DNA of 64,000 nucleotides, from positions 161,528 through 225,527 of the IMG/VR virus record IMGVR_UViG_3300028569_002417. The stretch is one strand, 5' to 3'. Below, in pieces: positions 1 through 64,000 of this stretch (positions are counted from its first letter, which is position 1; the number at the start of each line of letters is the position of its first letter). The position numbers and the translations under genes are program-made. The notes beneath the pieces were generated by a model. The model worked only from the letters and a program-made list of their open reading frames with translations. It was not told the origin of the DNA and made no database searches.

Positions 1-1
1 T

Positions 2-544
2 AAAAAGAATGTCGGACCCAAGATATTCTCTTGCGGTAAGACAACCCACGCCAAGATCATGCTTGCCATGCGTGGAGACGAAGCAGCTGGTGAAAAGCCA
101 CTTGGAGACATCACTCATCCAAAGGATGGACGTGACTTCAGAGTCGTTAAGAAAGTTATCAAGGGTGGTGGAGGGATGGAATATCCCAACTACGATAACA
201 GCAAGTTTGAAGAACCAACACCTGCTGGAAACCTTGATGAATTGAAATCATGGATGGAAAGCATTCATGATCTTCAGGCTCTTCGTGTGATCAAGACTTC
301 AGATGAATTGAAGCAAGCACTTCGTGTTCATCTTGGCATGGTCAAAGAAGGACCAGCTGCCAATGATACAGAACTCGATGAATTCAGGAAAGCAGGATCT
401 GCTACTCCTTCCAAACCTAAAGCAGTTGAGACAATTCGTGAAGAATTAGTCGTCAGCAGCACTCCTCCTGTTGCTAAAGAAGAGTCAAAACCAAGCGATG
501 ATCTCGCCGATGACGACTTCCTGAAAGAACTTTCAGGCATGTAA
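2..544 (+). CDS. T4 gp32-like single-stranded DNA-binding protein (5'-truncated by window)
   Basis: Frame open from base 2 (KKNVGPKIFSCGK...); 'DITHPKDGRDFRVVK...YPNYDNSKF' and acidic tail DDLADDDFLKELSGM; directly upstream of UvsX/RecA. Confidence 0.75.
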   Translation, partial: KKNVGPKIFSCGKTTHAKIMLAMRGDEAAGEKPLGDITHPKDGRDFRVVKKVIKGGGGMEYPNYDNSKFEEPTPAGNLDELKSWMESIHDLQALRVIKTSDELKQALRVHLGMVKEGPAANDTELDEFRKAGSATPSKPKAVETIREELVVSSTPPVAKEESKPSDDLADDDFLKELSGM

Positions 545-551
545 TCAAAAC

Positions 552-593
552 AGAATGGGTGTCCAGAGCATAATCTGGACACCCATTCTTTTC
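552..593 (+). terminator. Intrinsic terminator-like hairpin
   Basis: 16-bp perfect inverted repeat agaatgggtgtccaga / tctggacacccattct, 6-nt loop, short T run. Confidence 0.7.
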
Positions 594-619
594 ATTCTCT
601 CAACATAAGGTGGTGTACT

Positions 620-1837
620 ATGGCAAAGAAAAAGATAAGCGAAGGCGTGGATGATAATTTTTTTGAAAATCTCGCAGAAGAAACCGGAGGCGATGTTCTT
701 GATGCAATCGACTCAGTCAAGTATTTTGTTGACACAGGAAGCTTAGCACTTAATTATATTTGCTCAGGTCAGTTCATCACTGGAGGAATTCCCGGTGGTA
801 AGTTGACTGAAATATATGGTCCAAACAGTTCATCCAAGTCTCTTCTTGGTGCCAATATTTTGTTTGGCACACAGAAAGTCAAAGGCATTCCTGTCCTCAT
901 GGATTGTGAAAATAGCGCCAACAAAGAATTCATTCAGATTGCAAGCCATTGTAATTTGAAGCGAATAGTAAGACATACTCCAGAAACACTGGAAGCAGTT
1001 TTTTCAACAATGTACAGGGTTATTGAAAAAGCCCGTGAAAAAACAAGCAATGAAGTTCCTATCGTCATTGTTTATGACTCGATTGGAGTAAGCCCCTCTG
1101 CCCGTGAACTTCGTGAAGTTGCTCTTCCAGAAAACTACACGAAAGAACAGTTCAAAAAGATTGTAGGGGGAAATGAACAACCCGGTGAAAGAGCTAAAAT
1201 TTGCTCAAGAGAATTAAGAAAACTCAACACGGTTATGGAGAAACATAACGCAACAGTTGTGATTCTTAACCAGACTCGTGATAAAATTGGAACTTACATC
1301 CCCACCAAAACAACTGCTGGTGGTGGAAATGCCCTTCCTTTCTACGCATCTTGTCGTCTTGAAACCAAGACAATGCAGAAAATAGAAAAGAAGATAAGCG
1401 CCAAAAAGAAGAAGATTCTTGGGATTAATGTGAAGCTCAAGAATGTTAAAAATAAGACTCACAGACCTTTTGTTGAGTCTGAGAATGTTCAGCTTCTTTT
1501 TGATAAGGGAATCAATCCAATTAGTGGACTTCTCTCTTGTTTATTAGATGCTGATAGGATTGAAATATCAGGAACAGGATCATTTAAGGTTAAGCCTGCT
1601 TTTTCTAATGGTGAAGAAGTTAAATTCCGTGCAAGCATGGATCGCAATGATGTTCCTATGGACATTTTGCTAAAATGCCCAGCACTCATTGATGCCAGCA
1701 CATCTGAACAGGTTGAGACTTATCTCGAACCTTATAAGCTGGCAATTGCTAGTAGAGCAGAAGATGATTCTGATGTTGAATTGAGTGAAACTGATTCTTA
1801 CGACGATGAAAACATCGACGAAGAATTAGAAGGATAA
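620..1837 (+). CDS. RecA/UvsX-family recombinase
   Basis: DTGSLALN..GGIPGGKLTEIYGPNSSSKS (variant Walker A), IVYDSI (Walker B), LNQTRDKIG, GGNALPFYASCRL. Confidence 0.93.
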   Translation: MAKKKISEGVDDNFFENLAEETGGDVLDAIDSVKYFVDTGSLALNYICSGQFITGGIPGGKLTEIYGPNSSSKSLLGANILFGTQKVKGIPVLMDCENSANKEFIQIASHCNLKRIVRHTPETLEAVFSTMYRVIEKAREKTSNEVPIVIVYDSIGVSPSARELREVALPENYTKEQFKKIVGGNEQPGERAKICSRELRKLNTVMEKHNATVVILNQTRDKIGTYIPTKTTAGGGNALPFYASCRLETKTMQKIEKKISAKKKKILGINVKLKNVKNKTHRPFVESENVQLLFDKGINPISGLLSCLLDADRIEISGTGSFKVKPAFSNGEEVKFRASMDRNDVPMDILLKCPALIDASTSEQVETYLEPYKLAIASRAEDDSDVELSETDSYDDENIDEELEG

Positions 1838-1845
1838 TCAAAAAA

Positions 1846-1877
1846 GTTTGAGGGGCATGAAAAAATGCCCCTCAAAC
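1846..1877. terminator. Bidirectional terminator hairpin between convergent genes
   Basis: gtttgaggggcat / atgcccctcaaac inverted repeat, A run on left. Confidence 0.65.
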
Positions 1878-2903
1878 CTCTATCATGCTATATTCTTCAT
1901 GTGTGAATTTGTCTTTTTGAAAAACAATAAGATTGTTGTGTACTTCATGTATGATTACGATCTTATTGTTTCTCACACACCAAAGACCAATTGTACGAAT
2001 AAACTCTTCATCTTTTGAATTATCATCAAAAACTTTGATTCTATGATCGTCGCAAAATTCAACCAATTCTTTGTTTTCGTTGCTTCCAAATAAGAAAGTT
2101 TTATTTTTTAGTTCTTCGCATGGACTATCATTGTAAATTTCCATCCAGTCCATGAATTGTGGATTTTTATCTCTTCCAACCCAGTGAATGTGATTGAGAT
2201 GACCACTGAAAATGCTATGATGACAAATGCTAGACTCATGTGTCAGGAATGGCACTTTAGTACCATAAATTTTACACATGCGAAGACCATATGAAAGACC
2301 ATGATCTCCATATCCTTCTGCAAATTCTTTTCTTATGTTAAAGTATTTCTTTGCATCGGTATTTTCAACGAGTCTGTTGATTGCAGCAAGGCTTGTTATC
2401 CCTACTTCTTGCTCATGTGCTGGAGCTTCCATGAACTCCGTTGATTTGCTTGTTCTGTACCACCATCCATATCCCATTTTTGTCAATATTCTTTGATCAG
2501 TGGCAAAGATGTCATATAAGAATCTTGATCCTAAATGGTATTCACGATTGTGATCGAAGTCTCTTTCAAGATTAGCCATCAATCCGCCAAGATCAGTGAT
2601 GCTGTCCTCGTCCATTCTGATGTACCATTTGGCAAAATCCTTTTGTATATGCTTGCTGTAATAGTTGTAAATTCTTTGTGCTGTAAATGAATAAGGACAT
2701 ATTATGACATCAACATCAATATTTGATGGCCAATCATTTTTTAGAAAATCAGCACTTTCACCGCAATTTTTTGTGCCAAGAAATGATATGTGAATCCGCA
2801 AATCCTTAGTGTTCAAAAGACCATATTTTTTGAAGTCTTCTAATCTCATCTTGATTTGCGGACGTGTTGTGTCTGATGGTACTGCTATTTCAAAATCATA
2901 CAT
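1872..2903 (-). CDS. Putative GT-A fold glycosyltransferase
   Basis: WYIRMDEDS (DxD-type motif) and GYGDHGL; otherwise unassigned. Confidence 0.45.
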   Translation of the reverse strand: MYDFEIAVPSDTTRPQIKMRLEDFKKYGLLNTKDLRIHISFLGTKNCGESADFLKNDWPSNIDVDVIICPYSFTAQRIYNYYSKHIQKDFAKWYIRMDEDSITDLGGLMANLERDFDHNREYHLGSRFLYDIFATDQRILTKMGYGWWYRTSKSTEFMEAPAHEQEVGITSLAAINRLVENTDAKKYFNIRKEFAEGYGDHGLSYGLRMCKIYGTKVPFLTHESSICHHSIFSGHLNHIHWVGRDKNPQFMDWMEIYNDSPCEELKNKTFLFGSNENKELVEFCDDHRIKVFDDNSKDEEFIRTIGLWCVRNNKIVIIHEVHNNLIVFQKDKFTHEEYSMIEV

Positions 2904-3361
2904 TAGGCAATCCTATATGAATCTTTATCGACTTTGGCAAAACTAAAGCCTCTGGCTGATAGTTCAGCTTTAATTTCTTTCATGTAACTGCAAAGATTCG
3001 ATGAATTAATTCCATATTTTGAGTATTTTTCCTCAAGCTGCTTGATGTTTACAACTTTTTTGGACAAAAAGGCTCGACGTATTGAATTTTTAATTTTATT
3101 GGGAACGGTTTGTTTTAACTTTTTACTTGGCTTGGAAATTATTTTATTTTCAATAACGACATAATCATAATCTTGCTTTTTTTGTTTCTGATTACAAAGG
3201 ACAGGCGCAAGTTCGTCTAGATCCAACAATTCGCCATTTTTAAGCTTTACTGTTGATAAATTTGCTTTGAAACTGTTACAAAATTCAATCAACTGGTCAA
3301 AATTTTTCTCATCCGTGAAGAATTTTCTTTTATCCTTAAGTTCGATTAAAAGGCACTTCAT
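2903..3361 (-). CDS. Hypothetical protein
   Basis: ORF with GGAG upstream of ATG 3361, abuts next gene. Confidence 0.6.
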   Translation of the reverse strand: MKCLLIELKDKRKFFTDEKNFDQLIEFCNSFKANLSTVKLKNGELLDLDELAPVLCNQKQKKQDYDYVVIENKIISKPSKKLKQTVPNKIKNSIRRAFLSKKVVNIKQLEEKYSKYGINSSNLCSYMKEIKAELSARGFSFAKVDKDSYRIA

Positions 3362-3469
3362 TGATTGCTCCTTGTGTCTTGATGACACTTGTCTAAATAA
3401 TTATAGGGAAATGCAAATAAATTGCCACTCATCTTGGCTATTCTTATAATGTAATATGGAGGCATTTCG

Positions 3470-4492
3470 ATGGATTCTTACAAAGAACATATCAACTTAA
3501 ACTGCCTCCGCAGGTTTGGTTCAGAAATTGAAATCAATGCTTTTGATTTTCGCAATAGACCAGTAGGTCATAATGAGGGCAGAATGCCCGAAGGCACACA
3601 CTATATAGCAAACTTAGTGCAAAAGTCATCTGGTAAAATTGTAAAAATACACAAGTGGTCTTATGATCATAACAACAGTAATTGGATTATAAAGCCAGAT
3701 AGCAGTTGCGGAATTGAAATATGCACACCAGTACTTAAGGGCTGGGTAGGTCTTATGGAGACTTGTAGGGTAATTGATGCCCTTGGGAACGATAATAAAG
3801 TTCATGCCGATGATAGATGCAGTTTTCATGTTCATGTCGATGTGAGCGATCTTAGCGAGCAAGAATTGGCAACGGTTATCACATGGTGGATTAAATGTGA
3901 ACCTGTTTTTATGGATTCAGTTCCAATCAACAGGAAGAGAAATCAGTATTGCCAGCTTTTGGGACAGTCTGAAATATTTGAAAATGTTGAGGACGGATTC
4001 CATCCAAATGATTATCTGATCAGAAGACTTGGCTCTTGTAAGTATTACACGATTAATACTTATCATTATCACAACAATAAGCGTAAAACAATTGAATTCA
4101 GAATAATGGATGGAGATTGCTGTCTTGATCCTTGGATAGCTAAAAATTACATCAGACTTCTTCTCCATTTTATTGATAGATCATTGAAGTATGGAATGCC
4201 TAGTTCATATTATCCGGGTGATAAGTGGTCTGGTTATTGTTGGCTTGATCCAAGAGATGTGTTAGATTTTCTTGGATTTAATGAAAAACATGTTCTTTCA
4301 CCTGCATGCAAACAGGTTCATGAATGGTTTTTAGATCGTTTGCATATGAATTGTAATTACTCTAATAATCATGGGATTATGGGAAATAATGCAAGAAGAT
4401 ATGCTTATAAGGAAATAGAAGATCTTTGCGCTGAATATGGTGATATAAACATAAATCATGATGATATATTCAGCGATAAGTTTCGCACATAA
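3470..4492 (+). CDS. Amidoligase-family (COOH-NH2 ligase) protein
   Basis: FGSEIE, IKPDSS, GIEICTPVL, CSFHVHV, TIEFR motifs; GGAGG RBS. Confidence 0.8.
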   Translation: MDSYKEHINLNCLRRFGSEIEINAFDFRNRPVGHNEGRMPEGTHYIANLVQKSSGKIVKIHKWSYDHNNSNWIIKPDSSCGIEICTPVLKGWVGLMETCRVIDALGNDNKVHADDRCSFHVHVDVSDLSEQELATVITWWIKCEPVFMDSVPINRKRNQYCQLLGQSEIFENVEDGFHPNDYLIRRLGSCKYYTINTYHYHNNKRKTIEFRIMDGDCCLDPWIAKNYIRLLLHFIDRSLKYGMPSSYYPGDKWSGYCWLDPRDVLDFLGFNEKHVLSPACKQVHEWFLDRLHMNCNYSNNHGIMGNNARRYAYKEIEDLCAEYGDININHDDIFSDKFRT

Positions 4493-4504
4493 ATTTAAGG
4501 TGTT

Positions 4505-4972
4505 ATGTATTTTTACATACAATCAAAACTAGATGATATTGTAAAAGAAATGAAATCTCTTGGTGAGGTTCTCGTTCCTTTTAACTATCCATTGAAACCG
4601 ATTAGTAGTTGGGAAGACGACTTGGCAATTTTCAAAATGCGAGAAGTAACCATAGATGGTTATCAAATTTTCATTCATTATCAAAAATCAGATTATACAG
4701 AATATTTGATTGAAACATTACAAATTCATAATATGAAACATCCATTTTTACCATTTTACATAGTTTCAAAGCTTGGTAAAAGGTTCTTTGGCAAAGATTA
4801 TCTTTCGCTTATTGAAATTTACAAAGAACATCGAAAAATTTATATTTGGTCTGTTTGTTCAGATAGAAATGGCAATAAAGTGCCAATTCCTAATCAAACT
4901 GACACTGAAATGTGTGAATTTGAGGGACTTCAGTATCTTTATATGCAACCCAAAAATATAGATTTTTTCTAA
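4505..4972 (+). CDS. Hypothetical protein
   Basis: 155-aa ORF in operon context. Confidence 0.6.
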   Translation: MYFYIQSKLDDIVKEMKSLGEVLVPFNYPLKPISSWEDDLAIFKMREVTIDGYQIFIHYQKSDYTEYLIETLQIHNMKHPFLPFYIVSKLGKRFFGKDYLSLIEIYKEHRKIYIWSVCSDRNGNKVPIPNQTDTEMCEFEGLQYLYMQPKNIDFF

Positions 4973-5038
4973 TTCGCATGGTGAATATATACCTCGTAGC
5001 GTCACTCTTGGCGCTTTCCTTTAACGAGGTGTCCAAAC

Positions 5039-5338
5039 ATGAAAAAACGAAAAATTCAGGCTCTCATCGTAGAGCATCTTCTGAAACATGGACAATTGGA
5101 AATTCTTCTCCCTGATGGAGTTAAGCTGGAAATAGGCACTACTCAGGAAAATCAGAATGGTAAACTTGTAAGGAAAGATGATTATTGTTGGGTTATTGCA
5201 TCAAGAGACGATAGGTCAACAAGTCTAGACGCTTATAACATGGGTCTTAGATTTTCTGATGACGATAAGATATTGGTTTTTGAAGATAAATTCATTGATC
5301 AGGATGGCGAAAACATTAGAAGACTTGATGTTGTCTAA
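5039..5338 (+). CDS. Hypothetical protein
   Basis: ORF with GAGGT RBS. Confidence 0.6.
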   Translation: MKKRKIQALIVEHLLKHGQLEILLPDGVKLEIGTTQENQNGKLVRKDDYCWVIASRDDRSTSLDAYNMGLRFSDDDKILVFEDKFIDQDGENIRRLDVV

Positions 5339-5661
5339 ATGATATTACCATTCATTGACATGAAATTAAATTGTCCTTGTAAATCCAAAAGAAGCTCCAT
5401 AGTTCCCTCAACATAGTTGTTGGGAACTAGAGGAGCATTGAATTCAACCCATATAATAAAACCATGAGGATTAAGGCTAAACCTTGATAAGGTCATCTTT
5501 ACACCTTTGTTTTTTATTTTTTCTGGGGATATAATATCAAGGCTGCTGGCATTTTCTTGTATTTTTTGTAATACATAGGCCATCAGTTTTGAACTGTCCA
5601 GAAAGTGTGTCCAGTTGGCAACAAGGATTTTTTCCAATTTGTCAGCATCAAAAATATTCAC
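5335..5661 (-). CDS. Hypothetical protein
   Basis: 108-aa ORF, protein-like composition. Confidence 0.55.
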   Translation of the reverse strand: MNIFDADKLEKILVANWTHFLDSSKLMAYVLQKIQENASSLDIISPEKIKNKGVKMTLSRFSLNPHGFIIWVEFNAPLVPNNYVEGTMELLLDLQGQFNFMSMNGNII

Positions 5662-5685
5662 ACTCGTGTCTCTGTGAGGATTAAA

Positions 5686-5940
5686 ATGAAGAAACCTGAA
5701 GTATATCTAAGAGAGTTCTGTCTTAAGCTTTCCGACGACAATCTCCGTTCAATTCACGGAAGATTAAGTCAACGTCTTGGTGGCGATATGGCAGAAGCTG
5801 TTGACTTTTTGAGCGGAACTCGTGAAATTGACAAGTGGCTATCGTCAGCTTCTGACTGCAATGAATTTTATGACATGATTGACCTGATTTATTTTGCAGT
5901 CAATAAGGAGCACGAAAAGAGGTCTGGAGTTGTTGTTTGA
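5686..5940 (+). CDS. Hypothetical protein
   Basis: GAGGA RBS then ATG 5686 (MKKPEVYL). Confidence 0.6.
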   Translation: MKKPEVYLREFCLKLSDDNLRSIHGRLSQRLGGDMAEAVDFLSGTREIDKWLSSASDCNEFYDMIDLIYFAVNKEHEKRSGVVV

Positions 5941-6158
5941 TTAAGTACGCATTACATTTAATTCCAATGAGCCTTGCTGGTATTACCTGCTTGGCTCTTG
6001 GATTTTGTTGGGGAAGATCTCACGGTTATCGTGAAGGCGCAGCAGACGCCATCATTATGTTTGATAGCTTTGATCGATCAACAAATAGAAACGATGGACA
6101 ACGATTCAAAGAGAACAAAAAAATCCTTGATATGTTCAATGATAAAATTCCATATTGA
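5937..6158 (+). CDS. Small membrane protein
   Basis: N-terminal hydrophobic helix; overlaps upstream stop. Confidence 0.5.
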   Translation: MIKYALHLIPMSLAGITCLALGFCWGRSHGYREGAADAIIMFDSFDRSTNRNDGQRFKENKKILDMFNDKIPY

Positions 6159-6204
6159 AAACCTTGATTGATTTGCTATAATCAAAAAAAATCAAGAGGT
6201 CTTC

Positions 6205-8229
6205 ATGCCGCCCATCATCAAAGTATCAGATCAAGATGTTTGCGTAGCCACATCAGAATTTCCATTCGCCAAATGGAAATTTGAAAAATTCAATCCTGTC
6301 CAAAGCAGGATCATGGACTTCTACAATCAAGACTGCAATACACTTGTCGCAGCAAGGACAAGTGCTGGGAAAACCGTAATTGCAGAGCAGTTCCTCTCTC
6401 AAGAAATTCGTGAAAGAGGAGGAAAAGGAATGTTCCTTGCCCCTCTCAGAGCTTTAGCCCGTGAAAAGGTAACTGATTGGACAAATCCAGAATATCACCT
6501 CTCTGACCTAAAAATAAGCATCTGCACAGGTGACTACAGGTTAACCAAAGAAAGAACTCAAGAACTTGATGATGCTGATATTATCATCATGACAAGTGAA
6601 ATGCTTAGTCATCGAAGCAGGTCACACAATTCAGAACAAAGTCAATTTCTTAAGAAAATTGGTACTCTTGTCATTGATGAATTCCACACAATTGGAGTTC
6701 ATAATCGTGGAGATCACCTTGAAGTTGGATTGATGAAATTCACTCAAATCAATCCAACAGCAAGACTTGTTCTTCTTTCCGCAACAATGCCGAATGTAGA
6801 ACAACTTGCAGAATGGGTTAGTTATAGCCTTAATCAAAAGCAAACATTTGTTCTAAGGTCAGAATATAGACCTGTTCCTCTTACAATCCATTATGAAACA
6901 TATGATGACAGTATAAGAAGATATGATCTTTTAGAACAAGAAAAAATCAATAAGGCAATGGATATTGTTGAATGGTATAAAGATGATAAGTTTATCGTCT
7001 TTACTCATACCAAAAGAACTGGCGAAATGATGAAGAAAGAACTTCAATCAGCAGGGATTGATTGCCAATTTCATAGCTCTGACCTTGAATCAGCAGAAAG
7101 AGCAAAGGTAGAAGATAAGTTCCGTAACGATCCAAAATTCAAAGTAGTTGTTGCAACAAGTACTTTGGCGGCAGGTCTTAATATGCCTGCTAGAAGAGTA
7201 ATTATTTTAGGTGTCAATCGTGGTGTTGACGAAGTAGAATCTCATGAAATTATTCAGATGTGTGGGAGATCAGGAAGATATGGCATTGATCCTATGGGAG
7301 ATGCTTACATTCTTGTCCCAGAAAGCCAAGTAAATTTATATAAGCAAAAATTCAATAAGCCTAACAGGATTGAGTCTCAGCTTCTTGAAAAATCTGGGAA
7401 TAATCATAAAACATTAGCATTTCATTTAGTTAGTGAAATTTATTTTGGTGGGATCGAAACAACAGATGATGTTCGCAAGTGGTTTAAGAGATCATTGGCT
7501 TATTTTCAGAACAAGGTATTTGATGATAGTGTTGTTGATTCTACTCTTGAGTTATTGAGGAAGTGTGGGGCTATTGGTTTAGATGATGATAAGTGGAATG
7601 CCAGAACAATTGGCAAAGTTTCCAGTATGTTTTACATGAGTCCTTTTGATGTAAGCGATTTGTATTTTAACTTTAAGTCTTTGTTTGATTCTGGAAAAGA
7701 GAATGATGATCACATTCTTTCTTTGGCATTAGGCAATATTGACAGTCAAAGGTGTAATATTGTCAATAAGGCAGAGAAAGATGAAATGAGTTTGTATGCG
7801 AATCAGGCTAGATTGAAGTTTACTGGTAAGTTTTTGGCTGATGGAGCTATTAAGGCTGGATACTGTTATTATTCACTTTTGAATGGTACTAATTCACAAG
7901 CTTTGGCTAGTTTTCAAAGAAATTTACAGTTTGATTTCAATAGATTATCTCAGATTTTGATGGCTTTGGATAGCATAGGAGGTTCTTGGAATCGTTCTGG
8001 TTGGTTAAAAACTCTTGAGGGAAGAATCGCTTATGGTGTTCCTGTACACTTGATTGATTTGTGTCGAATTCCTAATGTTGGAAAAGTTAGAGCAAATAAG
8101 CTTTATGATGCAGGAATAAAAAGCATGAAACAGTTTCAATCTTGTGAAATTGGAAAACTTAAATCTCTTTTGAATATGAAAGAAGATGCAGTTAAAAAAA
8201 TGTTAGAAAAATCCTCTGATTTGAAGTAA
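6205..8229 (+). CDS. Ski2/Hel308-like SF2 DExH helicase
   Basis: FNPVQ, ARTSAGKT, APLRALA, DEFH, LSAT, ATSTLAAGLNMPA, QMCGRSGR, C-terminal HhH (IPNVGKVRA). Confidence 0.9.
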   Translation: MPPIIKVSDQDVCVATSEFPFAKWKFEKFNPVQSRIMDFYNQDCNTLVAARTSAGKTVIAEQFLSQEIRERGGKGMFLAPLRALAREKVTDWTNPEYHLSDLKISICTGDYRLTKERTQELDDADIIIMTSEMLSHRSRSHNSEQSQFLKKIGTLVIDEFHTIGVHNRGDHLEVGLMKFTQINPTARLVLLSATMPNVEQLAEWVSYSLNQKQTFVLRSEYRPVPLTIHYETYDDSIRRYDLLEQEKINKAMDIVEWYKDDKFIVFTHTKRTGEMMKKELQSAGIDCQFHSSDLESAERAKVEDKFRNDPKFKVVVATSTLAAGLNMPARRVIILGVNRGVDEVESHEIIQMCGRSGRYGIDPMGDAYILVPESQVNLYKQKFNKPNRIESQLLEKSGNNHKTLAFHLVSEIYFGGIETTDDVRKWFKRSLAYFQNKVFDDSVVDSTLELLRKCGAIGLDDDKWNARTIGKVSSMFYMSPFDVSDLYFNFKSLFDSGKENDDHILSLALGNIDSQRCNIVNKAEKDEMSLYANQARLKFTGKFLADGAIKAGYCYYSLLNGTNSQALASFQRNLQFDFNRLSQILMALDSIGGSWNRSGWLKTLEGRIAYGVPVHLIDLCRIPNVGKVRANKLYDAGIKSMKQFQSCEIGKLKSLLNMKEDAVKKMLEKSSDLK

Positions 8230-8236
8230 ATAAATT

Positions 8237-9241
8237 ATGAAAGAATATAAGATTAAGCTTCCAAGAAATTGTTGTAGAGGAAGTAAAATTTTGGAAAACA
8301 ATCCTGTATTAAAATTGCAGAATGATCTTTTCGCTAAATTAAATAAAAATAAAGATTCAATAGAAAATAAAGATTCAATAGAAAATAAAGATTCAATAGA
8401 AAATAAAGATTCAATAGAAAATAAAGATTCAATAGAAAATAATAGTAAGGTTCAAATTCTTACATCGTCTGGACCAAGATATCCAATTGCTTGCTATACT
8501 GATGCGATACCTCCATTGCCGCCGGGTCAGTGTCAATATCAAAATACTTGCGATCAAGCTGTACCATATTTTTGTATTCAAAGTTGTTGTCAAAAATTCA
8601 AAACTAGAATTTATTATGACTGGCGTGGAACAGGTAGGCGAGATGTAGATACTGCGACTAAGGCATATTACGCATTCCGTATAGAGGATGACGGTGGAGC
8701 AGATTATTTTCCAGAAGTAGTGGGTTATTCTTGTGGGGCAACGCCAAACAACGAGGGTCAGGCTCAATATTTGCAATGGTATGGAGACAATACAGGTACT
8801 GATGGTTATGAAATTGTTGATATTTATCAAAGTAAAGTTTACAGAGATGGTTTTTCTTGTAGATACAATCAAGGCTTGGGTGGTCATGTCTCTGTCGAAT
8901 TGCATGCAGGGTTTTATCCTAGAGGAGTGTCATCAGGAACAATCAAATTAATAATTTACGCTAATGTTCCTGAAGATTATGGGAATGTTAGTGATATCGA
9001 TACAACACCGCCGGGTGCAAGAAAAAAAACTTTTAATGATTTTTATATTAATTCTACATCTAGATGTTATGTAGAATCCCCTGTTTATGAGGGATTGCAA
9101 AATAACGGAAGCTATTTTACTTTATCAATTCCAACTAATATTTTTGGTGATAGGAGGGGTAAATTGATGGTGTATAGAAATTTCGGAACTTTTGGCCCAA
9201 GTAGTCCTTATCCTTATGATTATGGACCTTGGCTTGTTTGA
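8237..9241 (+). CDS. Hypothetical (possibly virion) protein with NKDSIE repeats
   Basis: 334-aa ORF; TAAATA element 4 nt before ATG. Confidence 0.6.
   Translation: MKEYKIKLPRNCCRGSKILENNPVLKLQNDLFAKLNKNKDSIENKDSIENKDSIENKDSIENKDSIENNSKVQILTSSGPRYPIACYTDAIPPLPPGQCQYQNTCDQAVPYFCIQSCCQKFKTRIYYDWRGTGRRDVDTATKAYYAFRIEDDGGADYFPEVVGYSCGATPNNEGQAQYLQWYGDNTGTDGYEIVDIYQSKVYRDGFSCRYNQGLGGHVSVELHAGFYPRGVSSGTIKLIIYANVPEDYGNVSDIDTTPPGARKKTFNDFYINSTSRCYVESPVYEGLQNNGSYFTLSIPTNIFGDRRGKLMVYRNFGTFGPSSPYPYDYGPWLV
8348..8437 (+). repeat. 5 x 18-nt tandem repeat (aataaagattcaatagaa; NKDSIE)
   Basis: Directly visible, in frame. Confidence 0.95.
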
Positions 9242-9353
9242 ATACCACGACCTTAAAAATCGGTGTTTTTTGACAAGTTAATTTATGAAAAACAATAAGC
9301 ATGATCAATATTGATAGATGAAACTAATTGCATGTAAATAGCAAACAATTATT

Positions 9354-9617
9354 TCACTTTTCGCCGAAGAAATCTTTTGGGTATTCTATTTTTACGACAC
9401 CAGAACCTTCTACTTTATTTCCTTTTTCGTCTTCGACCCACCAGCGAACTTGTTGGACTGGAATATTTAGTTCATCCATATGACATTTGTCACGAGGAAA
9501 AACAGGAAGGTGATATTCTTTTCCTTCTACTAGAACTGCAATTTTGCATTCTTTTTTTTCATTATTGTATAGAAGGCAGTTGCCACAGATTTTTTCTATT
9601 TCTTTTTTCTTAGTCAT
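9354..9617 (-). CDS. Hypothetical Cys-containing protein
   Basis: AGGAG RBS; CxxC...C...C. Confidence 0.6.
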   Translation of the reverse strand: MTKKKEIEKICGNCLLYNNEKKECKIAVLVEGKEYHLPVFPRDKCHMDELNIPVQQVRWWVEDEKGNKVEGSGVVKIEYPKDFFGEK

Positions 9618-9656
9618 GGTCTAGACTCCTATAATCTATTATAGGAGTAAGGATTT

Positions 9657-10301
9657 ATGAAGGTAATTGCAGCACTCTCGCAAATGGCTCATGGAAAAGA
9701 TGTTTTCTGTGATTATCTTTGCGAATGTCTTAATGATATTTCTTCTAAAAAAGAATGGACAAGAAGCGCATTTGCGAATGCAGTTAAAGATACTTTCTGC
9801 AACGCTTTTAATGTAGATCGTAATTTTATTGAGAATTGGAAAAGAAATTCTGAGGCTCCTGATGGATTTCTCATGCCTATTCGTCAGTGTCTTCAGTTTA
9901 TTGGAGATGGATATCGCAAAATCCGTGAAAATATTTGGATTGAAATTGCACTTAAAGATAATGGCAAAAACATTATCATAAGCGATGGAAGATATTTCAA
10001 TGAAGCAGAAGCAGTCAGAGAAAAGAATGGATTGATGTTTTTAATTTACAGACCCGGATTTATCAATGATGATCCTAATCCAAGTGAATCACAAGTAAAA
10101 CCATTGCTTCAATGGGCTTCTGGAAATTTGAAAGAAGGTCCTGTTGATTATTCAAGCAACATAATGAGATATGGAATAACTGTCCCACATGAATTGAGAT
10201 ATTTTGATTATTTCATCAAGAATGATGGAAGCATTGAGGATTTGCACAAGAAGATAAGGGAAGATGTTGTTCCTTTTGTGCTGAAAAAAATTAAAGGATG
10301 A
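9657..10301 (+). CDS. Deoxynucleoside monophosphate kinase (T4 gp1-like)
   Basis: HGKD P-loop variant, AFANAVK, RQCLQFIGD, IISDGRYFNE. Confidence 0.75.
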   Translation: MKVIAALSQMAHGKDVFCDYLCECLNDISSKKEWTRSAFANAVKDTFCNAFNVDRNFIENWKRNSEAPDGFLMPIRQCLQFIGDGYRKIRENIWIEIALKDNGKNIIISDGRYFNEAEAVREKNGLMFLIYRPGFINDDPNPSESQVKPLLQWASGNLKEGPVDYSSNIMRYGITVPHELRYFDYFIKNDGSIEDLHKKIREDVVPFVLKKIKG

Positions 10302-10786
10302 TTATTTTTGAAGAAAAAGATGATAGGTTTTATATTGCAGAATCCAAGATAAAGGGTGCTGGTAGGGGAGTTTTTGCTTCTAGGAATATTAAAAAAGACG
10401 AATTTATTTTTATAAGTGGAGTATTAGTTGAAATAGGAAGCGAGTCTGATTCGACTACTTGTTTTATGAATAACTATAAATTTGCTGCTGATCCAAAGTG
10501 GAATGGAAATTCTGTTGATATAGGCAAGTATGTGATATGTCCTTTGGGTTATGCTGCTTTGGTTAATCATAGTAATAGTCGTGAGGAGCAGAATGTTGAG
10601 ATTAGGTATTTGGGTGAGAATTCTAAAAAGAATCATCATGGCAAGGCTGTTTATTGGTTCTTGAGGGATGTTGAAAAGGACGAGGAGATACTTGGAAACT
10701 ATGGACCTATATGGTCAGGTTTCAAGAAGAAGATAAGATGTTATCGTCCTTTTTTCAGGATTGTGGGCAAGAATGGTTCCTTGTGA
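10298..10786 (+). CDS. SET-domain protein-lysine methyltransferase
   Basis: GAGRGVFA, LVNHS, RDVEKDEEILGNYG. Confidence 0.85.
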   Translation: MIIFEEKDDRFYIAESKIKGAGRGVFASRNIKKDEFIFISGVLVEIGSESDSTTCFMNNYKFAADPKWNGNSVDIGKYVICPLGYAALVNHSNSREEQNVEIRYLGENSKKNHHGKAVYWFLRDVEKDEEILGNYGPIWSGFKKKIRCYRPFFRIVGKNGSL

Positions 10787-10915
10787 ACTTTTGAACAGTT
10801 TCGTAGCCATTTTTGCCTTCGATTATTGTTCCCATTTCGGGATGTGCTCCTTGAAGCCAGCGTATTCCGCTTTCTCGAATTGAGCATTTGTATGTGACTA
10901 TTTCGTCGAGGATTT

Positions 10916-11587
10916 TTATCGATGAAGATTTTTGATTCTTTGTTTCAGTTTGCCCATACCCACTTCCGTCAAAACCATAAATCCTAATCCTCTCTGCTGG
11001 CAATACTGGTTGCATGCTGTCCATTTCGCATTATTCCTTGGCAATGTTGTTTGGTTTGCCGGTTTGATTTCCCAAATTTCAATTCTTCCGTCATCGAACA
11101 TAACTTTTAGATCAGGGTTATATTCATGAATATTCCCTTCAAATGTATATTGGACTTTAAGTGGTTCCACTTCATATCCAATAACTTCTGGCATTGCTTC
11201 CAAGCATTCGTAGACATCGCATTCCATCCCTGATCGATAATGCATTTCCTTGCCGCCGTTCTTGTTGGACATCATGTATCCTTCTCTGAACTTCGGCTTG
11301 CGTTGTTTAAGTTTACCAGTTTTTGCGGACTGGTCTTTCCATATAATAGCCTTCATCTGTCCGTTTTTCGGTATATTTTTTTCATGCGGGTGTTTCGCTC
11401 TGTAATGAGTTCGTACACAACGAACGGGACAACCACAACGAGCAAGAGGACATAAAATGTATTCTCTGCCTTCTTCATGAGATTCAATGATATGTGTTTT
11501 ATAGTCTTCAAAATTTTCATGAACAACTCCACACACAAAGCATGTGTATTTTCTTAGGCCATTATCTTTCGGGAATGGTAGCGTCAT
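10916..11587 (-). CDS. TnsA-N/gp4-like PD-(D/E)XK endonuclease with N-terminal C2H2 fingers
   Basis: YRSGMEC, EPLKVQY, YNPDL, EIKP, F.VLTE; CxxC..H..H and CxxxxC..H..H. Confidence 0.75.
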   Translation of the reverse strand: MTLPFPKDNGLRKYTCFVCGVVHENFEDYKTHIIESHEEGREYILCPLARCGCPVRCVRTHYRAKHPHEKNIPKNGQMKAIIWKDQSAKTGKLKQRKPKFREGYMMSNKNGGKEMHYRSGMECDVYECLEAMPEVIGYEVEPLKVQYTFEGNIHEYNPDLKVMFDDGRIEIWEIKPANQTTLPRNNAKWTACNQYCQQRGLGFMVLTEVGMGKLKQRIKNLHR

Positions 11588-12252
11588 AATAATTTCTTTC
11601 TTCCTTCTTTCCATCTTTCAAAATCATGTGGATAATCGAAGTCTTCAGTCCAATCGTCGATATGTGCTACATTTGGATGATATTTTACTTCTTCTATATC
11701 AGTGCATCCTGCCAAGTCAATGATTTCTTTATTTGTGAGCTTGGCCATGAGGTGATAATTCGACAGTCTCATGATCTTTTTTTCAATAATTTCATCGATA
11801 TAATTTGATATTATTTTATTCATATCTTTTTTGAAAGACAGGGCGAATGTTTCTTTATATTCGCATCCTGTGAAGCTTGATGGTGACAATCTGGCAACCC
11901 ATCTCCAATCTAGTTCGTGATTAAAAATAAGATCAATTGCATTATCGGTGTAGTAGGCATCACCAGCCATGAGAACAGTTTCGCTGTCATTTGACCAAAG
12001 GAATTCTGAAGATTTGAAAATTGAACAATCTTCCCAATTTGGGTCTTGATGTGGTATTAGTAAATTGCATCCTTCAATTTTATATTTTTCATCAGATCCT
12101 ACGATGTGAATGTCGTTGGTGTATTTTTTAACTTGTCGAACAATTCTTTCGATTAAAATTTCGCCTTCTATTTCAATGAAATGTTTTTTAACACAGAGAT
12201 AATTATCCCATCTCTTTCCGTCTCCTCCAGCTTGTATTATGATTCTTTTCAT
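11584..12252 (-). CDS. Nucleotidyltransferase (NTP_transf/LicC-like)
   Basis: IIIQAGGDGKRW...KHFIEIEGEILIER, AGDAYY, DFDYPHD. Confidence 0.75.
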   Translation of the reverse strand: MKRIIIQAGGDGKRWDNYLCVKKHFIEIEGEILIERIVRQVKKYTNDIHIVGSDEKYKIEGCNLLIPHQDPNWEDCSIFKSSEFLWSNDSETVLMAGDAYYTDNAIDLIFNHELDWRWVARLSPSSFTGCEYKETFALSFKKDMNKIISNYIDEIIEKKIMRLSNYHLMAKLTNKEIIDLAGCTDIEEVKYHPNVAHIDDWTEDFDYPHDFERWKEGRKKLL

Positions 12253-12641
12253 TTTTTCTTTGATTTCTTTTTGGAGAATTTTATCATATTATCAACAGCT
12301 TCTTCACGGGTGCAGACACTGATTTTCGGTAGATCTTTGATTCCGAATACACTTTCTGTTGATCTTTCTGGATCATTACTTAAAAATTTAATTAAATTAA
12401 ATGCAGGAAATCGTGCTTCTTGACGAAATCCGGGCATCATTGGGTCATCTTCAGTGTCCGTTTTTAGTTTCGCAAATACAACCCTGCTGTCTTCAGGAGC
12501 TCCGAAGTAGTCATCTCCTTTTTTGAAGAAAAGTATCAATTCGTGTTTGTCTAGAAGGTCGTTCATTGAATCAATATTTTCAAGATGGATATCCCAGCGA
12601 TCCATTAAGTCACGAAATGATGAAAAAGCAGGATATTTCAT
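12249..12641 (-). CDS. Hypothetical protein
   Basis: GAGGA RBS; 130 aa. Confidence 0.6.
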   Translation of the reverse strand: MKYPAFSSFRDLMDRWDIHLENIDSMNDLLDKHELILFFKKGDDYFGAPEDSRVVFAKLKTDTEDDPMMPGFRQEARFPAFNLIKFLSNDPERSTESVFGIKDLPKISVCTREEAVDNMIKFSKKKSKKK

Positions 12642-12684
12642 TTTTTTTATTCCTCATATGGTCTTTCAATACATATATAGAATT

Positions 12685-13140
12685 ATGCGGTACAGTTTGA
12701 GTGGATTTAAGAAATTCTTTGAAGAGATGGACCCATCTCAAGAGAAAGATATTTCATCTAGCGGAGGCGGTAAAAAGCAAGATTATTGGGATTCATTGGA
12801 AGACGAAGAAAAGCTGACATGGGATGATATTAAGAATACATTCCAGTCAGAGCCATGGGTTTCATCTCACTTCCCTCTTGGTCAGGGAAAGAAAGAAATT
12901 AAATATAAGTTGCAACCATGGAAGATTGTGAAGGGTTCAATGGGGCCATCAGGAGCAGATATAGAACTTATTCATAACCAAAACGATAAGAGTTATTTGA
13001 AGGGAAATAAATTAAATAAAGGTTATAGAGACACAAAGCGATATTTTGTAAAGAGAAAAGATTTACAGGATTTCCAGACAGGTGGTTGGCAACCAGCAGT
13101 TCAGGGAGCAGCAGGAGGCGGTGGCGCTCCACCGATGTAG
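12685..13140 (+). CDS. Hypothetical protein, capsid-targeting-like N-terminus
   Basis: TATATA 5 nt before ATG; MRYSLSGFKKFFEE. Confidence 0.6.
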   Translation: MRYSLSGFKKFFEEMDPSQEKDISSSGGGKKQDYWDSLEDEEKLTWDDIKNTFQSEPWVSSHFPLGQGKKEIKYKLQPWKIVKGSMGPSGADIELIHNQNDKSYLKGNKLNKGYRDTKRYFVKRKDLQDFQTGGWQPAVQGAAGGGGAPPM

Positions 13141-13141
13141 T

Positions 13142-13315
13142 ATGAAATTTAGTGAATGGATTAAATTAAGAGAAGTTGGAACAAGCACAGCTAGTGTTGC
13201 GAATGTTCCCATGAGACTCTTTGGTGGTGCTGTGCAAAGGATGTACCCAGAGCCAGTCATTATCGGTGGAAGAGAAGTTAAACATAAGAAAAAGAAGAAA
13301 GATCATAATTCTTAA
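13142..13315 (+). CDS. Small basic protein, capsid-targeting-like N-terminus
   Basis: MKFSEWIKLRE. Confidence 0.55.
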   Translation: MKFSEWIKLREVGTSTASVANVPMRLFGGAVQRMYPEPVIIGGREVKHKKKKKDHNS

Positions 13316-13328
13316 TGAAAGGTAAATC

Positions 13329-13748
13329 ATGAATTACACAATGCGCTACACACAATATTTATCTGGCATCTTGTCAGAAGCTGATTTTCATGAAATGAGC
13401 CCTGATCAAATGTCCAATGCGGCTGCACCAATGGCTCCTCAAATGGGTGGTCCTTCTCCAGTTGTTGATGATCAGGGTCTTGGTGATGATCAGGGTCTTG
13501 GTGATGATCAGGGTCTTGGTGATGCACAAGGTGGTTCAGAACCAATTGCGGGGCTTTCTAATACTACTAAAGGTCTTTTGGATAGATTGATTGCTCAGTT
13601 GTCAGCAGCTAAGAATTTACAACCAGTTGCTTCTCAAGAAATTCTTAATCGATTTATGAAAGCGTTGCCAAATCTTAAACGTGATAAATCACTTGCAACA
13701 GTTCAAAATCGTTTCAAACCACTCAAACCATTCAAACCACTACAGTAA
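13329..13748 (+). CDS. Hypothetical protein with DDQGLG repeats
   Basis: AAGGT RBS; 3 x 18-nt repeat at 13467-13520. Confidence 0.6.
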   Translation: MNYTMRYTQYLSGILSEADFHEMSPDQMSNAAAPMAPQMGGPSPVVDDQGLGDDQGLGDDQGLGDAQGGSEPIAGLSNTTKGLLDRLIAQLSAAKNLQPVASQEILNRFMKALPNLKRDKSLATVQNRFKPLKPFKPLQ

Positions 13749-13827
13749 TCATTTAGAGATTACCGTCTTTACAGTTGAAATCAATTAGTTTATAATTTGA
13801 CAGGATCACATTTCAAGAGGTTCTGTC

Positions 13828-14736
13828 ATGTCTGACATTATGGATTCTGTTGTCAATAAGACAATTAATTGCCTTGATAAAGGGCATGTGACTCTAGTCG
13901 ATGTAATGCCAAGGAATGTTCCTGAAGGTAAAACTGCTGATTATGCCATTGTTCAGGCTGCGAGAGTAAGCTATGGAGATGGAACTAAAACTGTCAATGA
14001 AGACCGTGGACTTATTCGTTACCTTCTCAGGCACCAACATACCACTCCATTAGAAATGGTAACCCTGAAATTTCATTGCAAGATGCCTATCTTTGTTTGC
14101 CGTCAATGGGCAAGGCACCGTATGAGTTCAACAAATGAAATTTCAGGTCGTTATTCGGTTATGAAAGACGAATTTTATTTTCCTCAGGCCACTGATCTAA
14201 GATCCCAGTCTCAAATAAATAAACAAGGTGGAGAAGGCACTGTTGAGGAAATAACAGCTAACTATTCAGCAGGTAAAATTGCCGATAATTGCAATTCAGC
14301 TTATGATTTTTATGAATATATGATTCATGCAGGTGTTTCAAGAGAACAGGCAAGAATGGTTCTCCCTCTCAACTTATACACAGAATTTTATTGGAAAATT
14401 GATCTTCACAATCTTTTTCACTTTTTGGCGCTAAGAGCAGATAGCCATGCCCAAAAGGAAATCAGAGTTTATGCAGAAGCAATTATTGAGATTTTACGCC
14501 AAATTGTTCCAGTAGCACTTGAAGCATGGGAAGATTATCATCCTATGCGTGGAGCAATAAAACTCACAAGACTCGAAACAGAAGCACTAAAAAGCTACAT
14601 CCAGAAATTTCAATCTTTTGCTCATGCCGAATTCCAACATGTTGTCAGCGACAACAAGCGTGAACAGTCTGAATGGATTGAGAAAGCCAAGATTCTTGGA
14701 ATCAATGTTCCTCCGATAAAACAGAATGAGGCTTAG
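13828..14736 (+). CDS. thyX: FAD-dependent thymidylate synthase
   Basis: AARVSY, HTTPLE, RQWARHRMSSTNEISGRY, REQARMVLP, HAQKEIR. Confidence 0.97.
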   Translation: MSDIMDSVVNKTINCLDKGHVTLVDVMPRNVPEGKTADYAIVQAARVSYGDGTKTVNEDRGLIRYLLRHQHTTPLEMVTLKFHCKMPIFVCRQWARHRMSSTNEISGRYSVMKDEFYFPQATDLRSQSQINKQGGEGTVEEITANYSAGKIADNCNSAYDFYEYMIHAGVSREQARMVLPLNLYTEFYWKIDLHNLFHFLALRADSHAQKEIRVYAEAIIEILRQIVPVALEAWEDYHPMRGAIKLTRLETEALKSYIQKFQSFAHAEFQHVVSDNKREQSEWIEKAKILGINVPPIKQNEA

Positions 14737-14829
14737 GATCAACTAATTGAAAGCCATGACTGGCTATGATTTGTAATGTTAGAACAATCATTGTGATCAT
14801 GGCTTTCTCCCTTGTGGACATTATAACAG

Positions 14830-16221
14830 ATGAAAAGCATTTTGCAATTTCTCGAAAGTGATAAAAAAGGCCAAACTCTTAATATTGGAGTAATTGGCGA
14901 TGCAATGATTGATGAATACTATGATGTTAAAATTAAAAGAATAAGTCCTGAATGCCCAATTCCCATCATGCATAGCAAAGAACATGAACCAAAAATTCTT
15001 CCCGGCGGAGCCGCAAATGTCGTTCATCAATTCAAGAATTTTAATGCTAAAGTCAATCTTGGTTGCTTGTTAGATTATAAAGCGAAAAGTATATTTGAAG
15101 ATGCAAGAATCAATACTGATTATTCAGTAAATATTGCTCATGATATTTCTAGAAAGAGAAGATATTACAGCGAACATATTCAGGTTGCAAGAATTGATAT
15201 AGAAAAAAATAATTATGGTTTTAATGATGATGATTTGTTCTTAAAAACCGAATCTTTGTTTGATAAATTTGTTTTGAATGATTTTCAGGCTGTTATATTT
15301 TCAGATTATGGCAAAGGAATATTTAATTTTTTCAAAAATGAATATCTTAAAAAATTCCCAATCACAGTTGTTGATCCAAAAAATGGTGATTTGACTCGTT
15401 GGCGTGGATGTACTGTTCTGAAACCAAATCAAGAAGAAGCATTGAAATTAAGTGGTAAAGATAATGTTCGTGATGCTGGTCTTTATTTATCAGAATTATT
15501 GGAATGTTCTGTTGTCATTACTCAGGCAGCACAAGGAATTAGTGTTTTTGAAAAAGGTGGAATAACTGAGATAAGACCAACAGTAAGTCCTGCTGTTGCC
15601 GAATCTGTAATTGGCGCTGGAGATGCCTTTATAACATTCTTGACAATGGCAATGTGTAGGGGATTTTCTCTTCAAGAATCTGCTGATATTGCATTTAAGG
15701 CTGGAACATTATACGTTTTGAATAAGCATAACAAACCTTTAGATAGATTTTCCATTATTCACTCTATTGATTCAATTGGTGCAAAGGTTATACCTTATGA
15801 TGAAACTAATATGTTTTGCAATAGAGATTATAAATTGGTTTTTACTAATGGCTGTTTTGATATCATGCATATGGGGCATATTGATTGCTTGAAATTTGCC
15901 AAATTACAAGGCGACAAACTTATGGTTGGATTGAATTCAGACGAGAGTGTCTCAAGATTAAAGCCCGGAAGACCGATCATGTCGGTTAAGGATCGTGCCT
16001 CTGTTCTTGCAGCATGTGAATATGTTGATTATATTGTTGTTTTTGATGATGACACACCATTAGAACTTATCAAAAAGATCAGTCCTGATGTTTTAGTAAA
16101 GGGTGCAGATTATAAGGAAGAAGATGTTGTTGGTTATGGAATTGTCCCAGAAATAAAAAGATGTCCTCTTGTGGAAGGCATCAGCACAACAAACATTATT
16201 GAAAAAATTAAAAAACTTTAG
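14830..16221 (+). CDS. hldE: Bifunctional heptose-7-P kinase / heptose-1-P adenylyltransferase
   Basis: GDAMIDEY..RISPECP, PGGAANV, SDYGKG, GAGD (PfkB); FTNGCFDIMHMGH, GLNSDESV, VKGADY. Confidence 0.92.
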   Translation: MKSILQFLESDKKGQTLNIGVIGDAMIDEYYDVKIKRISPECPIPIMHSKEHEPKILPGGAANVVHQFKNFNAKVNLGCLLDYKAKSIFEDARINTDYSVNIAHDISRKRRYYSEHIQVARIDIEKNNYGFNDDDLFLKTESLFDKFVLNDFQAVIFSDYGKGIFNFFKNEYLKKFPITVVDPKNGDLTRWRGCTVLKPNQEEALKLSGKDNVRDAGLYLSELLECSVVITQAAQGISVFEKGGITEIRPTVSPAVAESVIGAGDAFITFLTMAMCRGFSLQESADIAFKAGTLYVLNKHNKPLDRFSIIHSIDSIGAKVIPYDETNMFCNRDYKLVFTNGCFDIMHMGHIDCLKFAKLQGDKLMVGLNSDESVSRLKPGRPIMSVKDRASVLAACEYVDYIVVFDDDTPLELIKKISPDVLVKGADYKEEDVVGYGIVPEIKRCPLVEGISTTNIIEKIKKL

Positions 16222-17477
16222 CGTCTCCTTCTTCTTTTCAGATTATCTTCTGCTTGTTCAATTGTCAAAACACCAGAAAGAACTAGAAGCTGCTCACTCA
16301 TGTTCAAGCCGGGATGGAATCTTCTTTCTAATTTGGAGCCTTGAGTAAGGCCTGTGCTAATTGACGTTGCGTCATCAGGATTGACATTTACAATACCTCC
16401 TGACAACATAGTATCAAATTTGGTGTCACCAGTTTGAGGCATCGTTGTTCTTGTATTTGCTTGATCCGCTCCTGCTTTTAATTCTTTCACAATCATGGCA
16501 TTTTTTGCAATATAATTTGCAACATCTTGTGGGCTTGCGGTTTTTGCATTAGGTAGTTTTTCTTCAGGAATGTTGTCTCTAAACATCTTCAAAATTGGTT
16601 GTTGATTTTTTGCAAGTGAACCTTTGACAGGTTTATTTTTTTCATCTCTTTCCATGGTTGCTGTTTGAGTGTTTTCATTGCCCAATAGTCTCAAAACATG
16701 TTGTGAAACTTGTTCTTCACTTAAATCAAATAGATTGCTTTTTGCATCGCCACCTTCTGATGGAACTGACCCTTTTTCTGCGGCAATAGCTAAATGTACT
16801 GCTTTCAATGACTTTAGGGCGCTTGGCAAACCACTTATTATTTTTGCGCTAATTTGTTGATCTGGATTAAAACAACAGAATTGTGACCATCTATGATGTC
16901 CATCAATGATATGATATTTGTCTCCGACTTTTGAAACTATTATAGCTCCAGCAGCATTAGGGTTTGTTCCCTTGAGCATATCTGGCGTGCTTCCGTATTG
17001 GTCTTTTATTCCGGCATCAACTGAATTTTCTAGAAAAACTTCTGCTTGGGTTGGAACAACTGATCTAATACTAACATTTGCACTTGTTACTGATAGCTTA
17101 TCATTTTCGGAACCATCTTTAATTGTGGCTTGAAATTTTGGATTTGATATATACTTGTTAAGCTGTGACCAAAAGTTTCCTAAGTCGGTGCCATCATTCA
17201 TCATATTCTTGAGAATTTCTAAATATTTTGGGTCAGCAGGTGCTTTTCCATAACCGCTGACAGAAGAACCGGCAGGTTGATTATTTGGTTGATTAATTGT
17301 TAGTGGGTTTGCATTAGCGGTAGAGGCTTTATTGGAAGTATTAGTGCCTGTAAAACTATATCCACTTGGAACAGAGCCGCTATTGTTTGGAATTTGGGTT
17401 ATTGGCCCCTGCATAGATTGATTGTTTATTTCCTCTTCTTCTTTCATTTGCTGATAAAACTCAAAAAATGTCTTCAT
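16218..17477 (-). CDS. ParB/Srx-like domain protein with capsid-targeting-like N-terminus
   Basis: VPTQ...IIDGHHRW; MKTFFEFYQQMKEE. Confidence 0.6.
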   Translation of the reverse strand: MKTFFEFYQQMKEEEEINNQSMQGPITQIPNNSGSVPSGYSFTGTNTSNKASTANANPLTINQPNNQPAGSSVSGYGKAPADPKYLEILKNMMNDGTDLGNFWSQLNKYISNPKFQATIKDGSENDKLSVTSANVSIRSVVPTQAEVFLENSVDAGIKDQYGSTPDMLKGTNPNAAGAIIVSKVGDKYHIIDGHHRWSQFCCFNPDQQISAKIISGLPSALKSLKAVHLAIAAEKGSVPSEGGDAKSNLFDLSEEQVSQHVLRLLGNENTQTATMERDEKNKPVKGSLAKNQQPILKMFRDNIPEEKLPNAKTASPQDVANYIAKNAMIVKELKAGADQANTRTTMPQTGDTKFDTMLSGGIVNVNPDDATSISTGLTQGSKLERRFHPGLNMSEQLLVLSGVLTIEQAEDNLKRRRRR

Positions 17478-17489
17478 ATTATTTTCCTT

Positions 17490-17720
17490 TTATTTGCAAA
17501 AACAGTCTGTTTTTCCACATGATTCGCAGCAAGTGCAAAGATCGCAGCAAGAACCTTTTAATTCACAGCAACCTTCAACAGCACAACAGGAACAACCACA
17601 TTGGCAAATGCATTTTTCGCACAAGCATTTTGTAGATGATTTTACAAAACCAGCGCAAATAAAACCTGTAATTATAATTACAGCAATTGCTCCAAGTAAC
17701 GAATCAATCCAATTAGACAT
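17490..17720 (-). CDS. Membrane-anchored Cys-rich metallothionein-like protein
   Basis: Hydrophobic N-terminus then dense CxC/CC clusters; AAGGAG RBS. Confidence 0.55.
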   Translation of the reverse strand: MSNWIDSLLGAIAVIIITGFICAGFVKSSTKCLCEKCICQCGCSCCAVEGCCELKGSCCDLCTCCESCGKTDCFCK

Positions 17721-17772
17721 GTTTGCTCCTTTAATATATAATTATTTAGGCTATTACAGTTATAATTACATT

Positions 17773-18024
17773 ATGAGTAAGAAAAAAATTAACAAAAAAT
17801 ATGTTAAGTTGTCTTATGGAAAATGCCCTTCTTGACTGCCACAAAATAATCGAAGGAAACAAGAAGGAAGGACCGGGTTATGTGAAAGAAAATGTAGTTG
17901 TTTGCTGCGCTCTTTGTCACAGAAAATACATGCAAATATAATTAAAATCGATAGATATTACACAACAACTTTAGGAAAACAGATTTTGCACTATTGGCTC
18001 GATGGAGTTGAACATTGGGATTGA
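17773..18024 (+). pseudogene. Frameshifted HNH endonuclease remnant
   Basis: Three frames join to MSKKKINKK..GKC / LDCHKIIEG..GYVKENVVVCCALCHR / IHANIIKIDRYY..HYWLDGVEHWD. Confidence 0.65.
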
Positions 18025-18034
18025 TATATAGATC

Positions 18035-18223
18035 ATGCTTACTTTTCAACAATTTCTAGAATCTAGAAAAAGTGCCACAGGAACTTTTGGAATGGGTACT
18101 GGACAGAGTCCAGCAAAAATCATGGCCAGAGGAGCAGTTAGTCCTGCAAGTCCTACTCGTCCAAAATATCATGGATTAAGTGTTGCAAAATCTTATCCTG
18201 TTGCTAAAATTGGTAAGGTTTGA
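18035..18223 (+). CDS. Small basic protein, capsid-targeting-like N-terminus
   Basis: TATATA 4 nt before ATG; MLTFQQFLES. Confidence 0.6.
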   Translation: MLTFQQFLESRKSATGTFGMGTGQSPAKIMARGAVSPASPTRPKYHGLSVAKSYPVAKIGKV

Positions 18224-18253
18224 TCGGTAATGGCTAAAGATAGAGGGTTTTTT

Positions 18254-18664
18254 ATGCGTACATTTCATGAGTTTTGCGAGATTAAGAAAAATATTTTGAA
18301 TGAATCTGATCTGGATCATTATGCACAAATTAGTGATGAAGCATTAGATAATGCTTACCATTATGGGCGTTCAAAGCCGGGCACTTTTGGCTACGAAGCC
18401 AACAAGGGAAGTGCTAAGTTTGCTTTAGATCTAATGAAAACAGGCGAGACAGATATAGAAATGATTGCAGATGCTATCCACAAAGGCTGGGCAAGTGTCG
18501 CAACTACATACGATGATCCAATTTACGCTGTCAAGCCTGAGAAAAAAGCCAATAGATTAAATTTGGCTGATACACATTATAGTCAGCTTTCTGAAGAAGA
18601 AAAAGAAAAGGATAGAGTTGTCGCAAGAGCGTTGTTACAGGCCTATCAAGCAGAAAATGAATGA
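18254..18664 (+). CDS. RyR-repeat-like domain protein
   Basis: IHKGW...YSQLSEEEKEKDRVVA; N-terminus MRTFHEFCE. Confidence 0.6.
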   Translation: MRTFHEFCEIKKNILNESDLDHYAQISDEALDNAYHYGRSKPGTFGYEANKGSAKFALDLMKTGETDIEMIADAIHKGWASVATTYDDPIYAVKPEKKANRLNLADTHYSQLSEEEKEKDRVVARALLQAYQAENE

Positions 18665-18695
18665 TGGAATTAATATACAGGCACTATGTTAAGGC

Positions 18696-19289
18696 ATGGC
18701 TGTATCAAGTATTGGAAACGGACTTACTGTTGTAATTGAATGTGATTTTTTACCACATCATGAGTGGATGTCCTTTCTGGCATATTGGTCACTTAAAAAT
18801 AACTTGCCAGAAGCAAAAGTGATAGTTACATGTGTCAGAAGGGACATGAATATTGATATATTAAATTGGCCAAGGAAGTGTAACGTCCCAATTCTCTTCC
18901 ACAAGCCAATGGATCAAGATAATCTTAGTCATTTTGTTGCAACTCATCCAAAAATAAAGGTAACACAAGATTTTGTCTTTATAAAACCTACAATTGTTTT
19001 TCTTCGTGATTTTGAAGAATCTTCTACAAATCCTGATGTTTTTGAAAGAGGAAAAAATATTTCTGAAATACAAGGAATTGTCTCAAAAATAAATTCTGAA
19101 AATCCTACCATTTGCTGTGATTATTCTGAAGGATGGGGTAAGTTTGTGACTTCAGATTGGATAAATAAAAAAAGCATACCCTTCTCGTCAGTTAATTTTG
19201 TCGATGCAGATATGAGCTTAAACGAGAATAGGCTTGCTAGGCTTTGGAAGTCAGCTACGAAAATATACCCAAGTGTATCAAGGGGATAA
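18696..19289 (+). CDS. Hypothetical protein
   Basis: 197-aa ORF. Confidence 0.6.
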   Translation: MAVSSIGNGLTVVIECDFLPHHEWMSFLAYWSLKNNLPEAKVIVTCVRRDMNIDILNWPRKCNVPILFHKPMDQDNLSHFVATHPKIKVTQDFVFIKPTIVFLRDFEESSTNPDVFERGKNISEIQGIVSKINSENPTICCDYSEGWGKFVTSDWINKKSIPFSSVNFVDADMSLNENRLARLWKSATKIYPSVSRG

Positions 19290-19290
19290 A

Positions 19291-19569
19291 ATGAGACATT
19301 TCAATTACGACGACAATGATGAATTTCACGAAGACATTGATAAGTTTTTCGATAATGAAGATTCAGGCGGCTATGACGATCTCATTAAAGAAGAATTTGC
19401 TCTTCAAGAAGCAAGACTTGATGTTCAACATCGTGAAATCAACTATAAGATGATGAGAACAGCAATCAGGTTTTGTGAAAAAACTTTTCTTTGGTCTTTT
19501 TATTCAATACCTACTCGTTTGAAGATGATCTCTGAAACTTATAAAAGACTTCGCAAATTAGAGGAATGA
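19291..19569 (+). CDS. Hypothetical protein
   Basis: AGGGG RBS, ATG 19291. Confidence 0.6.
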   Translation: MRHFNYDDNDEFHEDIDKFFDNEDSGGYDDLIKEEFALQEARLDVQHREINYKMMRTAIRFCEKTFLWSFYSIPTRLKMISETYKRLRKLEE

Positions 19570-19570
19570 A

Positions 19571-19906
19571 ATGCCAACTTATCAGTTTTCCTGTAAACAA
19601 TGCAATACCGTTTATGAGGAACTTTGTTCACATGATCCTAAGGGCAAATATAAAGGCGTTATTTGCCCAAAATGTAAAAGTAAATCAAAAACAAAATTGA
19701 TGTCAGCTTGTAGTTATCAATTTTCAAACCCAGAAGGTACTGATCGCTGGAATAACGAATCCAGCGGTCATGATTATAGATTCAATCATAATTTGCCCAA
19801 GGTTCTGTCAGAAAGACAACGTGCCGAAGAAGCTGGTAAAAATCCAAATCCCTATAATAATATCAATGATATTGCTAATAATGACGCTTGGGGCGATGTT
19901 AAGTAA
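19571..19906 (+). CDS. FmdB-family zinc-ribbon protein
   Basis: MPTYQFSCKQC...CPKC. Confidence 0.8.
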   Translation: MPTYQFSCKQCNTVYEELCSHDPKGKYKGVICPKCKSKSKTKLMSACSYQFSNPEGTDRWNNESSGHDYRFNHNLPKVLSERQRAEEAGKNPNPYNNINDIANNDAWGDVK

Positions 19907-19910
19907 TTAT

Positions 19911-20999
19911 TTATTTTCTTTTCAGCAAGCGACTTTCCTGATAAAACCATTCTTTGAAATTTAACTTTTGTTCTGCCATTTTGCCTAAATTTCTCTGACC
20001 GACTAACGATCTTATTGATTTAGCATATCCTTCAGGATCTCTATTGTAACTGGGATTTGAGAATGGTAAATTTTCTTTTCTTGGCTCATTACTCATTGGA
20101 ACGCCTTGAGTAGGATGATATCGTACTTGTTTAACTAAAGAAGCAGCACCACTCATTACGTCTTTTATTGGAACAGTTCCTAAATCAGGTGTTGAAACAT
20201 ATACTTCTAACGATCTTTTTGTTTCTAAAAGTTTTCTTCTCTCTGCTTGCAGATTGTCTATGCTCTGATTGATTTTTTCGTCAATGTTTAGACCTCTTGG
20301 GTCTTTTTTTCCTAATTGTTTCTCAAGATCAAGTACCCACTTGTCCAATTCACTAATTCTATCAAATTTGGTTCTGTCTAAACTTATAATTTGATCATAT
20401 TCATTTTGTAAATTTTTTATACTTGATCTGATGTGTTCTTCGCTGTCGTATTTGAATTCTTTATTTTTTAATTTCTCTTCTTGAGAAGATATCCATTTTA
20501 GTAATTCTTGTGTTCTTATATATTTTTCTTCATCCAAACCTGATTTAATCTTATGATTATCTAAGCTTATAAGCTTTTCATTTATCAATGCGTTTAAGCA
20601 AGGAATTAGTTCTTTTTTCAACATGTTGCCAGAAGCAGATTTTTCGTCCCAAAAACTTACAATAATTTTATTTATACTTCTATTACCATAGCCAATTCTT
20701 CCCATCACCATATGATCATATATGTCTTTATTGTTTCGATAGCTTGCTGCTAAATCTTTTTTTCTATCTTTTACAGAAGCTAATCCTTTTTTTCTTAAAT
20801 CTTTTTCAAGCTCATCTTCAGATAGTTCTCCATATATCTTTTTAAGTTCGTTAAGAATAAATTCATTATCTTTAATAATATGGACGTGAGTGTCGGAGGA
20901 TATTTTACTGTAAAATAACCTATTCTTAAACCATATAAAAGTAATCATGTTGTCATAATCATTATGGTAATCATACATTTCATCAGGACTTTTGTACAT
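19911..20999 (-). CDS. Hypothetical protein (paralogous domain with next gene)
   Basis: GR..IVSFW..LIPCLN motif; coiled coil. Confidence 0.65.
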   Translation of the reverse strand: MYKSPDEMYDYHNDYDNMITFIWFKNRLFYSKISSDTHVHIIKDNEFILNELKKIYGELSEDELEKDLRKKGLASVKDRKKDLAASYRNNKDIYDHMVMGRIGYGNRSINKIIVSFWDEKSASGNMLKKELIPCLNALINEKLISLDNHKIKSGLDEEKYIRTQELLKWISSQEEKLKNKEFKYDSEEHIRSSIKNLQNEYDQIISLDRTKFDRISELDKWVLDLEKQLGKKDPRGLNIDEKINQSIDNLQAERRKLLETKRSLEVYVSTPDLGTVPIKDVMSGAASLVKQVRYHPTQGVPMSNEPRKENLPFSNPSYNRDPEGYAKSIRSLVGQRNLGKMAEQKLNFKEWFYQESRLLKRK

Positions 21000-21085
21000 A
21001 ATTTTTTCCTTAAATTTCTCTTATACGATCTGGCGTTATAGCATAAATAACGGGTCCCAAATTTCTTCCTAATTTATCTTTTCTT

Positions 21086-22480
21086 TCACATTAATGCTAT
21101 CTTTTCTGGAGTAGTAATATGACCCTGAGCTCCTAGCAGATCGTTTGTGATAATTATTTGTTTTCCGTTAAAAATGCCGCCGGATAATGTCCCATTCCTT
21201 TTCATTTCATAGAATGCTTTGAATTTTTCTTGAGAATAATTTCCGTAAAATGTGGCTAATGGCCTATTTTTAAGTTCTTTTGCGAGTTGTTCTTTATCAC
21301 ATTTTTTTGCAAAATCAGAATTTTCAATTACTTTTTCAACAGATAAGCCATCAGGAACAATTCTGCCAACAATATCTTCATTGCCCCCTCTTGATAGCGC
21401 ATACCAAGCTTGCTGCGCTCTTTTTGCAGCACCATATGAAATTTTGTCAAGATAGGTGATGTAGTCGGAATGACTCATATTATATCTGGGTGCTATTCCT
21501 AAACCATCAGTAGTTTTTTCACCGTTTATTTCCTTGTCGCCATTAAAGTAAAAAAATGATTTGTGAGAATTTGCCATCTTGCCATCAGATATTGCTGATG
21601 GATTAAGTAGTTGTTTTTTGAACAACTCTACAATAATTTTTTTCATATATGAGCTTATTTCCCAATCTTCCATTTTTTCAAAATTTACTTTTTCCGTTTG
21701 AATATTATTGTCAGATGCAGGAATTGCACTAGGTGCGTAGCCAAGTTTTTTACCTAGTTCTTCTTTTTCAGATGGCGTCATAACTTTTCCATTTGGCCAT
21801 CTACCTTGATGAAAAGCAAGCATTTCTGCCGTTTTATCTTTTTCATCTTCTTTGTTATAAGTCATTGATCCGCCACCAATGTAATAAGTGATCGGACGCA
21901 ATGGTTCATTTGGTATTGCAACAAATATATTTTCAATTTTACTAAAAAATACCTTGCCACCTTGATTAACCATATCGTTCAGGCAAGGTATAAGAAGAGT
22001 ATCATATAGTTTTTTGCCCGTATTTCTCAATCCTTTTTTATGTAAATAGCCACTTTCTTTTTGCTGTTCATCAGAATTACTATTCCAAAAAGAAACAATT
22101 GTTGCATATTCTTTATTGTCTGCTCCTAATTTTGAAAGAGCTTTTAATATTGGTTCATTTTTTTGATAAGGATTATCTTTTATATGCTTTTTATAATTTT
22201 CTAAAGGAAGATAAGAATATCTTCCAATTAAGCAAAATTGCATCAAATCATCATTAAAGTCAGCCCACAAATCATCGCCATATTCTTTTTTTAATGATTC
22301 GTAATTGTAAGCCATGATATCTTGGTGCGTTCCTCCTTCATAGTATTTATTTCCTATGGTGTAAACAAATCCTTTTTTTCTCATTCCTTCTATATCAAAA
22401 GACAATGCTTCGAGTGTGTGAGGGCTTATATTGCTGCTTTCCTCACTTAACAACCATTTTCTAAAACTTAAATTAATCAT
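21086..22480 (-). CDS. Hypothetical protein, capsid-targeting-like N-terminus
   Basis: MINLSFRKWLLSEE; GR..IVSFW..LIPCLN motif. Confidence 0.65.
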   Translation of the reverse strand: MINLSFRKWLLSEESSNISPHTLEALSFDIEGMRKKGFVYTIGNKYYEGGTHQDIMAYNYESLKKEYGDDLWADFNDDLMQFCLIGRYSYLPLENYKKHIKDNPYQKNEPILKALSKLGADNKEYATIVSFWNSNSDEQQKESGYLHKKGLRNTGKKLYDTLLIPCLNDMVNQGGKVFFSKIENIFVAIPNEPLRPITYYIGGGSMTYNKEDEKDKTAEMLAFHQGRWPNGKVMTPSEKEELGKKLGYAPSAIPASDNNIQTEKVNFEKMEDWEISSYMKKIIVELFKKQLLNPSAISDGKMANSHKSFFYFNGDKEINGEKTTDGLGIAPRYNMSHSDYITYLDKISYGAAKRAQQAWYALSRGGNEDIVGRIVPDGLSVEKVIENSDFAKKCDKEQLAKELKNRPLATFYGNYSQEKFKAFYEMKRNGTLSGGIFNGKQIIITNDLLGAQGHITTPEKIALM

Positions 22481-22595
22481 GAATTTATGTATAGGTTTTC
22501 AAAAAAATATTCTCAGATTTGTTCTTGATTTGTTGTTATCTTATAATTAATCTGGGAAGCCGTGGAAACCCAAAAAGCCGACAATCGGAGTAATC

Positions 22596-24674
22596 ATGAC
22601 AAGCAAACTTAAAAAAGCAATTGTAAATTTCAATCGGGATCAATTCCGTGCAATTAACACAGAAATGTCATTTGGCGAATATCTTGACTTGTGTTATGAA
22701 AATCCAAAACTTCTTCGTAACTCATGGCAAACCATTTATGACATGATTATGGATAAGGGCAGCTACACAATCGAAGAGTATCGCAAGACTTATGTGAATT
22801 ATAAGTTTTTCGATGATCCAGATTGTCCAATCGTTGGCTTGGCTCCAATGAAAGATGCACTCGTTAAGTTCATCAAGGGTGCAGCTGGAGGATATGGCAC
22901 AGAACGAAGAATCCTTCTTCTCCACGGTCCTGTTGGCTCAAGTAAGTCCACAATTCTTCGTCTTTTTAAGCGCAGTATGGAGAAATATAGCCATACAGAA
23001 GAAGGATCTTGGTACAGCTTCAAATGGGTAAACCTACCTACAGGACCAGATGGCATTTATAATGATCCTGAATGCGAATGCCCAATGCATGAACAACCTC
23101 TTAAACTTTTGCCTGTTGATATTCGTGGACCAATTCTTTTTGAACTAAATAAAATTCACGAACAACAGACATCAGAAGAACAAAGATCTGATATTTATAC
23201 ACTCAAGTGCGCTGATGAACTTGATCCTCTTTGCAAAAAGTTCATGACTGTTCTTCTCAAGAAGTATGACGGCGATATTGAGAAGGTCCTAGAAAATCAC
23301 ATCAGAGTTATCCGCAAAGTCTACTCAGAAGCTGATCGTTGCGGAATTGCAACATTCCAGCCAAAAGATGAGAAAAATCAAGATAGCACCGAACTTACAG
23401 GAGATATAAATTTCCGTAATATTGGTAATTTCGGTAGCGATTCTGATCCAAGAGCATTCAACTTTGATGGTGAATTTTGTGTCGGCAACAGAGGAATCAT
23501 CGAGTTTATTGAAGCTCTAAAGCTTGATACTGCTTTCCTTTATGATCTTCTTGGTGCTTCTCAAGAACAAAGCATCAAGCCTAAGAAGTTTGCTCAGGTA
23601 AGTATCGATGAGGCAATCTGGTGCCATACCAATGATCCAGAATTCCAGAAGTTGAAATCAAATCAATACATGGAAGCTTTCCGTGATCGCACGACAAAGA
23701 TTGATGTTCCTTACACTCTGAGGTGGAGCGAAGAGCTTAGAATCCTTGAGAAGGATTACGGTCCCGGTAAGGTTCGTCAGCACATCGCCCCTCACACTCT
23801 TGAGATTGCCGCTCTTTGGAGCATTCTCACTCGTCTTGCTGATGACAAAGATGGCAAACTCAGCTTGGTCGAGAAGGCAGAACTTTATGACGGCAAGCTT
23901 CTTCCCGGTTGGACAGAAGACAGTGTTAAAGAACTAAAGGACAAGTATCCTGATGAAGGTATGAACAGTGGAGTATCAGTTCGATACCTTCAGGATAAGA
24001 TATCCAACTGTCTTGCGAATAATCATGATTATGTGAATATGTTCATGGTTTTGAACGAACTTCGTGATGGACTTGAAAATAGTAGTCTTCTTACCAATAA
24101 GGAACAGGTGAGTCGATACATTACATGTGTTGATTTGGCGGTGAAAAAGTTGACAGAAATACTTAAAAATGAGGTTCAAAAAGCTCTTGTCGGCGACAAG
24201 GAAGCTGTTAAGCGTCTTTGCACAAATTATATTGACAACGTGATGGCTTATATCAATAAGAATAAAATTAAGGACCAAATCACTGGTCAAGATCGCAAGC
24301 CAGATGAAAGGCTTATGCGTCAAATCGAAGAAAAGATTCAAATCCCAGATACTGGATGCGATGACTTCCGCCGCCAAATCGCAGCTTTCATTGGTCATCT
24401 TGCTCATGAAGGCAAGACATTCGCTTGGGACAGTAATCCAAAGCTAAGGAAGGCTCTTGAGGCAAAGCTCTTTGAAGATGTCCGTGATACTATCAAGCTT
24501 TCTGCCTTGACAATGAGTGGAGCAGCAGTCGTTGATAAGGACTTGCAGGAAAAGATCGATGCAGTCAAGACAAGACTTGTTAAGGATTTTGGATATAACG
24601 ACAGGTCTGCCACAGACGTTTTGGACTTTGTTTCCGGTATATTCTCCAGAGGCGACTTAGCCGAAGACGAATAA
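22596..24674 (+). CDS. prkA: PrkA/YeaG-family AAA+ serine protein kinase
   Basis: LLLHGPVGSSKST, CPMHEQPL, PKDEKNQDSTELTG, SDPRAFNFDGE, IAPHTLE, PDERLMRQIEE. Confidence 0.95.
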   Translation: MTSKLKKAIVNFNRDQFRAINTEMSFGEYLDLCYENPKLLRNSWQTIYDMIMDKGSYTIEEYRKTYVNYKFFDDPDCPIVGLAPMKDALVKFIKGAAGGYGTERRILLLHGPVGSSKSTILRLFKRSMEKYSHTEEGSWYSFKWVNLPTGPDGIYNDPECECPMHEQPLKLLPVDIRGPILFELNKIHEQQTSEEQRSDIYTLKCADELDPLCKKFMTVLLKKYDGDIEKVLENHIRVIRKVYSEADRCGIATFQPKDEKNQDSTELTGDINFRNIGNFGSDSDPRAFNFDGEFCVGNRGIIEFIEALKLDTAFLYDLLGASQEQSIKPKKFAQVSIDEAIWCHTNDPEFQKLKSNQYMEAFRDRTTKIDVPYTLRWSEELRILEKDYGPGKVRQHIAPHTLEIAALWSILTRLADDKDGKLSLVEKAELYDGKLLPGWTEDSVKELKDKYPDEGMNSGVSVRYLQDKISNCLANNHDYVNMFMVLNELRDGLENSSLLTNKEQVSRYITCVDLAVKKLTEILKNEVQKALVGDKEAVKRLCTNYIDNVMAYINKNKIKDQITGQDRKPDERLMRQIEEKIQIPDTGCDDFRRQIAAFIGHLAHEGKTFAWDSNPKLRKALEAKLFEDVRDTIKLSALTMSGAAVVDKDLQEKIDAVKTRLVKDFGYNDRSATDVLDFVSGIFSRGDLAEDE

Positions 24675-24690
24675 TAAAATAACTAATATT

Positions 24691-24734
24691 AAAAATAATT
24701 GACGGTAATGTTAAAGTTACCGTCAATTATTTTT
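24691..24734 (+). terminator. Intrinsic terminator after prkA
   Basis: aaaaataattgacggtaa / ttaccgtcaattattttt inverted repeat. Confidence 0.75.
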
Positions 24735-24815
24735 AGCTAGGTTTGCTTTATCGAAATCAATGGTTTATAATTTGATAAAGGCCAATCTTTGGCTTATCCG
24801 CTAAGAGGAATTATC

Positions 24816-25031
24816 ATGCAAAACCATTGGTTAGGTACTGCCCAAAGCAGGCAACTCATGAAAGAAATTGATGATGTTGCTTTGGATATTTGGGCTCAAG
24901 ATGGCACTCTTGGCGATCTTTTAGCAGCACTTACTGATGATCATACTGACCTTTTATTCGCAATGAAAATTAAAGATTTTACAAGTGATTCAAATAATGT
25001 TACTTGTGGAATCGAACTTATTTCTCCTTGA
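24816..25031 (+). CDS. Small hypothetical protein
   Basis: GAGGA RBS, ATG 24816. Confidence 0.55.
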   Translation: MQNHWLGTAQSRQLMKEIDDVALDIWAQDGTLGDLLAALTDDHTDLLFAMKIKDFTSDSNNVTCGIELISP

Positions 25032-25072
25032 ACATTAACAAGTACTGAGAGCTAAAAAAATAGAGGTGATTC

Positions 25073-26299
25073 ATGCCAAGAAGAATAGAGGAGGATTGGT
25101 CACATTTTCGTGATGTTGTTTCTGGACGAATCCGTAAGGCTCTCAAGAAATTTATAAAAAGTGGACAAATTGTAAAAAATCGTGGGAAAAATGGCAAAAT
25201 TTCCATCACAATCCCAAAGATTGATATCCCTCATATTGTCTACGGAAGCAACGGTGAAGGTGTTGGACGTGGACAAGGCAAAGAAGGCGATGTTATCGGT
25301 AAAGATCCAAAGAACGGAAAAGGAAAAGGAAATAGCGCAGGACAAGGTGAATCAGAAGGAATCACCATCAACCTCGATCTTGATGAAGTCCTAAAATTCA
25401 TGCAGTATGAGCTTCAACTTCCTAATCTGAAGAAGAAGCCTAATGAAATTTATGATGAAATAAAAATTAAATATAACAATATTTCTTTGATTGGTCCTGA
25501 GTCCCTCAGACACAATCGTCGTACTCTTATGCAAACACTTAAGCGTCAGGCTGCTGAAGGAACTCTTGATAAGATGAAGTATGTGGCAGGAGTCAAAGAT
25601 CCTGTTCGTGTTCTTCAGCCAATCAATGAAGATAAGCGTTACAGACAGTTCAACGAAATAAAGATTCCAAGCAGCAATGCACTTATTGTTTTCGCCCGTG
25701 ATGGATCTGGATCTATGGATCAAGCTAAATGTGAAATCGTAAGCGATATGGCTTGGTGGATTGATGTCTGGATTCGTCGATTCTATGACAGAGTTGATCG
25801 CCTCTACGTCTGGCATGACAGCGAAGCAATGGAAGTAGATGAGCAAAAGTTTTATAAGTATCGATTCGGAGGAGGAACAACTTGTTCTTCAGCATTAAAA
25901 TTTGTCACTAAACAATTTGAAAACAGATATCCTCCAAATAAATGGAACATTTATGTTTTCTATTTCACAGATGGCGAAAATTGGGGTGAAGATAATCAAA
26001 TATTCATCAATTCTTTAGCTGAAGATTTCAAACCTCATGTAGTTAATTTTACAGGAATCACTCAGATTCTTGCTTCAAGTTATAATGATTCAGTCAAATT
26101 TCATGTTGATGAAGCAATCAAATCAGGAAAATTAGATAAAGAATGCGTTCGCACAGTTGCAATTGGAGGAAGCCCCGATGGAAAATCGATGTGGTCTGCC
26201 CCAGCTTTGAGCGAAGAAAATAGAAACGAACAAGTAATTGAGGCTATTCAACAATTATTGGGCAATTCAAATAAAATAGTTCAGGATTACAAGGATTGA
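25073..26299 (+). CDS. yeaH: YeaH/YhbH (DUF444) vWA-domain protein
   Basis: G-rich linker, LQLPNL, RDGSGSM, GGGTTCSSAL, WNIYVFYFTDGENW; between prkA and spoVR. Confidence 0.92.
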   Translation: MPRRIEEDWSHFRDVVSGRIRKALKKFIKSGQIVKNRGKNGKISITIPKIDIPHIVYGSNGEGVGRGQGKEGDVIGKDPKNGKGKGNSAGQGESEGITINLDLDEVLKFMQYELQLPNLKKKPNEIYDEIKIKYNNISLIGPESLRHNRRTLMQTLKRQAAEGTLDKMKYVAGVKDPVRVLQPINEDKRYRQFNEIKIPSSNALIVFARDGSGSMDQAKCEIVSDMAWWIDVWIRRFYDRVDRLYVWHDSEAMEVDEQKFYKYRFGGGTTCSSALKFVTKQFENRYPPNKWNIYVFYFTDGENWGEDNQIFINSLAEDFKPHVVNFTGITQILASSYNDSVKFHVDEAIKSGKLDKECVRTVAIGGSPDGKSMWSAPALSEENRNEQVIEAIQQLLGNSNKIVQDYKD

Positions 26300-26308
26300 G
26301 GACTCATC

Positions 26309-29107
26309 ATGTCAAGTAAATTCTTTCACGGCTCAAGTCTTCTACTTGGTGATAACACCGTTCCCGGTGTTCAATTATCAAAAGAACTTAAAGAGTATAT
26401 CCCTGTAATTCTTAAAGCCTGCCGTGATTGGGGACTCGATTTCTATCCAACCGTTGTTCAACTTCTGACATATGATGAGATCAGCGAAATTGCCGCCTAT
26501 GGTGGTTTCCCAGTCCGCTTCCCACATTGGTCCTTCGGAATGGAATACGAAGAACTTCAACGTGGATATGAATTCGGTGGCCATAAAATATACGAAATGG
26601 TAGTGAATACAGATCCCTGTTATATCTATAATCTTAGTTCTAATACTCTTGCTGATCACTTGACTGTAGTCGCACATGCAACTGGTCATAATGATTTTTT
26701 CAAAAACAATATTCACTTCAGCGCCACTGATACGAATATGTTAAATAAAATGGCGAACCATGGGACCAGAATTCGCAATTACATGGCCAGATGGGGTAAG
26801 GAAAGGGTAACTGAGTTTCTTGATCATGTCATGAGACTCGAAACCCTTATAGATGGATCTGATGCTTGGACAGAAAAAGTTGTCAAAGATAAAAACATCT
26901 ATGACGAAAGAAAATATCATAAAGCCCGCAGACTTACTGTTGATCGTGAACGCATGTATATGGAACCATTTTTGAACACGCCTGAATTCAGGCAAAAAGA
27001 AAATCAAAAGGTTCATGATAAAGATATTGCTGATGAAATTGGTTTGTTTAAGAATCCAACTAAGAACATTCTTGGATACATTCGAGACAATGCTCCACTG
27101 AAGCCTTGGCAAGCAGATATTGTTTCGATGTTGTACGAAGAGGCTATTTATTTCTTCCCACAGAGGCAAACTAAGACTTTGAACGAAGGATGGGCCTGTG
27201 GGAAAAGGGATACTCTTGTTTGTAGTGATTTGGGTATTTTGACTTTAGGAGAAATAGTTGACAATAGAATGCCAGTCACCATTTATGATGGAGAACAAGA
27301 AAGAAAAGTTACGAATTGGTTTACTTTTGAAAATCGAGATGTGTATCGCATAGAGACTCGTCGTGGATATGTTTTTGAGGGGTCTAACAATCATCGCATC
27401 ATGGGCAGTGATGATTGGATTCGTCTGGATGGAATGTCAGTTGGACAGTCATTGAAGTTGTCTTATTCGGATATTTGGTCAAATGAATTGCAAGAAATTA
27501 CTTATGAATTACCAGAAAAAAGAATTGAACTTGATGAGATTGCCGAAATGGCATCTGTTACAAAATATCAAGTAAGTTATAGGAAATATCATTACAAAGG
27601 TGAAGAAAAAAATGATGTTTTAGGAAATCTGATTCAAGAATATGATAATCAAAAAACTACTTTCATGCGAAATAAGAGGAACATGATTAGTGTTCCTGAG
27701 TATATGAGTGAAGACTTTGCTTCATTTGTTGGGTATATGATTGGTGATGGACATATTTCCCTAGTGAAAAGAACTATGGGTTTGACATCTGGGGACAAAT
27801 CACAAATTGATCATTATGCTACTTTGCTGAAAGATTTATTTGGATTGGAATGTAAGATAAGATGGGATGGATCATCGAAAAATGGCAGGTATAGGGCTTC
27901 GATTAGCTCTAAAGATTTAGAACAACTTCTTATTCATCTTGGCATGAAAACAGGAGTTTGTGCTAGAATTAAAAATATACCAGAAATTATATTGAAGTCG
28001 CCAAAGAATGTTGTTGCGGCATTTATCAGATCTTATTTTGACTGTGATGGTTATGCTGGAAATGCAGGAGTCATACTCTCCACATCGAGCGATAGTATGT
28101 CTCGACAAATCCAGAATGTGCTTTTGAATTTCAAGATTTTGTCAACAAGAAGAAAGCAAAAGGATTCATGTTGGCATATTCGGATTACTGGTTCAGAAGC
28201 GGTTAAATTTGAAGAACAAATTGGATTTAATCTTCAAAGAAAACAAGATAAATTAAGAAAATATATTTCTGATCACAAATGGTTTGTGGAACAGAAGCTT
28301 GAAGATGAGATTGTTTCTGTTGAAAAAACTGGCACAGACACAGTTTATGATATTACAGTTGAAACAAGTCATCGATATTCATCTTGCGGATTTATAAATC
28401 ATAACAGCACCGTAGATTCTGTTATCATGGCAGAGAACGGGCATATCAGTCTTGGTCAAAATTCTGATGATTGTGGTATTATTGAATATTCTAATCACAA
28501 GATGGGAGTTCTTGGCGGTAAATACAGCATGAATCCCTATAAGATGGGATATTATTTGCTTAATGACATTCGTGAGCGTTGGGACAAAGGTCAGTTTGGA
28601 GAAGAGTGGGAAGAGTGTAACGATATCCACAAAAAAGAAAACTGGAACATCCAAACAAATAAGGGTAAAGAAAAGATTTTTGAAGTCAGGAAGTTTTATG
28701 ATGATTTGACATTTATCCATGAATTTTTCACTGAGGATTTTTGTCGCAAGCAAGAGTATTTCCATTGGAAATATTATCCCAATGGTGAATACAGGTTGGA
28801 TAGTCGAGATTATCAGGTAATCAAAAAGAATCTTATGGCTAGGCATATCAATGGTGGATTGCCATCAATTAAATTGATGGAGCCCAATTATGCTGGTCGT
28901 GGGATTATGATGTTGCAGCATGAGTCTGATGGTCGAAGTCTTTACGATCCTTATATCGGTGACGTTCTTCAATCATTAAGAGCCATTTGGGGCAATGATA
29001 TCATTCTTGCCACAGCTGATGATAACGGCAAGGAAAAAATTTATTGGCAGAGATCAGCAATATTAGAGATCATGGATCGAAGCCGTCTTTCTAAACATCT
29101 TGATTAG
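26309..29107 (+). CDS. spoVR: SpoVR/YcgB-family protein containing an intein
   Basis: GFPVRFPHWSFG, KIYEMVVN, AHATGHNDFFKNN, YFFPQRQTKTLNEGWA, NPYKMG. Confidence 0.93.
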   Translation: MSSKFFHGSSLLLGDNTVPGVQLSKELKEYIPVILKACRDWGLDFYPTVVQLLTYDEISEIAAYGGFPVRFPHWSFGMEYEELQRGYEFGGHKIYEMVVNTDPCYIYNLSSNTLADHLTVVAHATGHNDFFKNNIHFSATDTNMLNKMANHGTRIRNYMARWGKERVTEFLDHVMRLETLIDGSDAWTEKVVKDKNIYDERKYHKARRLTVDRERMYMEPFLNTPEFRQKENQKVHDKDIADEIGLFKNPTKNILGYIRDNAPLKPWQADIVSMLYEEAIYFFPQRQTKTLNEGWACGKRDTLVCSDLGILTLGEIVDNRMPVTIYDGEQERKVTNWFTFENRDVYRIETRRGYVFEGSNNHRIMGSDDWIRLDGMSVGQSLKLSYSDIWSNELQEITYELPEKRIELDEIAEMASVTKYQVSYRKYHYKGEEKNDVLGNLIQEYDNQKTTFMRNKRNMISVPEYMSEDFASFVGYMIGDGHISLVKRTMGLTSGDKSQIDHYATLLKDLFGLECKIRWDGSSKNGRYRASISSKDLEQLLIHLGMKTGVCARIKNIPEIILKSPKNVVAAFIRSYFDCDGYAGNAGVILSTSSDSMSRQIQNVLLNFKILSTRRKQKDSCWHIRITGSEAVKFEEQIGFNLQRKQDKLRKYISDHKWFVEQKLEDEIVSVEKTGTDTVYDITVETSHRYSSCGFINHNSTVDSVIMAENGHISLGQNSDDCGIIEYSNHKMGVLGGKYSMNPYKMGYYLLNDIRERWDKGQFGEEWEECNDIHKKENWNIQTNKGKEKIFEVRKFYDDLTFIHEFFTEDFCRKQEYFHWKYYPNGEYRLDSRDYQVIKKNLMARHINGGLPSIKLMEPNYAGRGIMMLQHESDGRSLYDPYIGDVLQSLRAIWGNDIILATADDNGKEKIYWQRSAILEIMDRSRLSKHLD
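27197..28405 (+). mobile_element. Intein (403 aa) with LAGLIDADG homing endonuclease in SpoVR
   Basis: NEGWA|CGKRDTLV ... VYDITVETSHRYSSCGFINHN|S; FVGYMIGDG and FIRSYFDCDG motifs. Confidence 0.92.
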
Positions 29108-29116
29108 GAGACTTAA

Positions 29117-29761
29117 ATGTCAACTTACGAGAAAAATGGTCATATTCATGGTTCATTTGATGTAATCCGTCATGGGAAGTTTGAGCATGTCGGACGTGAA
29201 GCAGTAACTATGTTTTGGAAAAGTAAGGATTGGTCTGTATTTGACAATGATATTGATGAAAACGGAGAAGTTATCAAGAATCGTGCTGACTTAAGAATTG
29301 AGTTTAATGATAAAGTGATATTAATGGAAGCTGCGACTAAAAGGCATGATCTTTTCCGTTATGCTAAGTCTGGTGTGGATGTTGAAACAAGAAAATTAAA
29401 ATACAGACGTGAAGGTCAAAAAGCTTTTGTCGCAATGTGTGATTATCATTTAGATGATAATAGAAACGCTTATTTTGGCAACGAGATGCTTATTATTCCA
29501 ATGGAATGCTTGGAATTAGCACAAAGAGATTGTGGTTCAGAATTCAAGGGAATGGGTTCTGTTGGTTCATCATTTCGCTTTGTCATGCCAGATCATGGAT
29601 GTCATCGTGTGAGAAAGAAGTGCGAAAAAGGCTATAGACAGAATGGAATGGCTGAGGATTTTTACAGAATTCCTTATGAATACATCGTGCATTATAGAAA
29701 AAACGAAGAAGGATACTATCAATTAATTAGTAAACCAATTTGGAGTGCGAAAAATGGATGA
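29117..29761 (+). CDS. Hypothetical protein, possible PD-(D/E)XK nuclease fold
   Basis: AGGAG RBS; RADLRIE..LMEAATK. Confidence 0.5.
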   Translation: MSTYEKNGHIHGSFDVIRHGKFEHVGREAVTMFWKSKDWSVFDNDIDENGEVIKNRADLRIEFNDKVILMEAATKRHDLFRYAKSGVDVETRKLKYRREGQKAFVAMCDYHLDDNRNAYFGNEMLIIPMECLELAQRDCGSEFKGMGSVGSSFRFVMPDHGCHRVRKKCEKGYRQNGMAEDFYRIPYEYIVHYRKNEEGYYQLISKPIWSAKNG

Positions 29762-29972
29762 CAATTTTCTTTTGACTGATGAATTTATTGCTTTTTCGAG
29801 CAAGATTAAAACTATTTATGAAAATAAGAAGATTAAGAAGGCAGAGTTGAAGTCCTTCTACGACAAGACTCAGGCTGAGATCAAGGCACTTGATAATCAG
29901 GCCAAGTCTGTTGAGGATGAGTTCAATAAGTGGAAGGCAAGCCAGAAGGGTAGTGTAAAAACAGATGAGTGA
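29754..29972 (+). CDS. Small coiled-coil protein
   Basis: GGAG RBS; overlaps neighbours. Confidence 0.55.
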   Translation: MDDNFLLTDEFIAFSSKIKTIYENKKIKKAELKSFYDKTQAEIKALDNQAKSVEDEFNKWKASQKGSVKTDE

Positions 29973-30240
29973 AAAAAATCAACTAGGTTATTACGAACCT
30001 TGTATTCACTTGTCTGCTTTTGTCTTAGGTGTAAGTTTAATTATTTCACCTAATGGTCTTTTTTATTCTTGCGCTAATCTTGTCGCTTGTTTCTTTGTCT
30101 TATCTTTCTATTGGTGTCTTTGCCTCATTCATTGGGGCCAAGACAGAGATTGGCGAAATACATTTTATATAAGCTTGGTTTGGCTTGCCAATTTAATCTT
30201 ACAAGGCTATCACGCTTATATGTTGTCTAAACCTTATTGA
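29965..30240 (+). CDS. Small membrane protein
   Basis: Three hydrophobic segments. Confidence 0.55.
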   Translation: MSEKNQLGYYEPCIHLSAFVLGVSLIISPNGLFYSCANLVACFFVLSFYWCLCLIHWGQDRDWRNTFYISLVWLANLILQGYHAYMLSKPY

Positions 30241-30259
30241 TTATTACCAGTTGATCATG

Positions 30260-30291
30260 AATGCCTAGAAATTATTTTCTAGGCATTTTTT
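30260..30291 (+). terminator. Intrinsic terminator upstream of cas12i
   Basis: aatgcctagaaa / tttctaggcatt plus T run. Confidence 0.75.
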
Positions 30292-30292
30292 C

Positions 30293-30321
30293 TTTACAAA
30301 AAAATAAAAGTGTTGTACACT
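30293..30321 (+). promoter_or_regulatory. Sigma70-like promoter of cas12i
   Basis: TTTACA (30293-30298), 17 nt, TACACT (30316-30321); same boxes at 52716-52744. Confidence 0.65.
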
Positions 30322-30362
30322 GCTCAGTAGAAATCCGCCACAAGGGCTACAGGAGCAGTGTC

Positions 30363-33300
30363 ATGGTCAGCGATAGCACTATTCGTCCTTATGCCAGCAA
30401 ATTGGCACCAAATGATCCTAAGCTGAAAATGCTTAACGATACATTCAATTGGCTAGACCATGCATACAAGGTATTCTTTGATGTATCAGTAGCACTTTTT
30501 GGTGCTATTGAACATGAAACTGCTCAAGAATTGATAGGTGAAAAAAGTAAATTCGACGCAGATCTAATCTGTGCTATCATGTGGTTTCGCCTAGAAGAAA
30601 AATCCGATAACCCCGGACCTCTCCAAACAGTAGAACAAAGAATGAGACTGTTCCAGAAATACTCTGGACACGAACCATCTTCTTTCACACAAGAATACAT
30701 CAAAGGAAACATAGATTCAGAAAAATATGAATGGGTAGATTGTCGTCTCAAATTTATAGACTTAGCTAGAAATATTAACACAACCCAAGAATCACTCAAA
30801 ATTGATGCATACACTCTTTTCATGAATAAATTAATTCCTGTAAGCAAAGATGATGAATTCAACGCTTATGGCTTGATTTCACAACTTTTTGGAACAGGAA
30901 AGAAAGAAGACAGATCAATCAAAGCAGCAATGCTTGAAGAAATCTCAAATATTCTCGCAGACAAAAAGCCAGATACTTGGGAAGAATATCATGATTTAAT
31001 TAAAAAAAATTTCAATGTTGATAATTACAAAGAACTTAAAGAAAAATTAAGCGCAGGAAGCAGTGGCCGTGATAGTTCTCTAGTAATTGACCTCAAAGAA
31101 GAAAAAACAGGACTACTTCAACCTAACTTTATCAAAAATCGTATTGTTAAATTCAGAGAAGATGCTGATAAAAAGAAAACTGTATTTTTATTGCCCAATA
31201 GAATGAAATTGAGAGAATTTATTGCTTCACAAATTGGACCATTTGAACAAAATAGCTGGTCAGCTGTTCTAAACAGGTCTATGGCTGCAATTCAATCTAA
31301 AAATAGCAGCAACATTCTATACACTAATGAAAAAGAAGAACGTAATAATGAAATTCAGGAATTGTTAAAAAAAGACATCTTGTCAGCAGCAAGTATATTA
31401 GGCGATTTTCGTCGTGGAGAATTTAACAGATCAGTGGTTTCAAAAAACCACTTGGGAGCAAGACTCAATGAGCTTTTTGAAATATGGCAAGACTTAACAA
31501 TGGATGATGGCATTAGAAAATATGTTGATCTTTGTAAAGATAAGTTTTCCAGAAGACCTGTAAAGGCATTGCTTCAATACATTTATCCATATTTCGATAA
31601 AATTACTGCAAAGCAATTCCTTGATGCAGCTAGTTACAACACACTTGTTGAAACCAATAATCGTAAGAAGATTCATCCAACTGTCACAGGACCAACAGTT
31701 TGTAATTGGGGGCCTAAGTCTACAATTAATGGATCAATAACACCACCAAATCAAATGGTCAAAGGAAGACCAGCAGGATCTCATGGAATGATCTGGGTCA
31801 CAATGACAGTCATAGATAATGGACGTTGGATCAAGCATCACCTTCCATTCTATAACTCACGCTATTATGAAGAACACTATTGCTACAGAGAAGGTCTGCC
31901 TACAAAAAATCAACCTCGTACTAAACAACTTGGAACTCAAGTAGGATCAACAATTTCTGCCACAAGTCTTGCTGCTCTTAAATCTCAAGAAGAGCAAGAC
32001 AGAAGGAATGATCGTAAAAATCGATTCAAAGCCCATAAATCTATCATCAGATCACAAGAGAACATTGAATATAATGTTGCTTTTGATAAGTCAACTAATT
32101 TTGATGTAACACGAAAAAATGGTGAGTTTTTCATCACTATCTCTTCTAGAGTTGCTACTCCAAAATATAGTTATAAATTAAATATTGGCGATATGATCAT
32201 GGGACTGGATAATAACCAAACAGCCCCATGCACATATTCAATTTGGCGTGTAGTGGAAAAAGATACAGAAGGTAGCTTCTTTCATAATAAAATTTGGCTT
32301 CAATTGGTAACTGACGGGAAAATAACAAGCATTGTTGACAATAACCGTCAAGTCGATCAGCTTTCTTATGCTGGCATCGAATACTCCAATTTTGCAGAAT
32401 GGAGAAAAGATCGTCGCCAATTCCTTCGATCAATTAACGAAGATTACGTTAAAAAATCAGATAATTGGCGTAATATGAATCTTTATCAATGGAATGCTGA
32501 ATATTCTCGTTTGCTTCTTGATGTCATGAAAGAAAATAAGGGCAAAAATATTCAAAATACATTCCGTGCAGAAATAGAAGAATTAATTTGTGGTAAGTTC
32601 GGTATAAGATTGGGAAGTCTTTTTCATCATTCACTCCAATTTCTTACTAATTGTAAGAGTCTTATATCATCTTACTTTATGCTTAACAATAAAAAAGAAG
32701 AGTATGATCAAGAGTTGTTTGACAGTGATTTCTTTAGGTTGATGAAAAGTATTGGGGACAAACGTGTTAGGAAACGCAAAGAGAAATCCTCAAGGATTTC
32801 ATCTACAGTATTGCAAATTGCAAGGGAAAATAATATCAAGTCTTTGTGTGTTGAAGGTGATTTACCTACAGCCACAAAGAAGACTAAGCCAAAACAAAAT
32901 CAAAAATCAATAGATTGGTGCGCCCGTGCTGTTGTCAAAAAATTGAATGATGGCTGTAAGGTATTGGGAATTAATTTACAGGCCATTGATCCAAGAGACA
33001 CAAGTCACTTAGATCCATTTGTTTATTATGGAAAGAAATCTACTAAAGTTGGAAAAGAAGCTCGATATACAATTGTTGAGCCATCCAATATAAAGGAATA
33101 CATGACAAATAGATTCGATGACTGGCATCGAGGGGTTACCAAAAAGTCAAAAAAGGGTGATGTTCAAACAAGCACTACTGTTCTTCTTTATCAAGAAGCT
33201 TTAAGGCAATTTGCTAGTCATTACGAACTTGATTTTGACTCTTTGCCAAAAATGAAATTCTATGATTTGGCTAAAAGATTGGGAGATCATGAAAAAGTGA

Positions 33301-33503
33301 TTATCCCTTGTCGTGGAGGAAGAGCTTATCTGTCTACTTATCCAGTGACAAAAGATTCCTCGAAAATAACTTTCAATGGTAGAGAAAGATGGTATAATGA
33401 ATCAGATGTGGTAGCTGCTGTTAACATCGTGCTGAGAGGCATAAGAGATGAAGACGAGCAGCCTGATGATGCCAAAAAACAGGCACTCGCTCGCACAAAG
33501 TAA
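30363..33503 (+). CDS. cas12i: Type V-I CRISPR effector Cas12i (1046 aa)
   Basis: AGGAG RBS then MVSDSTIRPY; LFQKYSGHEPS, FGTGKK, RuvC I IMGLDNN, RuvC II LCVEGDL, DWCARAV, TSHLDPFV, RGGRAYL, RuvC III SDVVAAVNI; adjacent array with AGAAATCCGTC..TTGACGG handle. Confidence 0.93.
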   Translation: MVSDSTIRPYASKLAPNDPKLKMLNDTFNWLDHAYKVFFDVSVALFGAIEHETAQELIGEKSKFDADLICAIMWFRLEEKSDNPGPLQTVEQRMRLFQKYSGHEPSSFTQEYIKGNIDSEKYEWVDCRLKFIDLARNINTTQESLKIDAYTLFMNKLIPVSKDDEFNAYGLISQLFGTGKKEDRSIKAAMLEEISNILADKKPDTWEEYHDLIKKNFNVDNYKELKEKLSAGSSGRDSSLVIDLKEEKTGLLQPNFIKNRIVKFREDADKKKTVFLLPNRMKLREFIASQIGPFEQNSWSAVLNRSMAAIQSKNSSNILYTNEKEERNNEIQELLKKDILSAASILGDFRRGEFNRSVVSKNHLGARLNELFEIWQDLTMDDGIRKYVDLCKDKFSRRPVKALLQYIYPYFDKITAKQFLDAASYNTLVETNNRKKIHPTVTGPTVCNWGPKSTINGSITPPNQMVKGRPAGSHGMIWVTMTVIDNGRWIKHHLPFYNSRYYEEHYCYREGLPTKNQPRTKQLGTQVGSTISATSLAALKSQEEQDRRNDRKNRFKAHKSIIRSQENIEYNVAFDKSTNFDVTRKNGEFFITISSRVATPKYSYKLNIGDMIMGLDNNQTAPCTYSIWRVVEKDTEGSFFHNKIWLQLVTDGKITSIVDNNRQVDQLSYAGIEYSNFAEWRKDRRQFLRSINEDYVKKSDNWRNMNLYQWNAEYSRLLLDVMKENKGKNIQNTFRAEIEELICGKFGIRLGSLFHHSLQFLTNCKSLISSYFMLNNKKEEYDQELFDSDFFRLMKSIGDKRVRKRKEKSSRISSTVLQIARENNIKSLCVEGDLPTATKKTKPKQNQKSIDWCARAVVKKLNDGCKVLGINLQAIDPRDTSHLDPFVYYGKKSTKVGKEARYTIVEPSNIKEYMTNRFDDWHRGVTKKSKKGDVQTSTTVLLYQEALRQFASHYELDFDSLPKMKFYDLAKRLGDHEKVIIPCRGGRAYLSTYPVTKDSSKITFNGRERWYNESDVVAAVNIVLRGIRDEDEQPDDAKKQALARTK

Positions 33504-33630
33504 GTCCTTGTCTTCAAAAGACTTACGAAATTTGCTCTTTGACAAGTAGGTTATTCTCATGTGGGTTAAGCATAACCTCTCGCTAATTGGATCGTAAGTC
33601 CTTACTCAGTATGGTATTGTGGGACAAGCC

Positions 33631-34554
33631 CCCACAATACCTGAGAAATCCGTCCTTCGTTGACGGTGCAATCCATCATGCATAATATAATTTTCATCGC
33701 TTCCCACAATACCTGAGAAATCCGTCCTTCGTTGACGGACCTATTGCTCGCCTGCCAGTGCCTTTCCCAGCGAGTTCCCACAATACCTGAGAAATCCGTC
33801 CTACGTTGACGGCGATGAAAATATACTATGTTATGCAGAAGATTTTATCCCACAATACCTGAGAAATCCGTCCTACGTTGACGGCTATGAGTAATTTTGA
33901 AGCTACAGATAGTTTTCCATACCCACCCACAATACCTGAGAAATCCGTCCTACGTTGACGGTCAAGTAATTCGATGCGTGTTTTATTTGTTTGAACCACC
34001 CACAATACCTGAGAAATCCGTCCTACGTTGACGGCTCCATCGAGACTTGTCGGCCCCACAATACCTGAGAAATCCGTCCTACGTTGACGGCTTGGGCAGT
34101 CCCGAAGGGTCTAACTGCAAAACGCTACCCACAATACCTAAGAAATCCGTCCTACGTTGACGGGGACTAGAGGCGCAGCAGGCTGAAGTTGAAGCTTATG
34201 CCCACAATACCTGAGAAATCCGTCCTCCGTTGACGGCCTGAGCCATGCCGCCAGTTGCTTGGCTTTAGAATTCCCACAATACCTGAGAAATCCGTCCTAC
34301 GTTGACGGGGTTGGAAGAAAAGAAGGGACGATCTTTTTGTTTTGTCCCACAATACCTGAGAAATCCGTCCTACGTTGACGGTGCGATTCAAAAGAGAATG
34401 TTGGGCTTGGCCAGTGGGCCCCACAATACCTGAGAAATCCGTCCTACGTTGATGGGCCGTGTTCTCGATGACGACCCACAATACCTGAGAAATCCGTCCT
34501 GCGTTGACGGAATGAGGTGACCTTCGTAAAGGTAGGCCCACAACACCCAAGAAA
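33631..34554 (+). CRISPR. CRISPR array: 13 full 36-nt repeats, 1 truncated terminal repeat, 13 spacers
   Basis: Consensus CCCACAATACCTGAGAAATCCGTCCTACGTTGACGG starting at 33631, 33703, 33777, 33849, 33926, 33999, 34055, 34128, 34201, 34273, 34346, 34420, 34475; degenerate at 34537. Spacer lengths 36,38,36,41,37,20,37,37,36,37,38,19,26. Confidence 0.98.
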
Positions 34555-34567
34555 GAAGAGGTAAAAG

Positions 34568-35002
34568 ATGTTAAGTCTTGGTCTTTGTGAAGAAGAATCA
34601 TCTTCCGTTGAATTGACTTGCAGTAAAAATTGTTTTGGTATCAAAGGATATCATGGCAGTTGTTGTCGATTGGAAGACAGAGATTTTATAATTGGTCCAA
34701 TTCATGACCCAAAAGAATTTTTAGAAAGATTGAATCGTCATTTTAACCGTGAATTTTCTTGGTCAGATGTTTTTATTGACTATGAAGAAGGTTCTAAAAT
34801 GTTTCCTAACAAATCAACATGGCAAAGCACAACAGCCTATCCTGCTCTGAAAATTGATCTTGATTCTTACGACAAGCGTTGTATATTCTATAATAATCAC
34901 TTAAGGGCCTGTTCAGTTTACGAAATAAGGTCAGTGACGTGTTCACGATTCCAATGCGATCACCTCAAATCAGTTCTGAAGTCGAATGAAGTGAAAGGGT
35001 AG
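34568..35002 (+). CDS. YkgJ-family cysteine-cluster protein
   Basis: CSKNC...SCC, CIFY...CSVYEIRSVTCSRFQC. Confidence 0.75.
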   Translation: MLSLGLCEEESSSVELTCSKNCFGIKGYHGSCCRLEDRDFIIGPIHDPKEFLERLNRHFNREFSWSDVFIDYEEGSKMFPNKSTWQSTTAYPALKIDLDSYDKRCIFYNNHLRACSVYEIRSVTCSRFQCDHLKSVLKSNEVKG

Positions 35003-35042
35003 TCAGATGACTCAAATTTTTACGAAAGGAGGCCAGTCGCAA

Positions 35043-36457
35043 GTGGAGATAGTCGGTTTTGAACATCTTCACTTGCACTAGTTTACTCCGATTTTTCTGT
35101 ATTAGATGGTTTTGGATCTGTAGAAGAGTATTGTGTTCGTGCTCCTCAGATCAATCAAAAGTTTTTAACAATTAGCGATCACGGTATGATGGGAGCAATT
35201 CCACGTCAGATTCGTGGATGTGAAAAAATTAATGACAAGTATGGCAAAGACACTCTTAGCCCCATATTTGCAGTCGAACTGTATATGAATCGTCTTCAGC
35301 CTGAGATGACAGAGCAGGACGAAGGAAAGAAAATATATTCAAGTCTGACAGAAGAAGAGCAAAGCGAATTTAAGTCTAGCAGTCATTTGCTCGCTATTGC
35401 CTACAGCAACGAAGGATATAAGAATCTTGTTCGTCTTTCTAGTTGGGGCTGGACAAAGGGATTTTATCGTCGCCCAAGAGTCAACTACGAACAATTACTG
35501 AAATATAAAGAAGGAATTATTTTCACAAGTTGTTGTTATGCCAGTGAGATTGGAAGAGCATTTGACAAAGGTGGAGAAGAAGCTGGATTCGCTATGGTCG
35601 AGCGTTATGTTGAAATGTTCGGCAAAGAACATTTCTATCTCGAAATAATGCTTTTGGATTTCAAAAAGCAAAAACCATATGATGAATTTATTGTAAAAGC
35701 AAAGGAAAAGTATGGTCTTAAAATCATACTCACAAATGATTGCCATTATTGCAACAAAGAAGATAGTCAATATCAGAGACTTATGTTGATGATGCAGACT
35801 AATCGTACTATTGCCGAAATTGAAAAGGCAATGAAGGAAGATTCAAATCAAGATTTCTTTGAGTTGCAGGATGCGAATCTTTGGATGAAGAGCGAAGAGG
35901 AATTGAATGATAAGTGGTTGAGTGATTATCAAGATTCAATTCCTTATGAGATTTTTTGCGAGGCCAAGAGGACAACTGTTGATATTTGCAAAAAGGCAAA
36001 GGGAGTTCAGCTTGATCGTAGTTTGAAATTACCATTTATTCCCGATGGTGATGAAAAATTGAGGGAAGAAATCATGATTGGTTTCCAAAAAAGGAAGCTC
36101 CCAAAGACAAGGGAATATCTTGATAGAATCAAGGAAGAATACAGTCTTATCATCAGGAAGGGATTTACGAGTTACTTTTTGATTCAAAAGATGATGACAG
36201 ATGAGGCTCGTAGAGTCTGTCGTGATTTGCTTGGATTTGGTGACGGCTCACAGGCTGTTGGTCCCGCTAGAGGCTCAGCAGCAGGTTCACTTATTTGCTA
36301 TTGTCTAGGCATCACTAGTGTCGATCCTGTGCGTGAAGGCTTACTCTTCAGTCGTTTCATGAGTGAAGCTCGTGGAGGAAGAAGCTTGCAGTTAGAATTC
36401 AAGAATATCGATCCTCTTCCACTAGAGGAGTTGGAATTGAGGCAGTCGGGGTTGTGA
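35043..36457 (+). CDS. dnaE: DNA polymerase III alpha, N-terminal PHP part; frame interrupted by 8 nt at 35079-35086
   Basis: AGGAGG + GTG gives MEIVGFEHLHLH, stop; second frame SDFSVLDG..ISDHG..HLLAIA..EGYKNL..TNDCHY..RGSAAGSLICYCLGIT..LLFSRF. Confidence 0.88.
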
Positions 36458-36462
36458 ATAAG

Positions 36463-37080
36463 TCAAGCATTGATTGCAGTGATGTCAGCTTCTTTTTCTG
36501 GTTCTGGAGAAACAGGTTCTTCTATGCAGCCCCTGTAACTTATTTGACCCTCTACTTCTCTTGTTTTATCTGTCATTTGTCTTGAATTTTCTCTTGCTAG
36601 ATCAGCTTGATATGTTGCTTCGTCATCGTTCGGAATTAGTATGCTGTGTGGAAGCCCAGACAACATTGTGTTAATGAGGTTTGAAACTTTTGTAAATAGT
36701 TCTTTTTCCATGAAAAGTTTTTGGCAAATTGTGATTTGTCTTCTTGTTGTTGCTTCACTTATTGAATCTCTTACTTCATCATAATTCATAAGACGATGTC
36801 TCATCATGTTGATGAAAACAGTTTTTGAGTTTGAAAAACCTCTTTCTCTGCCTCTCATTTCTGCTTCTAGTTCTTTTACATATTGTTCTTTGCTTTCTCT
36901 TTCAATGTTTTTTATAGAGAAAAATCGTTTATCTCTTTTACCACTTGATTTCATCGCACCTATGATGACCATTTCAAGCTTTGGAAAAGATACAACTTTT
37001 GTTCTTGTTGCTGCTTCAAAGAGAAACTGATTGCATTCAAGTATTTCTCTTTCAACAAGCCATTCAATGAATGAAAACAT
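36463..37080 (-). CDS. Hypothetical protein, capsid-targeting-like N-terminus
   Basis: MFSFIEWLVERE. Confidence 0.6.
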   Translation of the reverse strand: MFSFIEWLVEREILECNQFLFEAATRTKVVSFPKLEMVIIGAMKSSGKRDKRFFSIKNIERESKEQYVKELEAEMRGRERGFSNSKTVFINMMRHRLMNYDEVRDSISEATTRRQITICQKLFMEKELFTKVSNLINTMLSGLPHSILIPNDDEATYQADLARENSRQMTDKTREVEGQISYRGCIEEPVSPEPEKEADITAINA

Positions 37081-37105
37081 ATTTTACCTTTTTTAGAAAC
37101 TTTAA

Positions 37106-37912
37106 TTATTTATGCATGGTTGACAACAGTTTTTGAGGACAAACTTTATTATTTATTGTTATAATTTGATAATTATCTGGGTTGCAGCAAGGAATGGTAG
37201 ATGGTTCATAATCCATAATTTCAGGGACGTTAAATATAAATTTAACTATATCTTTCTGCCAACTTATTCTTTCACGAACTTTAGTTTCATCTGGATAAAG
37301 AAGAGTCATTCTTGGATGGTTAATAGAACCAGCATAATGGCTTGTTCCTGTATCGCATCCAACATAGTATTTTGATTTTTGAATATATTTGAATGTTGTG
37401 TGGATATCATCACTATAAACAACATTCTTGTCATTCAAAGGAAATAAATTTTTCTTTTCCGAATCGATCACACAGATTGTATCTTTGAATTTAGATTTAA
37501 GTGCGTAAAATAATTCTTGTGGGTTATTTATTGCTCTGGGAGTATTGTATTCAGGTGAAAGACAAGGTATGAAAACACAGTCATACTGAATTTCTGATTC
37601 ATTATATTTATATTGGCTTTCTGTGTAAAAGCCATTTTTCGACAGAAAAGGCGACCAAATCCATAAGTTTATGAAATTAACATTTGGATTTGAATTGATG
37701 TTATCAGGCAAGAAACGAACAAGATTGTCTGGAAACAATGATAATGCTGATATATGTGTGTTTGAATCTTTGTAGTCAATATTTATATTTTTTGATTTGA
37801 TGTATTTGTACAAAGCAGTACATTGAATTTCATCTCCAATCCTATTGGTGTAATTGGATTGGTAGATTGAATGACTGACAGAATCCCAGATTTCTTTGAA
37901 TTTATTAAACAT
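37106..37912 (-). CDS. GT9-like (heptosyltransferase-type) glycosyltransferase
   Basis: RIGDEI, YYVGCDTGTSHYAG. Confidence 0.65.
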   Translation of the reverse strand: MFNKFKEIWDSVSHSIYQSNYTNRIGDEIQCTALYKYIKSKNINIDYKDSNTHISALSLFPDNLVRFLPDNINSNPNVNFINLWIWSPFLSKNGFYTESQYKYNESEIQYDCVFIPCLSPEYNTPRAINNPQELFYALKSKFKDTICVIDSEKKNLFPLNDKNVVYSDDIHTTFKYIQKSKYYVGCDTGTSHYAGSINHPRMTLLYPDETKVRERISWQKDIVKFIFNVPEIMDYEPSTIPCCNPDNYQIITINNKVCPQKLLSTMHK

Positions 37913-37922
37913 ATAAAAAAAA

Positions 37923-37948
37923 TTAAGGGGAGAAAAATCTCCCCTTAA
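37923..37948. terminator. Hairpin, probable terminator on minus strand
   Basis: ttaaggggaga / tctccccttaa with A run on left. Confidence 0.6.
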
Positions 37949-37972
37949 CAATTGAGTTATGATTATTTATTT

Positions 37973-38893
37973 TCACTCATCTTCATCTTCATCTTCATCT
38001 TCATCTTCATCTTCATCTTCATCTTCATCTTCATCTTCATCTTCATCTTCATCTTCATCTTCATCTTCATCTTCATCTTCATCTTCGTCTTCTTCTTCAT
38101 CTTCGTCTTCGTCTTCATCTTCATCTTCATCTTCATCTTCATCTTCATCTTCATCTTCATCTTCATCTTCATCTTCATCTTCATCTTCATCTTCATCTTC
38201 GTCTTCATCTTCGTCTTCGTCTTCATCTTCATCTTCGTCTTCATTTGAAGCTATTTCAAAGATTGATTGGTTGAGTTTACGATTGAAGGATTCGTTGGTG
38301 GCAACTAGTGTTGCGATTGTTTCTATTGCTTCTGGCTGTTGTGACATGGTTAGCAAGAAAGCTTCAAAAAGACCTGTGCGCTTCATTTGGAGAACTGCGT
38401 CAAGGATATACTTTTCGTTTTCTTCGCAAACAGAGATTGCCTCTTTGATTGCTTCGTAGGCATGAGAAGGGTTGACGCTAAGACCAGCAAGTCTTTCGTT
38501 ACGAACCTTTTTTGTGAATTCGGCAAGGCTTAGTCTTTTGTTGCTATCAAGCCATTCTTGAGTCGTTTTGACATGAGGATAGCTACCTTTTTCTTTTGGT
38601 TCTTCGCCATGTGCTTTGGTTGGCATTTTTTCATAACCTTTGCCACCTTTATGACCAAGACCGTCAGAACCGAATCCTTTGTTGCGGTCAGCAGCATCTT
38701 TTCCGCCCTTGTAGGGAGAAACGCTACCGCTTTGGCTTTTGCCACCTGCATTTTTAGGGGTTTTGCCAAGACTTGGTGCTGTTGGTGTTGGGCCTTCATA
38801 ATCTGCTACGATATCGACTCTTGCTTTTTGTCCTTTGTCGTGAGCCTTTTTTCTCATTGACTCAACATAGGACTGAAAATTTTGGTTTACCAT
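37973..38893 (-). CDS. Protein with 89-residue Asp/Glu C-terminal tract
   Basis: GGAG RBS, MVNQNFQSYVES; (ED)n tail. Confidence 0.7.
   Translation of the reverse strand: MVNQNFQSYVESMRKKAHDKGQKARVDIVADYEGPTPTAPSLGKTPKNAGGKSQSGSVSPYKGGKDAADRNKGFGSDGLGHKGGKGYEKMPTKAHGEEPKEKGSYPHVKTTQEWLDSNKRLSLAEFTKKVRNERLAGLSVNPSHAYEAIKEAISVCEENEKYILDAVLQMKRTGLFEAFLLTMSQQPEAIETIATLVATNESFNRKLNQSIFEIASNEDEDEDEDEDEDEDEDEDEDEDEDEDEDEDEDEDEDEDEDEDEDEDEDEEEDEDEDEDEDEDEDEDEDEDEDEDEDEDEDEDEDEDEDE
37976..38242 (-). repeat. Hexanucleotide microsatellite (GAAGAT)n encoding (ED)n
   Basis: Directly visible; occasional GAC variants and one EEE. Confidence 0.97.
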
Positions 38894-38972
38894 TTTTTCT
38901 CCGTTTGCGTAAAACAACCTGTTAATCTATATAATCAATTAAAATTAAAAAAAACGTACTAAATAAAATTAC

Positions 38973-39324
38973 GGGGCCGTATTTAGAATTCGATTCGGAT
39001 GGACGGCTTGTGAGTGGCATGTAGAGGTTGGTCAGAAGGCCTCTTAAAAAATCTGACTAAAGCCTTAACTGGCGAAACTGTTTACGCTATGGCTGCATAA
39101 GTGCAACCACAGACTTAGGTAGCGATGCTAGTAGCGACCGAAAGTTTGATGTAAAATCTGGCTGGTCATATGCATTTCAATGGGCAAATGACGAGATAAA
39201 GTTGATAGTGCTGAAAAAGGTTTTATTTGTTGTACCTTTTCAGATGACATCAAGCAATAAAATAAACATGTAGAGGCTCACAGGTAGTTATGCGAAGACA
39301 GCGGGGCGGGTCCGCTCGGCTCCA
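38973..39324 (+). ncRNA. ssrA: tmRNA; tag peptide (A)GETVYAMAA
   Basis: 5' GGGGCCG pairs with 3' CGGCTCC-A including G3-U; ATTCGA motif; TAACT-GGC resume codon 39071, stop 39098-39100; 352 nt. Confidence 0.9.
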
Positions 39325-39370
39325 CTTGCCATGAAGACCTCTTGTTCATAAAATAGAACAAGGGGTCTTT

Positions 39371-40591
39371 ATGCTTATTTCTATTTTCACGCCAACTCAT
39401 AATACAAAATATCTTAATCGTTTATATCAAACCATAAAAAATCAAACTTACCAGCAATGGGAATGGATTATTTGTCCCAATAATGGTGCTGTTGTTGATA
39501 TTAAGGATGATCCTAGAGTTAAGGTTTTTCCAACAAACGGCTCTACCAATATTGGTTATTTGAAGAAATATGCTGCGAGTAAGTGTAAGGGCGAAGCAAT
39601 CATGGAAGTTGACCATGATGATGAGCTTTTTCCTAATGCTGTTGAGGAATGTGCAAAGGCATTTGAAGATTCGACTGTTGATTTTGCATATTCAAATTGC
39701 TGTGACGTGCAGGAAAATTATGAGCCAAGATTTTTTAATGAGAAATTTGGCTGGGTAAACAGACCATGTGTTTATGATGGTCGTAATCTTGTTGAGATGG
39801 TTGCATTTCCTCCTGATCCTGCGAGTATAAGCAAGATTTGGTATGCTCCCAACCATTTTAGATCTTGGCGCAAATCATTTTATGATCGTATTGGTGGTCA
39901 CGATGAGAGCATGGATGTTCTTGATGATCAAGATATAATGTGTAGAACTTATATTCATGGCAAGATGTTTCATATTGACAAGCCATTATATGTTTATCAT
40001 TTGCATCCAGAAAACACTTGTTATGGCGAAAAGAATGCTAAGATTCAGGAATTGTGCGTTGAATTGCATGACAAATACATTTACAAACTTGTTGAAAAGT
40101 GGTGTGATGTCAACAATTTGAGAAAAATTGATTTATGTGGTGGATTTAGCAGGCCAATTGGATATGAAAGTGTCGATCTTGAAGGTGCTGATATTACTGC
40201 TGATTTGAATGAGCGTTGGCCTTTTGAAGATGGAAGTGTTGGTGTTTTTAGGGCTCATGATGCTCTTGAACATTTGAAAAATCCTATTCACGCTATGAAA
40301 GAAGCATATCGTTGTCTTGCTCCTAATGGTTGGTTTTTAACATTAACTCCAAGTACTGATGGTCGTGGTGCTTTCCAAGATCCTACTCACATTTCTTTTT
40401 GGAACAGCAATAGTTTTTGGTATTATACAAAAGCAGAGCAGGCCAAATATATTGGCACTCCTGTTAAGTTTCAGTTGAATAGGATCAAGAATTTTTATCC
40501 AAGTGATTGGCATAAGTTTCATCAGATTTTGTATGTAAAAGCAGATTTGCTGAAATTTTCTGGTCGTGTTGCAGGTGGGGTTGAGATTTAA
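39371..40591 (+). CDS. GT2 glycosyltransferase fused to SAM-methyltransferase-like domain
   Basis: ISIFTPTHN, EVDHDD, IGGHDE; IDLCGG, ADLNERWPF, HDALEHL, AFQDPTH. Confidence 0.85.
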   Translation: MLISIFTPTHNTKYLNRLYQTIKNQTYQQWEWIICPNNGAVVDIKDDPRVKVFPTNGSTNIGYLKKYAASKCKGEAIMEVDHDDELFPNAVEECAKAFEDSTVDFAYSNCCDVQENYEPRFFNEKFGWVNRPCVYDGRNLVEMVAFPPDPASISKIWYAPNHFRSWRKSFYDRIGGHDESMDVLDDQDIMCRTYIHGKMFHIDKPLYVYHLHPENTCYGEKNAKIQELCVELHDKYIYKLVEKWCDVNNLRKIDLCGGFSRPIGYESVDLEGADITADLNERWPFEDGSVGVFRAHDALEHLKNPIHAMKEAYRCLAPNGWFLTLTPSTDGRGAFQDPTHISFWNSNSFWYYTKAEQAKYIGTPVKFQLNRIKNFYPSDWHKFHQILYVKADLLKFSGRVAGGVEI

Positions 40592-40670
40592 TGATGGATG
40601 TTGTTTTTTCACATGAATATGGCGGGGAAATAGTCTTGTTTTGAGGATTGTTTCTTTGTATTATCGGGTG

Positions 40671-41990
40671 ATGAGCAAGCAAAGATTCCTAGATGTTTGT
40701 GTCGCTTCTCTTCGTGCAAAGGGTTTGTACGAAGAGCAGCGTTATGCCAAAAGATTGAAGTGGGAAACAGAAGAGATCATTGCGAAGGAAAAGCACGAAT
40801 ATTTCCTTGATTTGTATGATAAGAAGGTGAAGTATCCTAAAAATCAAAACAATCTTTTGGTTTGTTGGCTTTTAGGTTTAGTTCCAGATCATGACATTGA
40901 GAAAGATCCTTCAAATGTATTCACGGGTGACTTGCCCGATGTAGACATTGATTATATTCCAATGGTTCGTGATTATTTGAAGAATGAATGGGCACCGAAA
41001 ACATTTGGCGAAGATTATGTTTGTAACATTGGTAACTATACGACATTTGGAATTAAATCGGCATTGATTGACATGGCTCGTGTTCATGGCGAAAGTCGTG
41101 AAGAGGTCATGGCAATCACTAAGAATCTTGATGCTAAGGATGATGAAGGCAAACCAATCACATGGGATGCAGCATTAAGGCTTGACCCTGAATTCAAAGC
41201 ATATACTGAGAAATATCCGTCAATTGCTCAAGCAACAAAAAAATTAATTAATCGCAATCGTGGCATGGGAGTACATGCTGGTGGATTGATTGTTTCGAGA
41301 ATTCCACTTCATGATCTTGTTCCTTTGGTTAAAAGGAAAGGTAATCCTCAAGCTAGTGCATGGGTAGAGGGACTACATGGGCAGGATTTGCAGCCTGTTG
41401 GCCTTGTTAAATTTGACTTACTTGTGATTAGTAATCTTTTGCAAATTGCTCGTTGTTGCGAGACTGTTAGAATCAATCATGGTGTTACTTCAATTTGTGC
41501 CAAGCCCGGAGAGCCAGATTGGTCTGATGTTGATTGTTGGAGGAATGATCCTGATTCAATTGCAATGGCTAATCGTGGTGATTTGAAATGTATATTTCAA
41601 TTTGATTCTGAGGGAATGAGGGCATTGGTTAGGGCTGGAGGAGTTGATCGATTTGAAGATTTAGTGGCATATTCCAGTTTATTCCGACCCGGCTGTATTA
41701 AATGTTTGCAAAAAGATTCTTTTGTTATGTTATACAATGGTCAAAAAGAAATAAAAAATTTGCAGCCGGGCCTTGATAATATAGCGTATCTAAATTCTCA
41801 AAGAAAAGTAAATTACACAAAAAGATATTTTGTCATAAATTCTGGTTATAAAAAAATATTGAGAATCACAACTAAAAGTGGCAAAGTCTTGCTTCTCTCG
41901 CCTGATCATCCAGTCTTGACTGATAAATTGAAATATATAAAGGCAGGAGTTCTTAAAATTGGAGATAAAGTTGGAGTAATTAAAAAATAA
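40671..41990 (+). CDS. dnaE: DnaE middle part (catalytic palm) ending in N-intein
   Basis: LPDVDIDY, GVHAGGL, GLVKFDLL, IFQFDSEG, LFRPG then intein block A. Confidence 0.92.
   Translation: MSKQRFLDVCVASLRAKGLYEEQRYAKRLKWETEEIIAKEKHEYFLDLYDKKVKYPKNQNNLLVCWLLGLVPDHDIEKDPSNVFTGDLPDVDIDYIPMVRDYLKNEWAPKTFGEDYVCNIGNYTTFGIKSALIDMARVHGESREEVMAITKNLDAKDDEGKPITWDAALRLDPEFKAYTEKYPSIAQATKKLINRNRGMGVHAGGLIVSRIPLHDLVPLVKRKGNPQASAWVEGLHGQDLQPVGLVKFDLLVISNLLQIARCCETVRINHGVTSICAKPGEPDWSDVDCWRNDPDSIAMANRGDLKCIFQFDSEGMRALVRAGGVDRFEDLVAYSSLFRPGCIKCLQKDSFVMLYNGQKEIKNLQPGLDNIAYLNSQRKVNYTKRYFVINSGYKKILRITTKSGKVLLLSPDHPVLTDKLKYIKAGVLKIGDKVGVIKK
41703..41987 (+). mobile_element. Split intein N-half (95 aa)
   Basis: CLQKDSFV (block A), GKVLLLSPDHPVLT (block B), LKIGDKV then stop. 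Confidence 0.88.
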
Positions 41991-42025
41991 TTCATATATA
42001 TCCTTGCACAGAGCGGGAGATATAT

Positions 42026-43039
42026 ATGATTTGTAAAATATGCAATAAAGAGGTATCAGAAAAATTTTATCGCCATCTAAATAGTAGTCATAAGATGAAA
42101 AAAGGAGATTATCTAAATTTGTTTCCAGAGCAAAAAGAGGAGTACAAAAGTCAAATTTCTGTTTTGTGGAACAAAGGAAAAACCAAGTGCGATGATGATC
42201 GCATCATGGCGATTGCCGATAAGATAAAAAAATTCACAGGACAGGAACACATACGAAAGCAAAGATCGGAAAACATGAAAAAAATGTATCAAAATGGTGA
42301 TATGTTGTCCCCTGAGATGAGAGCTTATGTGCAAAAAAAAGGCACAGATGGATGGGTCAAAAAGGTTAAGGAATCTTCTTTTGAAGAAAGAAAGATATTA
42401 TTAAAGAATTTTTCTGATGCTGGCAACAAAAAAATACAAGAAAATAAAATAAATCGCACGCCTGAAGATTATATGCGAATTTGCAAAAATGCCAAAGGAA
42501 AAGCTCAATATGGTAATTGTGCAGAATGCGGAAATCAAATTGTAATATGGGTTGGAGGCAAGCCACGACCTAAACAAAGATTTTGTAATCAATCATGTCA
42601 AAAAATATATCAAAAAAAACATCCTTTTTATACATTATCTCATGTTGGAAAGCATTATTTTTCAGAAAAAATGCAATGTGAATTTTATCTAAGATCAAAA
42701 TTAGAAATTTGGCTTGCAGAAATGTTAGATGTAAATGAAAAAGTGAATTCTTGGCATATTACACCATTCGCTGTAAGCTACGAGTTTCATGGAAAAAAAC
42801 GATTGTATTACCCAGATTTCATGATAAACTCAAAGTGGGTTGTTGAATTGAAATCTGGTTATATATTTGACATCGATGCCGACAAAAATAGAGCAAAGTT
42901 TATGGCTGCACAAGATTATTCAGAGGAGATAAATTGTGAGTTTTTTTATTGGCAATTTGATAATCACAATATGACAAAAAAGTTATTTGAAAAAGATCAA
43001 AGGGTGATTGATTTCTTTTCATTTTTACAGGAAGCATGA
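42026..43039 (+). CDS. Free-standing putative homing endonuclease (Zn fingers + TnsA-N-like PD-(D/E)XK)
   Basis: CKIC..HL..H, GKTK..D.RI, CAEC..FCNQSC, LRSKLE, YYPDF, VELKS; lies between split-intein halves. Confidence 0.8.
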   Translation: MICKICNKEVSEKFYRHLNSSHKMKKGDYLNLFPEQKEEYKSQISVLWNKGKTKCDDDRIMAIADKIKKFTGQEHIRKQRSENMKKMYQNGDMLSPEMRAYVQKKGTDGWVKKVKESSFEERKILLKNFSDAGNKKIQENKINRTPEDYMRICKNAKGKAQYGNCAECGNQIVIWVGGKPRPKQRFCNQSCQKIYQKKHPFYTLSHVGKHYFSEKMQCEFYLRSKLEIWLAEMLDVNEKVNSWHITPFAVSYEFHGKKRLYYPDFMINSKWVVELKSGYIFDIDADKNRAKFMAAQDYSEEINCEFFYWQFDNHNMTKKLFEKDQRVIDFFSFLQEA

Positions 43040-43040
43040 A

Positions 43041-43172
43041 ATGCTTGATTTTGAAGAAATAGTTCAGATTGAAGAGGTTGGTGAAGATGATTGTTATGAT
43101 ATTATGTTGTTAGAAAAAGACTTGTATTTGGACGAGCCAAATTTTATAGCTAACGATATTGTTGTTCACAAT
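43041..43172 (+). mobile_element. Split intein C-half (44 aa)
   Basis: EIVQIEEVGEDDCYDI...NFIANDIVVHN followed by Cys+1. Confidence 0.9.
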
Positions 43173-45560
43173 TGTGGCATGGACAAGCGTTATGTTGAGC
43201 GTAAGAAGGGTCATGAAAAATATGAAATTCATCATTTAATCAAGCCTATTCTTGAAAAAACATATGGAGTTATGATTTATCAAGAGCAAATCATGCAGAT
43301 ATTGAATGTTGTTGGTGAAATTCCTTTGAAGGATTGTGAAGCTGTAAGAAAAGCTATATCAAAGAAGAAAATAGAATCTATTGAAAAATATAAAGATATG
43401 TTTATTAAGAATGGGCAGAAAAATTTAAGTTTTACAAAAGAACAAATGGAAGAGTTTTTTAATCAAATATTGTCTTGGAGTGAATATGGCTTTAATAAAA
43501 CTTTGACCGAAGACACAATTATAAATTGTGTTGATGGCGCAAAGCAAATAAAAGACATTTGTGCCGGAGACATAGTTTATTCTATAAATGAAAAGGGAGA
43601 ACAGGTACAAACTGAAGTTGCGGCAGTTCATGATCATGGCGTGGTCAATGTTGTGGAGGCGACATTTGATGACGGCTATGTTGTGAGGTGTACTTATGAT
43701 CACAAATTTTTGACTGAAGAAGGACAAGTTCCTCTTTGGTTAATTGTTAAAGACAACATGGTTGTGCTGAGTTCTCCGTTGGGAGAACATGCAGGGGAAG
43801 AAAAAGAATGGTCATCTGGCAAGGTGTGGACAAATAATAAAAACTCTGGAAAAGATGAAAGAGCATCGAGAGAATTGCAAGGAGTGCAACTATCTGAAGT
43901 GGAGGCTGGAGGGAAAGAAATACATTTCCAGATGCGGAGTGGAATTTCTGCGTTCACCTCAACTGGTCCAAAATCATCAGAAAACTGGAGAAATGAATTC
44001 GGAGTGGTTCACTTCACTCCAGAGTATGCTTCTATCACCAATACCCGGAATTTGGTGTCTAGGAGAATATTACGAGTTGTGACCGTGGGTAAAAGACAAT
44101 GTTACGATCTTGAAGTCGCCATCTCAACTCACAACTTTATTCTTCCGAATGGAATAATCACATCGAACTCACATGCTGTGGCTTATACTTACATCAGCAT
44201 GTATCTTTTGTATTTGAAGGTTCATTACCCTCATGAATTTTATGCTAGCATGTTATCATGTGAGACTTTGGCTGAGAAGATAAAAGACATTAAGATGGAG
44301 GCTAAGATACATGGTGTTGAGATGCATCGTCTTGACATTAACAAATCTGGCATTAATTTTGAGCTTAAGGATAATTTAATTTATTTTGGTTTTAGTAATG
44401 TGAAGGGTATAGGAGAGGGTCCTGCTCAAAAGATAGTGGCTGGTCAGCCGTATCGTAGTTTTGAGGATTTCCTTTATCGATGTGGAACAGATGCTTCGAT
44501 GTTGAAGCCGATACTTGGTTTAAGATGTTTTAGGGATCGTGATCCAATTACTTTGTGGAAATTTGCAGAGCATTTCAAAGAATGTTTTAAGAAAAACGAA
44601 GAGAAGCGCAAGCGTTTTGGTACTTCTTTGGAGAGGTACGAAGACGAGTTAAGGGAGCTTATTCCTGAAGTTGAATTCAAATTATCTGATTTGAGTGGTG
44701 ATTCACCATTTGATAACATTGAGTATCAGCAAAAATATGATAAGGAAGAGGAGATTACTGTTCTCAAGGAGTATGAGTGTAAGGAAGGGGATGGTGTTGG
44801 AAGGATTGAGATGGTATATGTTCCTGTTGATGGGACTGATGTTGTGATTGAGCGTGAGGTGATGAGATATTACAAGAAGATTGCTACTAAGAGGCCTTGG
44901 AACAGGTGGAAGGATCTTAAGAATCTTTGGAATAAAAGAAAGAGAACTATAGCGAGATTTTCTGATGCTGATTTCAAGACATTGCCAAGATTGATTGATT
45001 TCGATCCAGACCAATATGATATACCTAAGGATTTGGCTAAGGAGTTTAAGAATCCGGTTGTTTCAGAAGAAAAGTTTTATGGATTTGCTTGGATTCATGA
45101 GCTTGAGAGAAGTCCTGATTATAGAGGGAATTTGACATTTGATTCTTTGAGAAGTGACATTGACAGTTCTTCTGGTCCTGTTGAGTTGAGGGTTAAGAAA
45201 GTAATTCAGATGACTAGTAAAAAGGGTTCTACTTATTCTCAGGTATTGGCGGAAGATGTTACTGGTCAAGAGAATAAGATTAATGTTTGGTCTGATGACT
45301 GGGATCGTTGGCATAAAGAATTAAGTGAAGGTAACTTAATTAGGATAAGATTGCAACCTCCTTCTGGTGGTTTCAATACATTCTTGTTGGAATCAAATCA
45401 GAATGGCAAGTATAGAGGTCAGAAGAGATATCGAGACAAGGATGATGATCCTCGTGTTATTGTCATGAGAGTTGGCTTAAAAGAAGAAGAGAAATTCATG
45501 ACAGATGAAGAGGTTTTGGAACTTTTTAATAATTTAGGTATGGAAAATAAAAATGACTGA
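43041..45560 (+). CDS. dnaE: DnaE C-terminal part, starting with C-intein and containing a cis intein
   Basis: ILEKTYGVMIYQEQIMQ, YGFNK..SHAVAY, YLKVHYP, DINKS, VKGIG, OB-fold end. Confidence 0.92.
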   Translation: MLDFEEIVQIEEVGEDDCYDIMLLEKDLYLDEPNFIANDIVVHNCGMDKRYVERKKGHEKYEIHHLIKPILEKTYGVMIYQEQIMQILNVVGEIPLKDCEAVRKAISKKKIESIEKYKDMFIKNGQKNLSFTKEQMEEFFNQILSWSEYGFNKTLTEDTIINCVDGAKQIKDICAGDIVYSINEKGEQVQTEVAAVHDHGVVNVVEATFDDGYVVRCTYDHKFLTEEGQVPLWLIVKDNMVVLSSPLGEHAGEEKEWSSGKVWTNNKNSGKDERASRELQGVQLSEVEAGGKEIHFQMRSGISAFTSTGPKSSENWRNEFGVVHFTPEYASITNTRNLVSRRILRVVTVGKRQCYDLEVAISTHNFILPNGIITSNSHAVAYTYISMYLLYLKVHYPHEFYASMLSCETLAEKIKDIKMEAKIHGVEMHRLDINKSGINFELKDNLIYFGFSNVKGIGEGPAQKIVAGQPYRSFEDFLYRCGTDASMLKPILGLRCFRDRDPITLWKFAEHFKECFKKNEEKRKRFGTSLERYEDELRELIPEVEFKLSDLSGDSPFDNIEYQQKYDKEEEITVLKEYECKEGDGVGRIEMVYVPVDGTDVVIEREVMRYYKKIATKRPWNRWKDLKNLWNKRKRTIARFSDADFKTLPRLIDFDPDQYDIPKDLAKEFKNPVVSEEKFYGFAWIHELERSPDYRGNLTFDSLRSDIDSSSGPVELRVKKVIQMTSKKGSTYSQVLAEDVTGQENKINVWSDDWDRWHKELSEGNLIRIRLQPPSGGFNTFLLESNQNGKYRGQKRYRDKDDDPRVIVMRVGLKEEEKFMTDEEVLELFNNLGMENKND
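43500..44168 (+). mobile_element. Cis intein (223 aa) at YGFNK|SH, begins with Thr
   Basis: TLTEDT, CTYDHKFLT, CYDLEV..HNFILPNGIITSN|S. Confidence 0.88.
43789..44082 (+). CDS. Overprinted alternative-frame ORF inside the intein (Cys/His-rich)
   Basis: GGGAG RBS + ATG; spans the intein linker and ends just inside the C-terminal splicing region. Confidence 0.45.
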   Translation: MQGKKKNGHLARCGQIIKTLEKMKEHRENCKECNYLKWRLEGKKYISRCGVEFLRSPQLVQNHQKTGEMNSEWFTSLQSMLLSPIPGIWCLGEYYEL

Positions 45561-46047
45561 TGAATTAATTATCGATGAAAATAATTTTAGTACTTATTTC
45601 AGGGATTGTCGTTTGCATCGTCCTGAAAGAAGTGATGTCATGGCAAGATATTCTGCAATTGCAGAGTTTATTGATGGTCAGATGAAGAAAGATATCATTA
45701 ATTTGCTTTCAAGTTATGACAGTAAGGCTATTGCTGCTACTCAGGTTATGAGGAAGCTTGGATGTGCTACAGAAGGCGAATCTATAAGAATATGCAGGGA
45801 GGTAGCAGAAGATTTAGCTAATGGTATGGGGCCATTGGAAGTTGAGAATAAAGTTTACAAATATAAGATGGAAGTTTTTTATTATACGAAGAGGGAATAC
45901 GTTCCTGTTGATGATCCACATTGGACAGTAATTAGTATTGCAAATTTGGATAAATTCTTGGATAATGCAAATCAATTGGTTTCGATTAAGTCAAAAATCA
46001 TTGAACCGGAGAGTTCAAATGAGATACAAGTTGAGCAACATGTCTGA
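45553..46047 (+). CDS. Hypothetical protein
   Basis: Overlaps dnaE stop. Confidence 0.6.
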   Translation: MTDELIIDENNFSTYFRDCRLHRPERSDVMARYSAIAEFIDGQMKKDIINLLSSYDSKAIAATQVMRKLGCATEGESIRICREVAEDLANGMGPLEVENKVYKYKMEVFYYTKREYVPVDDPHWTVISIANLDKFLDNANQLVSIKSKIIEPESSNEIQVEQHV

Positions 46048-46594
46048 TGAAGTTGTTCTGATTGATACTCCTTACTGTCCTGATGCTGGTAATTTTGCAA
46101 GAACTCGAAAGATTGTTGAAGAAAAATATAAAATTGATAATTGGTTTTATTGTCGTGATCTTTTCCATAATGTTTTATGGAATTTGAAAATATTTTTCTT
46201 TAGCCACAATTGGAACAGGGGTTCTTCTGTGGCTGCTTTTATGAAAAAAATTGAAGATATTCTTGATGTTGAACCAAGATCTCAGTTTGGTCGAACCCAA
46301 ATAAAAAGGGTTATGTGGGTCAAACCGAGTGTTTGGTGGATAAAGCAAGGAATGAGAAGATCTTTGTTTACGATACTTTTGCGTGTAGGCGTTAAGTATG
46401 TGGTTTCCAAAGATAATTTTGAAGAAGTTATCAAATCAGAAAAATATTTACATCAAACTTATTATGCTTTTGAAAGATTTATGAATGGCAATACGAAGTA
46501 CAAAGGTCATAAACGTGGTTGGTACAAGCAATTTTGTGAAATAAATATGTCGAATGAAGAGATAGATAAGTTGTTAGTTATGCCAAAAAAATAA
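46040..46594 (+). CDS. Hypothetical protein
   Basis: Overlaps upstream stop. Confidence 0.6.
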   Translation: MSDEVVLIDTPYCPDAGNFARTRKIVEEKYKIDNWFYCRDLFHNVLWNLKIFFFSHNWNRGSSVAAFMKKIEDILDVEPRSQFGRTQIKRVMWVKPSVWWIKQGMRRSLFTILLRVGVKYVVSKDNFEEVIKSEKYLHQTYYAFERFMNGNTKYKGHKRGWYKQFCEINMSNEEIDKLLVMPKK

Positions 46595-46681
46595 TTTTAT
46601 CGGCATAGATAAGAATAATTCTTTATTAAAGAAAAAAGACTGATTAAAAGGATTTTTAAGTTGCCGGAAAAAGGACAAAAT

Positions 46682-47308
46682 ATGAACAGTATGAGTAGCA
46701 TGATGGATGATATCAACAAATATGCAGATATTTGGGACAAGGCTTTAGCAAAGGGCATTTTTAATGGTGCTCCTAAGCCTCCTACTCCAATTGAGCCAGA
46801 AGCTAGTGCTGATTTCTTTGGTCAGATGAAGACTGGCGAGTATGACATTGATGCTCCTTTGAATGAAGGAGAGGCCAAATACTGGAGGGATGTTTCCCGC
46901 AGTGCTGCTGGTCGTTCTTCCTATCATATGCCTCTTAATGAAGAGCGTGAAGTAGACAAGAAGTCGATTAAGAAGGCTTCTAACCGTCTTGGAAGCACCT
47001 TTAATCCTGTCTACAACAATACTGTTGGCAAGGATCAAGATTTGGGTACTCCTGACAAGGTTACCAAGAATTGGGGTGTTGGTGGTAAGGATCTGAATGA
47101 TCTAGAAGACCTTAAGAAGCGCCTTTATAATCTTGAAGTAGAATTAAGTAAGGCTGGTATCATTAAGGGTGAAAAGGGCAAAAAAAAGGCTGATTCAGAA
47201 AGCACCATCCTTAAGAGCATGGACGATTTGAAGAAAGACATTGATGGTCTTAGCGACAAGTTAAATGGCAATCGCACAGACGAGAGCATTCGTCGCAGAA
47301 GAAAATAA
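46682..47308 (+). CDS. Hypothetical protein
   Basis: AAGGA RBS; PLNE motif twice; coiled coil. Confidence 0.6.
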   Translation: MNSMSSMMDDINKYADIWDKALAKGIFNGAPKPPTPIEPEASADFFGQMKTGEYDIDAPLNEGEAKYWRDVSRSAAGRSSYHMPLNEEREVDKKSIKKASNRLGSTFNPVYNNTVGKDQDLGTPDKVTKNWGVGGKDLNDLEDLKKRLYNLEVELSKAGIIKGEKGKKKADSESTILKSMDDLKKDIDGLSDKLNGNRTDESIRRRRK

Positions 47309-47364
47309 CTTTGATTTAATGTTATGTCCCCCTTAGAATTTTATAAGTTCTAAGGGGTATTTTT

Positions 47365-47907
47365 ATGTCTGCTAATCCGTGGAAAGCATCTGATGAGGTC
47401 ATTCAGATTCTAAATCTTGTCAAGTCTAAGCATCATTCTCCTAGACTTGATGATTTTAGAGTTGCTGTTTGTTTTGATGACAGCAAGCCTTTTGTTAAGA
47501 ATAAGCTTAATCTTGGAAAATTGAGTAAGTTTAGTGCCACTGCTAGGTTATGGCAGAGGGAGAAGTATGATTTTTGTTTGATTATTCCGATGGAGTTGTG
47601 GACTACTGCTTTGAAGGTTGATCAGAGGGAAGCATATCTTGATCTTATGTTGACTCGTTGTGACATGGAATATGTTCCAGAAGTTATTGAGGAGAACGGG
47701 AAAAAAATCAAGCTTACGGATGAATTTGGCAGGATTAAATACAGTAAAGTTCCGAAAGAGGATAAGGAAGGAAATGTTAAGTGGAAAATAGATCCTTTGG
47801 ATCTTGAGGTTTTTGCCAAGAATGTTCGTAAATATGGATTATGGCAAGAAGATTTGTTGATTTTCAAAGAAGCGATCTTAGCCGTTGATGGGGGCTTAGG
47901 TGGGTAA
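47365..47907 (+). CDS. Phage metallopeptidase-like protein lacking HExxH
   Basis: YDFCLII..W..QREAYLDLMLTRC..PLDLEVF..VRKYGLW. Confidence 0.5.
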   Translation: MSANPWKASDEVIQILNLVKSKHHSPRLDDFRVAVCFDDSKPFVKNKLNLGKLSKFSATARLWQREKYDFCLIIPMELWTTALKVDQREAYLDLMLTRCDMEYVPEVIEENGKKIKLTDEFGRIKYSKVPKEDKEGNVKWKIDPLDLEVFAKNVRKYGLWQEDLLIFKEAILAVDGGLGG

Positions 47908-48316
47908 ATCAAAACTGATTGAGATTGTTGTGCTGGGTTTGTGGCTTCTTATTGCTATTGTTTTATTTGTAAGGTTGCAGCCCAGCGCACAATATGTTCC
48001 TTCTTCTCCGGAAGGCATTATTAATCCAGAAAAATCTTATGATGTTAAGAAAATATCGATAGTTGATGGTAATACTTTTGATTTAATTTTGAATGATAAT
48101 TCTGTTTCGAGGATATTGGCGGAAATTCCTGTGAAGACTGTAATTGAAGCAAAGAAAAAATTAATTGATCTTTTCAACAATTGTGAGAAGCCAAGAGTTG
48201 TTTTGAAGAAAAAAGATTCTGATGGGAAGTGGATTGTAGATTTCTATATTCATATTAATTCTAAAGAAATTGATCTTATTGATTGGATGAGGTCTAATAA
48301 TTTGGTATATCAATAA
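47900..48316 (+). CDS. Membrane-anchored thermonuclease (SNase)-like protein
   Basis: TM helix; ISIVDGNTFDL; KDSDGKWIVD. Confidence 0.45.
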   Translation: MGKSKLIEIVVLGLWLLIAIVLFVRLQPSAQYVPSSPEGIINPEKSYDVKKISIVDGNTFDLILNDNSVSRILAEIPVKTVIEAKKKLIDLFNNCEKPRVVLKKKDSDGKWIVDFYIHINSKEIDLIDWMRSNNLVYQ

Positions 48317-48328
48317 CTCTTGTAAGTT

Positions 48329-48517
48329 ATGGAAAAGAACTTCATGGTTAGGTGTCACAAGTGCAGATGGGCGAGGTTATCAACAGGTTTATCCTCTGAT
48401 CTTGCCGATTTGAAGGAAATTATTTCTTGTCCAACTTGTGGCAAGGCTAGACAATTTAAGTGTCCAAAGTGTGGTCTTGTGGCTAAGTTGACTAGAGTCA
48501 AGAGAACTGATGGATGA
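48329..48517 (+). CDS. Small zinc-ribbon protein
   Basis: Three CxxC pairs. Confidence 0.6.
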   Translation: MEKNFMVRCHKCRWARLSTGLSSDLADLKEIISCPTCGKARQFKCPKCGLVAKLTRVKRTDG

Positions 48518-49686
48518 AATTAATTAGTTTTTGTCGGCGCAATCCCGGCAATGGTAAGTTGCTATCCAAAGAAGTATTAATTCCTTCTTTGAAATTTACT
48601 GTATTCAAATTCAATAAAAGACCTAAGCCAGAGAATGTTAAAAGAATACTGATAATTAGTTGTTTTTCTGAGTTTGGTTGTGAAACAATTGGTTTGATGT
48701 ATTGTATTCCCAAGATCATTTCGAGTAATCCCGGTGCTTATGTAATTTGTGTTGGTTGGTATGGGAGAGAATATCTTTACAGGCATCTTGTTGATGAGTT
48801 TTGGGAAATTGAAGAAAACGTCATGAATTTGCGTGAATATTCAAATGCTTTTTATAATTCTTCTTTTAATATTCGTCGTCTTGAAAAGTGTCTTGAAAAT
48901 TATGGTGTAGTTTTCAAGTGTGCCAATATGGGACAATTATGTGTCAATAATACTTGTGAAATTTGTAAAAAAGTTTGGGCTTCTGACAATGTTTCCACTG
49001 GATGTCCTTCTTGTTATTCTCAAAAAATAAAAAAAGGTTATCTTGCCGATGTTGCTTATCATCGTAAGTTTGCTGTACAGATTCCAAGACCATCTATGAA
49101 AGTTCAGAATAAAGCTAAAGATTATTTGAAGCCAAATTCTGTTGGTATTTTTGCAAGAGGCAGGACGATGTATGGTCGTAATCTATCTCCAGAATTTTAT
49201 ATAAAGCTTATAAAATGTTTGGAGGAAAAGGGTTACAATCCTATATGGCTGGGTGAAAAGCAGAGTGTCATTCCTTGTCCTGTTGATCACATCATTGATT
49301 TTAGTCGTCTTCCTGAATCAAGGGATTTGGAACTTACTTTGGCGATTATATCAAATTTGCAATTTACTGTTCAGTTTTGGACAGCTTCTACGAGGCTGGC
49401 TGGAATGATGGGTGTTCCTTGGATATTATTTGAAAGTCCTGATCAAATAGCGGGTAATGGGCAAGAGGGCAAGAGGATTGTTCTTACGACTGATTACAAC
49501 AAGAAAAAATTAATTTTGGCTCATTATTTTAATGTTGTTGAAGATCATGAAAAAGCATTGAAAATCTTGGATCAGGCTATAGACGAAATGAATGAAGACA
49601 ATTGGGAAGATATGCTGGGTTTGATAGAAGATGCTGGCATAGTTAACGATATGCTTAAAAAACAACTTGAATGGAGGTCGATGTGA
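48514..49686 (+). CDS. GT9-like (GT-B) glycosyltransferase with Zn-ribbon insert
   Basis: RILII..EFG, RNLSPEFY, IWLGE, TASTRLAGMMGVP. Confidence 0.55.
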   Translation: MKLISFCRRNPGNGKLLSKEVLIPSLKFTVFKFNKRPKPENVKRILIISCFSEFGCETIGLMYCIPKIISSNPGAYVICVGWYGREYLYRHLVDEFWEIEENVMNLREYSNAFYNSSFNIRRLEKCLENYGVVFKCANMGQLCVNNTCEICKKVWASDNVSTGCPSCYSQKIKKGYLADVAYHRKFAVQIPRPSMKVQNKAKDYLKPNSVGIFARGRTMYGRNLSPEFYIKLIKCLEEKGYNPIWLGEKQSVIPCPVDHIIDFSRLPESRDLELTLAIISNLQFTVQFWTASTRLAGMMGVPWILFESPDQIAGNGQEGKRIVLTTDYNKKKLILAHYFNVVEDHEKALKILDQAIDEMNEDNWEDMLGLIEDAGIVNDMLKKQLEWRSM

Positions 49687-50825
49687 GTTCGGTTGCTGAT
49701 TTTTTACGCAGGGCAGCGGAGCGTAATGGTTTCCATAGAGATCGTTATGAAGAGAAGAGGATTCCAACTGACTTCACGAATGTTTGCATTTTGCCTTTTT
49801 TTGGTGATTTGAGAAGCATGACGATTTTGTCAAGTTATATTCTGCATCGATATCGTGATGAGTCAAGAGGTTCAAAATATTTTATAGTTGCTTCATGGCC
49901 CGGATTTCAGGGTTTGTTTCCATATGCTGATGAGTATTGGTCTTTGACTGATGATTCGATTATGAAGAGGTTTTACGATCATTCTGAGGGAATGCGTAAT
50001 AGTTCTGATTTGAATGTTTCGTACATGAGGAATATGAATGAGTTTTTCAGGGATGTGATTGATGCGGTTGAGATTCAGAAGTATTATCGGAATGGATTTA
50101 CTAATTACTTTTTTGATAAATTTCAGGACACGAAAAGATTTTTACCTTTTATTCCGAGTTCATCAATTATTGGTAAGGAATTCAATAGAAGTTTGATAAC
50201 GAAGCCGGGTTATAAGGTATTTTTACATCCATCTATTTATTGTAGGTTTTGGCATAATGGTATAAGCGACCACATGAAGGTCAAGAAAGAATTTTATATT
50301 GATTTGGTTAATTTCTTGTCCAATAAGGATGTTACTTGTGTTTTGTGGCAAAATGCATTTTCTTATGATCTTGCTGATTCTCTTGAAGAAAAGTGTGTGT
50401 TTTTGAGAGAGCAGGACGTAACAAAGGCTTTGGCAGCGATGCGTGCTTGTGGTTGTGTTCTTGACACGTTCAATGGTTTGTCGAGGTTGTCTTTGCTGGC
50501 AAGAACTCCCTTTTTGTCTATTGATGAAAGGTCGAGGTTTTCAGGAACGAAGGAATTCGAGATTGATCATTTGAGTGGCAATCAAATTCCGTATCAGTAT
50601 ATTTTTTCATTTTCTACTATCATAACTGATGGCGATGCTGGTTTGTGGAAGAGTGATATTTTTCCAAGTATTTATCGAAAGCTTGAGGAATTTTTACCTA
50701 GCCTAAACCGTGATGAATGGCCTTCTACTGCGGAGAGTATTGAAAATTTACCTTATGAAGATTTTGTGCAACCGCAGAAAAAAAAGAAACTTGGCACAAG
50801 ATTTATCAAGGTAGCAAAAGAATAA
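49683..50825 (+). CDS. GT9-like (GT-B) glycosyltransferase
   Basis: FFGDL, PYADEYW, VFLHP, NGLSRLSLLARTP. Confidence 0.5.
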   Translation: MSSVADFLRRAAERNGFHRDRYEEKRIPTDFTNVCILPFFGDLRSMTILSSYILHRYRDESRGSKYFIVASWPGFQGLFPYADEYWSLTDDSIMKRFYDHSEGMRNSSDLNVSYMRNMNEFFRDVIDAVEIQKYYRNGFTNYFFDKFQDTKRFLPFIPSSSIIGKEFNRSLITKPGYKVFLHPSIYCRFWHNGISDHMKVKKEFYIDLVNFLSNKDVTCVLWQNAFSYDLADSLEEKCVFLREQDVTKALAAMRACGCVLDTFNGLSRLSLLARTPFLSIDERSRFSGTKEFEIDHLSGNQIPYQYIFSFSTIITDGDAGLWKSDIFPSIYRKLEEFLPSLNRDEWPSTAESIENLPYEDFVQPQKKKKLGTRFIKVAKE

Positions 50826-50835
50826 GGAATAAAGT

Positions 50836-51123
50836 ATGGCTTGTAAAGTTGAATTGCGTGATCTTCCTATGAATCCAAGTTGGTATGAAAAGGAGATTGC
50901 ATTCAAAAAAATGTTTACTGCTTTCAAAAAGCAGGTTGCGGAAGCTGGTATTCTGCATGATTTTAAGAAGAGAGAGTACTATGAGACTCCCGGTCAAATT
51001 CGTCGCCGTAAGAGTCGTGAGGCGGAAAATGTGCGTTTGAAGGAAAAGCTGCGTGAGAATTTCCCAGAAAGACGTAAGCCGAAGAAGTCTGATAACAAGA
51101 AAACAAAAGCCAAGGGTGAATAA
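50836..51123 (+). CDS. rpsU: Ribosomal protein bS21-like
   Basis: FKKQVAEAGILHDFKKREYYETPGQIRRRK. Confidence 0.85.
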   Translation: MACKVELRDLPMNPSWYEKEIAFKKMFTAFKKQVAEAGILHDFKKREYYETPGQIRRRKSREAENVRLKEKLRENFPERRKPKKSDNKKTKAKGE

Positions 51124-51386
51124 TGCCATCTAAAAAAGGTACGATCATGAGCCTGAATGTTGATCCCAGCATTCAGGAAAAGATGAAGGCAGTTGCCAAG
51201 AGGCGAAACATTAGTGTTTCCAAGCTTGTTCGTGATTTGGTTGACAATAATCTTCCAGATGCTGACGAGGAAGTAGATGTTGTGATCTTTAAGATTCCAA
51301 CTGCCATGAGGACAACTCCTGATTCTCTTAAGCAATGGCTGCAAAATCGTATTGATGCTGTAGTAAGGGCTTTGACAACATCATGA
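51123..51386 (+). CDS. Ribbon-helix-helix DNA-binding protein
   Basis: MSLNVDPSIQEKMKAVAKRRNISVSKLVRDLV. Confidence 0.7.
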   Translation: MPSKKGTIMSLNVDPSIQEKMKAVAKRRNISVSKLVRDLVDNNLPDADEEVDVVIFKIPTAMRTTPDSLKQWLQNRIDAVVRALTTS

Positions 51387-51877
51387 AATTCAAAGAACCT
51401 CTGAAAATTGTTCCAGTTGCTGATATCCCTAAGGCAAAAGATGTTCCTCTTGAAAGCCTTATGGATATATTCCGTCTTTGCACAAAGATGGAAAAAATTT
51501 GCGATGAAAATGATGGAATAGGTTTATCAGCAGTTCAAGTTGGAGTTCCATGGAATCTTTTCATTGTTAAGCGCAATCGTCATTTTGAATATTATGTCAA
51601 TTGCGAGTATACAGGCCATGGAGACAAGATAAAGTCAGTTGAGGGCTGCTTGTCTCTTAGGAATGAGGATGGCACTTTTAGAAGGTTTGAGGTTGAGAGA
51701 TTTTCTAAGACACGAATAAAAGGCAAGCAACTTGTTGTTTCAGGGATGCCTTCTCTTGTTTTGAATGATGTTGATCGTGAAGAGATTAATCTTTTCAGTA
51801 TTGTTTTTCAGCATGAATGCGATCACAGTCGAGATGTACTCGTTTCGCAAATAGGTCGTGAGGTGGAATTGGCCTAA
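51383..51877 (+). CDS. def: Peptide deformylase
   Basis: GIGLSAVQVG, EGCLS, QHECDH. Confidence 0.92.
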   Translation: MKFKEPLKIVPVADIPKAKDVPLESLMDIFRLCTKMEKICDENDGIGLSAVQVGVPWNLFIVKRNRHFEYYVNCEYTGHGDKIKSVEGCLSLRNEDGTFRRFEVERFSKTRIKGKQLVVSGMPSLVLNDVDREEINLFSIVFQHECDHSRDVLVSQIGREVELA

Positions 51878-51903
51878 GAAATCCGTCTTCCGTTAAAGGA
51901 CGG
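51873..51903 (+). repeat. Solitary degenerate Cas12i repeat
   Basis: CCTAAGAAATCCGTC-TTCCGTTAAAG-GACGG; first 15 nt identical to part of array repeat 8; CCGTC/GACGG stem intact. Confidence 0.7.
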
Positions 51904-51920
51904 AGCTAAGGGAATGAATT

Positions 51921-52199
51921 ATGTTAAGTCTCAAACAATTAGAAGATGTGTGTCTGAATTCAGATGCGACTTCTCAAAAATGTCGATATATTTGTCAAGA
52001 TGAAGTTGACAAAAATAAGTTTTACTGCTTAAAACTTTCTGCTAAAGCTAGCAAAATAGATAATGAAATTGAAAATTATATCAAAGTAATTAGCTTAAAA
52101 GGCAGAGATCCTTCTGATGAAAATTTACCATTAGGGGACAATTGTTCTGGTTATCCTTTTCTTAGGCATATCGAACAAGGTTACGACAAGAAAAATTAG
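51921..52199 (+). CDS. Hypothetical Cys-containing protein
   Basis: AAGGGA RBS; 92 aa. Confidence 0.6.
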   Translation: MLSLKQLEDVCLNSDATSQKCRYICQDEVDKNKFYCLKLSAKASKIDNEIENYIKVISLKGRDPSDENLPLGDNCSGYPFLRHIEQGYDKKN

Positions 52200-52696
52200 A
52201 GACTTTCTAGTCTCTCTCTGATTATCTGGTAGATATCCTTTCCTTTGTTTTCTTCAACAGCAGAGGAAAGGATATTTGCTTCTAGCTCATTACTGTTAAA
52301 TCTTGCTATCTCTCTTACCATTAGTTCGTTCGTCTTTTCGCTGCTTATAGCTCTGTTTCGATAGTAGAACAATAGCATTGCTATGACAACTAATGCGAAG
52401 ATGAAGATTAGTGCTCCATCGCCTTGGATTATTTGAACTCCTGTGTTTTCGTTTCGTGAAATTGCGCCGTTTATGTTGACTAGGCCGCTTTGTATTTCTT
52501 TCAGAAGACTATTTTGGGCTGATAGATCTTGCCTAGTCTTCATGAGTTCGGCCATTACCCCATTTTGGTTTGTGCGTATATCCTCTATTTTACCATTTTG
52601 ATTTTGTATTTTGGGGTTGTTTCTTGGGTTGAAGTTTGCACATCCTACCAAGTTTAACAAGGTTGCGGCTGCAATAATCAACAAAAATTTGTACAT
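52196..52696 (-). CDS. Putative lipoprotein with second TM helix
   Basis: GGAGG RBS; MYKFLLII..LVGC lipobox. Confidence 0.6.
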   Translation of the reverse strand: MYKFLLIIAAATLLNLVGCANFNPRNNPKIQNQNGKIEDIRTNQNGVMAELMKTRQDLSAQNSLLKEIQSGLVNINGAISRNENTGVQIIQGDGALIFIFALVVIAMLLFYYRNRAISSEKTNELMVREIARFNSNELEANILSSAVEENKGKDIYQIIRERLESL

Positions 52697-52715
52697 ACAT
52701 CCTCCACAATATGTA

Positions 52716-52744
52716 TTTACAAGTGGGGAATTTCTTTGTACACT
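52716..52744 (+). promoter_or_regulatory. Sigma70-like promoter, same boxes as cas12i promoter
   Basis: TTTACA (52716-52721), 17 nt, TACACT (52739-52744). Confidence 0.65.
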
Positions 52745-52747
52745 ATG

Positions 52748-52773
52748 CTGAGAAATCCGTTTCATGTTGACGG
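52748..52773 (+). repeat. Solitary Cas12i repeat handle (crRNA-like leader)
   Basis: CTGAGAAATCCGTTTCATGTTGACGG vs array CTGAGAAATCCGTCCTACGTTGACGG: 22/26 identical, same length, stem kept by a U-G pair. Confidence 0.85.
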
Positions 52774-52799
52774 ATGATCAACCCGCTGGAGGATTTGGC

Positions 52800-53210
52800 G
52801 TGGCTCAAGGCAAGGATGTTTTTTTCTTTGGTGATGAATTTGATGATGAAAATTCATCAAGTGAAAGCGCACAGATTGCAAATGAATTTAAGCAGAATGC
52901 TAATTCATTAGTTGTACATCATTTGTCAAATTACTTCAAGGACAAGATGTTGCACACAGGAGGAAATGTTCCTGATCAATTACTAAATAGTCATAAAAGA
53001 ATATCTATGGTTTTGAACTACACTGTTTCTAATGGTGTAGATCATGCTCATGAAAGACTAGAATTTTCTGAGGGGAGAAACAATGATGATGAGAATTCAG
53101 AGCTTATCGTCACTGTTCTTCATGGAATAGCCAAAAGTGGTGTTCCGAAGGAATTTGCTGGTGGTATGCTTTGTCTGCACTTGGAATTAATAGAAGGGAT
53201 AGATTTTTGA
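52800..53210 (+). CDS. Hypothetical acidic protein
   Basis: GGAGGA 52788-52793 then GTG (MAQGKDVFFFG). Confidence 0.6.
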   Translation: MAQGKDVFFFGDEFDDENSSSESAQIANEFKQNANSLVVHHLSNYFKDKMLHTGGNVPDQLLNSHKRISMVLNYTVSNGVDHAHERLEFSEGRNNDDENSELIVTVLHGIAKSGVPKEFAGGMLCLHLELIEGIDF

Positions 53211-53521
53211 ATCTTGATTTATTATTGTTGTCAAGGCAATTTGAGACTGTCGAATTGCCGAAGGAAAAGAAATACCTCCTGAGATATTTTGAAAATCCAG
53301 TTCAGGAGGCTTTTCTTAAATATTTCTTTGTATTTGGTAATTATGTTAATTTTTGTGACCACACTGGTCATTTCGTGCAGAAAAAATGGTTAAAACATCT
53401 GCATGAAAAATTAAAAACAATTGAAAAAGCCCACAAAGATGCCAGATCTAACTTTGACATGGCTGGACTTGTTGAAATTGAAAAAGGTGAATTCAAATTC
53501 AGTCGTCATCTTCCTAAATAG
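53207..53521 (+). CDS. Hypothetical protein
   Basis: TTG overlapping upstream stop. Confidence 0.55.
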   Translation: MNLDLLLLSRQFETVELPKEKKYLLRYFENPVQEAFLKYFFVFGNYVNFCDHTGHFVQKKWLKHLHEKLKTIEKAHKDARSNFDMAGLVEIEKGEFKFSRHLPK

Positions 53522-53524
53522 TGT

Positions 53525-53767
53525 ATGGCACTAATATCATTCGGCGATTGGCGTAAAAAATTTGATGAAGCAAGCCCTACTACAAGATTAAGGGCTGGAA
53601 TTGAGGCGGGTAATTATCCCATGTCTGCTGGGGTGGCTATGTCTCGATCCACACCAAGCCCATCTTTTGTAAAGAAGGCAATTGAAGAATTAGGATCACC
53701 TGAACATCCTAAAAGGAAAAATAAGACTAAAAAGAAACGTAGGAATTCCAAGAAAAGGGAAAAATGA
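53525..53767 (+). CDS. Small basic protein, capsid-targeting-like N-terminus
   Basis: TAAATA 4 nt before ATG; MALISFGDWRKKFDE. Confidence 0.6.
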   Translation: MALISFGDWRKKFDEASPTTRLRAGIEAGNYPMSAGVAMSRSTPSPSFVKKAIEELGSPEHPKRKNKTKKKRRNSKKREK

Positions 53768-54162
53768 TTTTTTTCAATGAATGGATGCAGGAAAGATTCG
53801 ATGAGGCTAAAAAGTCTCGTCGCACCCCTGTTCCTCATTCTGATATTGAAAAATGGATGCGTTCTTTAGAGCTTCTCAAGAAAGATCTTGAGGAATTGCA
53901 GAAAGCCAAGAAGAATGCTGCCCAAAGATTTGCTAGAGAAGCAAAAATCAAGAAGGAAAAAGAAAAGAAGGCTAAAGATGCCAAGAAGTTAAAAAAGAAA
54001 AAAGATTCAGAAATAGATAAAAAATCTGAAAAAGAACCTGAAGTTGAGAAGAAAGATAAAAAACCTGAAGTCAAAAAATATGATTCCAAGAAAAATGTTG
54101 TATCTGATAAGTTCAGACAGATTAAGAGTCAAAGGCGTAAAAATAATAAGCCTAGAGACTAA
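53764..54162 (+). CDS. Lys-rich protein, capsid-targeting-like N-terminus
   Basis: MIFFNEWMQERFDE. Confidence 0.6.
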   Translation: MIFFNEWMQERFDEAKKSRRTPVPHSDIEKWMRSLELLKKDLEELQKAKKNAAQRFAREAKIKKEKEKKAKDAKKLKKKKDSEIDKKSEKEPEVEKKDKKPEVKKYDSKKNVVSDKFRQIKSQRRKNNKPRD

Positions 54163-54212
54163 TTATTTTTAAGTTGGCAGTCTCCACTATAATTAAATAG
54201 CGGAGATAGATC

Positions 54213-54659
54213 ATGAGTACTGAAAATATTTGCAACGATGATTCCTTAGATCAATCTAAGGCAAAAAATGCCAGAGATGTTCTGAAAGGCATTATTGTTT
54301 CAGAATCAAATCTTGAAACATATTTAATTGCAGTAGCTGTTCATAAAGATTCATCCAAGAATTTTATCAATAGAATAAGTTGTAAGAAGGGCATACCTCT
54401 TGATGGATATGTTTATGATGCTCAATCAGACAGTTATTTCATAGAATGCACTGATTTTTTGCATGTAGGGGTAATTCCTGTTTCTTTTGTTGCTACTGCT
54501 AAAGATTCTTATTTTTGGAAAATGAATATACCTTTGCCTGAAGCTGTCATTAAAAAGTATTTGACTGAGATCCAAAAGAAGGATTTGAAAAACTTTAAGA
54601 GTCATTTTAGCTCTCAAGATTACATGATTAATTATGTTCAAATGGTTAATCCAAACTGA
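54213..54659 (+). CDS. Hypothetical protein
   Basis: GGAG RBS. Confidence 0.6.
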   Translation: MSTENICNDDSLDQSKAKNARDVLKGIIVSESNLETYLIAVAVHKDSSKNFINRISCKKGIPLDGYVYDAQSDSYFIECTDFLHVGVIPVSFVATAKDSYFWKMNIPLPEAVIKKYLTEIQKKDLKNFKSHFSSQDYMINYVQMVNPN

Positions 54660-54697
54660 ATTCATGTTTTTCTGGTTCTTCTGCCATAAATAATTTC

Positions 54698-55525
54698 ATG
54701 GCATGCTCATCTACTGGAATAGGCTGTACTACTACAACTGCAAAAAGTTGTCCTGACGAATATGGATGCGTTAGCGGCGTATGTGCCGATTTCATCATTC
54801 GTAGGCATGATACTAAACCATCTTTCAAGGTTAAGATCGAAGATTGCGATGGACCTCTTGATCTTACAGATCTTGTTCTTGAGGCCACAATGTGGGCCAA
54901 GGGGAAGCTTAAGGTTTCTCTTGATCAGAATGATTCAGTTATTGGTTTGGCTGATAATATTGGCTTTAATCAAGTAATGCAGGGCGATGTGATTATCATG
55001 GATCAGGCTAGATTGCCTGAGAAGATGCTTGTTGTTGGATTTGATGAAGTAAATCGCCTCATTCGTGTCCAGAGAGGTTATCATGGAACCCCAGTGCAAA
55101 ACTGGAGACGTGGCACAGGATTGAAAATCATTAAGTTTTCTAACGCAACTGCTACAACTGAAATGTTGTATCAGGACATCATTAACATTGATGGAACAAC
55201 GACTAAGGATGTTTTAGTCGATAGTTTTTTAATTTATGATTGGCAGAGTGAAGACACATGTCTTCCGGGTTGTTATTATTTGGAATTTAAGCTTTTGAAA
55301 ATGGTGGTTTCTTTTGCTCTTGCTTATGATTCTTCTGTCCCAAGCAATCAAATTCCTAGTAATCTTTTGCCTGATGGAGTTATTCCGAGTTTTACTGATC
55401 CAAGTTTTATACCTTCCGATTTTGGTTGTTCTATGAATCCACTTGTTGAATGGATAAGAAGGTTTCCTATTGATAAAGAAGGCTTTATAATTAAAATAAC
55501 GAATACTTTTACGGCTGATGATTGA
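54698..55525 (+). CDS. Probable virion structural protein (BppU-N-like)
   Basis: FIIRRHDTKP..PLDLT..YDWQSEDT..GCYYLEFK; TAAATA before ATG. Confidence 0.5.
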   Translation: MACSSTGIGCTTTTAKSCPDEYGCVSGVCADFIIRRHDTKPSFKVKIEDCDGPLDLTDLVLEATMWAKGKLKVSLDQNDSVIGLADNIGFNQVMQGDVIIMDQARLPEKMLVVGFDEVNRLIRVQRGYHGTPVQNWRRGTGLKIIKFSNATATTEMLYQDIINIDGTTTKDVLVDSFLIYDWQSEDTCLPGCYYLEFKLLKMVVSFALAYDSSVPSNQIPSNLLPDGVIPSFTDPSFIPSDFGCSMNPLVEWIRRFPIDKEGFIIKITNTFTADD

Positions 55526-55591
55526 CATCATAGAATTTAAGTCGTATTTTTGTATAGGGTCTTTTTTATGTTGGAGCATGGATTTCACAAG

Positions 55592-56137
55592 ATGCAGCAA
55601 AACAAATTTCCTAGAGAGCGAAGCGAAGATCAAAACAGAGTTAACTGGCAGATAAGAGTGCCACAAGTTAGGGTTGTTCGTGAAGAAGAGCAACTTGGCA
55701 TTATGGCTACTGATGAGGCAAGAAAACTTGCCATGGACAATGGTCTTGATCTAGTAGAGATCGCTCCTACTGCGAAGCCTCCTGTTTGTAGGATTATGGA
55801 TTATGGTCGTTATAAATACGAACTGAAAATCAAGAAAAAAGAAGCTGCAAAGAAGCAGCGTGAGTCACAAGTCCAGATAAAGGAAATTAGACTTCGTCCT
55901 GCTATTCAAGATCATGATATTGAAACAAAAATTAATCAGGCGAAGAATTTTCTTGAAGAAGGTTGTAAGGTTCAATTTTACCTTCAATTCAAGGGTTACC
56001 GTGAATTGAATCATAAAGAGCAGGGTTTCGCTGTTATGAAAAAAATTGTTGAAACAATGGAGCAATTTGGAGTCGTAGAGAAAAGACCTGCGATGGAAGG
56101 CAATCGAATTACATGCTTTTTTACTCCCAAAGTATAG
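55592..56137 (+). CDS. infC: Translation initiation factor IF-3 (start could be 55568)
   Basis: VNWQIRVPQVRVV, LDLVEIAPTAKPPVCRIMDYGRYKYE, KEIRLRPAIQDHD. Confidence 0.95.
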   Translation: MQQNKFPRERSEDQNRVNWQIRVPQVRVVREEEQLGIMATDEARKLAMDNGLDLVEIAPTAKPPVCRIMDYGRYKYELKIKKKEAAKKQRESQVQIKEIRLRPAIQDHDIETKINQAKNFLEEGCKVQFYLQFKGYRELNHKEQGFAVMKKIVETMEQFGVVEKRPAMEGNRITCFFTPKV

Positions 56138-56148
56138 TGGGAAACATC

Positions 56149-57357
56149 ATGATTGATAATGTTTTGGCCAAAAAGGTCAACGATGTTCAGAATGAATTCA
56201 ATCGTCGATTATATCATCATGTTCAACTAAGAGATAATTCATCAGGTCCTCCTCTTTTTTTTAGAATGATTCATGATTCCAATCAGGATCTTCTTGAATT
56301 TGCATTTGGTCATTTTGGTAAGAATCTTGGTGATTTGACTCATGTCCTAGACATGACTCATCCAGACCTTGTAACCATATTTGATGGTAGTTTTTCAGAC
56401 GAGCATATTTTTTCAAAGCAATGTATAGAATTTTTGGCGATGGCACAATATGCTAAAAACAATGGAATGAGTCATATTTTCCCGTTATTGGGAAATCTTT
56501 TGATCAAAGAATCATTAGATAAAACTATTGTCAAAAAGATTGATGGTGCAAATTACAATAAATCTTATGTTCGTCTTATTCTCGATTCAGAAGAGAGAGA
56601 TGCAATAAGATTTTGCAAGAAAATGCAAGTTATTGATCTTCAGGCCTTTTATAAAAAAGGCGAAGAATCATGGAATGCACAGCCAGATTCTTTTAAGCAA
56701 TTTATCAGATATGATTCTGCATATATGCGTGAATTAAAGCAAGCTGAAAAGAAAATGAAGAGATATGAGGATTTGGGTTGTCAAAGTCTTGCTTCTGAAA
56801 TTTCTAAGAGTATTGAAGTTTTCCGTGAAAACATGGAACAGGCATATTATGGATTCAATCGCATTACAATGACTAATGCTGCTATTATTTTAGCAAAATC
56901 AATGTCTTACAACTATAGTCCTTCCTGCCAGATTTCTGCTGGTGGGCATATAATGAAAATTGAAGCTCAGGTTACAATAAATCGTTCATTCTTCAAAGAT
57001 ATTTATTTTGATTCTTCCCTTGTAGTTGACGCAACTTATCATTATGAGCCAAAAGTATATCCTTTCCATGAACTTAAAGATGTGGCTTCGGATGAAGTTC
57101 TCCAAACGATAAAAATGCTTGAAAACTTCCCAGAAGCAAACAATAAACCAATATTCGATCATTTTGGCGTTATTGTGCCTTCAATAGCTTATAGGAATAA
57201 AATGTTTAAGAATGAGAAAGGTATATTGCAGGATTATGCCGTTTTAGAAGATTGTCAAAAAGAAATGGACAAAATGTTCATCAGGAATAAATGTTTTTAT
57301 CCGATAATTGTTGGCGAGAAAGATGGAAAATGCTTTTTTATATGTTATTGGACTTGA
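56149..57357 (+). CDS. Hypothetical protein
   Basis: About 400-aa ORF; C-terminal PIIVGE..FFICYW. Confidence 0.65.
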   Translation: MIDNVLAKKVNDVQNEFNRRLYHHVQLRDNSSGPPLFFRMIHDSNQDLLEFAFGHFGKNLGDLTHVLDMTHPDLVTIFDGSFSDEHIFSKQCIEFLAMAQYAKNNGMSHIFPLLGNLLIKESLDKTIVKKIDGANYNKSYVRLILDSEERDAIRFCKKMQVIDLQAFYKKGEESWNAQPDSFKQFIRYDSAYMRELKQAEKKMKRYEDLGCQSLASEISKSIEVFRENMEQAYYGFNRITMTNAAIILAKSMSYNYSPSCQISAGGHIMKIEAQVTINRSFFKDIYFDSSLVVDATYHYEPKVYPFHELKDVASDEVLQTIKMLENFPEANNKPIFDHFGVIVPSIAYRNKMFKNEKGILQDYAVLEDCQKEMDKMFIRNKCFYPIIVGEKDGKCFFICYWT

Positions 57358-57366
57358 GGTTGCGTA

Positions 57367-57618
57367 ATGATTTATAATTTAACGAAGGAAGAACTTCTGG
57401 AATTTGCACATGTGATTTACGAGCAATCTGTGAATGGTTATTTAGATCTGAAAGAAAGTACTTGTCACAAGTTGCTAGTAAATTTTTTAGCAAACAAAAA
57501 AACTTCTATTCCAGATACTAATGTAAACATGAGTACTAATTTTGTGGATACAAATCAGATTTTTAATTCTGATGTTTTCACGGTAACAGAAAGTTTCATC
57601 ATCAGTCAAACTCAATGA
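57367..57618 (+). CDS. Hypothetical protein
   Basis: GAGGT RBS. Confidence 0.55.
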   Translation: MIYNLTKEELLEFAHVIYEQSVNGYLDLKESTCHKLLVNFLANKKTSIPDTNVNMSTNFVDTNQIFNSDVFTVTESFIISQTQ

Positions 57619-57642
57619 GTTTGTAAATTTACGGGGATAATT

Positions 57643-58014
57643 ATGTCGAAGAGTAAGATTCTCACTCCTATGGGTTCAGTTTATGATTCTACTATTATTG
57701 GTGGTGGATCAAAAGTTCCTAAAATCAAATCTGTCAAGCCAACTGGTTCGCAGGTTCTAATTGAATTCTTGACATCTCAGGAAATGCTTGGGACAAGTCT
57801 AGCTGTCAATGAAAAAACAGATTTGAAAGTTCCTTTGCAAGGCTATGTTCGCTCTGTAGGCCCTAACTTCAAATCATCAGATTATGGGTTTAATATAGGC
57901 GACAGAGTCACTGTTTCAGGTCCCGGTATTCATGTTCCTAATTGGGACAATATTCACCGTGATCGCTTCCTTATGGAACCTTCTTCAATTAAAGGCGTGA
58001 TCATAGAAGAATGA
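57643..58014 (+). CDS. GroES/gp31-like co-chaperonin
   Basis: VKPTGSQVLIE, GYVRSVGP, IGDRV, IKGVI. Confidence 0.7.
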   Translation: MSKSKILTPMGSVYDSTIIGGGSKVPKIKSVKPTGSQVLIEFLTSQEMLGTSLAVNEKTDLKVPLQGYVRSVGPNFKSSDYGFNIGDRVTVSGPGIHVPNWDNIHRDRFLMEPSSIKGVIIEE

Positions 58015-59066
58015 AAGACTACTATGTCGTTCTAGGTATTCCTAGAAATGCATCTAAAGAAGATATTGTTAGGGCATACCGCAAGGGTGCCCAAACACAT
58101 CATCCTGACCGTAATCCCGGCGACTCAGAAGCCGAAAAGAGATTTCGTGAAATTCAGGAAGCGTATGAGATATTAAACGATCCAGAAAAACGTGCTGAAT
58201 ATGACAGTGGAGGCCACTCCATGCATTTCAGGATGCGTGGATTTGAGGGTAATCCTTTCAGTGGTTCATTTGGTGATATTTTCCAGAATAGTTCTTATCG
58301 TGGAAGAAATCTAACAGTAAGATTAGAAATTGATTTATCAGAAGCTTATAACGGTTGTAACAAAGAAATAATTATAAAAGTTAAAAATACATGCACGACA
58401 TGTAAGGGTCAAGGCCAGATAAGTAATGAATCATGTGCTAATTGTAATGGTCAAGGATTCACTAAAGTAAATAATGCTCCTTTTGAATTCAGAACAAATT
58501 GTCCAATTTGTAATGGTTTGGGAAAGATAAATCCAATCACATGCGTTGATTGCAGTGGTTCTGGAATGCTTTCTGGATATAAGGAAAAAAAGATACAGGT
58601 TCAAATTCCATGTGGAGTTGACAGTGGAATTAATCTGAGAATGCCCGGTCAAGGAGAGGAATCAATCAGGGGAGGAAATCCCGGTGATTTAATTATTCAT
58701 GTCTTGGTTAAAGAACATGAATATTTTCAAAGAGAAGGAATAGATCTTCTTGTTGATGTCCCTCTTTCCTTTTCCCAGTTGACATTTGGCTGTGAAGTCG
58801 AAATACCTACAATTTGCGACGAGACGCTTACTTGTAAAATTCCATTGGGAACACAAAGCCACGCCAAGTTTAAGCTTGGAGGCAAAGGAATGAAACTTCC
58901 AAATGGTGTTTATGGTGATATGATTGTTACTGTAAAAGTTGAGATACCAAAAGGAATAACAGGTGAATATAAAGAAGCAATTTTGAAACTACAGGATTTT
59001 GAAAAAAATAACTTTGGATCTAGAAGACAAAGATGGCAAAAAATTGTAGGCAAAAAAGATAAATAA
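58011..59066 (+). CDS. dnaJ: DnaJ chaperone
   Basis: DYYVVLG..HPDRN J-domain, four CxxCxGxG, C-terminal domain. Confidence 0.95.
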   Translation: MKDYYVVLGIPRNASKEDIVRAYRKGAQTHHPDRNPGDSEAEKRFREIQEAYEILNDPEKRAEYDSGGHSMHFRMRGFEGNPFSGSFGDIFQNSSYRGRNLTVRLEIDLSEAYNGCNKEIIIKVKNTCTTCKGQGQISNESCANCNGQGFTKVNNAPFEFRTNCPICNGLGKINPITCVDCSGSGMLSGYKEKKIQVQIPCGVDSGINLRMPGQGEESIRGGNPGDLIIHVLVKEHEYFQREGIDLLVDVPLSFSQLTFGCEVEIPTICDETLTCKIPLGTQSHAKFKLGGKGMKLPNGVYGDMIVTVKVEIPKGITGEYKEAILKLQDFEKNNFGSRRQRWQKIVGKKDK

Positions 59067-59086
59067 AAGTTAACTAGGAGAAGAAA

Positions 59087-59290
59087 ATGAATGCTTTGCA
59101 CAATAAGTTTTTTTGGGTAGTCGCCGCTCTTACCGCAGCACTTTTAATTTTTGGAATTGGCGGTAAGTTATTTGTGGACAAGGTTGCTGATGTTGTTATT
59201 GAAAAGCTGAAAAAAGACTATAGCCCTTCTCCTTACGGTCCCGGTATTGATCCTGATAAGATTGATGTTACTAAAATTAAGAAAAATTAA
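59087..59290 (+). CDS. Small membrane protein
   Basis: GGAG RBS; TM helix. Confidence 0.55.
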   Translation: MNALHNKFFWVVAALTAALLIFGIGGKLFVDKVADVVIEKLKKDYSPSPYGPGIDPDKIDVTKIKKN

Positions 59291-59637
59291 ATAACGTGAC
59301 AGCTTTTTATTTGAGAAGGAGCGAGGCTGTTGTCATGCGACAGCCTTAACATTTTTATTACCATTGTTTTTCCAGTTTCTGGTTGGCCCTTTATCCTTCT
59401 AAATTCATCATGTGTAAAATAAAGTTTTGTCCCATCACCTAGTTGAATATAAATAGGGTTCTTTTTTCGTATGATGATGTGAATTTTTGCTCTTTTTTCT
59501 ATTACTGGTAAGTCTAAATCAATATTTGGCAAAATATAAGATTTTGCCCAATCAAAATTTTCTGAAACAGAAAAAGCCCCAATTCTATCTAGGCAATCTC
59601 TTATATTGATAAATTCTTGAAAATTACTGCTCATCAT
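59287..59637 (-). CDS. Hypothetical protein, capsid-targeting-like N-terminus
   Basis: TAAATA 4 nt before ATG; MMSSNFQEFIN. Confidence 0.6.
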   Translation of the reverse strand: MMSSNFQEFINIRDCLDRIGAFSVSENFDWAKSYILPNIDLDLPVIEKRAKIHIIIRKKNPIYIQLGDGTKLYFTHDEFRRIKGQPETGKTMVIKMLRLSHDNSLAPSQIKSCHVI

Positions 59638-59654
59638 TACTTATTTAGTTTACT

Positions 59655-59957
59655 ATGTCTGGAAAATACAAGATTGTTTCATCTTCCAATATTATCACGA
59701 TGGTCATCAATTTCAAGGATGAGAATGATGAAAATAGAACTGTTAATGTTGGAGTTGATTATTTGATGAGCAAAGTATATTTTTTCGACGAAATTTCAAA
59801 AAAAATAGATTATGATGAACTAGAAAAGACTATTCTAAATCATATCATTCCTGATATATGCGATTTACCTGAAATACCAGAAGATTTATTGATCAAGGTT
59901 GATGAAATTCGTCAGGGCAAGTTTGACAATGAAAGTCTTTTTAACATGCAAGGATAA
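59655..59957 (+). CDS. Hypothetical protein
   Basis: 100-aa ORF. Confidence 0.55.
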   Translation: MSGKYKIVSSSNIITMVINFKDENDENRTVNVGVDYLMSKVYFFDEISKKIDYDELEKTILNHIIPDICDLPEIPEDLLIKVDEIRQGKFDNESLFNMQG

Positions 59958-59959
59958 AG

Positions 59960-60334
59960 ATGGCAAATAATAATACAGAAAGATTTGGATTTAGTGTATC
60001 TGCTGGAAACAATAGGCCAGATCCATGTAACTTGAGAATTATGACTTTGGAGCGTGTCAATAAAATCATAGAAAATAAAAGATACGAGCCAAAACTAACT
60101 TCTCAACTTAAGAAAATGGCATCTTTGTATCCACAACAAGCATTGGAAAATTTTGTTCAAAATTTTGATCATCATTTACTAAAGGCAAGACAAGCGATAA
60201 GAATAAGTAAGCCAACTACATCGCCTGTAGAAGTCACTGAGGTTGCTGAAATAACTGAAGTCACTGAGGTTGCTGTAGAAGAAATTGTCACTCACGAGAA
60301 TTCACATGCCCCGTCAGTCGAAGAATTTGAGTAA
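59960..60334 (+). CDS. Hypothetical protein
   Basis: AAGGA RBS; EVTEVA repeats. Confidence 0.55.
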   Translation: MANNNTERFGFSVSAGNNRPDPCNLRIMTLERVNKIIENKRYEPKLTSQLKKMASLYPQQALENFVQNFDHHLLKARQAIRISKPTTSPVEVTEVAEITEVTEVAVEEIVTHENSHAPSVEEFE

Positions 60335-60809
60335 AGAACTACCTTTGCCGGGATCAAAAATTCCAGTAAAGATTGTAGCAGATAGCCCACAGTTTGTGCC
60401 GAAATATAAAACTTCTGGTGCGGCAGCAGCAGACTTAGTTGCTAATATTCCCACAAATGATGCTGGTCATAATTTTGTCAGTGTCATGCCAAGCCAGACA
60501 GAAGTGATCGATTGTGGATTCAGCATGTCTCTTCCTCAAGGCTGGGAAGCGCAAATCAGAGCAAGAAGCGGTCTTGCAGTTCAAGGTCTACAAGTAACCA
60601 ATGGACCCGGAACTATCGATAGTGATTTTACCGGAAGAATCAAAGTAATTGTCAATAGTGCAAGCAAAAACATCATCAGGATCACTCATGGTGATCGTGT
60701 AGCACAGATTTTAATAAAACCTGTGTGGCAAATTGATTGGGTTGAAGTTGATTCTTTAGAAGTTACTGAGCGTGGTGATAAAGGTTTTGGTTCAACAGGA
60801 AAAAATTGA
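60327..60809 (+). CDS. dut: dUTPase (start uncertain)
   Basis: AAAADL, RSGLA, GTIDSDFTG, GDRVAQ, RGDKGFGSTG. Confidence 0.95.
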   Translation: MSKELPLPGSKIPVKIVADSPQFVPKYKTSGAAAADLVANIPTNDAGHNFVSVMPSQTEVIDCGFSMSLPQGWEAQIRARSGLAVQGLQVTNGPGTIDSDFTGRIKVIVNSASKNIIRITHGDRVAQILIKPVWQIDWVEVDSLEVTERGDKGFGSTGKN

Positions 60810-60816
60810 GGTTAAA

Positions 60817-61032
60817 ATGAAAATATTTGCTGTAATTAGCGTTGCCAGACAAGTAGACGGAGAATGGGTCTGTGTCAAAACAGAAAAAGCATTCAAGAGT
60901 TCTTCTTCGGCAGAAAAATATGCAAATAATTTAGCAAGAAATTATGCAGAAAAGATCACTACTGCTAGTGGTGTAATGAATTGTATTTGTGAAAGAGGAG
61001 TTTTTGAAATAGATGTTGATGAACAGGAATAA
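60817..61032 (+). CDS. Hypothetical protein
   Basis: GAGGT RBS. Confidence 0.55.
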   Translation: MKIFAVISVARQVDGEWVCVKTEKAFKSSSSAEKYANNLARNYAEKITTASGVMNCICERGVFEIDVDEQE

Positions 61033-61070
61033 TCAACATTAACCCCATTATAATTAACTGAGGAGAATCC

Positions 61071-61808
61071 ATGGCCACACAGAATAATTACAATCCACTT
61101 GAAGGCGACCGTCCAGAAATGACGGTAAAGCTTCACGAAAATTCTGACGATCATATTTCAATTATTGTCGTCCATAGAGATAGACCTGAATATTTGAACA
61201 TTTGCCTTCAGTCAATTGCAGTCACCAGCTTCAACAACAACTACGAAATCATCGTTGTCGATAACGGAAGCGGCAAGGAATCACAAGAATTCCTTAAGGA
61301 TATCGAAGGGGAAGTCAAGGTCGTAAAGAATGAGAAGAATCTTTACTGGTCAGCAGCTTGTAATAAAGGCGTACAGGCTGCTGATAAAAACAGTAAATAT
61401 TTTATCTTCATGCATTGTGACATCGTAGTAATCAATCCTGCTTGGATTGACTTGCTTGTAAATGTGTCAGAAGCACAACATTCAGGATTCGTTGGGGTTG
61501 ACACTCAATCCTATATGATGGGAAATCAAAAGGTTGATTTCCTCCAAGATCATATTACCTTGATAACAAGAGAAGCTTGGAGTGATATTGGTCCTTGGCC
61601 AGAACAACTTCCACAAATAGGCCCATCTTTCATTCTCACAATCAGAGCTCAACAGAAGGGCCATAAGCCTCAGATTATGAAAAATCCAATCATCCATCAC
61701 TACAAGATTTTTAGCATGGATATTTCAGAATATGAAAGAATGACAGAGCAGGCGATGACAACATTACCAAAACTAATGACTGATGTTTACTCAAAGGCTG
61801 TTTCATGA
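61071..61808 (+). CDS. GT2 glycosyltransferase
   Basis: ISIIVV, EIIVVDNGS, ACNKG, FMHCD. Confidence 0.85.
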   Translation: MATQNNYNPLEGDRPEMTVKLHENSDDHISIIVVHRDRPEYLNICLQSIAVTSFNNNYEIIVVDNGSGKESQEFLKDIEGEVKVVKNEKNLYWSAACNKGVQAADKNSKYFIFMHCDIVVINPAWIDLLVNVSEAQHSGFVGVDTQSYMMGNQKVDFLQDHITLITREAWSDIGPWPEQLPQIGPSFILTIRAQQKGHKPQIMKNPIIHHYKIFSMDISEYERMTEQAMTTLPKLMTDVYSKAVS

Positions 61809-62458
61809 AACAGGTCGTAAGGACCGATAAATTCGCAATTTTTGATGATGTGTTCAAACAAGATTTGTTTGACACATTGGTTAGACATTTTTGCGAAATT
61901 GATTTCGTAAAACATAATCAAAACTTGATTAAAGTTTGGAAAATAAGCGATGGAGAAATTTTTGGTGGAGAATCTCATAGCTCCAAAAAATTTCCCTTTA
62001 ACAGTCCTTTGGATTTTGTCCATAATACTGTTTACTATCTTGCTAAAAATAATATTCAAGATTTGGTTGGAAAAGAAGGAGAAGAATGGACAGAAATAAT
62101 TTATCGTCCTTACATTTACCCAGTAGGAACAAAAATATCTTGGCATAATGATTCAGGTTATACTGCTGCATGTATTTTTTATTGCCATAGAGAATGGAGT
62201 CCTTTTTGGGGTGGCGAATTAATGATTGCAAACACTCCAAATAGCGAACAATATCCAGAATTGAAATCTAGCCCAGACGATCTTTTTTCTAAAGACTATA
62301 CTAAACCTTTTTTGAATTACTTTGGATTTGGTCAATACATCACACCTATTCCAAATAGAATGGTTTTCACTAAAGGTGGAGTTTGGCATGGGATTAACAG
62401 AGTCGATGTGGCAGCAGGAGATAACCTTAGATTTTCAATTGTAGCTTTCTTCAAGTGA
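61805..62458 (+). CDS. 2OG-Fe(II) oxygenase
   Basis: WHND, WGGEL, PNRMVF, WHG, RFSI. Confidence 0.85.
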   Translation: MKQVVRTDKFAIFDDVFKQDLFDTLVRHFCEIDFVKHNQNLIKVWKISDGEIFGGESHSSKKFPFNSPLDFVHNTVYYLAKNNIQDLVGKEGEEWTEIIYRPYIYPVGTKISWHNDSGYTAACIFYCHREWSPFWGGELMIANTPNSEQYPELKSSPDDLFSKDYTKPFLNYFGFGQYITPIPNRMVFTKGGVWHGINRVDVAAGDNLRFSIVAFFK

Positions 62459-62462
62459 GAAA

Positions 62463-62942
62463 CTAATCTTTCTTTGTATTTTCTAAATTCTTGACAAAAT
62501 TAATCCAATCTTCATTAACCCATATAACTGGTGAATGGGTGCAGTATGCTGCTGCATAACTCATGCAGAAAATTTCTTCTGCATTTTGTTGCAAGGCATG
62601 TTTTTGTTCCTTATGTGGGAATTTATCTATTTGCGTTTGCTTAGTCTTCTTGACTAATTCTTCCCATTTCTTCTTCAAATCTTTGGTCATAATATATTCC
62701 CAGACCAAATGAGCAATTTCATGCAATGTTGTGAACGCTCTGCTGTAGTTCCATGGAGCAGCTACAACGATCCTGTTTTTGAAAATATAACCAATATGAT
62801 CATTATCGCCGTCTAAAGTGTTGCCACTTGTATATTTGAATTTATATCCATTGAGAAGATCACGATGTTTCTTAGGAAGAGAAGAAATTAACTTCTCAAC
62901 ATCTTTTTGTTCTTCAGATTCAAGAAAAGTTTTGAATTCCAT
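62463..62942 (-). CDS. HExxH zinc-metalloprotease-like protein, capsid-targeting-like N-terminus
   Basis: TLHEIAH..EEIFC; MEFKTFLESEE. Confidence 0.6.
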   Translation of the reverse strand: MEFKTFLESEEQKDVEKLISSLPKKHRDLLNGYKFKYTSGNTLDGDNDHIGYIFKNRIVVAAPWNYSRAFTTLHEIAHLVWEYIMTKDLKKKWEELVKKTKQTQIDKFPHKEQKHALQQNAEEIFCMSYAAAYCTHSPVIWVNEDWINFVKNLENTKKD

Positions 62943-63026
62943 CTTTTTCTCCCAAGATATAAATGATTCAACCATATTATTTAACAATAAATTCGACTAT
63001 ATTGTTTTCAAATTCCTAATACATAA

Positions 63027-63269
63027 CATCACAATGGAAATGTTCAATATGATACTTCAGCGACATCTTTGGCAAGTGGAAGTGGTACTGATGTCATAGG
63101 TGGTTATGTGAATAAACAAGGCAGTTTGGATATTACTAGCATAAATCAATTCAACTTCCAGATTGGAAGGTTTTTGGATGGCACGAGTGAAGTTATCACA
63201 GTTGCTTTTGCCCCAACATCAGCAAACACTAAGGTTTTGGCTGATTTGGCTTGGTTTGAAATTGTTTGA
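63027..63269 (+). pseudogene. Probable C-terminal gene fragment
   Basis: Protein-like HNGNVQYDTSATSL..LADLAWFEIV with no plausible start or RBS. Confidence 0.35.
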
Positions 63270-63334
63270 TAATTTGGTAAAAAAAACCACTCAAATATTT
63301 TTATTTGAGTGGTTTTACTGTAAAAAATAAATTT

Positions 63335-64000
63335 TTAGACTATTGCAGATGTGTCAACACTCTTCCATGCTCCGCCAACATAGACCTCTATGTTGCCTGT
63401 CGCTGTGTTGTAGCAGAACATACCGTTAGTTGCAGTGCCAGCAGCAGCGTTTCTTGCAGTATTGTCTGCATAGACTGGCATTCTTGGCATAGAATTCAAA
63501 TAAATATGACCATTTCTACCAGCACCAGAATTAGTGCCACAAGTAAGGTTCATATCACCAGCACGATCTGTGCCAACGCTATTACCAGAAATCAAGGTTA
63601 AATCGCCACCACGACCATCAACAGTGCCATCTCCAGCTTCAATAGCAATATCTCCACCATCTATATCTGTAGTGGCTAATGAATTACCAGCATATATAAA
63701 TATGTCACCTGCTTCTGGATCATCTCCAGTGCTACCATCTCCATTGCCACTATCGCCAGCACGAATAGTTACATCTCCAGCTTGACCATCATCACCAGCT
63801 ACGCCAGCTTCTAATGTAATATTGCCACCATCGCTGTCACCAATGCCAGTAGATGCGGAACCACCATATATGAATACATCTCCTGCATCGGAATTATCGG
63901 CAGCATCTGCATTGCCACCTCTAATCGTTACATCTCCAGCGTTTGCATCTGGACCATCTCCAGTATTGCCAGCTTCGATGTTGATGTTTCCGCCTTCGCC
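63335..64000 (-). CDS. Gly-rich repeat tail-fibre-like protein (5'-truncated by window)
   Basis: Repeated (A/G)GD.xI.AG units; C-terminal GMFCYNTATGNIEVYVGGAW. Confidence 0.65.
   Translation of the reverse strand, partial: GEGGNINIEAGNTGDGPDANAGDVTIRGGNADAADNSDAGDVFIYGGSASTGIGDSDGGNITLEAGVAGDDGQAGDVTIRAGDSGNGDGSTGDDPEAGDIFIYAGNSLATTDIDGGDIAIEAGDGTVDGRGGDLTLISGNSVGTDRAGDMNLTCGTNSGAGRNGHIYLNSMPRMPVYADNTARNAAAGTATNGMFCYNTATGNIEVYVGGAWKSVDTSAIV

What the first reader, a model, noticed from the sequence alone, without database searches (positions are those of the whole stretch)
30293..52802. Candidate Cas12i regulon: CRISPR-repeat handles placed in front of ribosome-binding sites
Seen: repeat-like sequence occurs immediately upstream of an RBS and start codon at four places: cas12i leader (AGAAATCCG 30329, RBS 30351, ATG 30363), the array's truncated last repeat (34537, ATG 34568), after def (51873-51903, ATG 51921) and 52748-52773 (RBS 52788, GTG 52800). 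Two sit at the predicted +1 of identical TTTACA-N17-TACACT promoters. Known: Cas12i binds and processes its own repeat hairpin without tracrRNA and holds the downstream ~20+ nt as guide. Inference: Cas12i could load on these mRNA leaders, bury the RBS or cut polycistrons, and so act as an RNA-level regulator of phage genes and of itself. This differs from CreR/CreA, tracr-L and Racr RNAs, where the repeat-like RNA acts in trans.
Basis: partly seen in the sequence, partly recalled or inferred. Interest (0 to 1): 0.92.

Follow-up and report, generated by a model that had tools for sequence, protein, structure and literature searches.

The report
Solitary Cas12i repeat handles at transcript starts
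A huge phage that carries its own Cas12i CRISPR system has also scattered single copies of the crRNA "handle" through its genome, nearly all exactly at the start of a transcript, so Cas12i probably binds these RNAs; whether that controls the genes behind them is plausible but unproven.

Summary
The sequence facts hold at the stated coordinates, but the four sites are unequal. SRU-A (52751-52773) and SRU-B (51877-51903) are strong copies of the 23-nt mature Cas12i crRNA handle. The cas12i-leader match is a decayed relic (9 nt, no hairpin). The fourth site is just the array's degenerate last repeat.

Three or four more solitary units lie 60-70 kb away in the same phage. Five of six non-array handles begin 6-7 nt after the -10 box of a sigma70-like promoter (background 0.7% of positions), so these transcripts are born with the handle as their 5' end.

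The units are recent insertions. SRU-B, C, D and E are absent from the same sites in relatives, and SRU-A is degenerate at 81% identity and absent further out, including in a relative that has cas12i. Three units are not in front of any ribosome-binding site.

So there is no conserved regulon. This is a lineage-specific family of promoter-fused solitary repeat units matching the phage's own Cas12i. Cas12i loading is the likeliest mechanism. Cis repression of translation fits SRU-A, SRU-B and the intact leader hairpins of two array-less relatives, but is untested.

Verdict: new variant of a known kind (SRU/crRNA-like RNAs).

The parts
30239..30261 (-). Candidate trans target of the SRU-A guide: TTC PAM plus 9-nt seed ATGATCAAC, 33 bp upstream of the -35 box of the cas12i promoter. 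A lead only.
   Evidence: It is the only TTN-flanked seed match of 9 nt or more in 78.6 kb. About 1.1 such hits are expected anywhere and 0.003 in a 200-bp zone at this promoter (post hoc).
30293..30321 (+). sigma70-like promoter of cas12i, TTTACA-N17-TACACT
   Evidence: A terminator of the upstream gene lies at 30259-30288.
30329..30351 (+). Decayed handle in the cas12i leader: AGAAATCCGCCACA, with the 3' arm lost
   Evidence: no model hit; aligns with the intact hairpin L012:9967-9986.
30363..33503 (+). cas12i (1046 aa)
   Evidence: Best PDB match is Cas12i2, E 1e-101. K20, H492/H493 and D616 align with the Cas12i2 RNase and RuvC residues.
33631..34572 (+). CRISPR array: 13 full 36-nt repeats, 13 spacers and a degenerate 14th repeat (34537-34572) that overlaps the SD and ATG of gene 34568
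51383..51877 (+). def (peptide deformylase). Its stop codon TAA (51875-51877) is supplied by the SRU-B insertion.
51872..51903 (+). SRU-B: a 32-nt insertion holding the handle AGAAATCCGTC...GACGG (51877-51903; 7-bp stem variant). It is followed by SD AAGGGA (51908-51913) and ATG 51921.
   Evidence: Model hit 29.5 bits, fold, and absence in L020, L021, L024 and L025. The left flank ends in TTG.
51921..52199 (+). 92-aa Cys-rich gene downstream of SRU-B
   Evidence: It is conserved in relatives.
52716..52744 (+). Promoter TTTACA-N17-TACACT driving SRU-A and the gene at 52800
   Evidence: The -35 box and spacing are conserved in L020-L023.
52751..52773 (+). SRU-A: a 23-nt handle (19 of 23 identical to the array repeat; 22 of 26 counting 3 nt upstream; stem kept through a G-U pair) at the predicted +1
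   Evidence: 37.8 bits. It is identical in a 98% strain from another project.
52788..53210 (+). SD GGAGG (52788-52792), GTG start at 52800 and a 136-aa conserved gene of unknown function
   Evidence: GCTGGAGGATTnGGCGTG is invariant in 8 relatives.

Best explanation
The window is part of a huge-phage genome with its own type V-I system: cas12i plus a 13-spacer array.

Besides the array, the phage carries a family of solitary repeat units (SRUs). These are single copies of the 23-nt piece of the repeat that stays on the mature crRNA, made of the AGAAAU tail plus a hairpin. Two strong units lie in the window (SRU-B, SRU-A). Three lie 60-70 kb downstream (SRU-C, D, E). A decayed one lies in the cas12i leader.

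Five of the six begin 6-7 nt after the -10 box of different sigma70-like promoters. The RNA is therefore made with the handle already at its 5' end and needs no processing. SRU-B lies inside the def operon and would need Cas12i to cut it out.

The most likely mechanism is that the phage's Cas12i loads these RNAs like crRNAs and holds the adjacent 20-30 nt as a pseudo-guide. The consequences would differ by type of unit:
- In leader-type units (SRU-A, SRU-B, and the intact cas12i-leader hairpins of relatives L012 and L028), that stretch contains the SD and the start codon. Cas12i occupancy would lower translation and stabilise the 5' end.
- A cut at SRU-B falls inside the def stop codon (UA|A).
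- Stand-alone units (SRU-C, D, E) give small crRNA-like RNAs.

The family is young and lineage-specific, not a conserved regulon.

Shown: the sequences, hairpins, promoters, insertion status, and conserved RNase and RuvC residues. Inferred: transcription starts, Cas12i binding and processing, and any effect on expression.
For: - Handle identity and hairpins.
- The conserved part starts exactly at A(-23), the Cas12i2 processing site. The tail residues that matter for Cas12i2 are kept (PMC7567891).
- Stems are kept through G-U pairs (SRU-A, SRU-D) and a double change CCGCC/GGCGG (SRU-E).
- Promoter at +1 in 5 of 6 units, against 0.74% of background positions (P about 1e-10). As a control, 1 of 49 chance matches to the same motif in bacterial genomes has one.
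- The promoters differ in sequence, so the common feature is the handle at +1, not a copied cassette.
- RNase triad and RuvC residues are conserved.
- No bacterial array with this repeat exists in 185,579 species genomes, so the phage's own Cas12i is the obvious partner.
- Leader hairpins sit directly before the SD of cas12i in the array-less relatives L012 and L028.
- Engineered precedent: dCas12a stays on the cut 5' end of a repeat-bearing 5' UTR, raises mRNA level and modestly lowers expression (PMC12191184).
Against: - There is no expression or binding data.
- The promoters are consensus matches only.
- SRU-B and SRU-E have longer stems than the canonical handle, and it is unknown whether Cas12i accepts them.
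- In the Cas12i2 binary complex most of the spacer is disordered (PMC7567891), so the SD may not be fully hidden.
- The units are not conserved in relatives, including one with cas12i. That fits selfish or neutral insertions as well as young regulators.
- SD proximity is partly automatic for a unit that lands at a short 5' UTR or between abutting genes.
Confidence: 0.45

Rival explanations
1. Trans-acting crRNA-like regulators of the CreR/crlRNA type. Each SRU RNA guides Cas12i to a PAM-flanked, partly complementary DNA site, which it binds without cutting, to repress a promoter in the phage or the host. SRU-A would feed back on cas12i.
For: - SRU-C and SRU-D look like stand-alone small-RNA genes: promoter, handle, short unstructured seed, then a hairpin or T-run.
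- The SRU-A seed ATGATCAAC with a TTC PAM lies 33 bp upstream of the -35 box of the cas12i promoter. Nine PAM-proximal base pairs is the threshold used for viral Cracr RNAs.
- Cas12i2 needs a 14-nt duplex to activate RuvC, so short matches would bind without cutting.
Against: - No TTN-flanked seed match of 9 nt or more was found for SRU-B, C, D or E in 78.6 kb of the phage.
- One 9-nt hit among five seeds is the chance expectation (1.09).
- The hit lies upstream of a terminator, not on the promoter.
- No degenerate second repeat is present.
- The units lie 19-60 kb from cas12i, unlike CreR.
- Host genome targets could not be searched.
Confidence: 0.15
2. Decoys of the Racr type. The SRU RNAs soak up Cas12i, either the phage's own (to time or limit its activity) or that of a competing phage with the same repeat. 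The sequence behind the handle has no guide role.
For: - Solitary repeat units in viral genomes are the defining form of Racr RNAs (PMC10651486).
- The units have their own promoters.
- The downstream sequences are varied and unconserved.
- Cas12i relatives with an almost identical handle exist in other phages (L014, L018, L019) and could be rivals.
Against: - The phage itself depends on a Cas12i with exactly this handle, so decoys would blunt its own system.
- No host array with this repeat was found.
- A decoy role does not explain placement directly in front of SD sequences.
Confidence: 0.15
3. Selfish mini-elements with TnpB/omega-RNA-like logic. An SRU sits between a TTN PAM and the sequence it guides against. 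Cas12i loaded with SRU RNA would then cut the SRU-less allele of a co-infecting relative, and repair would copy the SRU (homing or exclusion).
For: - Both insertions whose borders can be read sit right after TTN and end exactly at the handle's 3' end. SRU-B reads GGAATTG | insert | AGCTAAGGG. SRU-C reads CTCCTTT(G) | insert | TATGATTAG.
- All units are presence/absence polymorphic between relatives.
- The nearest SRU-B-less allele (L020) differs at the PAM (CTG) and at seed positions 3 and 9, but not in the next 19 nt.
- RuvC is intact.
Against: - Only two junctions can be read, TTN is common in AT-rich DNA (about 0.1 each), and the borders are slightly ambiguous.
- Short direct repeats flank the inserts (CTAAG; TATGATTGA/TATGATTAG), which homing by recombination does not predict.
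- No transposase was seen.
- SRU-D and SRU-E lie in larger replaced regions.
- This reading does not by itself explain placement at +1.
Confidence: 0.08
4. Neutral debris or generic hairpins. The units are repeat fragments copied by illegitimate recombination from the array, tolerated in intergenic DNA. Some would serve at most as weak terminators on the opposite strand.
For: - The insertions are flanked by microhomology to the handle (CTAAG-AAAT versus CTAAG-GGAAT).
- The units are lineage-specific.
- The reverse complement of SRU-C scores as terminator-like at the 3' end of the minus-strand mscL gene.
- The cas12i-leader copy is visibly decaying.
Against: - Debris would not land at +1 of five different promoters.
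- Debris would not keep the single-stranded AGAAAU tail and keep stems through compensatory changes.
- All copies are on one strand.
- SRU-A is identical in samples from different projects.
Confidence: 0.12

Closest known systems
Solitary repeat units / RNA anti-CRISPRs (Racr) of phages (PMC10651486)
   Same: Single CRISPR-repeat mimics outside arrays in a viral genome, with the hairpin kept and their own promoters.
   Different: Racrs mimic the host's repeats and poison the host's Cas proteins. Here the units match the phage's own Cas12i array, no host array with this repeat was found, and two units lie in mRNA leaders.
CreR/CreA and other crRNA-like regulatory RNAs; viral Cracr RNAs (10.1101/2023.03.10.532045; 10.1101/2024.10.29.618823)
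   Same: A degenerate repeat that keeps the 5' handle, transcribed on its own and loaded by the cognate effector. The regulatory logic senses free Cas protein.
   Different: Those act in trans on DNA through a pseudo-spacer that matches a PAM-flanked site in a cas or toxin promoter, and they sit inside the cas locus or target a host locus. Here no convincing target was found, there is no second pseudo-repeat, and the units are scattered 19-60 kb from cas12i.
Stand-alone repeat-like sequences upstream of cas12a in about 49% of V-A loci (10.1101/2023.03.03.530964)
   Same: A single repeat-like unit directly upstream of a type V effector gene. The leader hairpins of L012, L028 and the relic at 30329 are of this kind.
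   Different: This is subtype V-I in phages. The unit lies between the promoter and the SD of the effector mRNA, 1-10 nt before the SD. It is intact only in the orthologues that lack an adjacent array.
Engineered direct-repeat control of mRNAs (DREDGE; PMC12191184, PMC11988398)
   Same: A Cas12 repeat placed in a UTR lets the effector's RNase cut the mRNA and stay on it, changing expression.
   Different: It is synthetic and eukaryotic. My searches found no natural example.
IS200/IS605 TnpB with omega-RNA (recalled from memory, not checked here)
   Same: The geometry matches: an RNA scaffold at the element's end, the guide formed by the flanking DNA, and the PAM/TAM on the other flank, so the empty site is the target.
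   Different: There is no transposase, the element is only 32-89 nt, short direct repeats flank it, and only two junctions support the geometry.

Membership tests
Type V-I (Cas12i) CRISPR-Cas locus | Cas12i effector homologue with RuvC and pre-crRNA-processing residues | tested here: met
   Cas12i2 is the best PDB match, E 1e-101. K20, H492/H493 and D616 align with Cas12i2 K18, H485/H486 and the RuvC Asp.
Type V-I (Cas12i) CRISPR-Cas locus | Adjacent array whose repeat ends in a 23-nt handle (6-nt tail plus stem-loop), co-oriented with the effector | tested here: met
   There are 13 repeats ending in AGAAATCCGTCCTACGTTGACGG. Handle architecture follows PMC7567891.
Solitary repeat unit (SRU) | A single repeat-like sequence outside any array, with the repeat's hairpin kept | tested here: met
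   SRU-A 37.8 bits and SRU-B 29.5 bits. SRU-C 35.5, SRU-D 30.8 and SRU-E 17.8 bits.
Racr (RNA anti-CRISPR) | Mimics the repeat of a host CRISPR-Cas system that the virus must evade | tested here: not met
   The repeat is that of the phage's own array. All 49 matches in 185,579 species genomes are single, chance-like hits, with no array.
Racr (RNA anti-CRISPR) | Inhibits the cognate effector by forming aberrant complexes | not testable with these tools
   Needs interference assays.
CreR / crlRNA | Pseudo-repeat keeps the nucleotides that form the mature 5' handle | tested here: met
   AGAAAT (GGAAAT in SRU-E) plus the stem are kept in all units.
CreR / crlRNA | Pseudo-spacer partly complementary (9 or more PAM-proximal nt) to a PAM-flanked site in or next to the regulated promoter | tested here: inconclusive
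   There is one hit: the SRU-A seed (9 nt) plus TTC at 30239-30261, 33 bp upstream of the -35 box of the cas12i promoter. Overall expectation is 1.09 hits, and 0.003 in that zone. The other units have none. Host DNA was not searched.
CreR / crlRNA | Encoded inside the cas locus, as a mini-array with a degenerate second repeat | tested here: not met
   The units lie 19-60 kb from cas12i, and no second pseudo-repeat was seen.
Cis-acting translational operator (autogenous-control type) | Protein-binding RNA motif overlapping or abutting the SD and start codon | tested here: met
   After the handle, the SD starts at +15 (SRU-A), +5 (SRU-B), +2 (L012) and about +10 (L028). Start codons lie 15 to 27 nt after the handle.
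Cis-acting translational operator (autogenous-control type) | Operator conserved in orthologous leaders | tested here: not met
   SRU-B is absent in all relatives. SRU-A is degenerate in L020-L023 and absent in L024-L026. The leader hairpin is decayed in the window and L013/L014 and absent in L018.
Cis-acting translational operator (autogenous-control type) | Binding represses translation | not testable with these tools
   Needs reporters or toeprinting.
TnpB/omega-RNA-like homing geometry | PAM/TAM immediately 5' of the element, and the guide equal to the 3' flank, so the empty site is a target | tested here: inconclusive
   TTG lies before SRU-B and TTT/TTG before SRU-C. That is only two junctions, with a chance of about 0.1 each.
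TnpB/omega-RNA-like homing geometry | Associated transposase or another means of mobility | not tested
   None was noticed in the 78.6 kb examined. The full genome is not available.

The most novel reading that the evidence does not exclude
The solitary repeats are minimal selfish elements that use the phage's Cas12i the way IS605 elements use TnpB. Each sits between a TTN PAM and the sequence it guides against, so its RNA directs Cas12i to cut (or block) the repeat-less allele in a co-infecting relative. Recombinational repair then spreads the repeat and the linked genes. A CRISPR repeat alone would then act as a homing element.
Probability: 0.08. Interest if true: 0.95.

Novelty: new variant of a known kind. 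Interest (0 to 1): 0.66.

Why it matters
Solitary repeats in phages have so far been read as weapons against the host's CRISPR system. Repeat-like regulators (CreR, CreA, tracr-L) act in trans on DNA inside the cas locus.

Here a phage that owns a Cas12i has fused copies of its own crRNA handle to the first nucleotide of several unrelated transcripts, including two mRNA leaders. If Cas12i binds them, this would be the first natural case of a type V effector wired to RNAs outside its array. It could act as a post-transcriptional regulator, a source of born-mature guides, or the engine of a selfish element.

The system is also easy to test. It needs one protein, 23-nt RNA motifs, and defined reporters in E. 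coli.

Tried and rejected
- **Self-targets.** All 13 spacers and the pseudo-guides were scanned against the window and L011. Nothing convincing turned up beyond the 9-nt SRU-A seed.
- **GenBank phages.** No relative was found by protein or by DNA.
- **IMG/VR.** Cas12i searches returned only the same phage twice. The repeat pattern found this phage, one extra array contig (L006) and a GC-rich chance match (L008).
- **The L028-type leader hairpin as a possible repeat.** The search gave only chance or terminator hits and no array.
- **GTDB genomes.** No array carries this repeat. I therefore rejected a host-directed Racr reading as the main explanation.
- **External targets.** The SRU-D pseudo-guide and spacer 2 found no target in IMG/VR.
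- **A copied promoter-plus-stem-loop cassette** (as in T4-type PeSL elements, from memory). Rejected because the promoters differ in sequence and only the handle is shared.
- **Paralogy of genes 34568 and 51921,** which share their first 11 nt. Rejected.
- **Array differences between the two sampled contigs.** None; the spacers are identical.
- **Not resolved.** Whether the L020 phage carries cas12i could not be settled, because the contig is too short.

Full report
**Context.** The window matches IMG/VR contig 3300028569_002417 (225.5 kb). A twin contig from a second sample is identical across cas12i, the array spacers and the solitary units. Several features mark it as a huge-phage genome: a SpoVR-like gene with an intein, a split DNA polymerase III alpha, a tmRNA, def, and in syntenic relatives S21, IF3, DnaJ and ClpX. 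The ORF at 30363-33503 is a Cas12i. Its best solved relative is Cas12i2 (E 1e-101). The pre-crRNA-processing residues (K20, H492, H493, matching Cas12i2 K18, H485, H486) and the first RuvC aspartate (D616) are conserved. Phage-borne type V-I systems are already known (PMC7162821). The array (33631-34572) has 13 full 36-nt repeats and a degenerate 14th. The repeat ends in AGAAATCCGTCCTACGTTGACGG. This is the 23-nt handle that Cas12i2 leaves on mature crRNA. It consists of a 6-nt tail plus a stem-loop, is cut 5' of A(-23), and has A(-23), G(-22) and A(-21) as the critical bases (PMC7567891).

**Checking the observation.** Every coordinate in the finding is correct. The four sites carry different weight.
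- *SRU-A (52751-52773)* matches the handle at 19 of 23 positions (22 of 26 counting the 3 nt upstream) and keeps the stem through a G-U pair.
- *SRU-B (51877-51903)* is the handle with one substitution and a 4-nt loop insertion, which gives a 7-bp stem.
- *Model test.* A covariance model built from array repeats and other units scores SRU-A at 37.8 bits and the unseen SRU-B at 29.5 bits. Nothing else in the window outside the array scores better than E 0.37.
- *The cas12i-leader site* is only the 9-mer plus CCACA. It has lost the 3' arm and does not fold. It aligns base for base with an intact hairpin in relative L012 and with a more decayed version in the 91% relatives L013/L014. It is a relic.
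- *The site at 34537* is the usual degenerate terminal repeat, which happens to abut the next gene.

Searching the repeat pattern and scanning the same phage outside the window (locus L011, 60-70 kb downstream of cas12i) turned up more units:
- SRU-C at L011:4605-4627.
- SRU-D at L011:13859-13881.
- SRU-E at L011:9142-9176, with a 12-bp stem whose base carries the compensatory pair change CCGCC/GGCGG (fold z = -4.2).
- A weak candidate inside an ORF at L011:9603-9628.

All are on the cas12i strand. Similarity to the repeat begins exactly at A(-23) in every unit.

**The main pattern is handles at +1.** Five of the six non-array handles lie 6-7 nt after the -10 box of a sigma70-like promoter:

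| Unit | -35, spacer, -10 |
|---|---|
| cas12i relic | TTTACA-N17-TACACT |
| SRU-A | TTTACA-N17-TACACT |
| SRU-C | TTGATT-N17-TATGAT |
| SRU-D | CTGACC-N16-TATAGT |
| SRU-E | TTGACC-N17-TATCAT |

Only 0.74% of positions in this DNA satisfy the same test, giving P of about 1e-10 for 5 of 6. As a control, the same handle-plus-hairpin motif has 49 single matches across 185,579 bacterial and archaeal species genomes. None is in an array and only one has such a promoter. The promoters differ in sequence. What recurs is therefore the handle at the first transcribed base, not a copied cassette. For SRU-A the promoter is ancestral, since relatives share the -35 box and spacing. These RNAs would be born with the mature crRNA 5' end.

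**Two classes of unit.**
- *Leader-type.* After SRU-A, the SD lies at +15 and the GTG start 27 nt after the handle, leading into a conserved 136-aa gene. SRU-B lies between def and a 92-aa gene, with the SD at +5 and the ATG 18 nt after the handle.
- *Stand-alone.* SRU-C and SRU-D are small transcription units set between convergent genes, running antisense to the 3' end of an mscL homologue and into a terminator-rich spacer. SRU-E is followed by (GGAGGGC) repeats and only 3-4-codon ORFs.

So "in front of ribosome-binding sites" describes only part of the family.

**Evolution.** Relatives of the def region are syntenic: L020-L023 (81% identity for the 136-aa protein, Def 95%), L024 (49%, Def 69%) and L025/L026 (41%).
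- *SRU-B* is a clean 32-nt insertion absent from all of them. It ends exactly at the handle's 3' end, supplies the def stop codon, and follows TTG.
- *SRU-A* is identical in a 98% strain from another project. In L020-L023 it is degenerate and lies 13 nt after a TATAAT box (16.4 bits). In L024-L026 it is unrecognisable, although the SD and GTG behind it are invariant.
- *SRU-C* is part of an 89-nt insertion flanked by TATGATTGA/TATGATTAG. SRU-D and SRU-E lie in stretches of about 240 nt and 180 nt that are absent from or replaced in relatives with 77-79% identical ClpX.
- *Relatives.* The model finds no solitary unit in about 113 kb of related phage DNA, apart from the L020 remnant and the L012 leader.
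- *A relative with cas12i.* The L024 phage does carry a Cas12i at the syntenic position (38% identity), without an array beside it.

It is a young, lineage-specific family.

**The cas12i leader across orthologues.** Three array-bearing lineages have a decayed hairpin or none: the window, L013/L014 and L018/L019. The two array-less orthologues have intact ones. L012 has AATCCGTC-ACACTAT-GACGG 1 nt before the SD. L028 has a variant, GGAAAAUCCUGUAU-UUUUAU-AUACAGG, about 10 nt before the SD. With five lineages this is only a hint. It is, however, where cis autoregulation of cas12i is most credible, and it parallels the solitary repeats upstream of cas12a in about half of V-A loci.

**Mechanism.** The simplest reading is that the phage's own Cas12i binds these RNAs.
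- *Cis effects (inferred).* In leader-type units the SD and start codon lie within the roughly 30 nt that Cas12i holds as guide. Occupancy could therefore lower translation and protect the 5' end. This is what dCas12a does on an engineered repeat-bearing 5' UTR (PMC12191184).
- *SRU-B cut (inferred).* The Cas12i2 cleavage rule puts the cut at 51876|51877, inside the def stop codon (UA|A). That would leave a non-stop def mRNA in a phage that encodes a tmRNA.
- *Trans (CreR-like) reading.* There is one lead. The SRU-A seed ATGATCAAC with a TTC PAM lies at 30239-30261, 33 bp upstream of the -35 box of the cas12i promoter. Nine PAM-proximal pairs is the threshold used for viral Cracr RNAs. One such hit among five seeds is the chance expectation (1.09), and only its position is unusual (0.003, post hoc). 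It sits before a terminator rather than on the promoter.
- *Decoy reading.* This is weakened because the handle is the phage's own and no host array exists in the genome collection.
- *Homing reading.* This is modelled on TnpB and omega-RNA. Both readable junctions place the unit right after TTN, so the unit-less allele would restore PAM plus protospacer. It rests on two junctions only.

**Verdict.**
- *Observation:* partly confirmed.
- *Interpretation:* partly supported. A Cas12i-linked RNA feature is very likely, and cis control is plausible for SRU-A, SRU-B and the array-less orthologues. But there is no conserved regulon, cas12i self-control in this phage is doubtful, and nothing shows binding.
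- *Novelty:* a new variant of the solitary-repeat / crRNA-like RNA theme. The units belong to the phage's own effector, are promoter-fused at +1, and are partly embedded in mRNA leaders.

Noticed in passing
window:38973-39327 (+): A tmRNA gene (Rfam RF00023, 100 bits) that ARAGORN did not report. It is relevant if SRU-B processing creates a non-stop def mRNA.
   Followed up: no
window:33613-33641: The CRISPR leader carries an inverted copy (GGTATTGTGGG) of the 5' part of the first repeat (CCCACAATACC). In L014 both sides change together (GGTATTGTAG / CTACAATACC), and in L018 the copy is partly kept. This may be a leader-to-first-repeat hairpin of unknown role.
   Followed up: partly
window:33667-34474 (spacers 1, 3, 6, 12): Spacers 1 and 3 are related to each other in reverse orientation. 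So are the two unusually short spacers 6 (20 nt) and 12 (19 nt). This suggests pairs aimed at both strands of one target region, which could matter for a nick-prone Cas12i.
   Followed up: no
L012:10001-13081 and L028:2166-5188: Two Cas12i orthologues (44% and 38% identity) at the syntenic position have no CRISPR array beside them. A terminator and the next gene follow directly. Both have an intact handle-like hairpin in their leader.
   Followed up: partly
window:34568-34578 and 51921-51931: The gene after the array and the gene after SRU-B begin with the same 11 nt, ATGTTAAGTCT (MLSL), although the proteins are unrelated. This may be a recombination scar.
   Followed up: partly
window:26309-29107: The SpoVR-like gene is interrupted by a LAGLIDADG intein. 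The L028 orthologue has two inteins, and L012 has one at a different position.
   Followed up: no
window:35186-36457 and 43008-45560: DNA polymerase III alpha is split into a PHP-domain gene and a separate body about 6.5 kb away, as in relatives L027/L028.
   Followed up: no
L011:9169-9195: SRU-E is followed by three or four tandem GGAGGGC units and two 3-4-codon ORFs. It replaces a metallophosphatase gene that is present in relatives L087/L088.
   Followed up: no
L011:4566-5039 (-): The phage mscL homologue has a 22-aa C-terminal extension relative to L088. The extension is created by the 89-nt SRU-C insertion, and SRU-C RNA would be antisense to it.
   Followed up: partly
L020:5983-6013: The 81% relatives carry a diverged unit, GATAAATCGTCC...GGACGG, at the SRU-A position, with a possible CGTCC/GGACG stem and a 13-nt loop. 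It is unknown whether that phage has a Cas12i with a matching repeat.
   Followed up: partly

What the first reader, a model, noticed from the sequence alone, without database searches (positions are those of the whole stretch)
30293..30365. cas12i mRNA appears to start with the crRNA 5' handle sequence
TTGTACACTgctcagtAGAAATCCG matches TTGTACACTatgctgAGAAATCCG at 52736-52759, both after TTTACA at 17-nt spacing. The transcript would begin near AGAAAUCCG like mature crRNA, but only a weak GCC/GGC stem follows. It may be a low-affinity site for feedback control.
Basis: partly seen in the sequence, partly recalled or inferred. Interest (0 to 1): 0.65.

Follow-up and report, generated by a model that had tools for sequence, protein, structure and literature searches.

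The report
crRNA-handle mimic leading phage cas12i mRNA
In a huge phage that carries its own Cas12i CRISPR system, the cas12i messenger is predicted to begin with the first nine bases of the system's own guide-RNA handle. This looks like a worn-down copy of a full handle-like hairpin found at the same spot in two relatives, so it may let the protein throttle its own synthesis, but nothing has been tested.

Summary
TTTACA-N17-TACACT-N6/7-AGAAATCCG occurs twice in 64 kb (30293-30337 and 52716-52759) and in none of 100 shuffles. AGAAATCCG is the first nine bases of the mature handle of the adjacent 13-repeat array. The ORF (ATG 30363) is a Cas12i2 homologue.

The comparator site (52751-52773) is not the array. 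It is a complete solitary repeat fused to a promoter. A third fused unit lies elsewhere on the same phage contig, and a fourth solitary unit, with no promoter, sits at 51877.

The cas12i leader itself keeps only the 5' tail plus three stem bases. A handle covariance model scores it 9.2 bits, which is chance level genome-wide. However, it aligns with the leaders of two 44%-identical cas12i genes that carry the whole hairpin, ending 0-1 nt before the ribosome-binding site.

My reading is a truncated solitary repeat in the cas12i 5' UTR. It most plausibly is, or was, a cis site for Cas12i feedback on translation.

Against this: 91%-identical relatives lack it, the TSS is only predicted, and a strong dyad (30317-30361) hints at other control.

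I class it as a new variant of the known repeat-like elements found next to cas genes. Confidence 0.42.

The parts
30259..30288 (+). Intrinsic terminator (13-bp stem, T run) that ends the upstream PrkA/DUF444/SpoVR gene block. cas12i therefore needs its own promoter.
   Evidence: for the upstream genes
30293..30321 (+). Predicted cas12i promoter: -35 TTTACA (30293-30298), 17-nt spacer, -10 TACACT (30316-30321) preceded by TTG.
   Evidence: A homologous arrangement (TTTACA-N16-TATACT) lies in front of cas12i in L018.
30329..30337 (+). AGAAATCCG, identical to positions -23 to -15 of the mature crRNA handle. The predicted transcription start is A30329.
   Evidence: handle numbering from PMC7567891. 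The TSS is inferred from 7 nt between the -10 and the A.
30337..30347 (+). Remnant of the handle hairpin: a 3-bp GCC/GGC stem with a 5-nt loop. The true handle has 5 bp and a 7-nt loop.
   Evidence: The alignment to the L004 hairpin is AATCCGcCACA versus AATCCGtCACA.
30351..30365 (+). Shine-Dalgarno AGGAG (30351-30355) and ATG (30363-30365). They lie where the first ~15 nt of a guide would lie if the leader were a crRNA.
   Evidence: coordinates counted from A30329 = position 1
30363..33503 (+). cas12i (1046 aa), a Cas12i2 homologue.
   Evidence: 6ltp E 1e-101, full length; for the family
30317..30361 (+). Extended dyad ACACTGCTC..GTAG / CTAC..GAGCAGTGT that spans the -10, the handle mimic and the SD. 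It is unexplained.
   Evidence: as RNA -21.5 kcal/mol, z -3.7, 0 of 200 shuffles. The 5' arm lies upstream of the predicted TSS.
33631..34567 (+). CRISPR array of 13 repeats of 36 nt (3' 23 nt = handle AGAAATCCGTCCTACGTTGACGG) plus a degenerate terminal repeat at 34538-34567.
52716..52802 (+). Site C. It has the same promoter hexamers (52716-52744) and then a complete solitary handle at 52751-52773 (19 of 23 identical, same 5-bp stem and 7-nt loop). SD GGAGGA 52788-52793 and GTG 52800 of an unknown ORF lie in the spacer position.
   Evidence: (24.4 bits, E 0.0076)
51877..51903 (+). Site B. A solitary handle-like hairpin (7-bp stem) inserted between the def stop codon and the next ORF (ATG 51921). 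It has no promoter of its own.
   Evidence: 20.8 bits, E 0.038; absent from this junction in four related phages
30235..30261 (-). Candidate partial target of the site C pseudo-spacer: PAM TTC plus a 9-nt seed ATGATCAAC, 35 nt upstream of the -35. This is a weak lead only.

Best explanation
The start of the cas12i transcript is a truncated solitary CRISPR repeat unit fused to the gene's own promoter. Shown: cas12i follows a strong terminator and the only sigma-70-like promoter there. The promoter's geometry puts +1 on the A of AGAAATCCG, which is the exact 6-nt 5' tail plus the first three stem bases of this system's mature crRNA handle. The same promoter-plus-handle design occurs at two complete solitary repeats in this phage. 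The leader aligns with the cas12i leaders of two distant relatives, where the full handle-like hairpin ends 0-1 nt before the ribosome-binding site. Inferred: Cas12i recognises this leader as it recognises a crRNA handle. The Shine-Dalgarno sequence and AUG occupy the place of the first guide nucleotides, so bound protein would hinder the ribosome. That gives negative feedback on Cas12i synthesis, which real crRNAs would relieve by competing for the protein. In this phage the 3' half of the hairpin is lost. Any binding must therefore be weak (a damped feedback), or the element is decaying into a relic.
For: Composite motif present twice and never in shuffles. 9-mer enrichment 16 against 0.6 expected. 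Terminator followed by promoter. Cas12i2 homology. Processing residues H492/H493 invariant across the family. The 5' tail is read base-specifically, A(-23)/G(-22)/A(-21) are critical, and the mature 5' end is at A(-23) (PMC7567891). L004 leader has AATCCGTC-N7-GACGG followed at once by CAGGAG (model 11.5 bits). L017 leader has AGAAATgCCGTT-N6-AACGGC then AGGAG (7.9 bits, E 0.02 in 102 nt). The stem differs between L004 and L017 by a compensatory C-G to U-A change. The window leader aligns to L004 (local p 0.007-0.015) and L004 to L017 (p 0.0025). A hairpin 7-25 nt before the start codon is present in 6 of 10 cas12i lineages against 13% of other ORFs. Sites C and D are complete handles with a promoter placed 6 nt upstream.
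Against: The handle model scores the window site 9.2 bits (E 7.2 over the window), and six chance hits score as well or better. Only a 3-bp stem remains. Cas12i loci that are 91% identical (L003, L005, L049) have a diverged leader without the motif and with a shortened -35/-10 spacing. The hairpins in L018, L011 and L019 are not recognisably handle-like to the model. The lineages are related, so the 6 of 10 count shows conservation rather than independent origin. The TSS is predicted, not measured. The dyad at 30317-30361 suggests a different or additional mechanism. No binding or expression data exist.
Confidence: 0.42

Rival explanations
1. Relic, or a promoter feature only. The nine bases are what is left of an ancestral solitary repeat in the leader, or of a duplicated promoter-repeat module such as site C. 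They now serve at most as an initial transcribed sequence, and Cas12i does not bind them usefully.
For: Hairpin half lost. Model score at chance level. Closest relatives have lost the motif altogether yet keep cas12i and a large array. Solitary repeats can arise as insertions, for example site B.
Against: The nine bases are exact while the flanks have diverged, and they sit exactly at the predicted +1. The part retained is the part Cas12i2 reads base-specifically. The same hexamers and +1 block are kept at site C although the 14 nt between them are unrelated, which looks like selection on the blocks.
Confidence: 0.3
2. The real regulator is the dyad at 30317-30361. Either it forms an RNA hairpin that buries the Shine-Dalgarno sequence in transcripts starting upstream of 30317 (terminator read-through or another TSS), or it is a DNA operator over the -10 and +1. 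On this reading the handle-like bases merely lie in its apical part.
For: 30313-30368 folds at -21.5 kcal/mol, z -3.7, with 0 of 200 shuffles as stable. From 30329 on, the leader is unstructured. SD-burying outer helices also appear in the L011 and L017 leaders. In L052 the cas12i promoter sits inside a 15-bp palindrome.
Against: The 5' arm overlaps the -10 and lies upstream of the predicted TSS. No alternative promoter was found between the terminator and 30317. The dyad is absent from site C and from the 91% relatives. It does not explain the exact identity to the crRNA tail.
Confidence: 0.13
3. CreR/crlRNA-type transcriptional control in trans. The complete solitary unit C makes a crRNA-like RNA that guides Cas12i, through partial complementarity, to DNA next to the cas12i promoter. 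The shared promoter merely co-expresses the two.
For: C's pseudo-spacer has its best PAM-flanked seed match in the whole window (9 nt, PAM TTC) at 30250-30261, 35 nt upstream of the -35. Fewer than 14 bp of pairing does not activate Cas12i2 cleavage. CreR RNAs do exactly this for Cas12a (10.1101/2023.03.10.532045).
Against: The seed is only 9 nt and its motif ATGATCA is over-represented, so the post hoc P is about 0.003. The site lies beyond the terminator hairpin and not on the -35, the -10 or the +1. No pseudo-spacer or array spacer matches the promoter itself. This model leaves the handle bases on the cas12i mRNA unexplained.
Confidence: 0.07
4. RNA anti-CRISPR (Racr-like) decoys. The promoter-fused repeats, possibly including the cas12i leader, soak up the Cas12i of competing phages.
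For: Viral solitary repeats immediately downstream of promoters are the hallmark of Racrs (PMC10651486). Solitary exact handles occur in several other IMG/VR phage contigs, twice per contig in three of them.
Against: This phage encodes the cognate Cas12i and array, so decoys would also blunt its own system. The cas12i leader lacks the hairpin that a decoy needs. Racrs are described as not associated with cas genes.
Confidence: 0.05

Closest known systems
Standalone repeat-like sequences (SRUs) next to cas12a in type V-A loci (Shmakov et al. 2023, PMC10120712)
   Same: A repeat-derived element sits just upstream of a single-effector cas12 gene. There is no second repeat and no evident targeting pattern, similarity to the repeat is low, and the proposed role is to bind and modulate the cognate effector.
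   Different: This case is type V-I and phage-encoded. The element lies inside the 5' UTR, fused to the promoter so that +1 coincides with the mature crRNA 5' end, and it abuts the ribosome-binding site. Only 9 nt match, below that study's 16-bp criterion. That paper does not mention V-I or Cas12i.
CreR / crlRNA autorepression of Cas12a (Liu et al., 10.1101/2023.03.10.532045)
   Same: A degenerate repeat with the crRNA 5' handle is linked to a feedback loop that would sense the crRNA pool by competition for the effector.
   Different: CreR is a separate small RNA whose pseudo-spacer pairs with a PAM-flanked site at the cas promoter, which gives transcriptional repression. Here no such pairing to the promoter was found, and the mimic is part of the cas mRNA itself, which implies action in cis on translation.
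Viral solitary repeat units / RNA anti-CRISPRs (Racr; Camara-Wilpert et al. 2023, PMC10651486)
   Same: Solitary repeats in a phage genome lie immediately downstream of predicted promoters and mimic the handle. Sites C and D fit this picture.
   Different: Racrs act against a host system and are not linked to cas genes. Here the phage owns the cognate Cas12i and array, and one module drives cas12i itself.
tracr-L autoregulation of Cas9 (Workman et al. 2021, cited in PMC10120712)
   Same: A natural guide-like RNA from the cas locus feeds back on cas expression.
   Different: tracr-L guides Cas9 to promoter DNA. There is no tracrRNA in V-I systems and no DNA target is evident here. This comparison rests on my own knowledge plus the citation seen.
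Translational operators that mimic a protein's primary RNA site (ribosomal-protein operons, MS2 coat protein operator, T4 RegA)
   Same: The proposed logic is the same: an RNA-binding protein represses its own mRNA through a weaker copy of its normal RNA ligand placed at the ribosome-binding site.
   Different: The proteins and RNAs are unrelated, and no Cas effector is known to me to work this way. This is an analogy from general knowledge, not tested here.

Membership tests
Type V-I CRISPR-Cas (Cas12i) | Effector homologous to Cas12i over its full length | tested here: met
   phmmer against PDB: Cas12i2 6ltp E 1e-101 over residues 4-1036; Cas12i1 E 1e-65
Type V-I CRISPR-Cas (Cas12i) | Array whose repeat 3' part forms the 23-nt handle (6-nt tail plus hairpin), transcribed with the effector; pre-crRNA processing residues present | tested here: met
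   13 repeats with handle AGAAATCCGTCCTACGTTGACGG on the + strand. H492/H493 (His485/His486 of Cas12i2) are invariant in the family alignments, and the Lys18 equivalent aligns.
Standalone repeat-like sequence / SRU adjacent to a cas gene (Shmakov 2023) | Match of at least 16 bp to the cognate repeat, outside the array, within the cas locus | tested here: not met
   Site A shares only 9 contiguous bases and scores 9.2 bits. Homologous leaders in L004 and L017 come closer, with 13 of 16 conserved handle positions.
Standalone repeat-like sequence / SRU adjacent to a cas gene (Shmakov 2023) | Position in the intergenic region directly upstream of the effector gene, same strand | tested here: met
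   30329-30337, 26 nt before the ATG on the + strand
CreR / crlRNA (Cas-regulating RNA) | Pseudo-repeat that keeps the handle sequence and hairpin of the crRNA | tested here: not met
   For site A only the tail and a 3-bp stem remain. Sites C and D do meet this feature.
CreR / crlRNA (Cas-regulating RNA) | Pseudo-spacer partially complementary to a PAM-flanked site in or beside the cas promoter | tested here: inconclusive
   No match from site A, site B, site D or any array spacer. Site C has a 9-nt seed with PAM TTC 35 nt upstream of the -35, post hoc P about 0.003.
Racr (RNA anti-CRISPR) | Solitary repeat in a viral genome immediately downstream of a promoter | tested here: met
   Predicted promoters end 6-7 nt before the handle at A, C and D. 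The window is phage-like: DNA polymerase and PolIII-alpha genes split by intein/endonuclease inserts, peptide deformylase and a tmRNA, on IMG/VR contigs of 168-225 kb.
Racr (RNA anti-CRISPR) | Not associated with cas genes; inhibits a CRISPR-Cas system | tested here: not met
   The element heads cas12i, and the phage carries the cognate array. Inhibition cannot be tested with these tools.
Autogenous translational operator (mimic of the protein's RNA ligand at the RBS) | Mimic overlaps or abuts the Shine-Dalgarno sequence or start codon | tested here: met
   The SD starts 14 nt after the 9-mer in the window. In L004 the SD follows the hairpin at once, and in L017 it overlaps the hairpin's last base.
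Autogenous translational operator (mimic of the protein's RNA ligand at the RBS) | The protein binds the mimic and lowers its own translation | not testable with these tools
   Needs binding assays and reporter fusions.

The most novel reading that the evidence does not exclude
Cas12i acts as an RNA-binding translational autorepressor. A crRNA-handle mimic in the 5' UTR of its own mRNA puts the ribosome-binding site where a guide would sit, so free Cas12i shuts off its own synthesis and crRNA abundance re-opens it. In this huge phage the same trick, a promoter fused so that the transcript is born with a mature crRNA 5' end, defines a small set of Cas12i-addressed transcripts: cas12i, the ORF at 52800, and unit D. 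A processing site also lies exactly on the stop codon of def.
Probability: 0.25. Interest if true: 0.75.

Novelty: new variant of a known kind. Interest (0 to 1): 0.55.

Why it matters
How Cas effector levels are matched to the crRNA pool is known for a few systems: tracr-L for Cas9, and CreR for types I-B, I-E and V-A. All of these are transcriptional and act through DNA targeting. A handle mimic built into the effector's own mRNA next to the ribosome-binding site would be a different, post-transcriptional solution. It would also be the first such circuit proposed for type V-I and for a phage-borne CRISPR system. The papers I could search on repeat-like elements, CreR, Racr and viral crlRNAs never mention Cas12i. 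Cas12i2 is an engineered genome editor, so a natural RNA that titrates or self-limits it could be of practical use. The finding also exposes several promoter-fused solitary repeats in a phage that owns the cognate effector, a situation the Racr model does not cover. If the element is only a relic, the result is a modest note on how solitary repeats arise and decay.

Tried and rejected
1. Self-targets. No array spacer or pseudo-spacer has more than chance 11-mers elsewhere in the window.

2. CreR-type pairing to the cas12i promoter. All TTN sites were scanned for 18 guides. Only the weak site C seed was found, and it is kept as a minor rival.

3. Solitary repeat plus downstream sequence as a guide against repeat-less alleles in rival phages (a homing-like idea). 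At site B the repeat-less def junctions of four related phages do not contain the pseudo-spacer seed, so I rejected this for B. It was not tested for C or D.

4. Objective detection of handle likeness in all cas12i leaders with a covariance model. This succeeded only for L004, L017 and, weakly, the window. It failed for L018 and L019, so I do not claim those hairpins are handle mimics.

5. Wider locus collection. Broad protein alignments were too diverse for the search for related loci. IMG/VR holds only this phage and one other Cas12i contig among those queried. P0002 had no retrievable DNA.

6. Function of the genes behind sites B and C. No Pfam or PHROG family was found.

7. Rfam. Nothing in the region; the only hit in the window is a tmRNA.

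8. An alternative promoter that would transcribe the whole dyad. None was found.
Full report
CONTEXT. The window is part of a huge phage. It carries a PrkA/DUF444/SpoVR block (22.6-29.1 kb), DNA polymerase and PolIII-alpha genes split by intein/endonuclease inserts (the SpoVR gene also carries an intein), a peptide deformylase and a tmRNA. It is identical to two IMG/VR contigs of 168 and 225 kb. The ORF at 30363-33503 is a full-length Cas12i2 homologue (6ltp, E 1e-101). Downstream lies an array of 13 repeats of 36 nt at 33631-34510, plus a degenerate terminal repeat. The last 23 nt of each repeat (AGAAATCCGTCCTACGTTGACGG) have the form of the mature Cas12i2 handle, a 6-nt 5' tail plus hairpin. 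In Cas12i2 the pre-crRNA is cut just before A(-23). A(-23), G(-22) and A(-21) are critical, and the tail is read base-specifically (PMC7567891). The catalytic histidines are invariant in this family (H492/H493).

A 13-bp terminator (30259-30288) is followed at once by TTTACA (30293), 17 nt, TACACT (30316-30321), 7 nt, then AGAAATCCG (30329-30337), AGGAG (30351-30355) and ATG (30363). The same hexamers, the same spacing and the same 9-mer recur at 52716-52759. The composite pattern matches only these two places and none of 100 shuffles. The 9-mer occurs 16 times against 0.6 expected: 13 array copies plus three solitary ones. The 14 nt between the -35 and TTGTACACT are unrelated in the two copies, so only the functional blocks are shared. 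With 6 or 7 nt between the -10 and the A, both transcripts are predicted to start on A(-23). This is an inference; no TSS data exist. The leader has only a 3-bp remnant of the hairpin.

WHAT THE COMPARATOR IS. Site C (52751-52773) is a complete solitary repeat unit. It is 19 of 23 identical to the handle, has the same 5-bp stem and 7-nt loop, and scores 24.4 bits (E 0.0076) with a handle covariance model built from the array repeats of five loci. It lies in a divergent intergenic region. The SD and GTG (52788-52802) of an unknown ORF fall in what would be the spacer. Site B (51877-51903; 20.8 bits) is a handle-like hairpin inserted between def and the next ORF, and it is absent from that junction in four related phages. 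A further unit, D, lies elsewhere on the same contig (L034 4605-4627; 32.3 bits). It again has a promoter (TTGATT-17-TATGAT) ending 6 nt before A(-23). So this phage repeatedly fuses promoters to solitary handles, a pattern already noted for viral solitary repeats (PMC10651486).

IS SITE A A HANDLE? By itself, no. The model gives 9.2 bits (E 7.2 over the window), with six chance hits as good or better. The case rests on position and homology.

I collected cas12i leaders from ten further loci, giving ten distinct lineages when the window is counted. In L004 (44% identity, same PrkA/DUF444/SpoVR synteny), the leader holds AATCCGTC-N7-GACGG followed directly by CAGGAG and the ATG. It scores 11.5 bits, roughly E 0.004 if scaled to a 100-nt search space. 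In L017 (44% identity), the leader holds AGAAATgCCGTT-N6-AACGGC and then AGGAG (7.9 bits, E 0.02 in 102 nt). Its stem differs from that of L004 by a compensatory C-G to U-A change.

The window leader aligns with L004 (AATCCGcCACA against AATCCGtCACA, then the shared CAGGAG). Local-alignment p is 0.007-0.015 against shuffles, and L004 against L017 gives p 0.0025. These three leaders are therefore one homologous element, complete in two lineages and truncated in the window.

L018 and L011 share a different hairpin at the same place (p 0.001, with one compensatory pair), and L019 has another. The model does not recognise any of these as handle-like, so I count them only as positionally equivalent structure. 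Overall, 6 of 10 lineages have a qualifying hairpin 7-25 nt before the start codon, against 13% of other ORFs and 7% of random positions. Because the lineages are related, this shows conservation, not independent origins. The L018 promoter (TTTACA-N16-TATACT) aligns with the window's, which supports the promoter call.

EVIDENCE AGAINST. Three loci with 91%-identical Cas12i (L003, L005, L049) share a leader in which the tail reads CGTAAC, the -35/-10 spacing is 11 nt, and no hairpin exists. They nonetheless keep a 29-repeat array. The element is thus dispensable in the nearest relatives.

Second, 30317-30361 is an extended dyad (9-bp arms plus inner pairs). As RNA it folds at -21.5 kcal/mol (z -3.7, 0 of 200 shuffles) and would bury the SD, whereas the leader from 30329 onward is unstructured. 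Its 5' arm overlaps the -10. It can therefore act only in read-through or alternative-start transcripts, or on DNA. I could not resolve this.

MECHANISM. Shown: the geometry, the identity to the crRNA tail, and the homology to full hairpins adjoining the SD. Inferred: Cas12i binds the leader as a handle. Because the SD and AUG lie where the first guide nucleotides would be held, binding hinders initiation, giving autogenous feedback that crRNAs relieve by competition. In this phage the site would be weak or vestigial. I put 0.42 on this reading, 0.30 on a functionless relic, 0.13 on the dyad as the real regulator, 0.07 on CreR-like control by site C RNA, and 0.05 on Racr-like decoys. The CreR-like case rests on a 9-nt seed with PAM TTC at 30250-30261, 35 nt upstream of the -35, with post hoc P of about 0.003.

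COMPARISON WITH KNOWN SYSTEMS. Repeat-like sequences upstream of cas12a occur in 34-49% of V-A loci, with unknown function (PMC10120712). CreR RNAs repress P_cas12a through partial pairing. Racrs are promoter-fused viral solitary repeats. Site A fails the 16-bp criterion for a repeat-like sequence, fails the CreR hairpin and target criteria, and is cas-linked, unlike Racrs. It therefore works like these elements rather than belonging to any one of them. None of these papers mentions V-I or Cas12i, and no paper in the searchable library links Cas12i with solitary repeats, crlRNA, CreR or Racr.

VERDICT. This is a real, non-random feature. It is best read as a truncated solitary repeat at the 5' end of the cas12i mRNA, a new variant of the known repeat-like regulatory elements. 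Its function is unproven.

Noticed in passing
window 52716-52802: Site C is a complete solitary Cas12i handle fused to a promoter identical in its hexamers to that of cas12i. The SD and GTG of an unknown 136-aa ORF lie in the spacer position, and a divergent lipoprotein gene starts near 52699 on the minus strand.
   Followed up: partly
window 51877-51903: Site B is a handle-like hairpin inserted between def and the next ORF, absent from four related phages. A(-23) is the third base of the def stop codon, so Cas12i-type processing would clip the stop codon. The phage also encodes a tmRNA.
   Followed up: partly
L034 4570-4627 (same phage contig, outside the window): Site D has TTGATT-17-TATGAT, then 6 nt, then a handle 21 of 23 identical to the repeat. 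It is antisense to the 3' end of an MscL-like ORF. A weaker unit lies at L034 9606-9628.
   Followed up: partly
window 33611-33643: The last bases of the leader are the reverse complement of the first 11-13 nt of repeat 1, forming a leader-repeat hairpin. Leaders of L011 and L018 show the same arrangement with changed sequence, and all three share GCTCTTTGACAAGTAGGT further upstream. A leader-repeat hairpin was recently described for Cas13 arrays (PMC13187072).
   Followed up: no
window 34035-34054 and 34456-34474: Two spacers are only 20 and 19 nt long among 36-41-nt spacers. The repeat before the second one carries a stem mutation (GATGG).
   Followed up: no
window 33667-33702 and 33813-33848: Spacers 1 and 3 overlap as near reverse complements over about 17 nt, so they target the same region of some element on opposite strands, in slightly different alleles.
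   Followed up: no
window 30317-30361: An extended dyad spans the -10, the handle mimic and the SD. It is highly stable as RNA (z -3.7), but its 5' arm lies upstream of the predicted TSS.
   Followed up: partly
window 30235-30261 (minus strand): The best PAM-flanked seed match of site C's pseudo-spacer in the whole window (9 nt, PAM TTC) lies between the upstream ORF's stop codon and the terminator, 35 nt from the -35 of the cas12i promoter.
   Followed up: partly
window 34568 and 51921: Two ORFs share the opening ATGTTAAGTCT. Each lies directly after a repeat-like element (the degenerate terminal repeat, and site B). This may be a trace of recombination with the array end.
   Followed up: no
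L019 3938-7040; L004/L014 (whole 23-kb contig): Syntenic phages keep cas12i between the SpoVR block and the CxxCxxCC/PolIII genes but have no array beside it. In L004 there is none on the whole 23-kb contig, and the leader hairpin is the only handle-like element seen.
   Followed up: partly
L024/L029, L027/L030, L028/L031, L025: Other IMG/VR phage contigs carry solitary exact handles, two per contig in three near-identical contigs. L025 has the exact Cas12i2 handle loop. About ten chance hits are expected for this pattern in the collection, so single hits such as L026 (inside an ORF) may be chance.
   Followed up: partly
L052 2925-2965: In a 35%-identical locus the cas12i promoter (TTTACA-17-TATAAT) lies inside a 15-bp palindrome, which looks like an operator. 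Its leader has AGAGAAT, the tail of its own handle type, 5 nt before the ATG.
   Followed up: no
window 38973-39327: A phage-encoded tmRNA (Rfam RF00023, 100 bits).
   Followed up: no
window 26309-29107 and 35186-45560: An intein with a LAGLIDADG domain lies inside SpoVR. The PolIII-alpha and DNA polymerase genes are split or interrupted, and an HNH-like ORF sits between the polymerase parts.
   Followed up: no

Follow-up and report, generated by a model that had tools for sequence, protein, structure and literature searches.

Natural bypassing has been proven in only a handful of cases, namely for T4 gene 60 and its homologs, for the byps of yeast mitochondria and for the phiHau3 terminase. 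In the large terminase of Streptomyces phage phiHau3 (g6/g7/g8), gaps of 7-10 nt are bypassed, as established by mass spectrometry in E. coli (Smith et al. 2013; Antonov et al. 2023, PMC10732093). For T4 gene 60, exit-side mRNA pairing has been proposed to drive the forward bypass (bioRxiv 10.1101/2024.12.09.627546; 10.1101/2022.08.31.505936), and the gene 60 insert protects against cleavage by MobA (Manning & Atkins 2022, bioRxiv 10.1101/2022.08.31.505936). The same study noted the lack of any report of similar bypassing from other phages. Short hops of E. coli tRNAs over a stop codon, synthetic or at a low level, e.g. on CUU-UAG-CUA, were reportedly described by Weiss et al. 1987.

In the 64,000 nt stretch of DNA analyzed here as a whole (the window), the dnaE gene of a jumbo phage is split near its 5′ end by an 8 nt gap that opens with a stop codon. 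On comparative evidence, we infer that this gene for the N-terminal part of DnaE is probably decoded by a programmed short-range bypass (hop); no product has been observed. Bypassing in dnaE or in these phages was not reported anywhere in the full-text literature searched, and with the inferred bypass the dnaE locus would represent a new family without homology to the known ones and with dozens of variants in nature.

Of the known cases, the phiHau3 large terminase comes closest. In both cases, a phage gene is broken by short non-coding blocks which open with a slow-to-decode codon, and the junction is highly conserved, so that a frameshift with inserted residues is unlikely. The pause codon is a stop in dnaE but the rare UUA in phiHau3, and about 40 loci with 24 gap variants stand against just three terminase genes. 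Moreover, the genes differ and share no homology, and no covarying start-codon hairpin has been reported for phiHau3.

The preliminary description of the locus had drawn a parallel to T4 gene 60, which held only in part, the phiHau3 terminase being closer. As in gene 60, a take-off codon is followed by a stop, the peptidyl-tRNA would re-pair at a landing triplet, and an upstream stem-loop is proposed to propel the forward movement. Both are replication genes that are also split into separate genes and lie beside homing endonucleases. In contrast to gene 60, the gap spans 5-9 nt instead of 50 nt, interrupts dnaE instead of a topoisomerase gene, and contains neither a take-off stem-loop nor a Shine-Dalgarno sequence; there is no long nascent-peptide signal, and the landing triplet is usually near-cognate. 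The dnaE hairpin is strongly conserved, whereas the 5′ stem-loop of gene 60 is not conserved between clades. With its 8 nt gap, its 12-residue peptide and dnaE as the affected gene, the locus is not a member of the gene 60/mobA cassette, though the inferred hop would be similar in working.

Layout of the interrupted dnaE gene

All features described here lie on the + strand. The Shine-Dalgarno sequence GGAGG (35028..35032) is located 10 nt 5′ of the GTG start codon, and an RBS of the AGGAG type is kept in relatives. Coding segment 1 (35043..35078), delimited by ORF translation, the PHP profile and relatives, comprises 12 codons, VEIVGFEHLHLH, which include PHP motif I (HxH). It extends from GTG at 35043 to the putative take-off codon CAC (His; 35076..35078) and is followed by TAG at 35079-81. 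The 8 nt coding gap TAGTTTAC (35079..35086) consists of this stop codon, the spacer TT and a landing-like TAC (35084-86). Coding segment 2 (35087..36457, stop included), referred to as DnaE piece 1, begins with TCC (Ser) at 35087 in the +2 frame relative to segment 1, reads SDFSVLDGFG... and encodes the PHP domain and the first ~100 positions of the pol III alpha core. Its frame is closed on the 5′ side by TGA at 35060-62, and the first ATG, GTG or TTG in this frame is the ATG at 35186, 33 codons in. Neither a start codon nor an RBS is present at the resume site, and no slippery motif was found at the hop site of the window.

The Pfam PHP profile (164 positions) aligns to the downstream piece from position 6 (E = 8e-31), while in uninterrupted relatives the match runs from position 1, at the HLHLH residues. 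Positions 1-5 of the PHP profile (HLHLH) are encoded upstream of the gap and positions 6-162 downstream, and therefore a skip of 35079-35086 fits both pieces with nothing missing or extra. By the profile, the gap lengths and the flanks, the locus meets the bypass criterion of one protein encoded by two ORF segments with non-coding nucleotides between them. In gene calling, such polymerase genes will be mistaken for truncated genes or pseudogenes.

The 8 nt recur in contigs of four samples, two of them represented by 100% identical contigs and the other two by 97% identical ones. A sequencing or assembly artefact, for which nothing speaks beyond the general risk of indel errors in metagenome assemblies, can be dismissed with near certainty, as the identical gap occurs in four assemblies from different samples and about 40 distinct contigs from many metagenomes carry related gaps with ordered features.

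We compared the coding sequences on either side of the gap among relatives. Variation in segment 1 is mostly synonymous, with I, G, E and HLHLH invariant, and HLHLH is kept with synonymous CTT/CTC, TTG/CTT/CTG and CAC/CAT changes. On the downstream side, an invariant Ser is written both TCN and AGY and a Leu uses six codons. These results indicate that both flanks are under protein-level selection, each in its own frame.

Alternatively, the two segments might never be joined, leaving a DnaE without the HxH strand or a decaying gene. In the former case, translation would begin internally at 35186, or ribosomes would re-initiate past the 12-codon leader, which would then act as a regulatory uORF. 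In its favor, the start codon is sequestered by a hairpin, as in translational control elements, and some DnaE PHP domains do not bind metal any more. Against it, the leader keeps exactly PHP positions 1-5, with synonymous changes, even between alleles with no more than about 60% identity in the body of the protein. Over the 33 codons that separate the gap from the first start codon, the protein sequence is conserved, including the metal-ligand Asp of LDG, the resume site lacks a start codon and an RBS, and the downstream protein is strongly constrained. We therefore regard this model as highly improbable.

Short gaps at the same codon boundary in related loci

A protein-guided scan of viral contigs yielded 62 related loci with 53-100% identity, and the HLHLH and LDG codons were located in each. 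The PHP motif is uninterrupted in 25 of the 62 loci, while 26 carry a short gap right after HLHLH at the same codon boundary as in the window (class A). The others harbor a 40-47 nt GC-hairpin insert 3′ of the next Asp codon (class B; 4/62), a 6 nt Leu-TAA-Leu insert (CTT TAA CTA, CTC TAA CTT or CTT TAA CTT; class C; 3/62), or a group I intron of 223-227 nt inside the SLLDG codons (RF00028, 91-102 bits; 4/62). One class-A locus has a second, hairpin-containing insert of 46 nt with TAA at its start, further along the motif. With pattern scans of viral and metagenome contigs included, class A numbers 40 distinct loci, which carry 24 distinct gaps; a profile-guided scan added one class-A gap (TAGCCAC) and five class-B alleles of 40 or 42 nt. 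Among the 40 class-A loci, the gap is mostly 8 nt (n=25) or 7 nt (n=12), with single cases of 5, 6 and 9 nt.

A stop codon is the first triplet in all 24 distinct gaps, usually TAG, with TGA in four gap types and TAA in one, so that the bypass criterion of a slow-to-decode codon directly 3′ of the take-off codon is met in 24/24. The resume codon directly 3′ of the gap encodes Ser or Thr. The last triplet of the gap is NAY, resembling the His take-off codon CAY, in 18 of the 24 distinct gaps (background in the window, 0.14); it is a perfect His codon (CAT or CAC) in four, and CTT, GTC, TTT or CAA, which match the take-off codon poorly, in six. In 12/24 gaps, the last triplet is the first site after take-off where the GUG anticodon can form three pairs, G·U counted. 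The window is among these cases, with UAC at +8. The nominal p-values for the landing-triplet counts, 2e-11 and 8e-7, are only upper bounds on significance because the gap counts are not phylogenetically independent. The landing rule is loose, and the triplet in the window is near-cognate only (UAC vs CAC).

The gap lengths bear on a conventional programmed frameshift at the stop (+2 or -1 in the window), by which the rest of the gap would be translated and VY or LVY inserted. In support of this model, frameshifting is classically stimulated by a stop in the A site, the shifted frames of the gap are without a stop, and a 5′ hairpin can favor forward shifts. However, gaps of 5, 6, 7, 8 and 9 nt would require shifts of +2, 0, +1, +2 and 0, respectively, and the 6 and 9 nt gaps are in frame yet stop-bearing, so that readthrough or a hop is needed. 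In addition, one to three unrelated residues would enter the most conserved motif of the protein, no slippery sequence is present, and peptidyl-tRNA-His re-pairs poorly at +1 and +2 but well at the gap end. As the gap lengths cover all three classes modulo 3, the criteria for a fixed +1 or -1 frameshift are not met, and we consider this explanation unlikely. The locus resembles the +1 frameshift site of prfB (RF2) in having an early in-frame stop in the A site and an upstream mRNA element promoting forward movement. Nevertheless, prfB undergoes a fixed +1 shift on the slippery CUU_U with an upstream Shine-Dalgarno sequence, and a fixed shift of this type is excluded because the displacement in dnaE varies from 5 to 9 nt.

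Several claims made from the sequence alone in the preliminary description could be judged by this comparison. Its account of the stop, the 8 nt gap, SDFSVLDG, the strong RBS and the intact sides held in full, as did that of the near-cognate UAC before the resume codon, most gaps (18/24) ending in the His-like NAY. The homolog check for a conserved stop and a variable gap which it had proposed was run and returned 24 gaps of 5-9 nt at the same boundary, all with the stop first. One part of a case that it had named as refuting, namely that all relatives are uninterrupted, did not hold, since 26/62 carry the gap, and its two alternatives, assembly error and a recent inactivating insertion, are excluded. 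Its bypass reading is supported by the comparison; the junction peptide is unobserved and the mechanism is still inferred.

The inserts of classes B and C resemble other known systems. The class C relatives L037, L041 and L047 (CTT-TAA-CTA, CTC-TAA-CTT and CTT-TAA-CTT, respectively) are textbook copies of the E. coli stop-hop pattern. The hop proposed for class A would, like E. coli stop hopping, be short, independent of frame and directed to a matched or near-matched triplet, but E. coli stop hopping is engineered or adventitious, at around 1%, whereas the dnaE pattern is natural, conserved and equipped with a dedicated hairpin. The Byp elements of Magnusiomyces capitatus mitochondria (27-55 nt) are bypassed non-coding inserts in essential genes and spread as small mobile GC-rich hairpins; they resemble the 40-47 nt inserts of L008, L014, L026, L046 and L218. 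The gap in the window is far shorter and has no internal structure, unlike byps, which belong to a eukaryotic organelle and pause at an unassigned sense codon.

Class A is scattered over the DnaE protein tree, where well-supported branches force at least 17 gains or losses. A single origin of the gap was thus rejected, and the gap is not a simple clade marker.

A covarying hairpin upstream of the gap

The window can form an mRNA hairpin of 12 bp, including one G·U pair, just upstream of the gap (z = -3.3 vs shuffles). Its 5′ arm (35039..35050) holds the GTG start codon, and its 3′ arm (35065..35076), supported by covariation, corresponds to the H-L-H-L codons and the first base of the take-off codon. 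The preliminary description had put forward a 10 bp hairpin (35041-35050/35065-35074), which is partly upheld: the structure is real, but it is 12 bp long, covaries and is specific to interrupted alleles. In all class-A alleles, the region from just 5′ of the start codon onward pairs with the H-L-H-L codons, and in some of them the whole take-off codon is paired, the start ATG lying opposite the take-off CAT. In an alignment of 32 distinct sequences, 99% of the cells are paired, as compared with 37-55% in partner-slid controls. Compensatory changes on both sides were found in five of the 12 hairpin pairs, e.g. from GTG/CAC to ATG/CAT, and the second codon changes from Glu to Lys, tracking the change of CTC to CTT in the opposite arm. 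One allele that is short of two loop codons regains an 11 bp helix in a new register.

Folding was compared by allele type over the 48 nt ending at the take-off codon. The energies range from -18 to -25 kcal/mol in all class-A alleles and from -12 to -19 kcal/mol in class B, while they are -2.8 to -10.3 kcal/mol in uninterrupted alleles, -2 to -5 kcal/mol in class C and about -7 kcal/mol in intron-bearing alleles. The 12 bp hairpin is present in every class-A allele and in no uninterrupted allele. In class B (inserts of 40, 41, 42 and 47 nt), the take-off site is displaced by six bases (two codons) in the 3′ direction; in the hairpin upstream, the 3′ arm is likewise displaced and still abuts the take-off region. 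In phylogenetically independent pairs taken from the DnaE protein tree, the hairpin follows the gap in 13.6 (about 14) and the opposite occurs in 0 (p about 1e-4). The number of independent events may be overcounted on the protein tree because the hairpin and the gap, which are <50 nt apart, might be co-inherited as one recombining module.

The hairpin therefore satisfies the criterion of a 5′ stem-loop of the gene 60 type, since its 12 bp reach up to the take-off codon, covary and are confined to interrupted alleles. It also buries the start codon, and it cannot be discounted that control of initiation is its primary role. A downstream barrier structure was not supported, as the predicted folds of the 78 nt following the resume codon are no more stable in interrupted than in uninterrupted alleles.

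The intron-bearing alleles, which are repaired at the RNA level and are hairpin-free, provide a useful internal control. They also bring up another explanation, that the gap is removed or repaired in RNA by excision, editing or ligation, or that polymerase slippage restores the frame. In favor of RNA repair, a genuine group I intron occupies the same motif in some relatives, so that RNA-level repair does occur there, and the nearby hairpin could act as a recognition element. Against it, no mechanism is known to us that takes 5-9 nt out of a bacterial or phage mRNA, and the invariable 5′ stop and the 3′ His-like triplet are features for a ribosome, not for a splicing system; slippage is opposed by the absence of a homopolymer run. 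There is thus little to recommend this explanation.

Proposed hop and origin of the gaps

These data show that two conserved coding segments are separated by a non-coding gap whose length varies and that a covarying hairpin is specific to the gap. That a hop takes place, how efficient it is, what the hairpin does and where the gap came from are all inferred from geometry and conservation. In the proposed hop, initiation at GTG 35043 would yield a 12-residue peptide ending in HLHLH, and the ribosome would pause with peptidyl-tRNA-His on CAC (35076-78) and TAG in the A site, the stop codon supplying the pause. A fraction of the ribosomes, instead of terminating, would let the mRNA slide by 8 nt, the tRNA-His anticodon would re-pair with the near-cognate UAC (35084-86), and decoding would restart at UCC (Ser). 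The product would run from (f)Met-EIVGFEHLHLH straight into SDFSVLDGFGSVEEYCVR, with the predicted junction HLHLHSDFSVLDG, and its HLHLH-SDFSVLDG would be an intact PHP metal-binding motif.

The slow-to-decode stop and the 12 bp hairpin are the inferred stimulators. At take-off, the 3′ arm of the hairpin (about -11 to +1 relative to the take-off codon) would be in the mRNA channel of the ribosome and the 5′ arm outside. As the arms re-zip behind the ribosome, the mRNA would be drawn forward over a distance close to the gap length: the helix can form only when the mRNA moves in the direction of translocation, and most of the helix would need roughly the skipped 5-9 nt. The same principle has been put forward for the 5′ stem-loop and exit-side pairing of gene 60, and dnaE would show it in a much cleaner and conserved form. 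No nascent-peptide signal was found beyond the motif itself. Several points speak against the hop. No product has been observed and no cultured relative is known, the landing triplet is only near-cognate in the window and matches poorly in 6/24 gap variants, and no downstream barrier is specific to interrupted alleles; the possible co-inheritance of hairpin and gap and a possible role of the hairpin in initiation also count here. Moreover, the nascent peptide has only 12 residues at take-off, far short of the long peptide signal of gene 60, and a low-efficiency bypass looks a costly route to a replicative polymerase.

A bolder reading, for which we see as much reason to doubt as to believe, is that these loci form a natural, widespread family of hairpin-driven hops whose gaps are kept as immunity scars. 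According to this reading, the re-zipping hairpin would strip the take-off codon from peptidyl-tRNA-His and ratchet the mRNA by 5-9 nt, and the same ratchet would move 40-47 nt in sister alleles, with neither a nascent-peptide signal nor a structure inside the gap being needed. The gaps would be retained for destroying the target of homing endonucleases or introns that attack the DNA of the PHP motif, and such immunity scars would parallel the protection from MobA by the gene 60 insert. With five gap lengths, three stops, about ten landing triplets and five hairpin versions, the loci constitute a natural mutational series that could probe the minimal bypass signal and whether exit-side mRNA pairing drives forward sliding.

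The five kinds of interruption lie within about 24 bp of the same highly conserved PHP motif. This clustering, together with the inteins elsewhere in the gene, gives the motif the appearance of a homing hot spot, which might retain inserts disrupting the target site. The stretch that separates the dnaE start from a conserved gene of 72 residues is hypervariable; at 12 of 67 loci, it contains a free-standing gene for an HNH endonuclease (phrog_559), which is either intact or truncated. Where this gene is directly upstream of dnaE, 11 of the 12 loci are interrupted. A homing endonuclease as the cause of the gap was not accepted and remains merely suggestive, since the uninterrupted L033 carries the HNH gene and the window does not. 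Probably, though with much less certainty than for the hop, the gap arose and spread as the scar of a mobile element or homing endonuclease or as an immunity allele. The finding ties recoding to the arms race of phages with their introns, inteins and homing endonucleases.

Genome context and the pieces of DnaE

The window belongs to a large phage genome; the contigs carrying the locus are 225 kb and 168 kb and are 100% identical here. The window also encodes RecA, a DEAD-box helicase, PrkA/DUF444/SpoVR, DnaJ, a full-length IF3 and a tmRNA. A search of GenBank phages for a cultured relative gave a best match of 54% identity, which is uninterrupted, and a pattern scan of 185,579 genomes gave chance matches only, with no cultured relative or host.

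We looked for other recoding in the window by comparing five adjacent or overlapping same-strand ORF pairs with PHROG and Pfam, and no pair matched one family. No suppressor or unusual tRNA was found in the window, and the flanks of 48 relatives hold only tRNA-Asn and tRNA-Pro. An alternative genetic code was rejected, as all three stops occur at the site and the long ORFs are intact under code 11. A link to tmRNA was also rejected. By ARAGORN, tmRNA genes appeared to be missing from class-A loci (Fisher p = 0.005), but the independent pairs are not significant, and the link is also undone by the Rfam tmRNA in the window itself.

DnaE piece 1 matches Pfam PHP and positions 2-98 of DNA_pol3_alpha, and its best PDB matches are the DnaE proteins of Thermus and Mycobacterium (E down to 2e-34). 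Piece 2 (40641..41990) covers DNA_pol3_alpha 100-259 and part of the finger and ends in the N half of a split intein. Piece 3 (43008..45560) begins with the C half of the split intein and contains the finger, a contiguous mini-intein and HhH (HHH_6). As PHP, core, finger and HhH are all present, spread over several genes, the gene encodes a bacterial-type pol III alpha (DnaE). The dnaE identity given in the preliminary description therefore held, with the correction that in this phage family DnaE always spans at least two genes. Piece 1 breaks off immediately ahead of the PDxDxD palm motif; in the family, piece 2 is located 0.9-5 kb 3′ of piece 1.

In a fractured gene, by definition, the N and C halves of an intein are divided between two neighboring genes that flank a gene for an endonuclease (Dassa et al. 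2009, PMC2677866). In the window, piece 2 ends in ...RPG|CIKC... and piece 3 begins with ...VVHN|C, and a free-standing gene for a TnsA/Vsr-like endonuclease (42026..43039) lies between the split-intein halves. Pieces 2 and 3 meet this definition, of which the hop site is not a part.

Hairpin inserts and other irregularities in the PHP motif

Besides class A, the short gaps of 5–9 nt directly after HLHLH to which the window allele belongs, longer interruptions were found in the dnaE PHP motif of related viral and metagenome loci. Inserts of 40, 41, 42 and 47 nt follow the Asp codon of S/T-D-F (L008, L014, L026, L046, L218–L220, L223 and L225). Each forms a GC-rich hairpin in which homologs show compensatory substitutions, and an internal stop is present in some of them. 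As their lengths cover all three frames, these inserts resemble the bypass elements of gene 60 or byp. L064, L112 and L127 carry two interruptions within one PHP motif: the first is a class-A gap of 8 nt, and the second is an insert of ~46 nt between S-L-L and D-G, in which an initial TAA or TGA precedes a hairpin.

Two smaller irregularities were observed at the motif. In L236, the distance from HxH to DG is 17 nt rather than 18 nt, a T-run being one T short; this reflects a sequencing error or else a site of single-base frameshifting. When window 35020–35110 is folded to its minimum energy, the Shine-Dalgarno GGAG (35028–35031) pairs with the CUCC (35086–35089) spanning the landing and resume codons of the proposed ribosome bypass. 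Relatives whose resume codon differs do not conserve this pairing, which is likely fortuitous.

Group I intron in the PHP motif and HNH endonuclease gene 5′ of dnaE

In L048 (5777–5999), and at the same site in L057, an ORF-less group I intron of 223–227 nt (RF00028) interrupts the PHP motif that holds the proposed hop site, splitting the S-L-L-D-G Leu codon. By our own reading of the sequence, the 5′ exon ends with U and the intron with G. Three other loci, L037, L041 and L047, harbor a 6 nt in-frame insert (TAACTA or TAACTT) giving Leu-TAA-Leu. These 6 nt are identical to the start of the L048 intron as delimited here, and thus may have been left behind when an intron was lost imprecisely. 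The upstream hairpin, a 12 bp mRNA helix seen in class-A alleles, is absent from these three alleles.

Of the 67 loci, 12 have a free-standing HNH endonuclease gene (phrog_559) directly 5′ of the start of dnaE, including L020 (5137–5928), L042 (4770–5933), L047 (4968–5966), L057 (4944–5720) and L033 (3849–4661); the gene is truncated in L112 and L046. The protein, which contains repeated CxxC DNA-binding modules, is a candidate homing endonuclease for the PHP-motif hot spot.

Split DnaE genes and inteins

DnaE is encoded in the window by separate genes for piece 1 (35087–36457), piece 2 (40641–41990) and piece 3 (43008–45560). The break between pieces 1 and 2 lies between ..SRFMSEARGG and ..PDVDIDY, and its position is kept in all relatives with sufficient flank, in which the two pieces are 0.9–5 kb apart and the space is filled by unrelated genes. 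No intein halves were recognizable at this break. A split intein (window 41700–43170; ..RPG|CIKC.. and ..VVHN|CGMD..) links piece 2 to piece 3, and between its halves lies a TnsA/Vsr-like endonuclease gene (42026–43039); this is a ‘fractured gene’ arrangement. Piece 3 also contains a contiguous mini-intein at residues ~179–387.

Additional full-size inteins were observed within the PHP domain of piece 1 in L033 and L054, inserted after ..IFA|C.., and in L060, inserted after ..TNDC|L...

tmRNA, IF3 and the PrkA-DUF444-SpoVR trio

A tmRNA gene (38973–39327, + strand; Rfam RF00023, 100 bits) sits between DnaE pieces 1 and 2 in the window. This gene was missed by ARAGORN and found by Rfam. With one program or the other, at least 11 relatives also show a tmRNA gene that lies between the dnaE pieces or close to them (L013, L014, L017, L018, L019, L035, L046, L048, L052, L057 and L060). 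The window also encodes a full-length homolog of translation initiation factor IF3 (55550–56137, + strand; phrog_9787), matching Pfam IF3_N and IF3_C with E ~1e-29 each.

Elsewhere in the window, the phage carries the gene trio PrkA, DUF444 and SpoVR (22596–29107), and the SpoVR gene contains an intein with a LAGLIDADG endonuclease.
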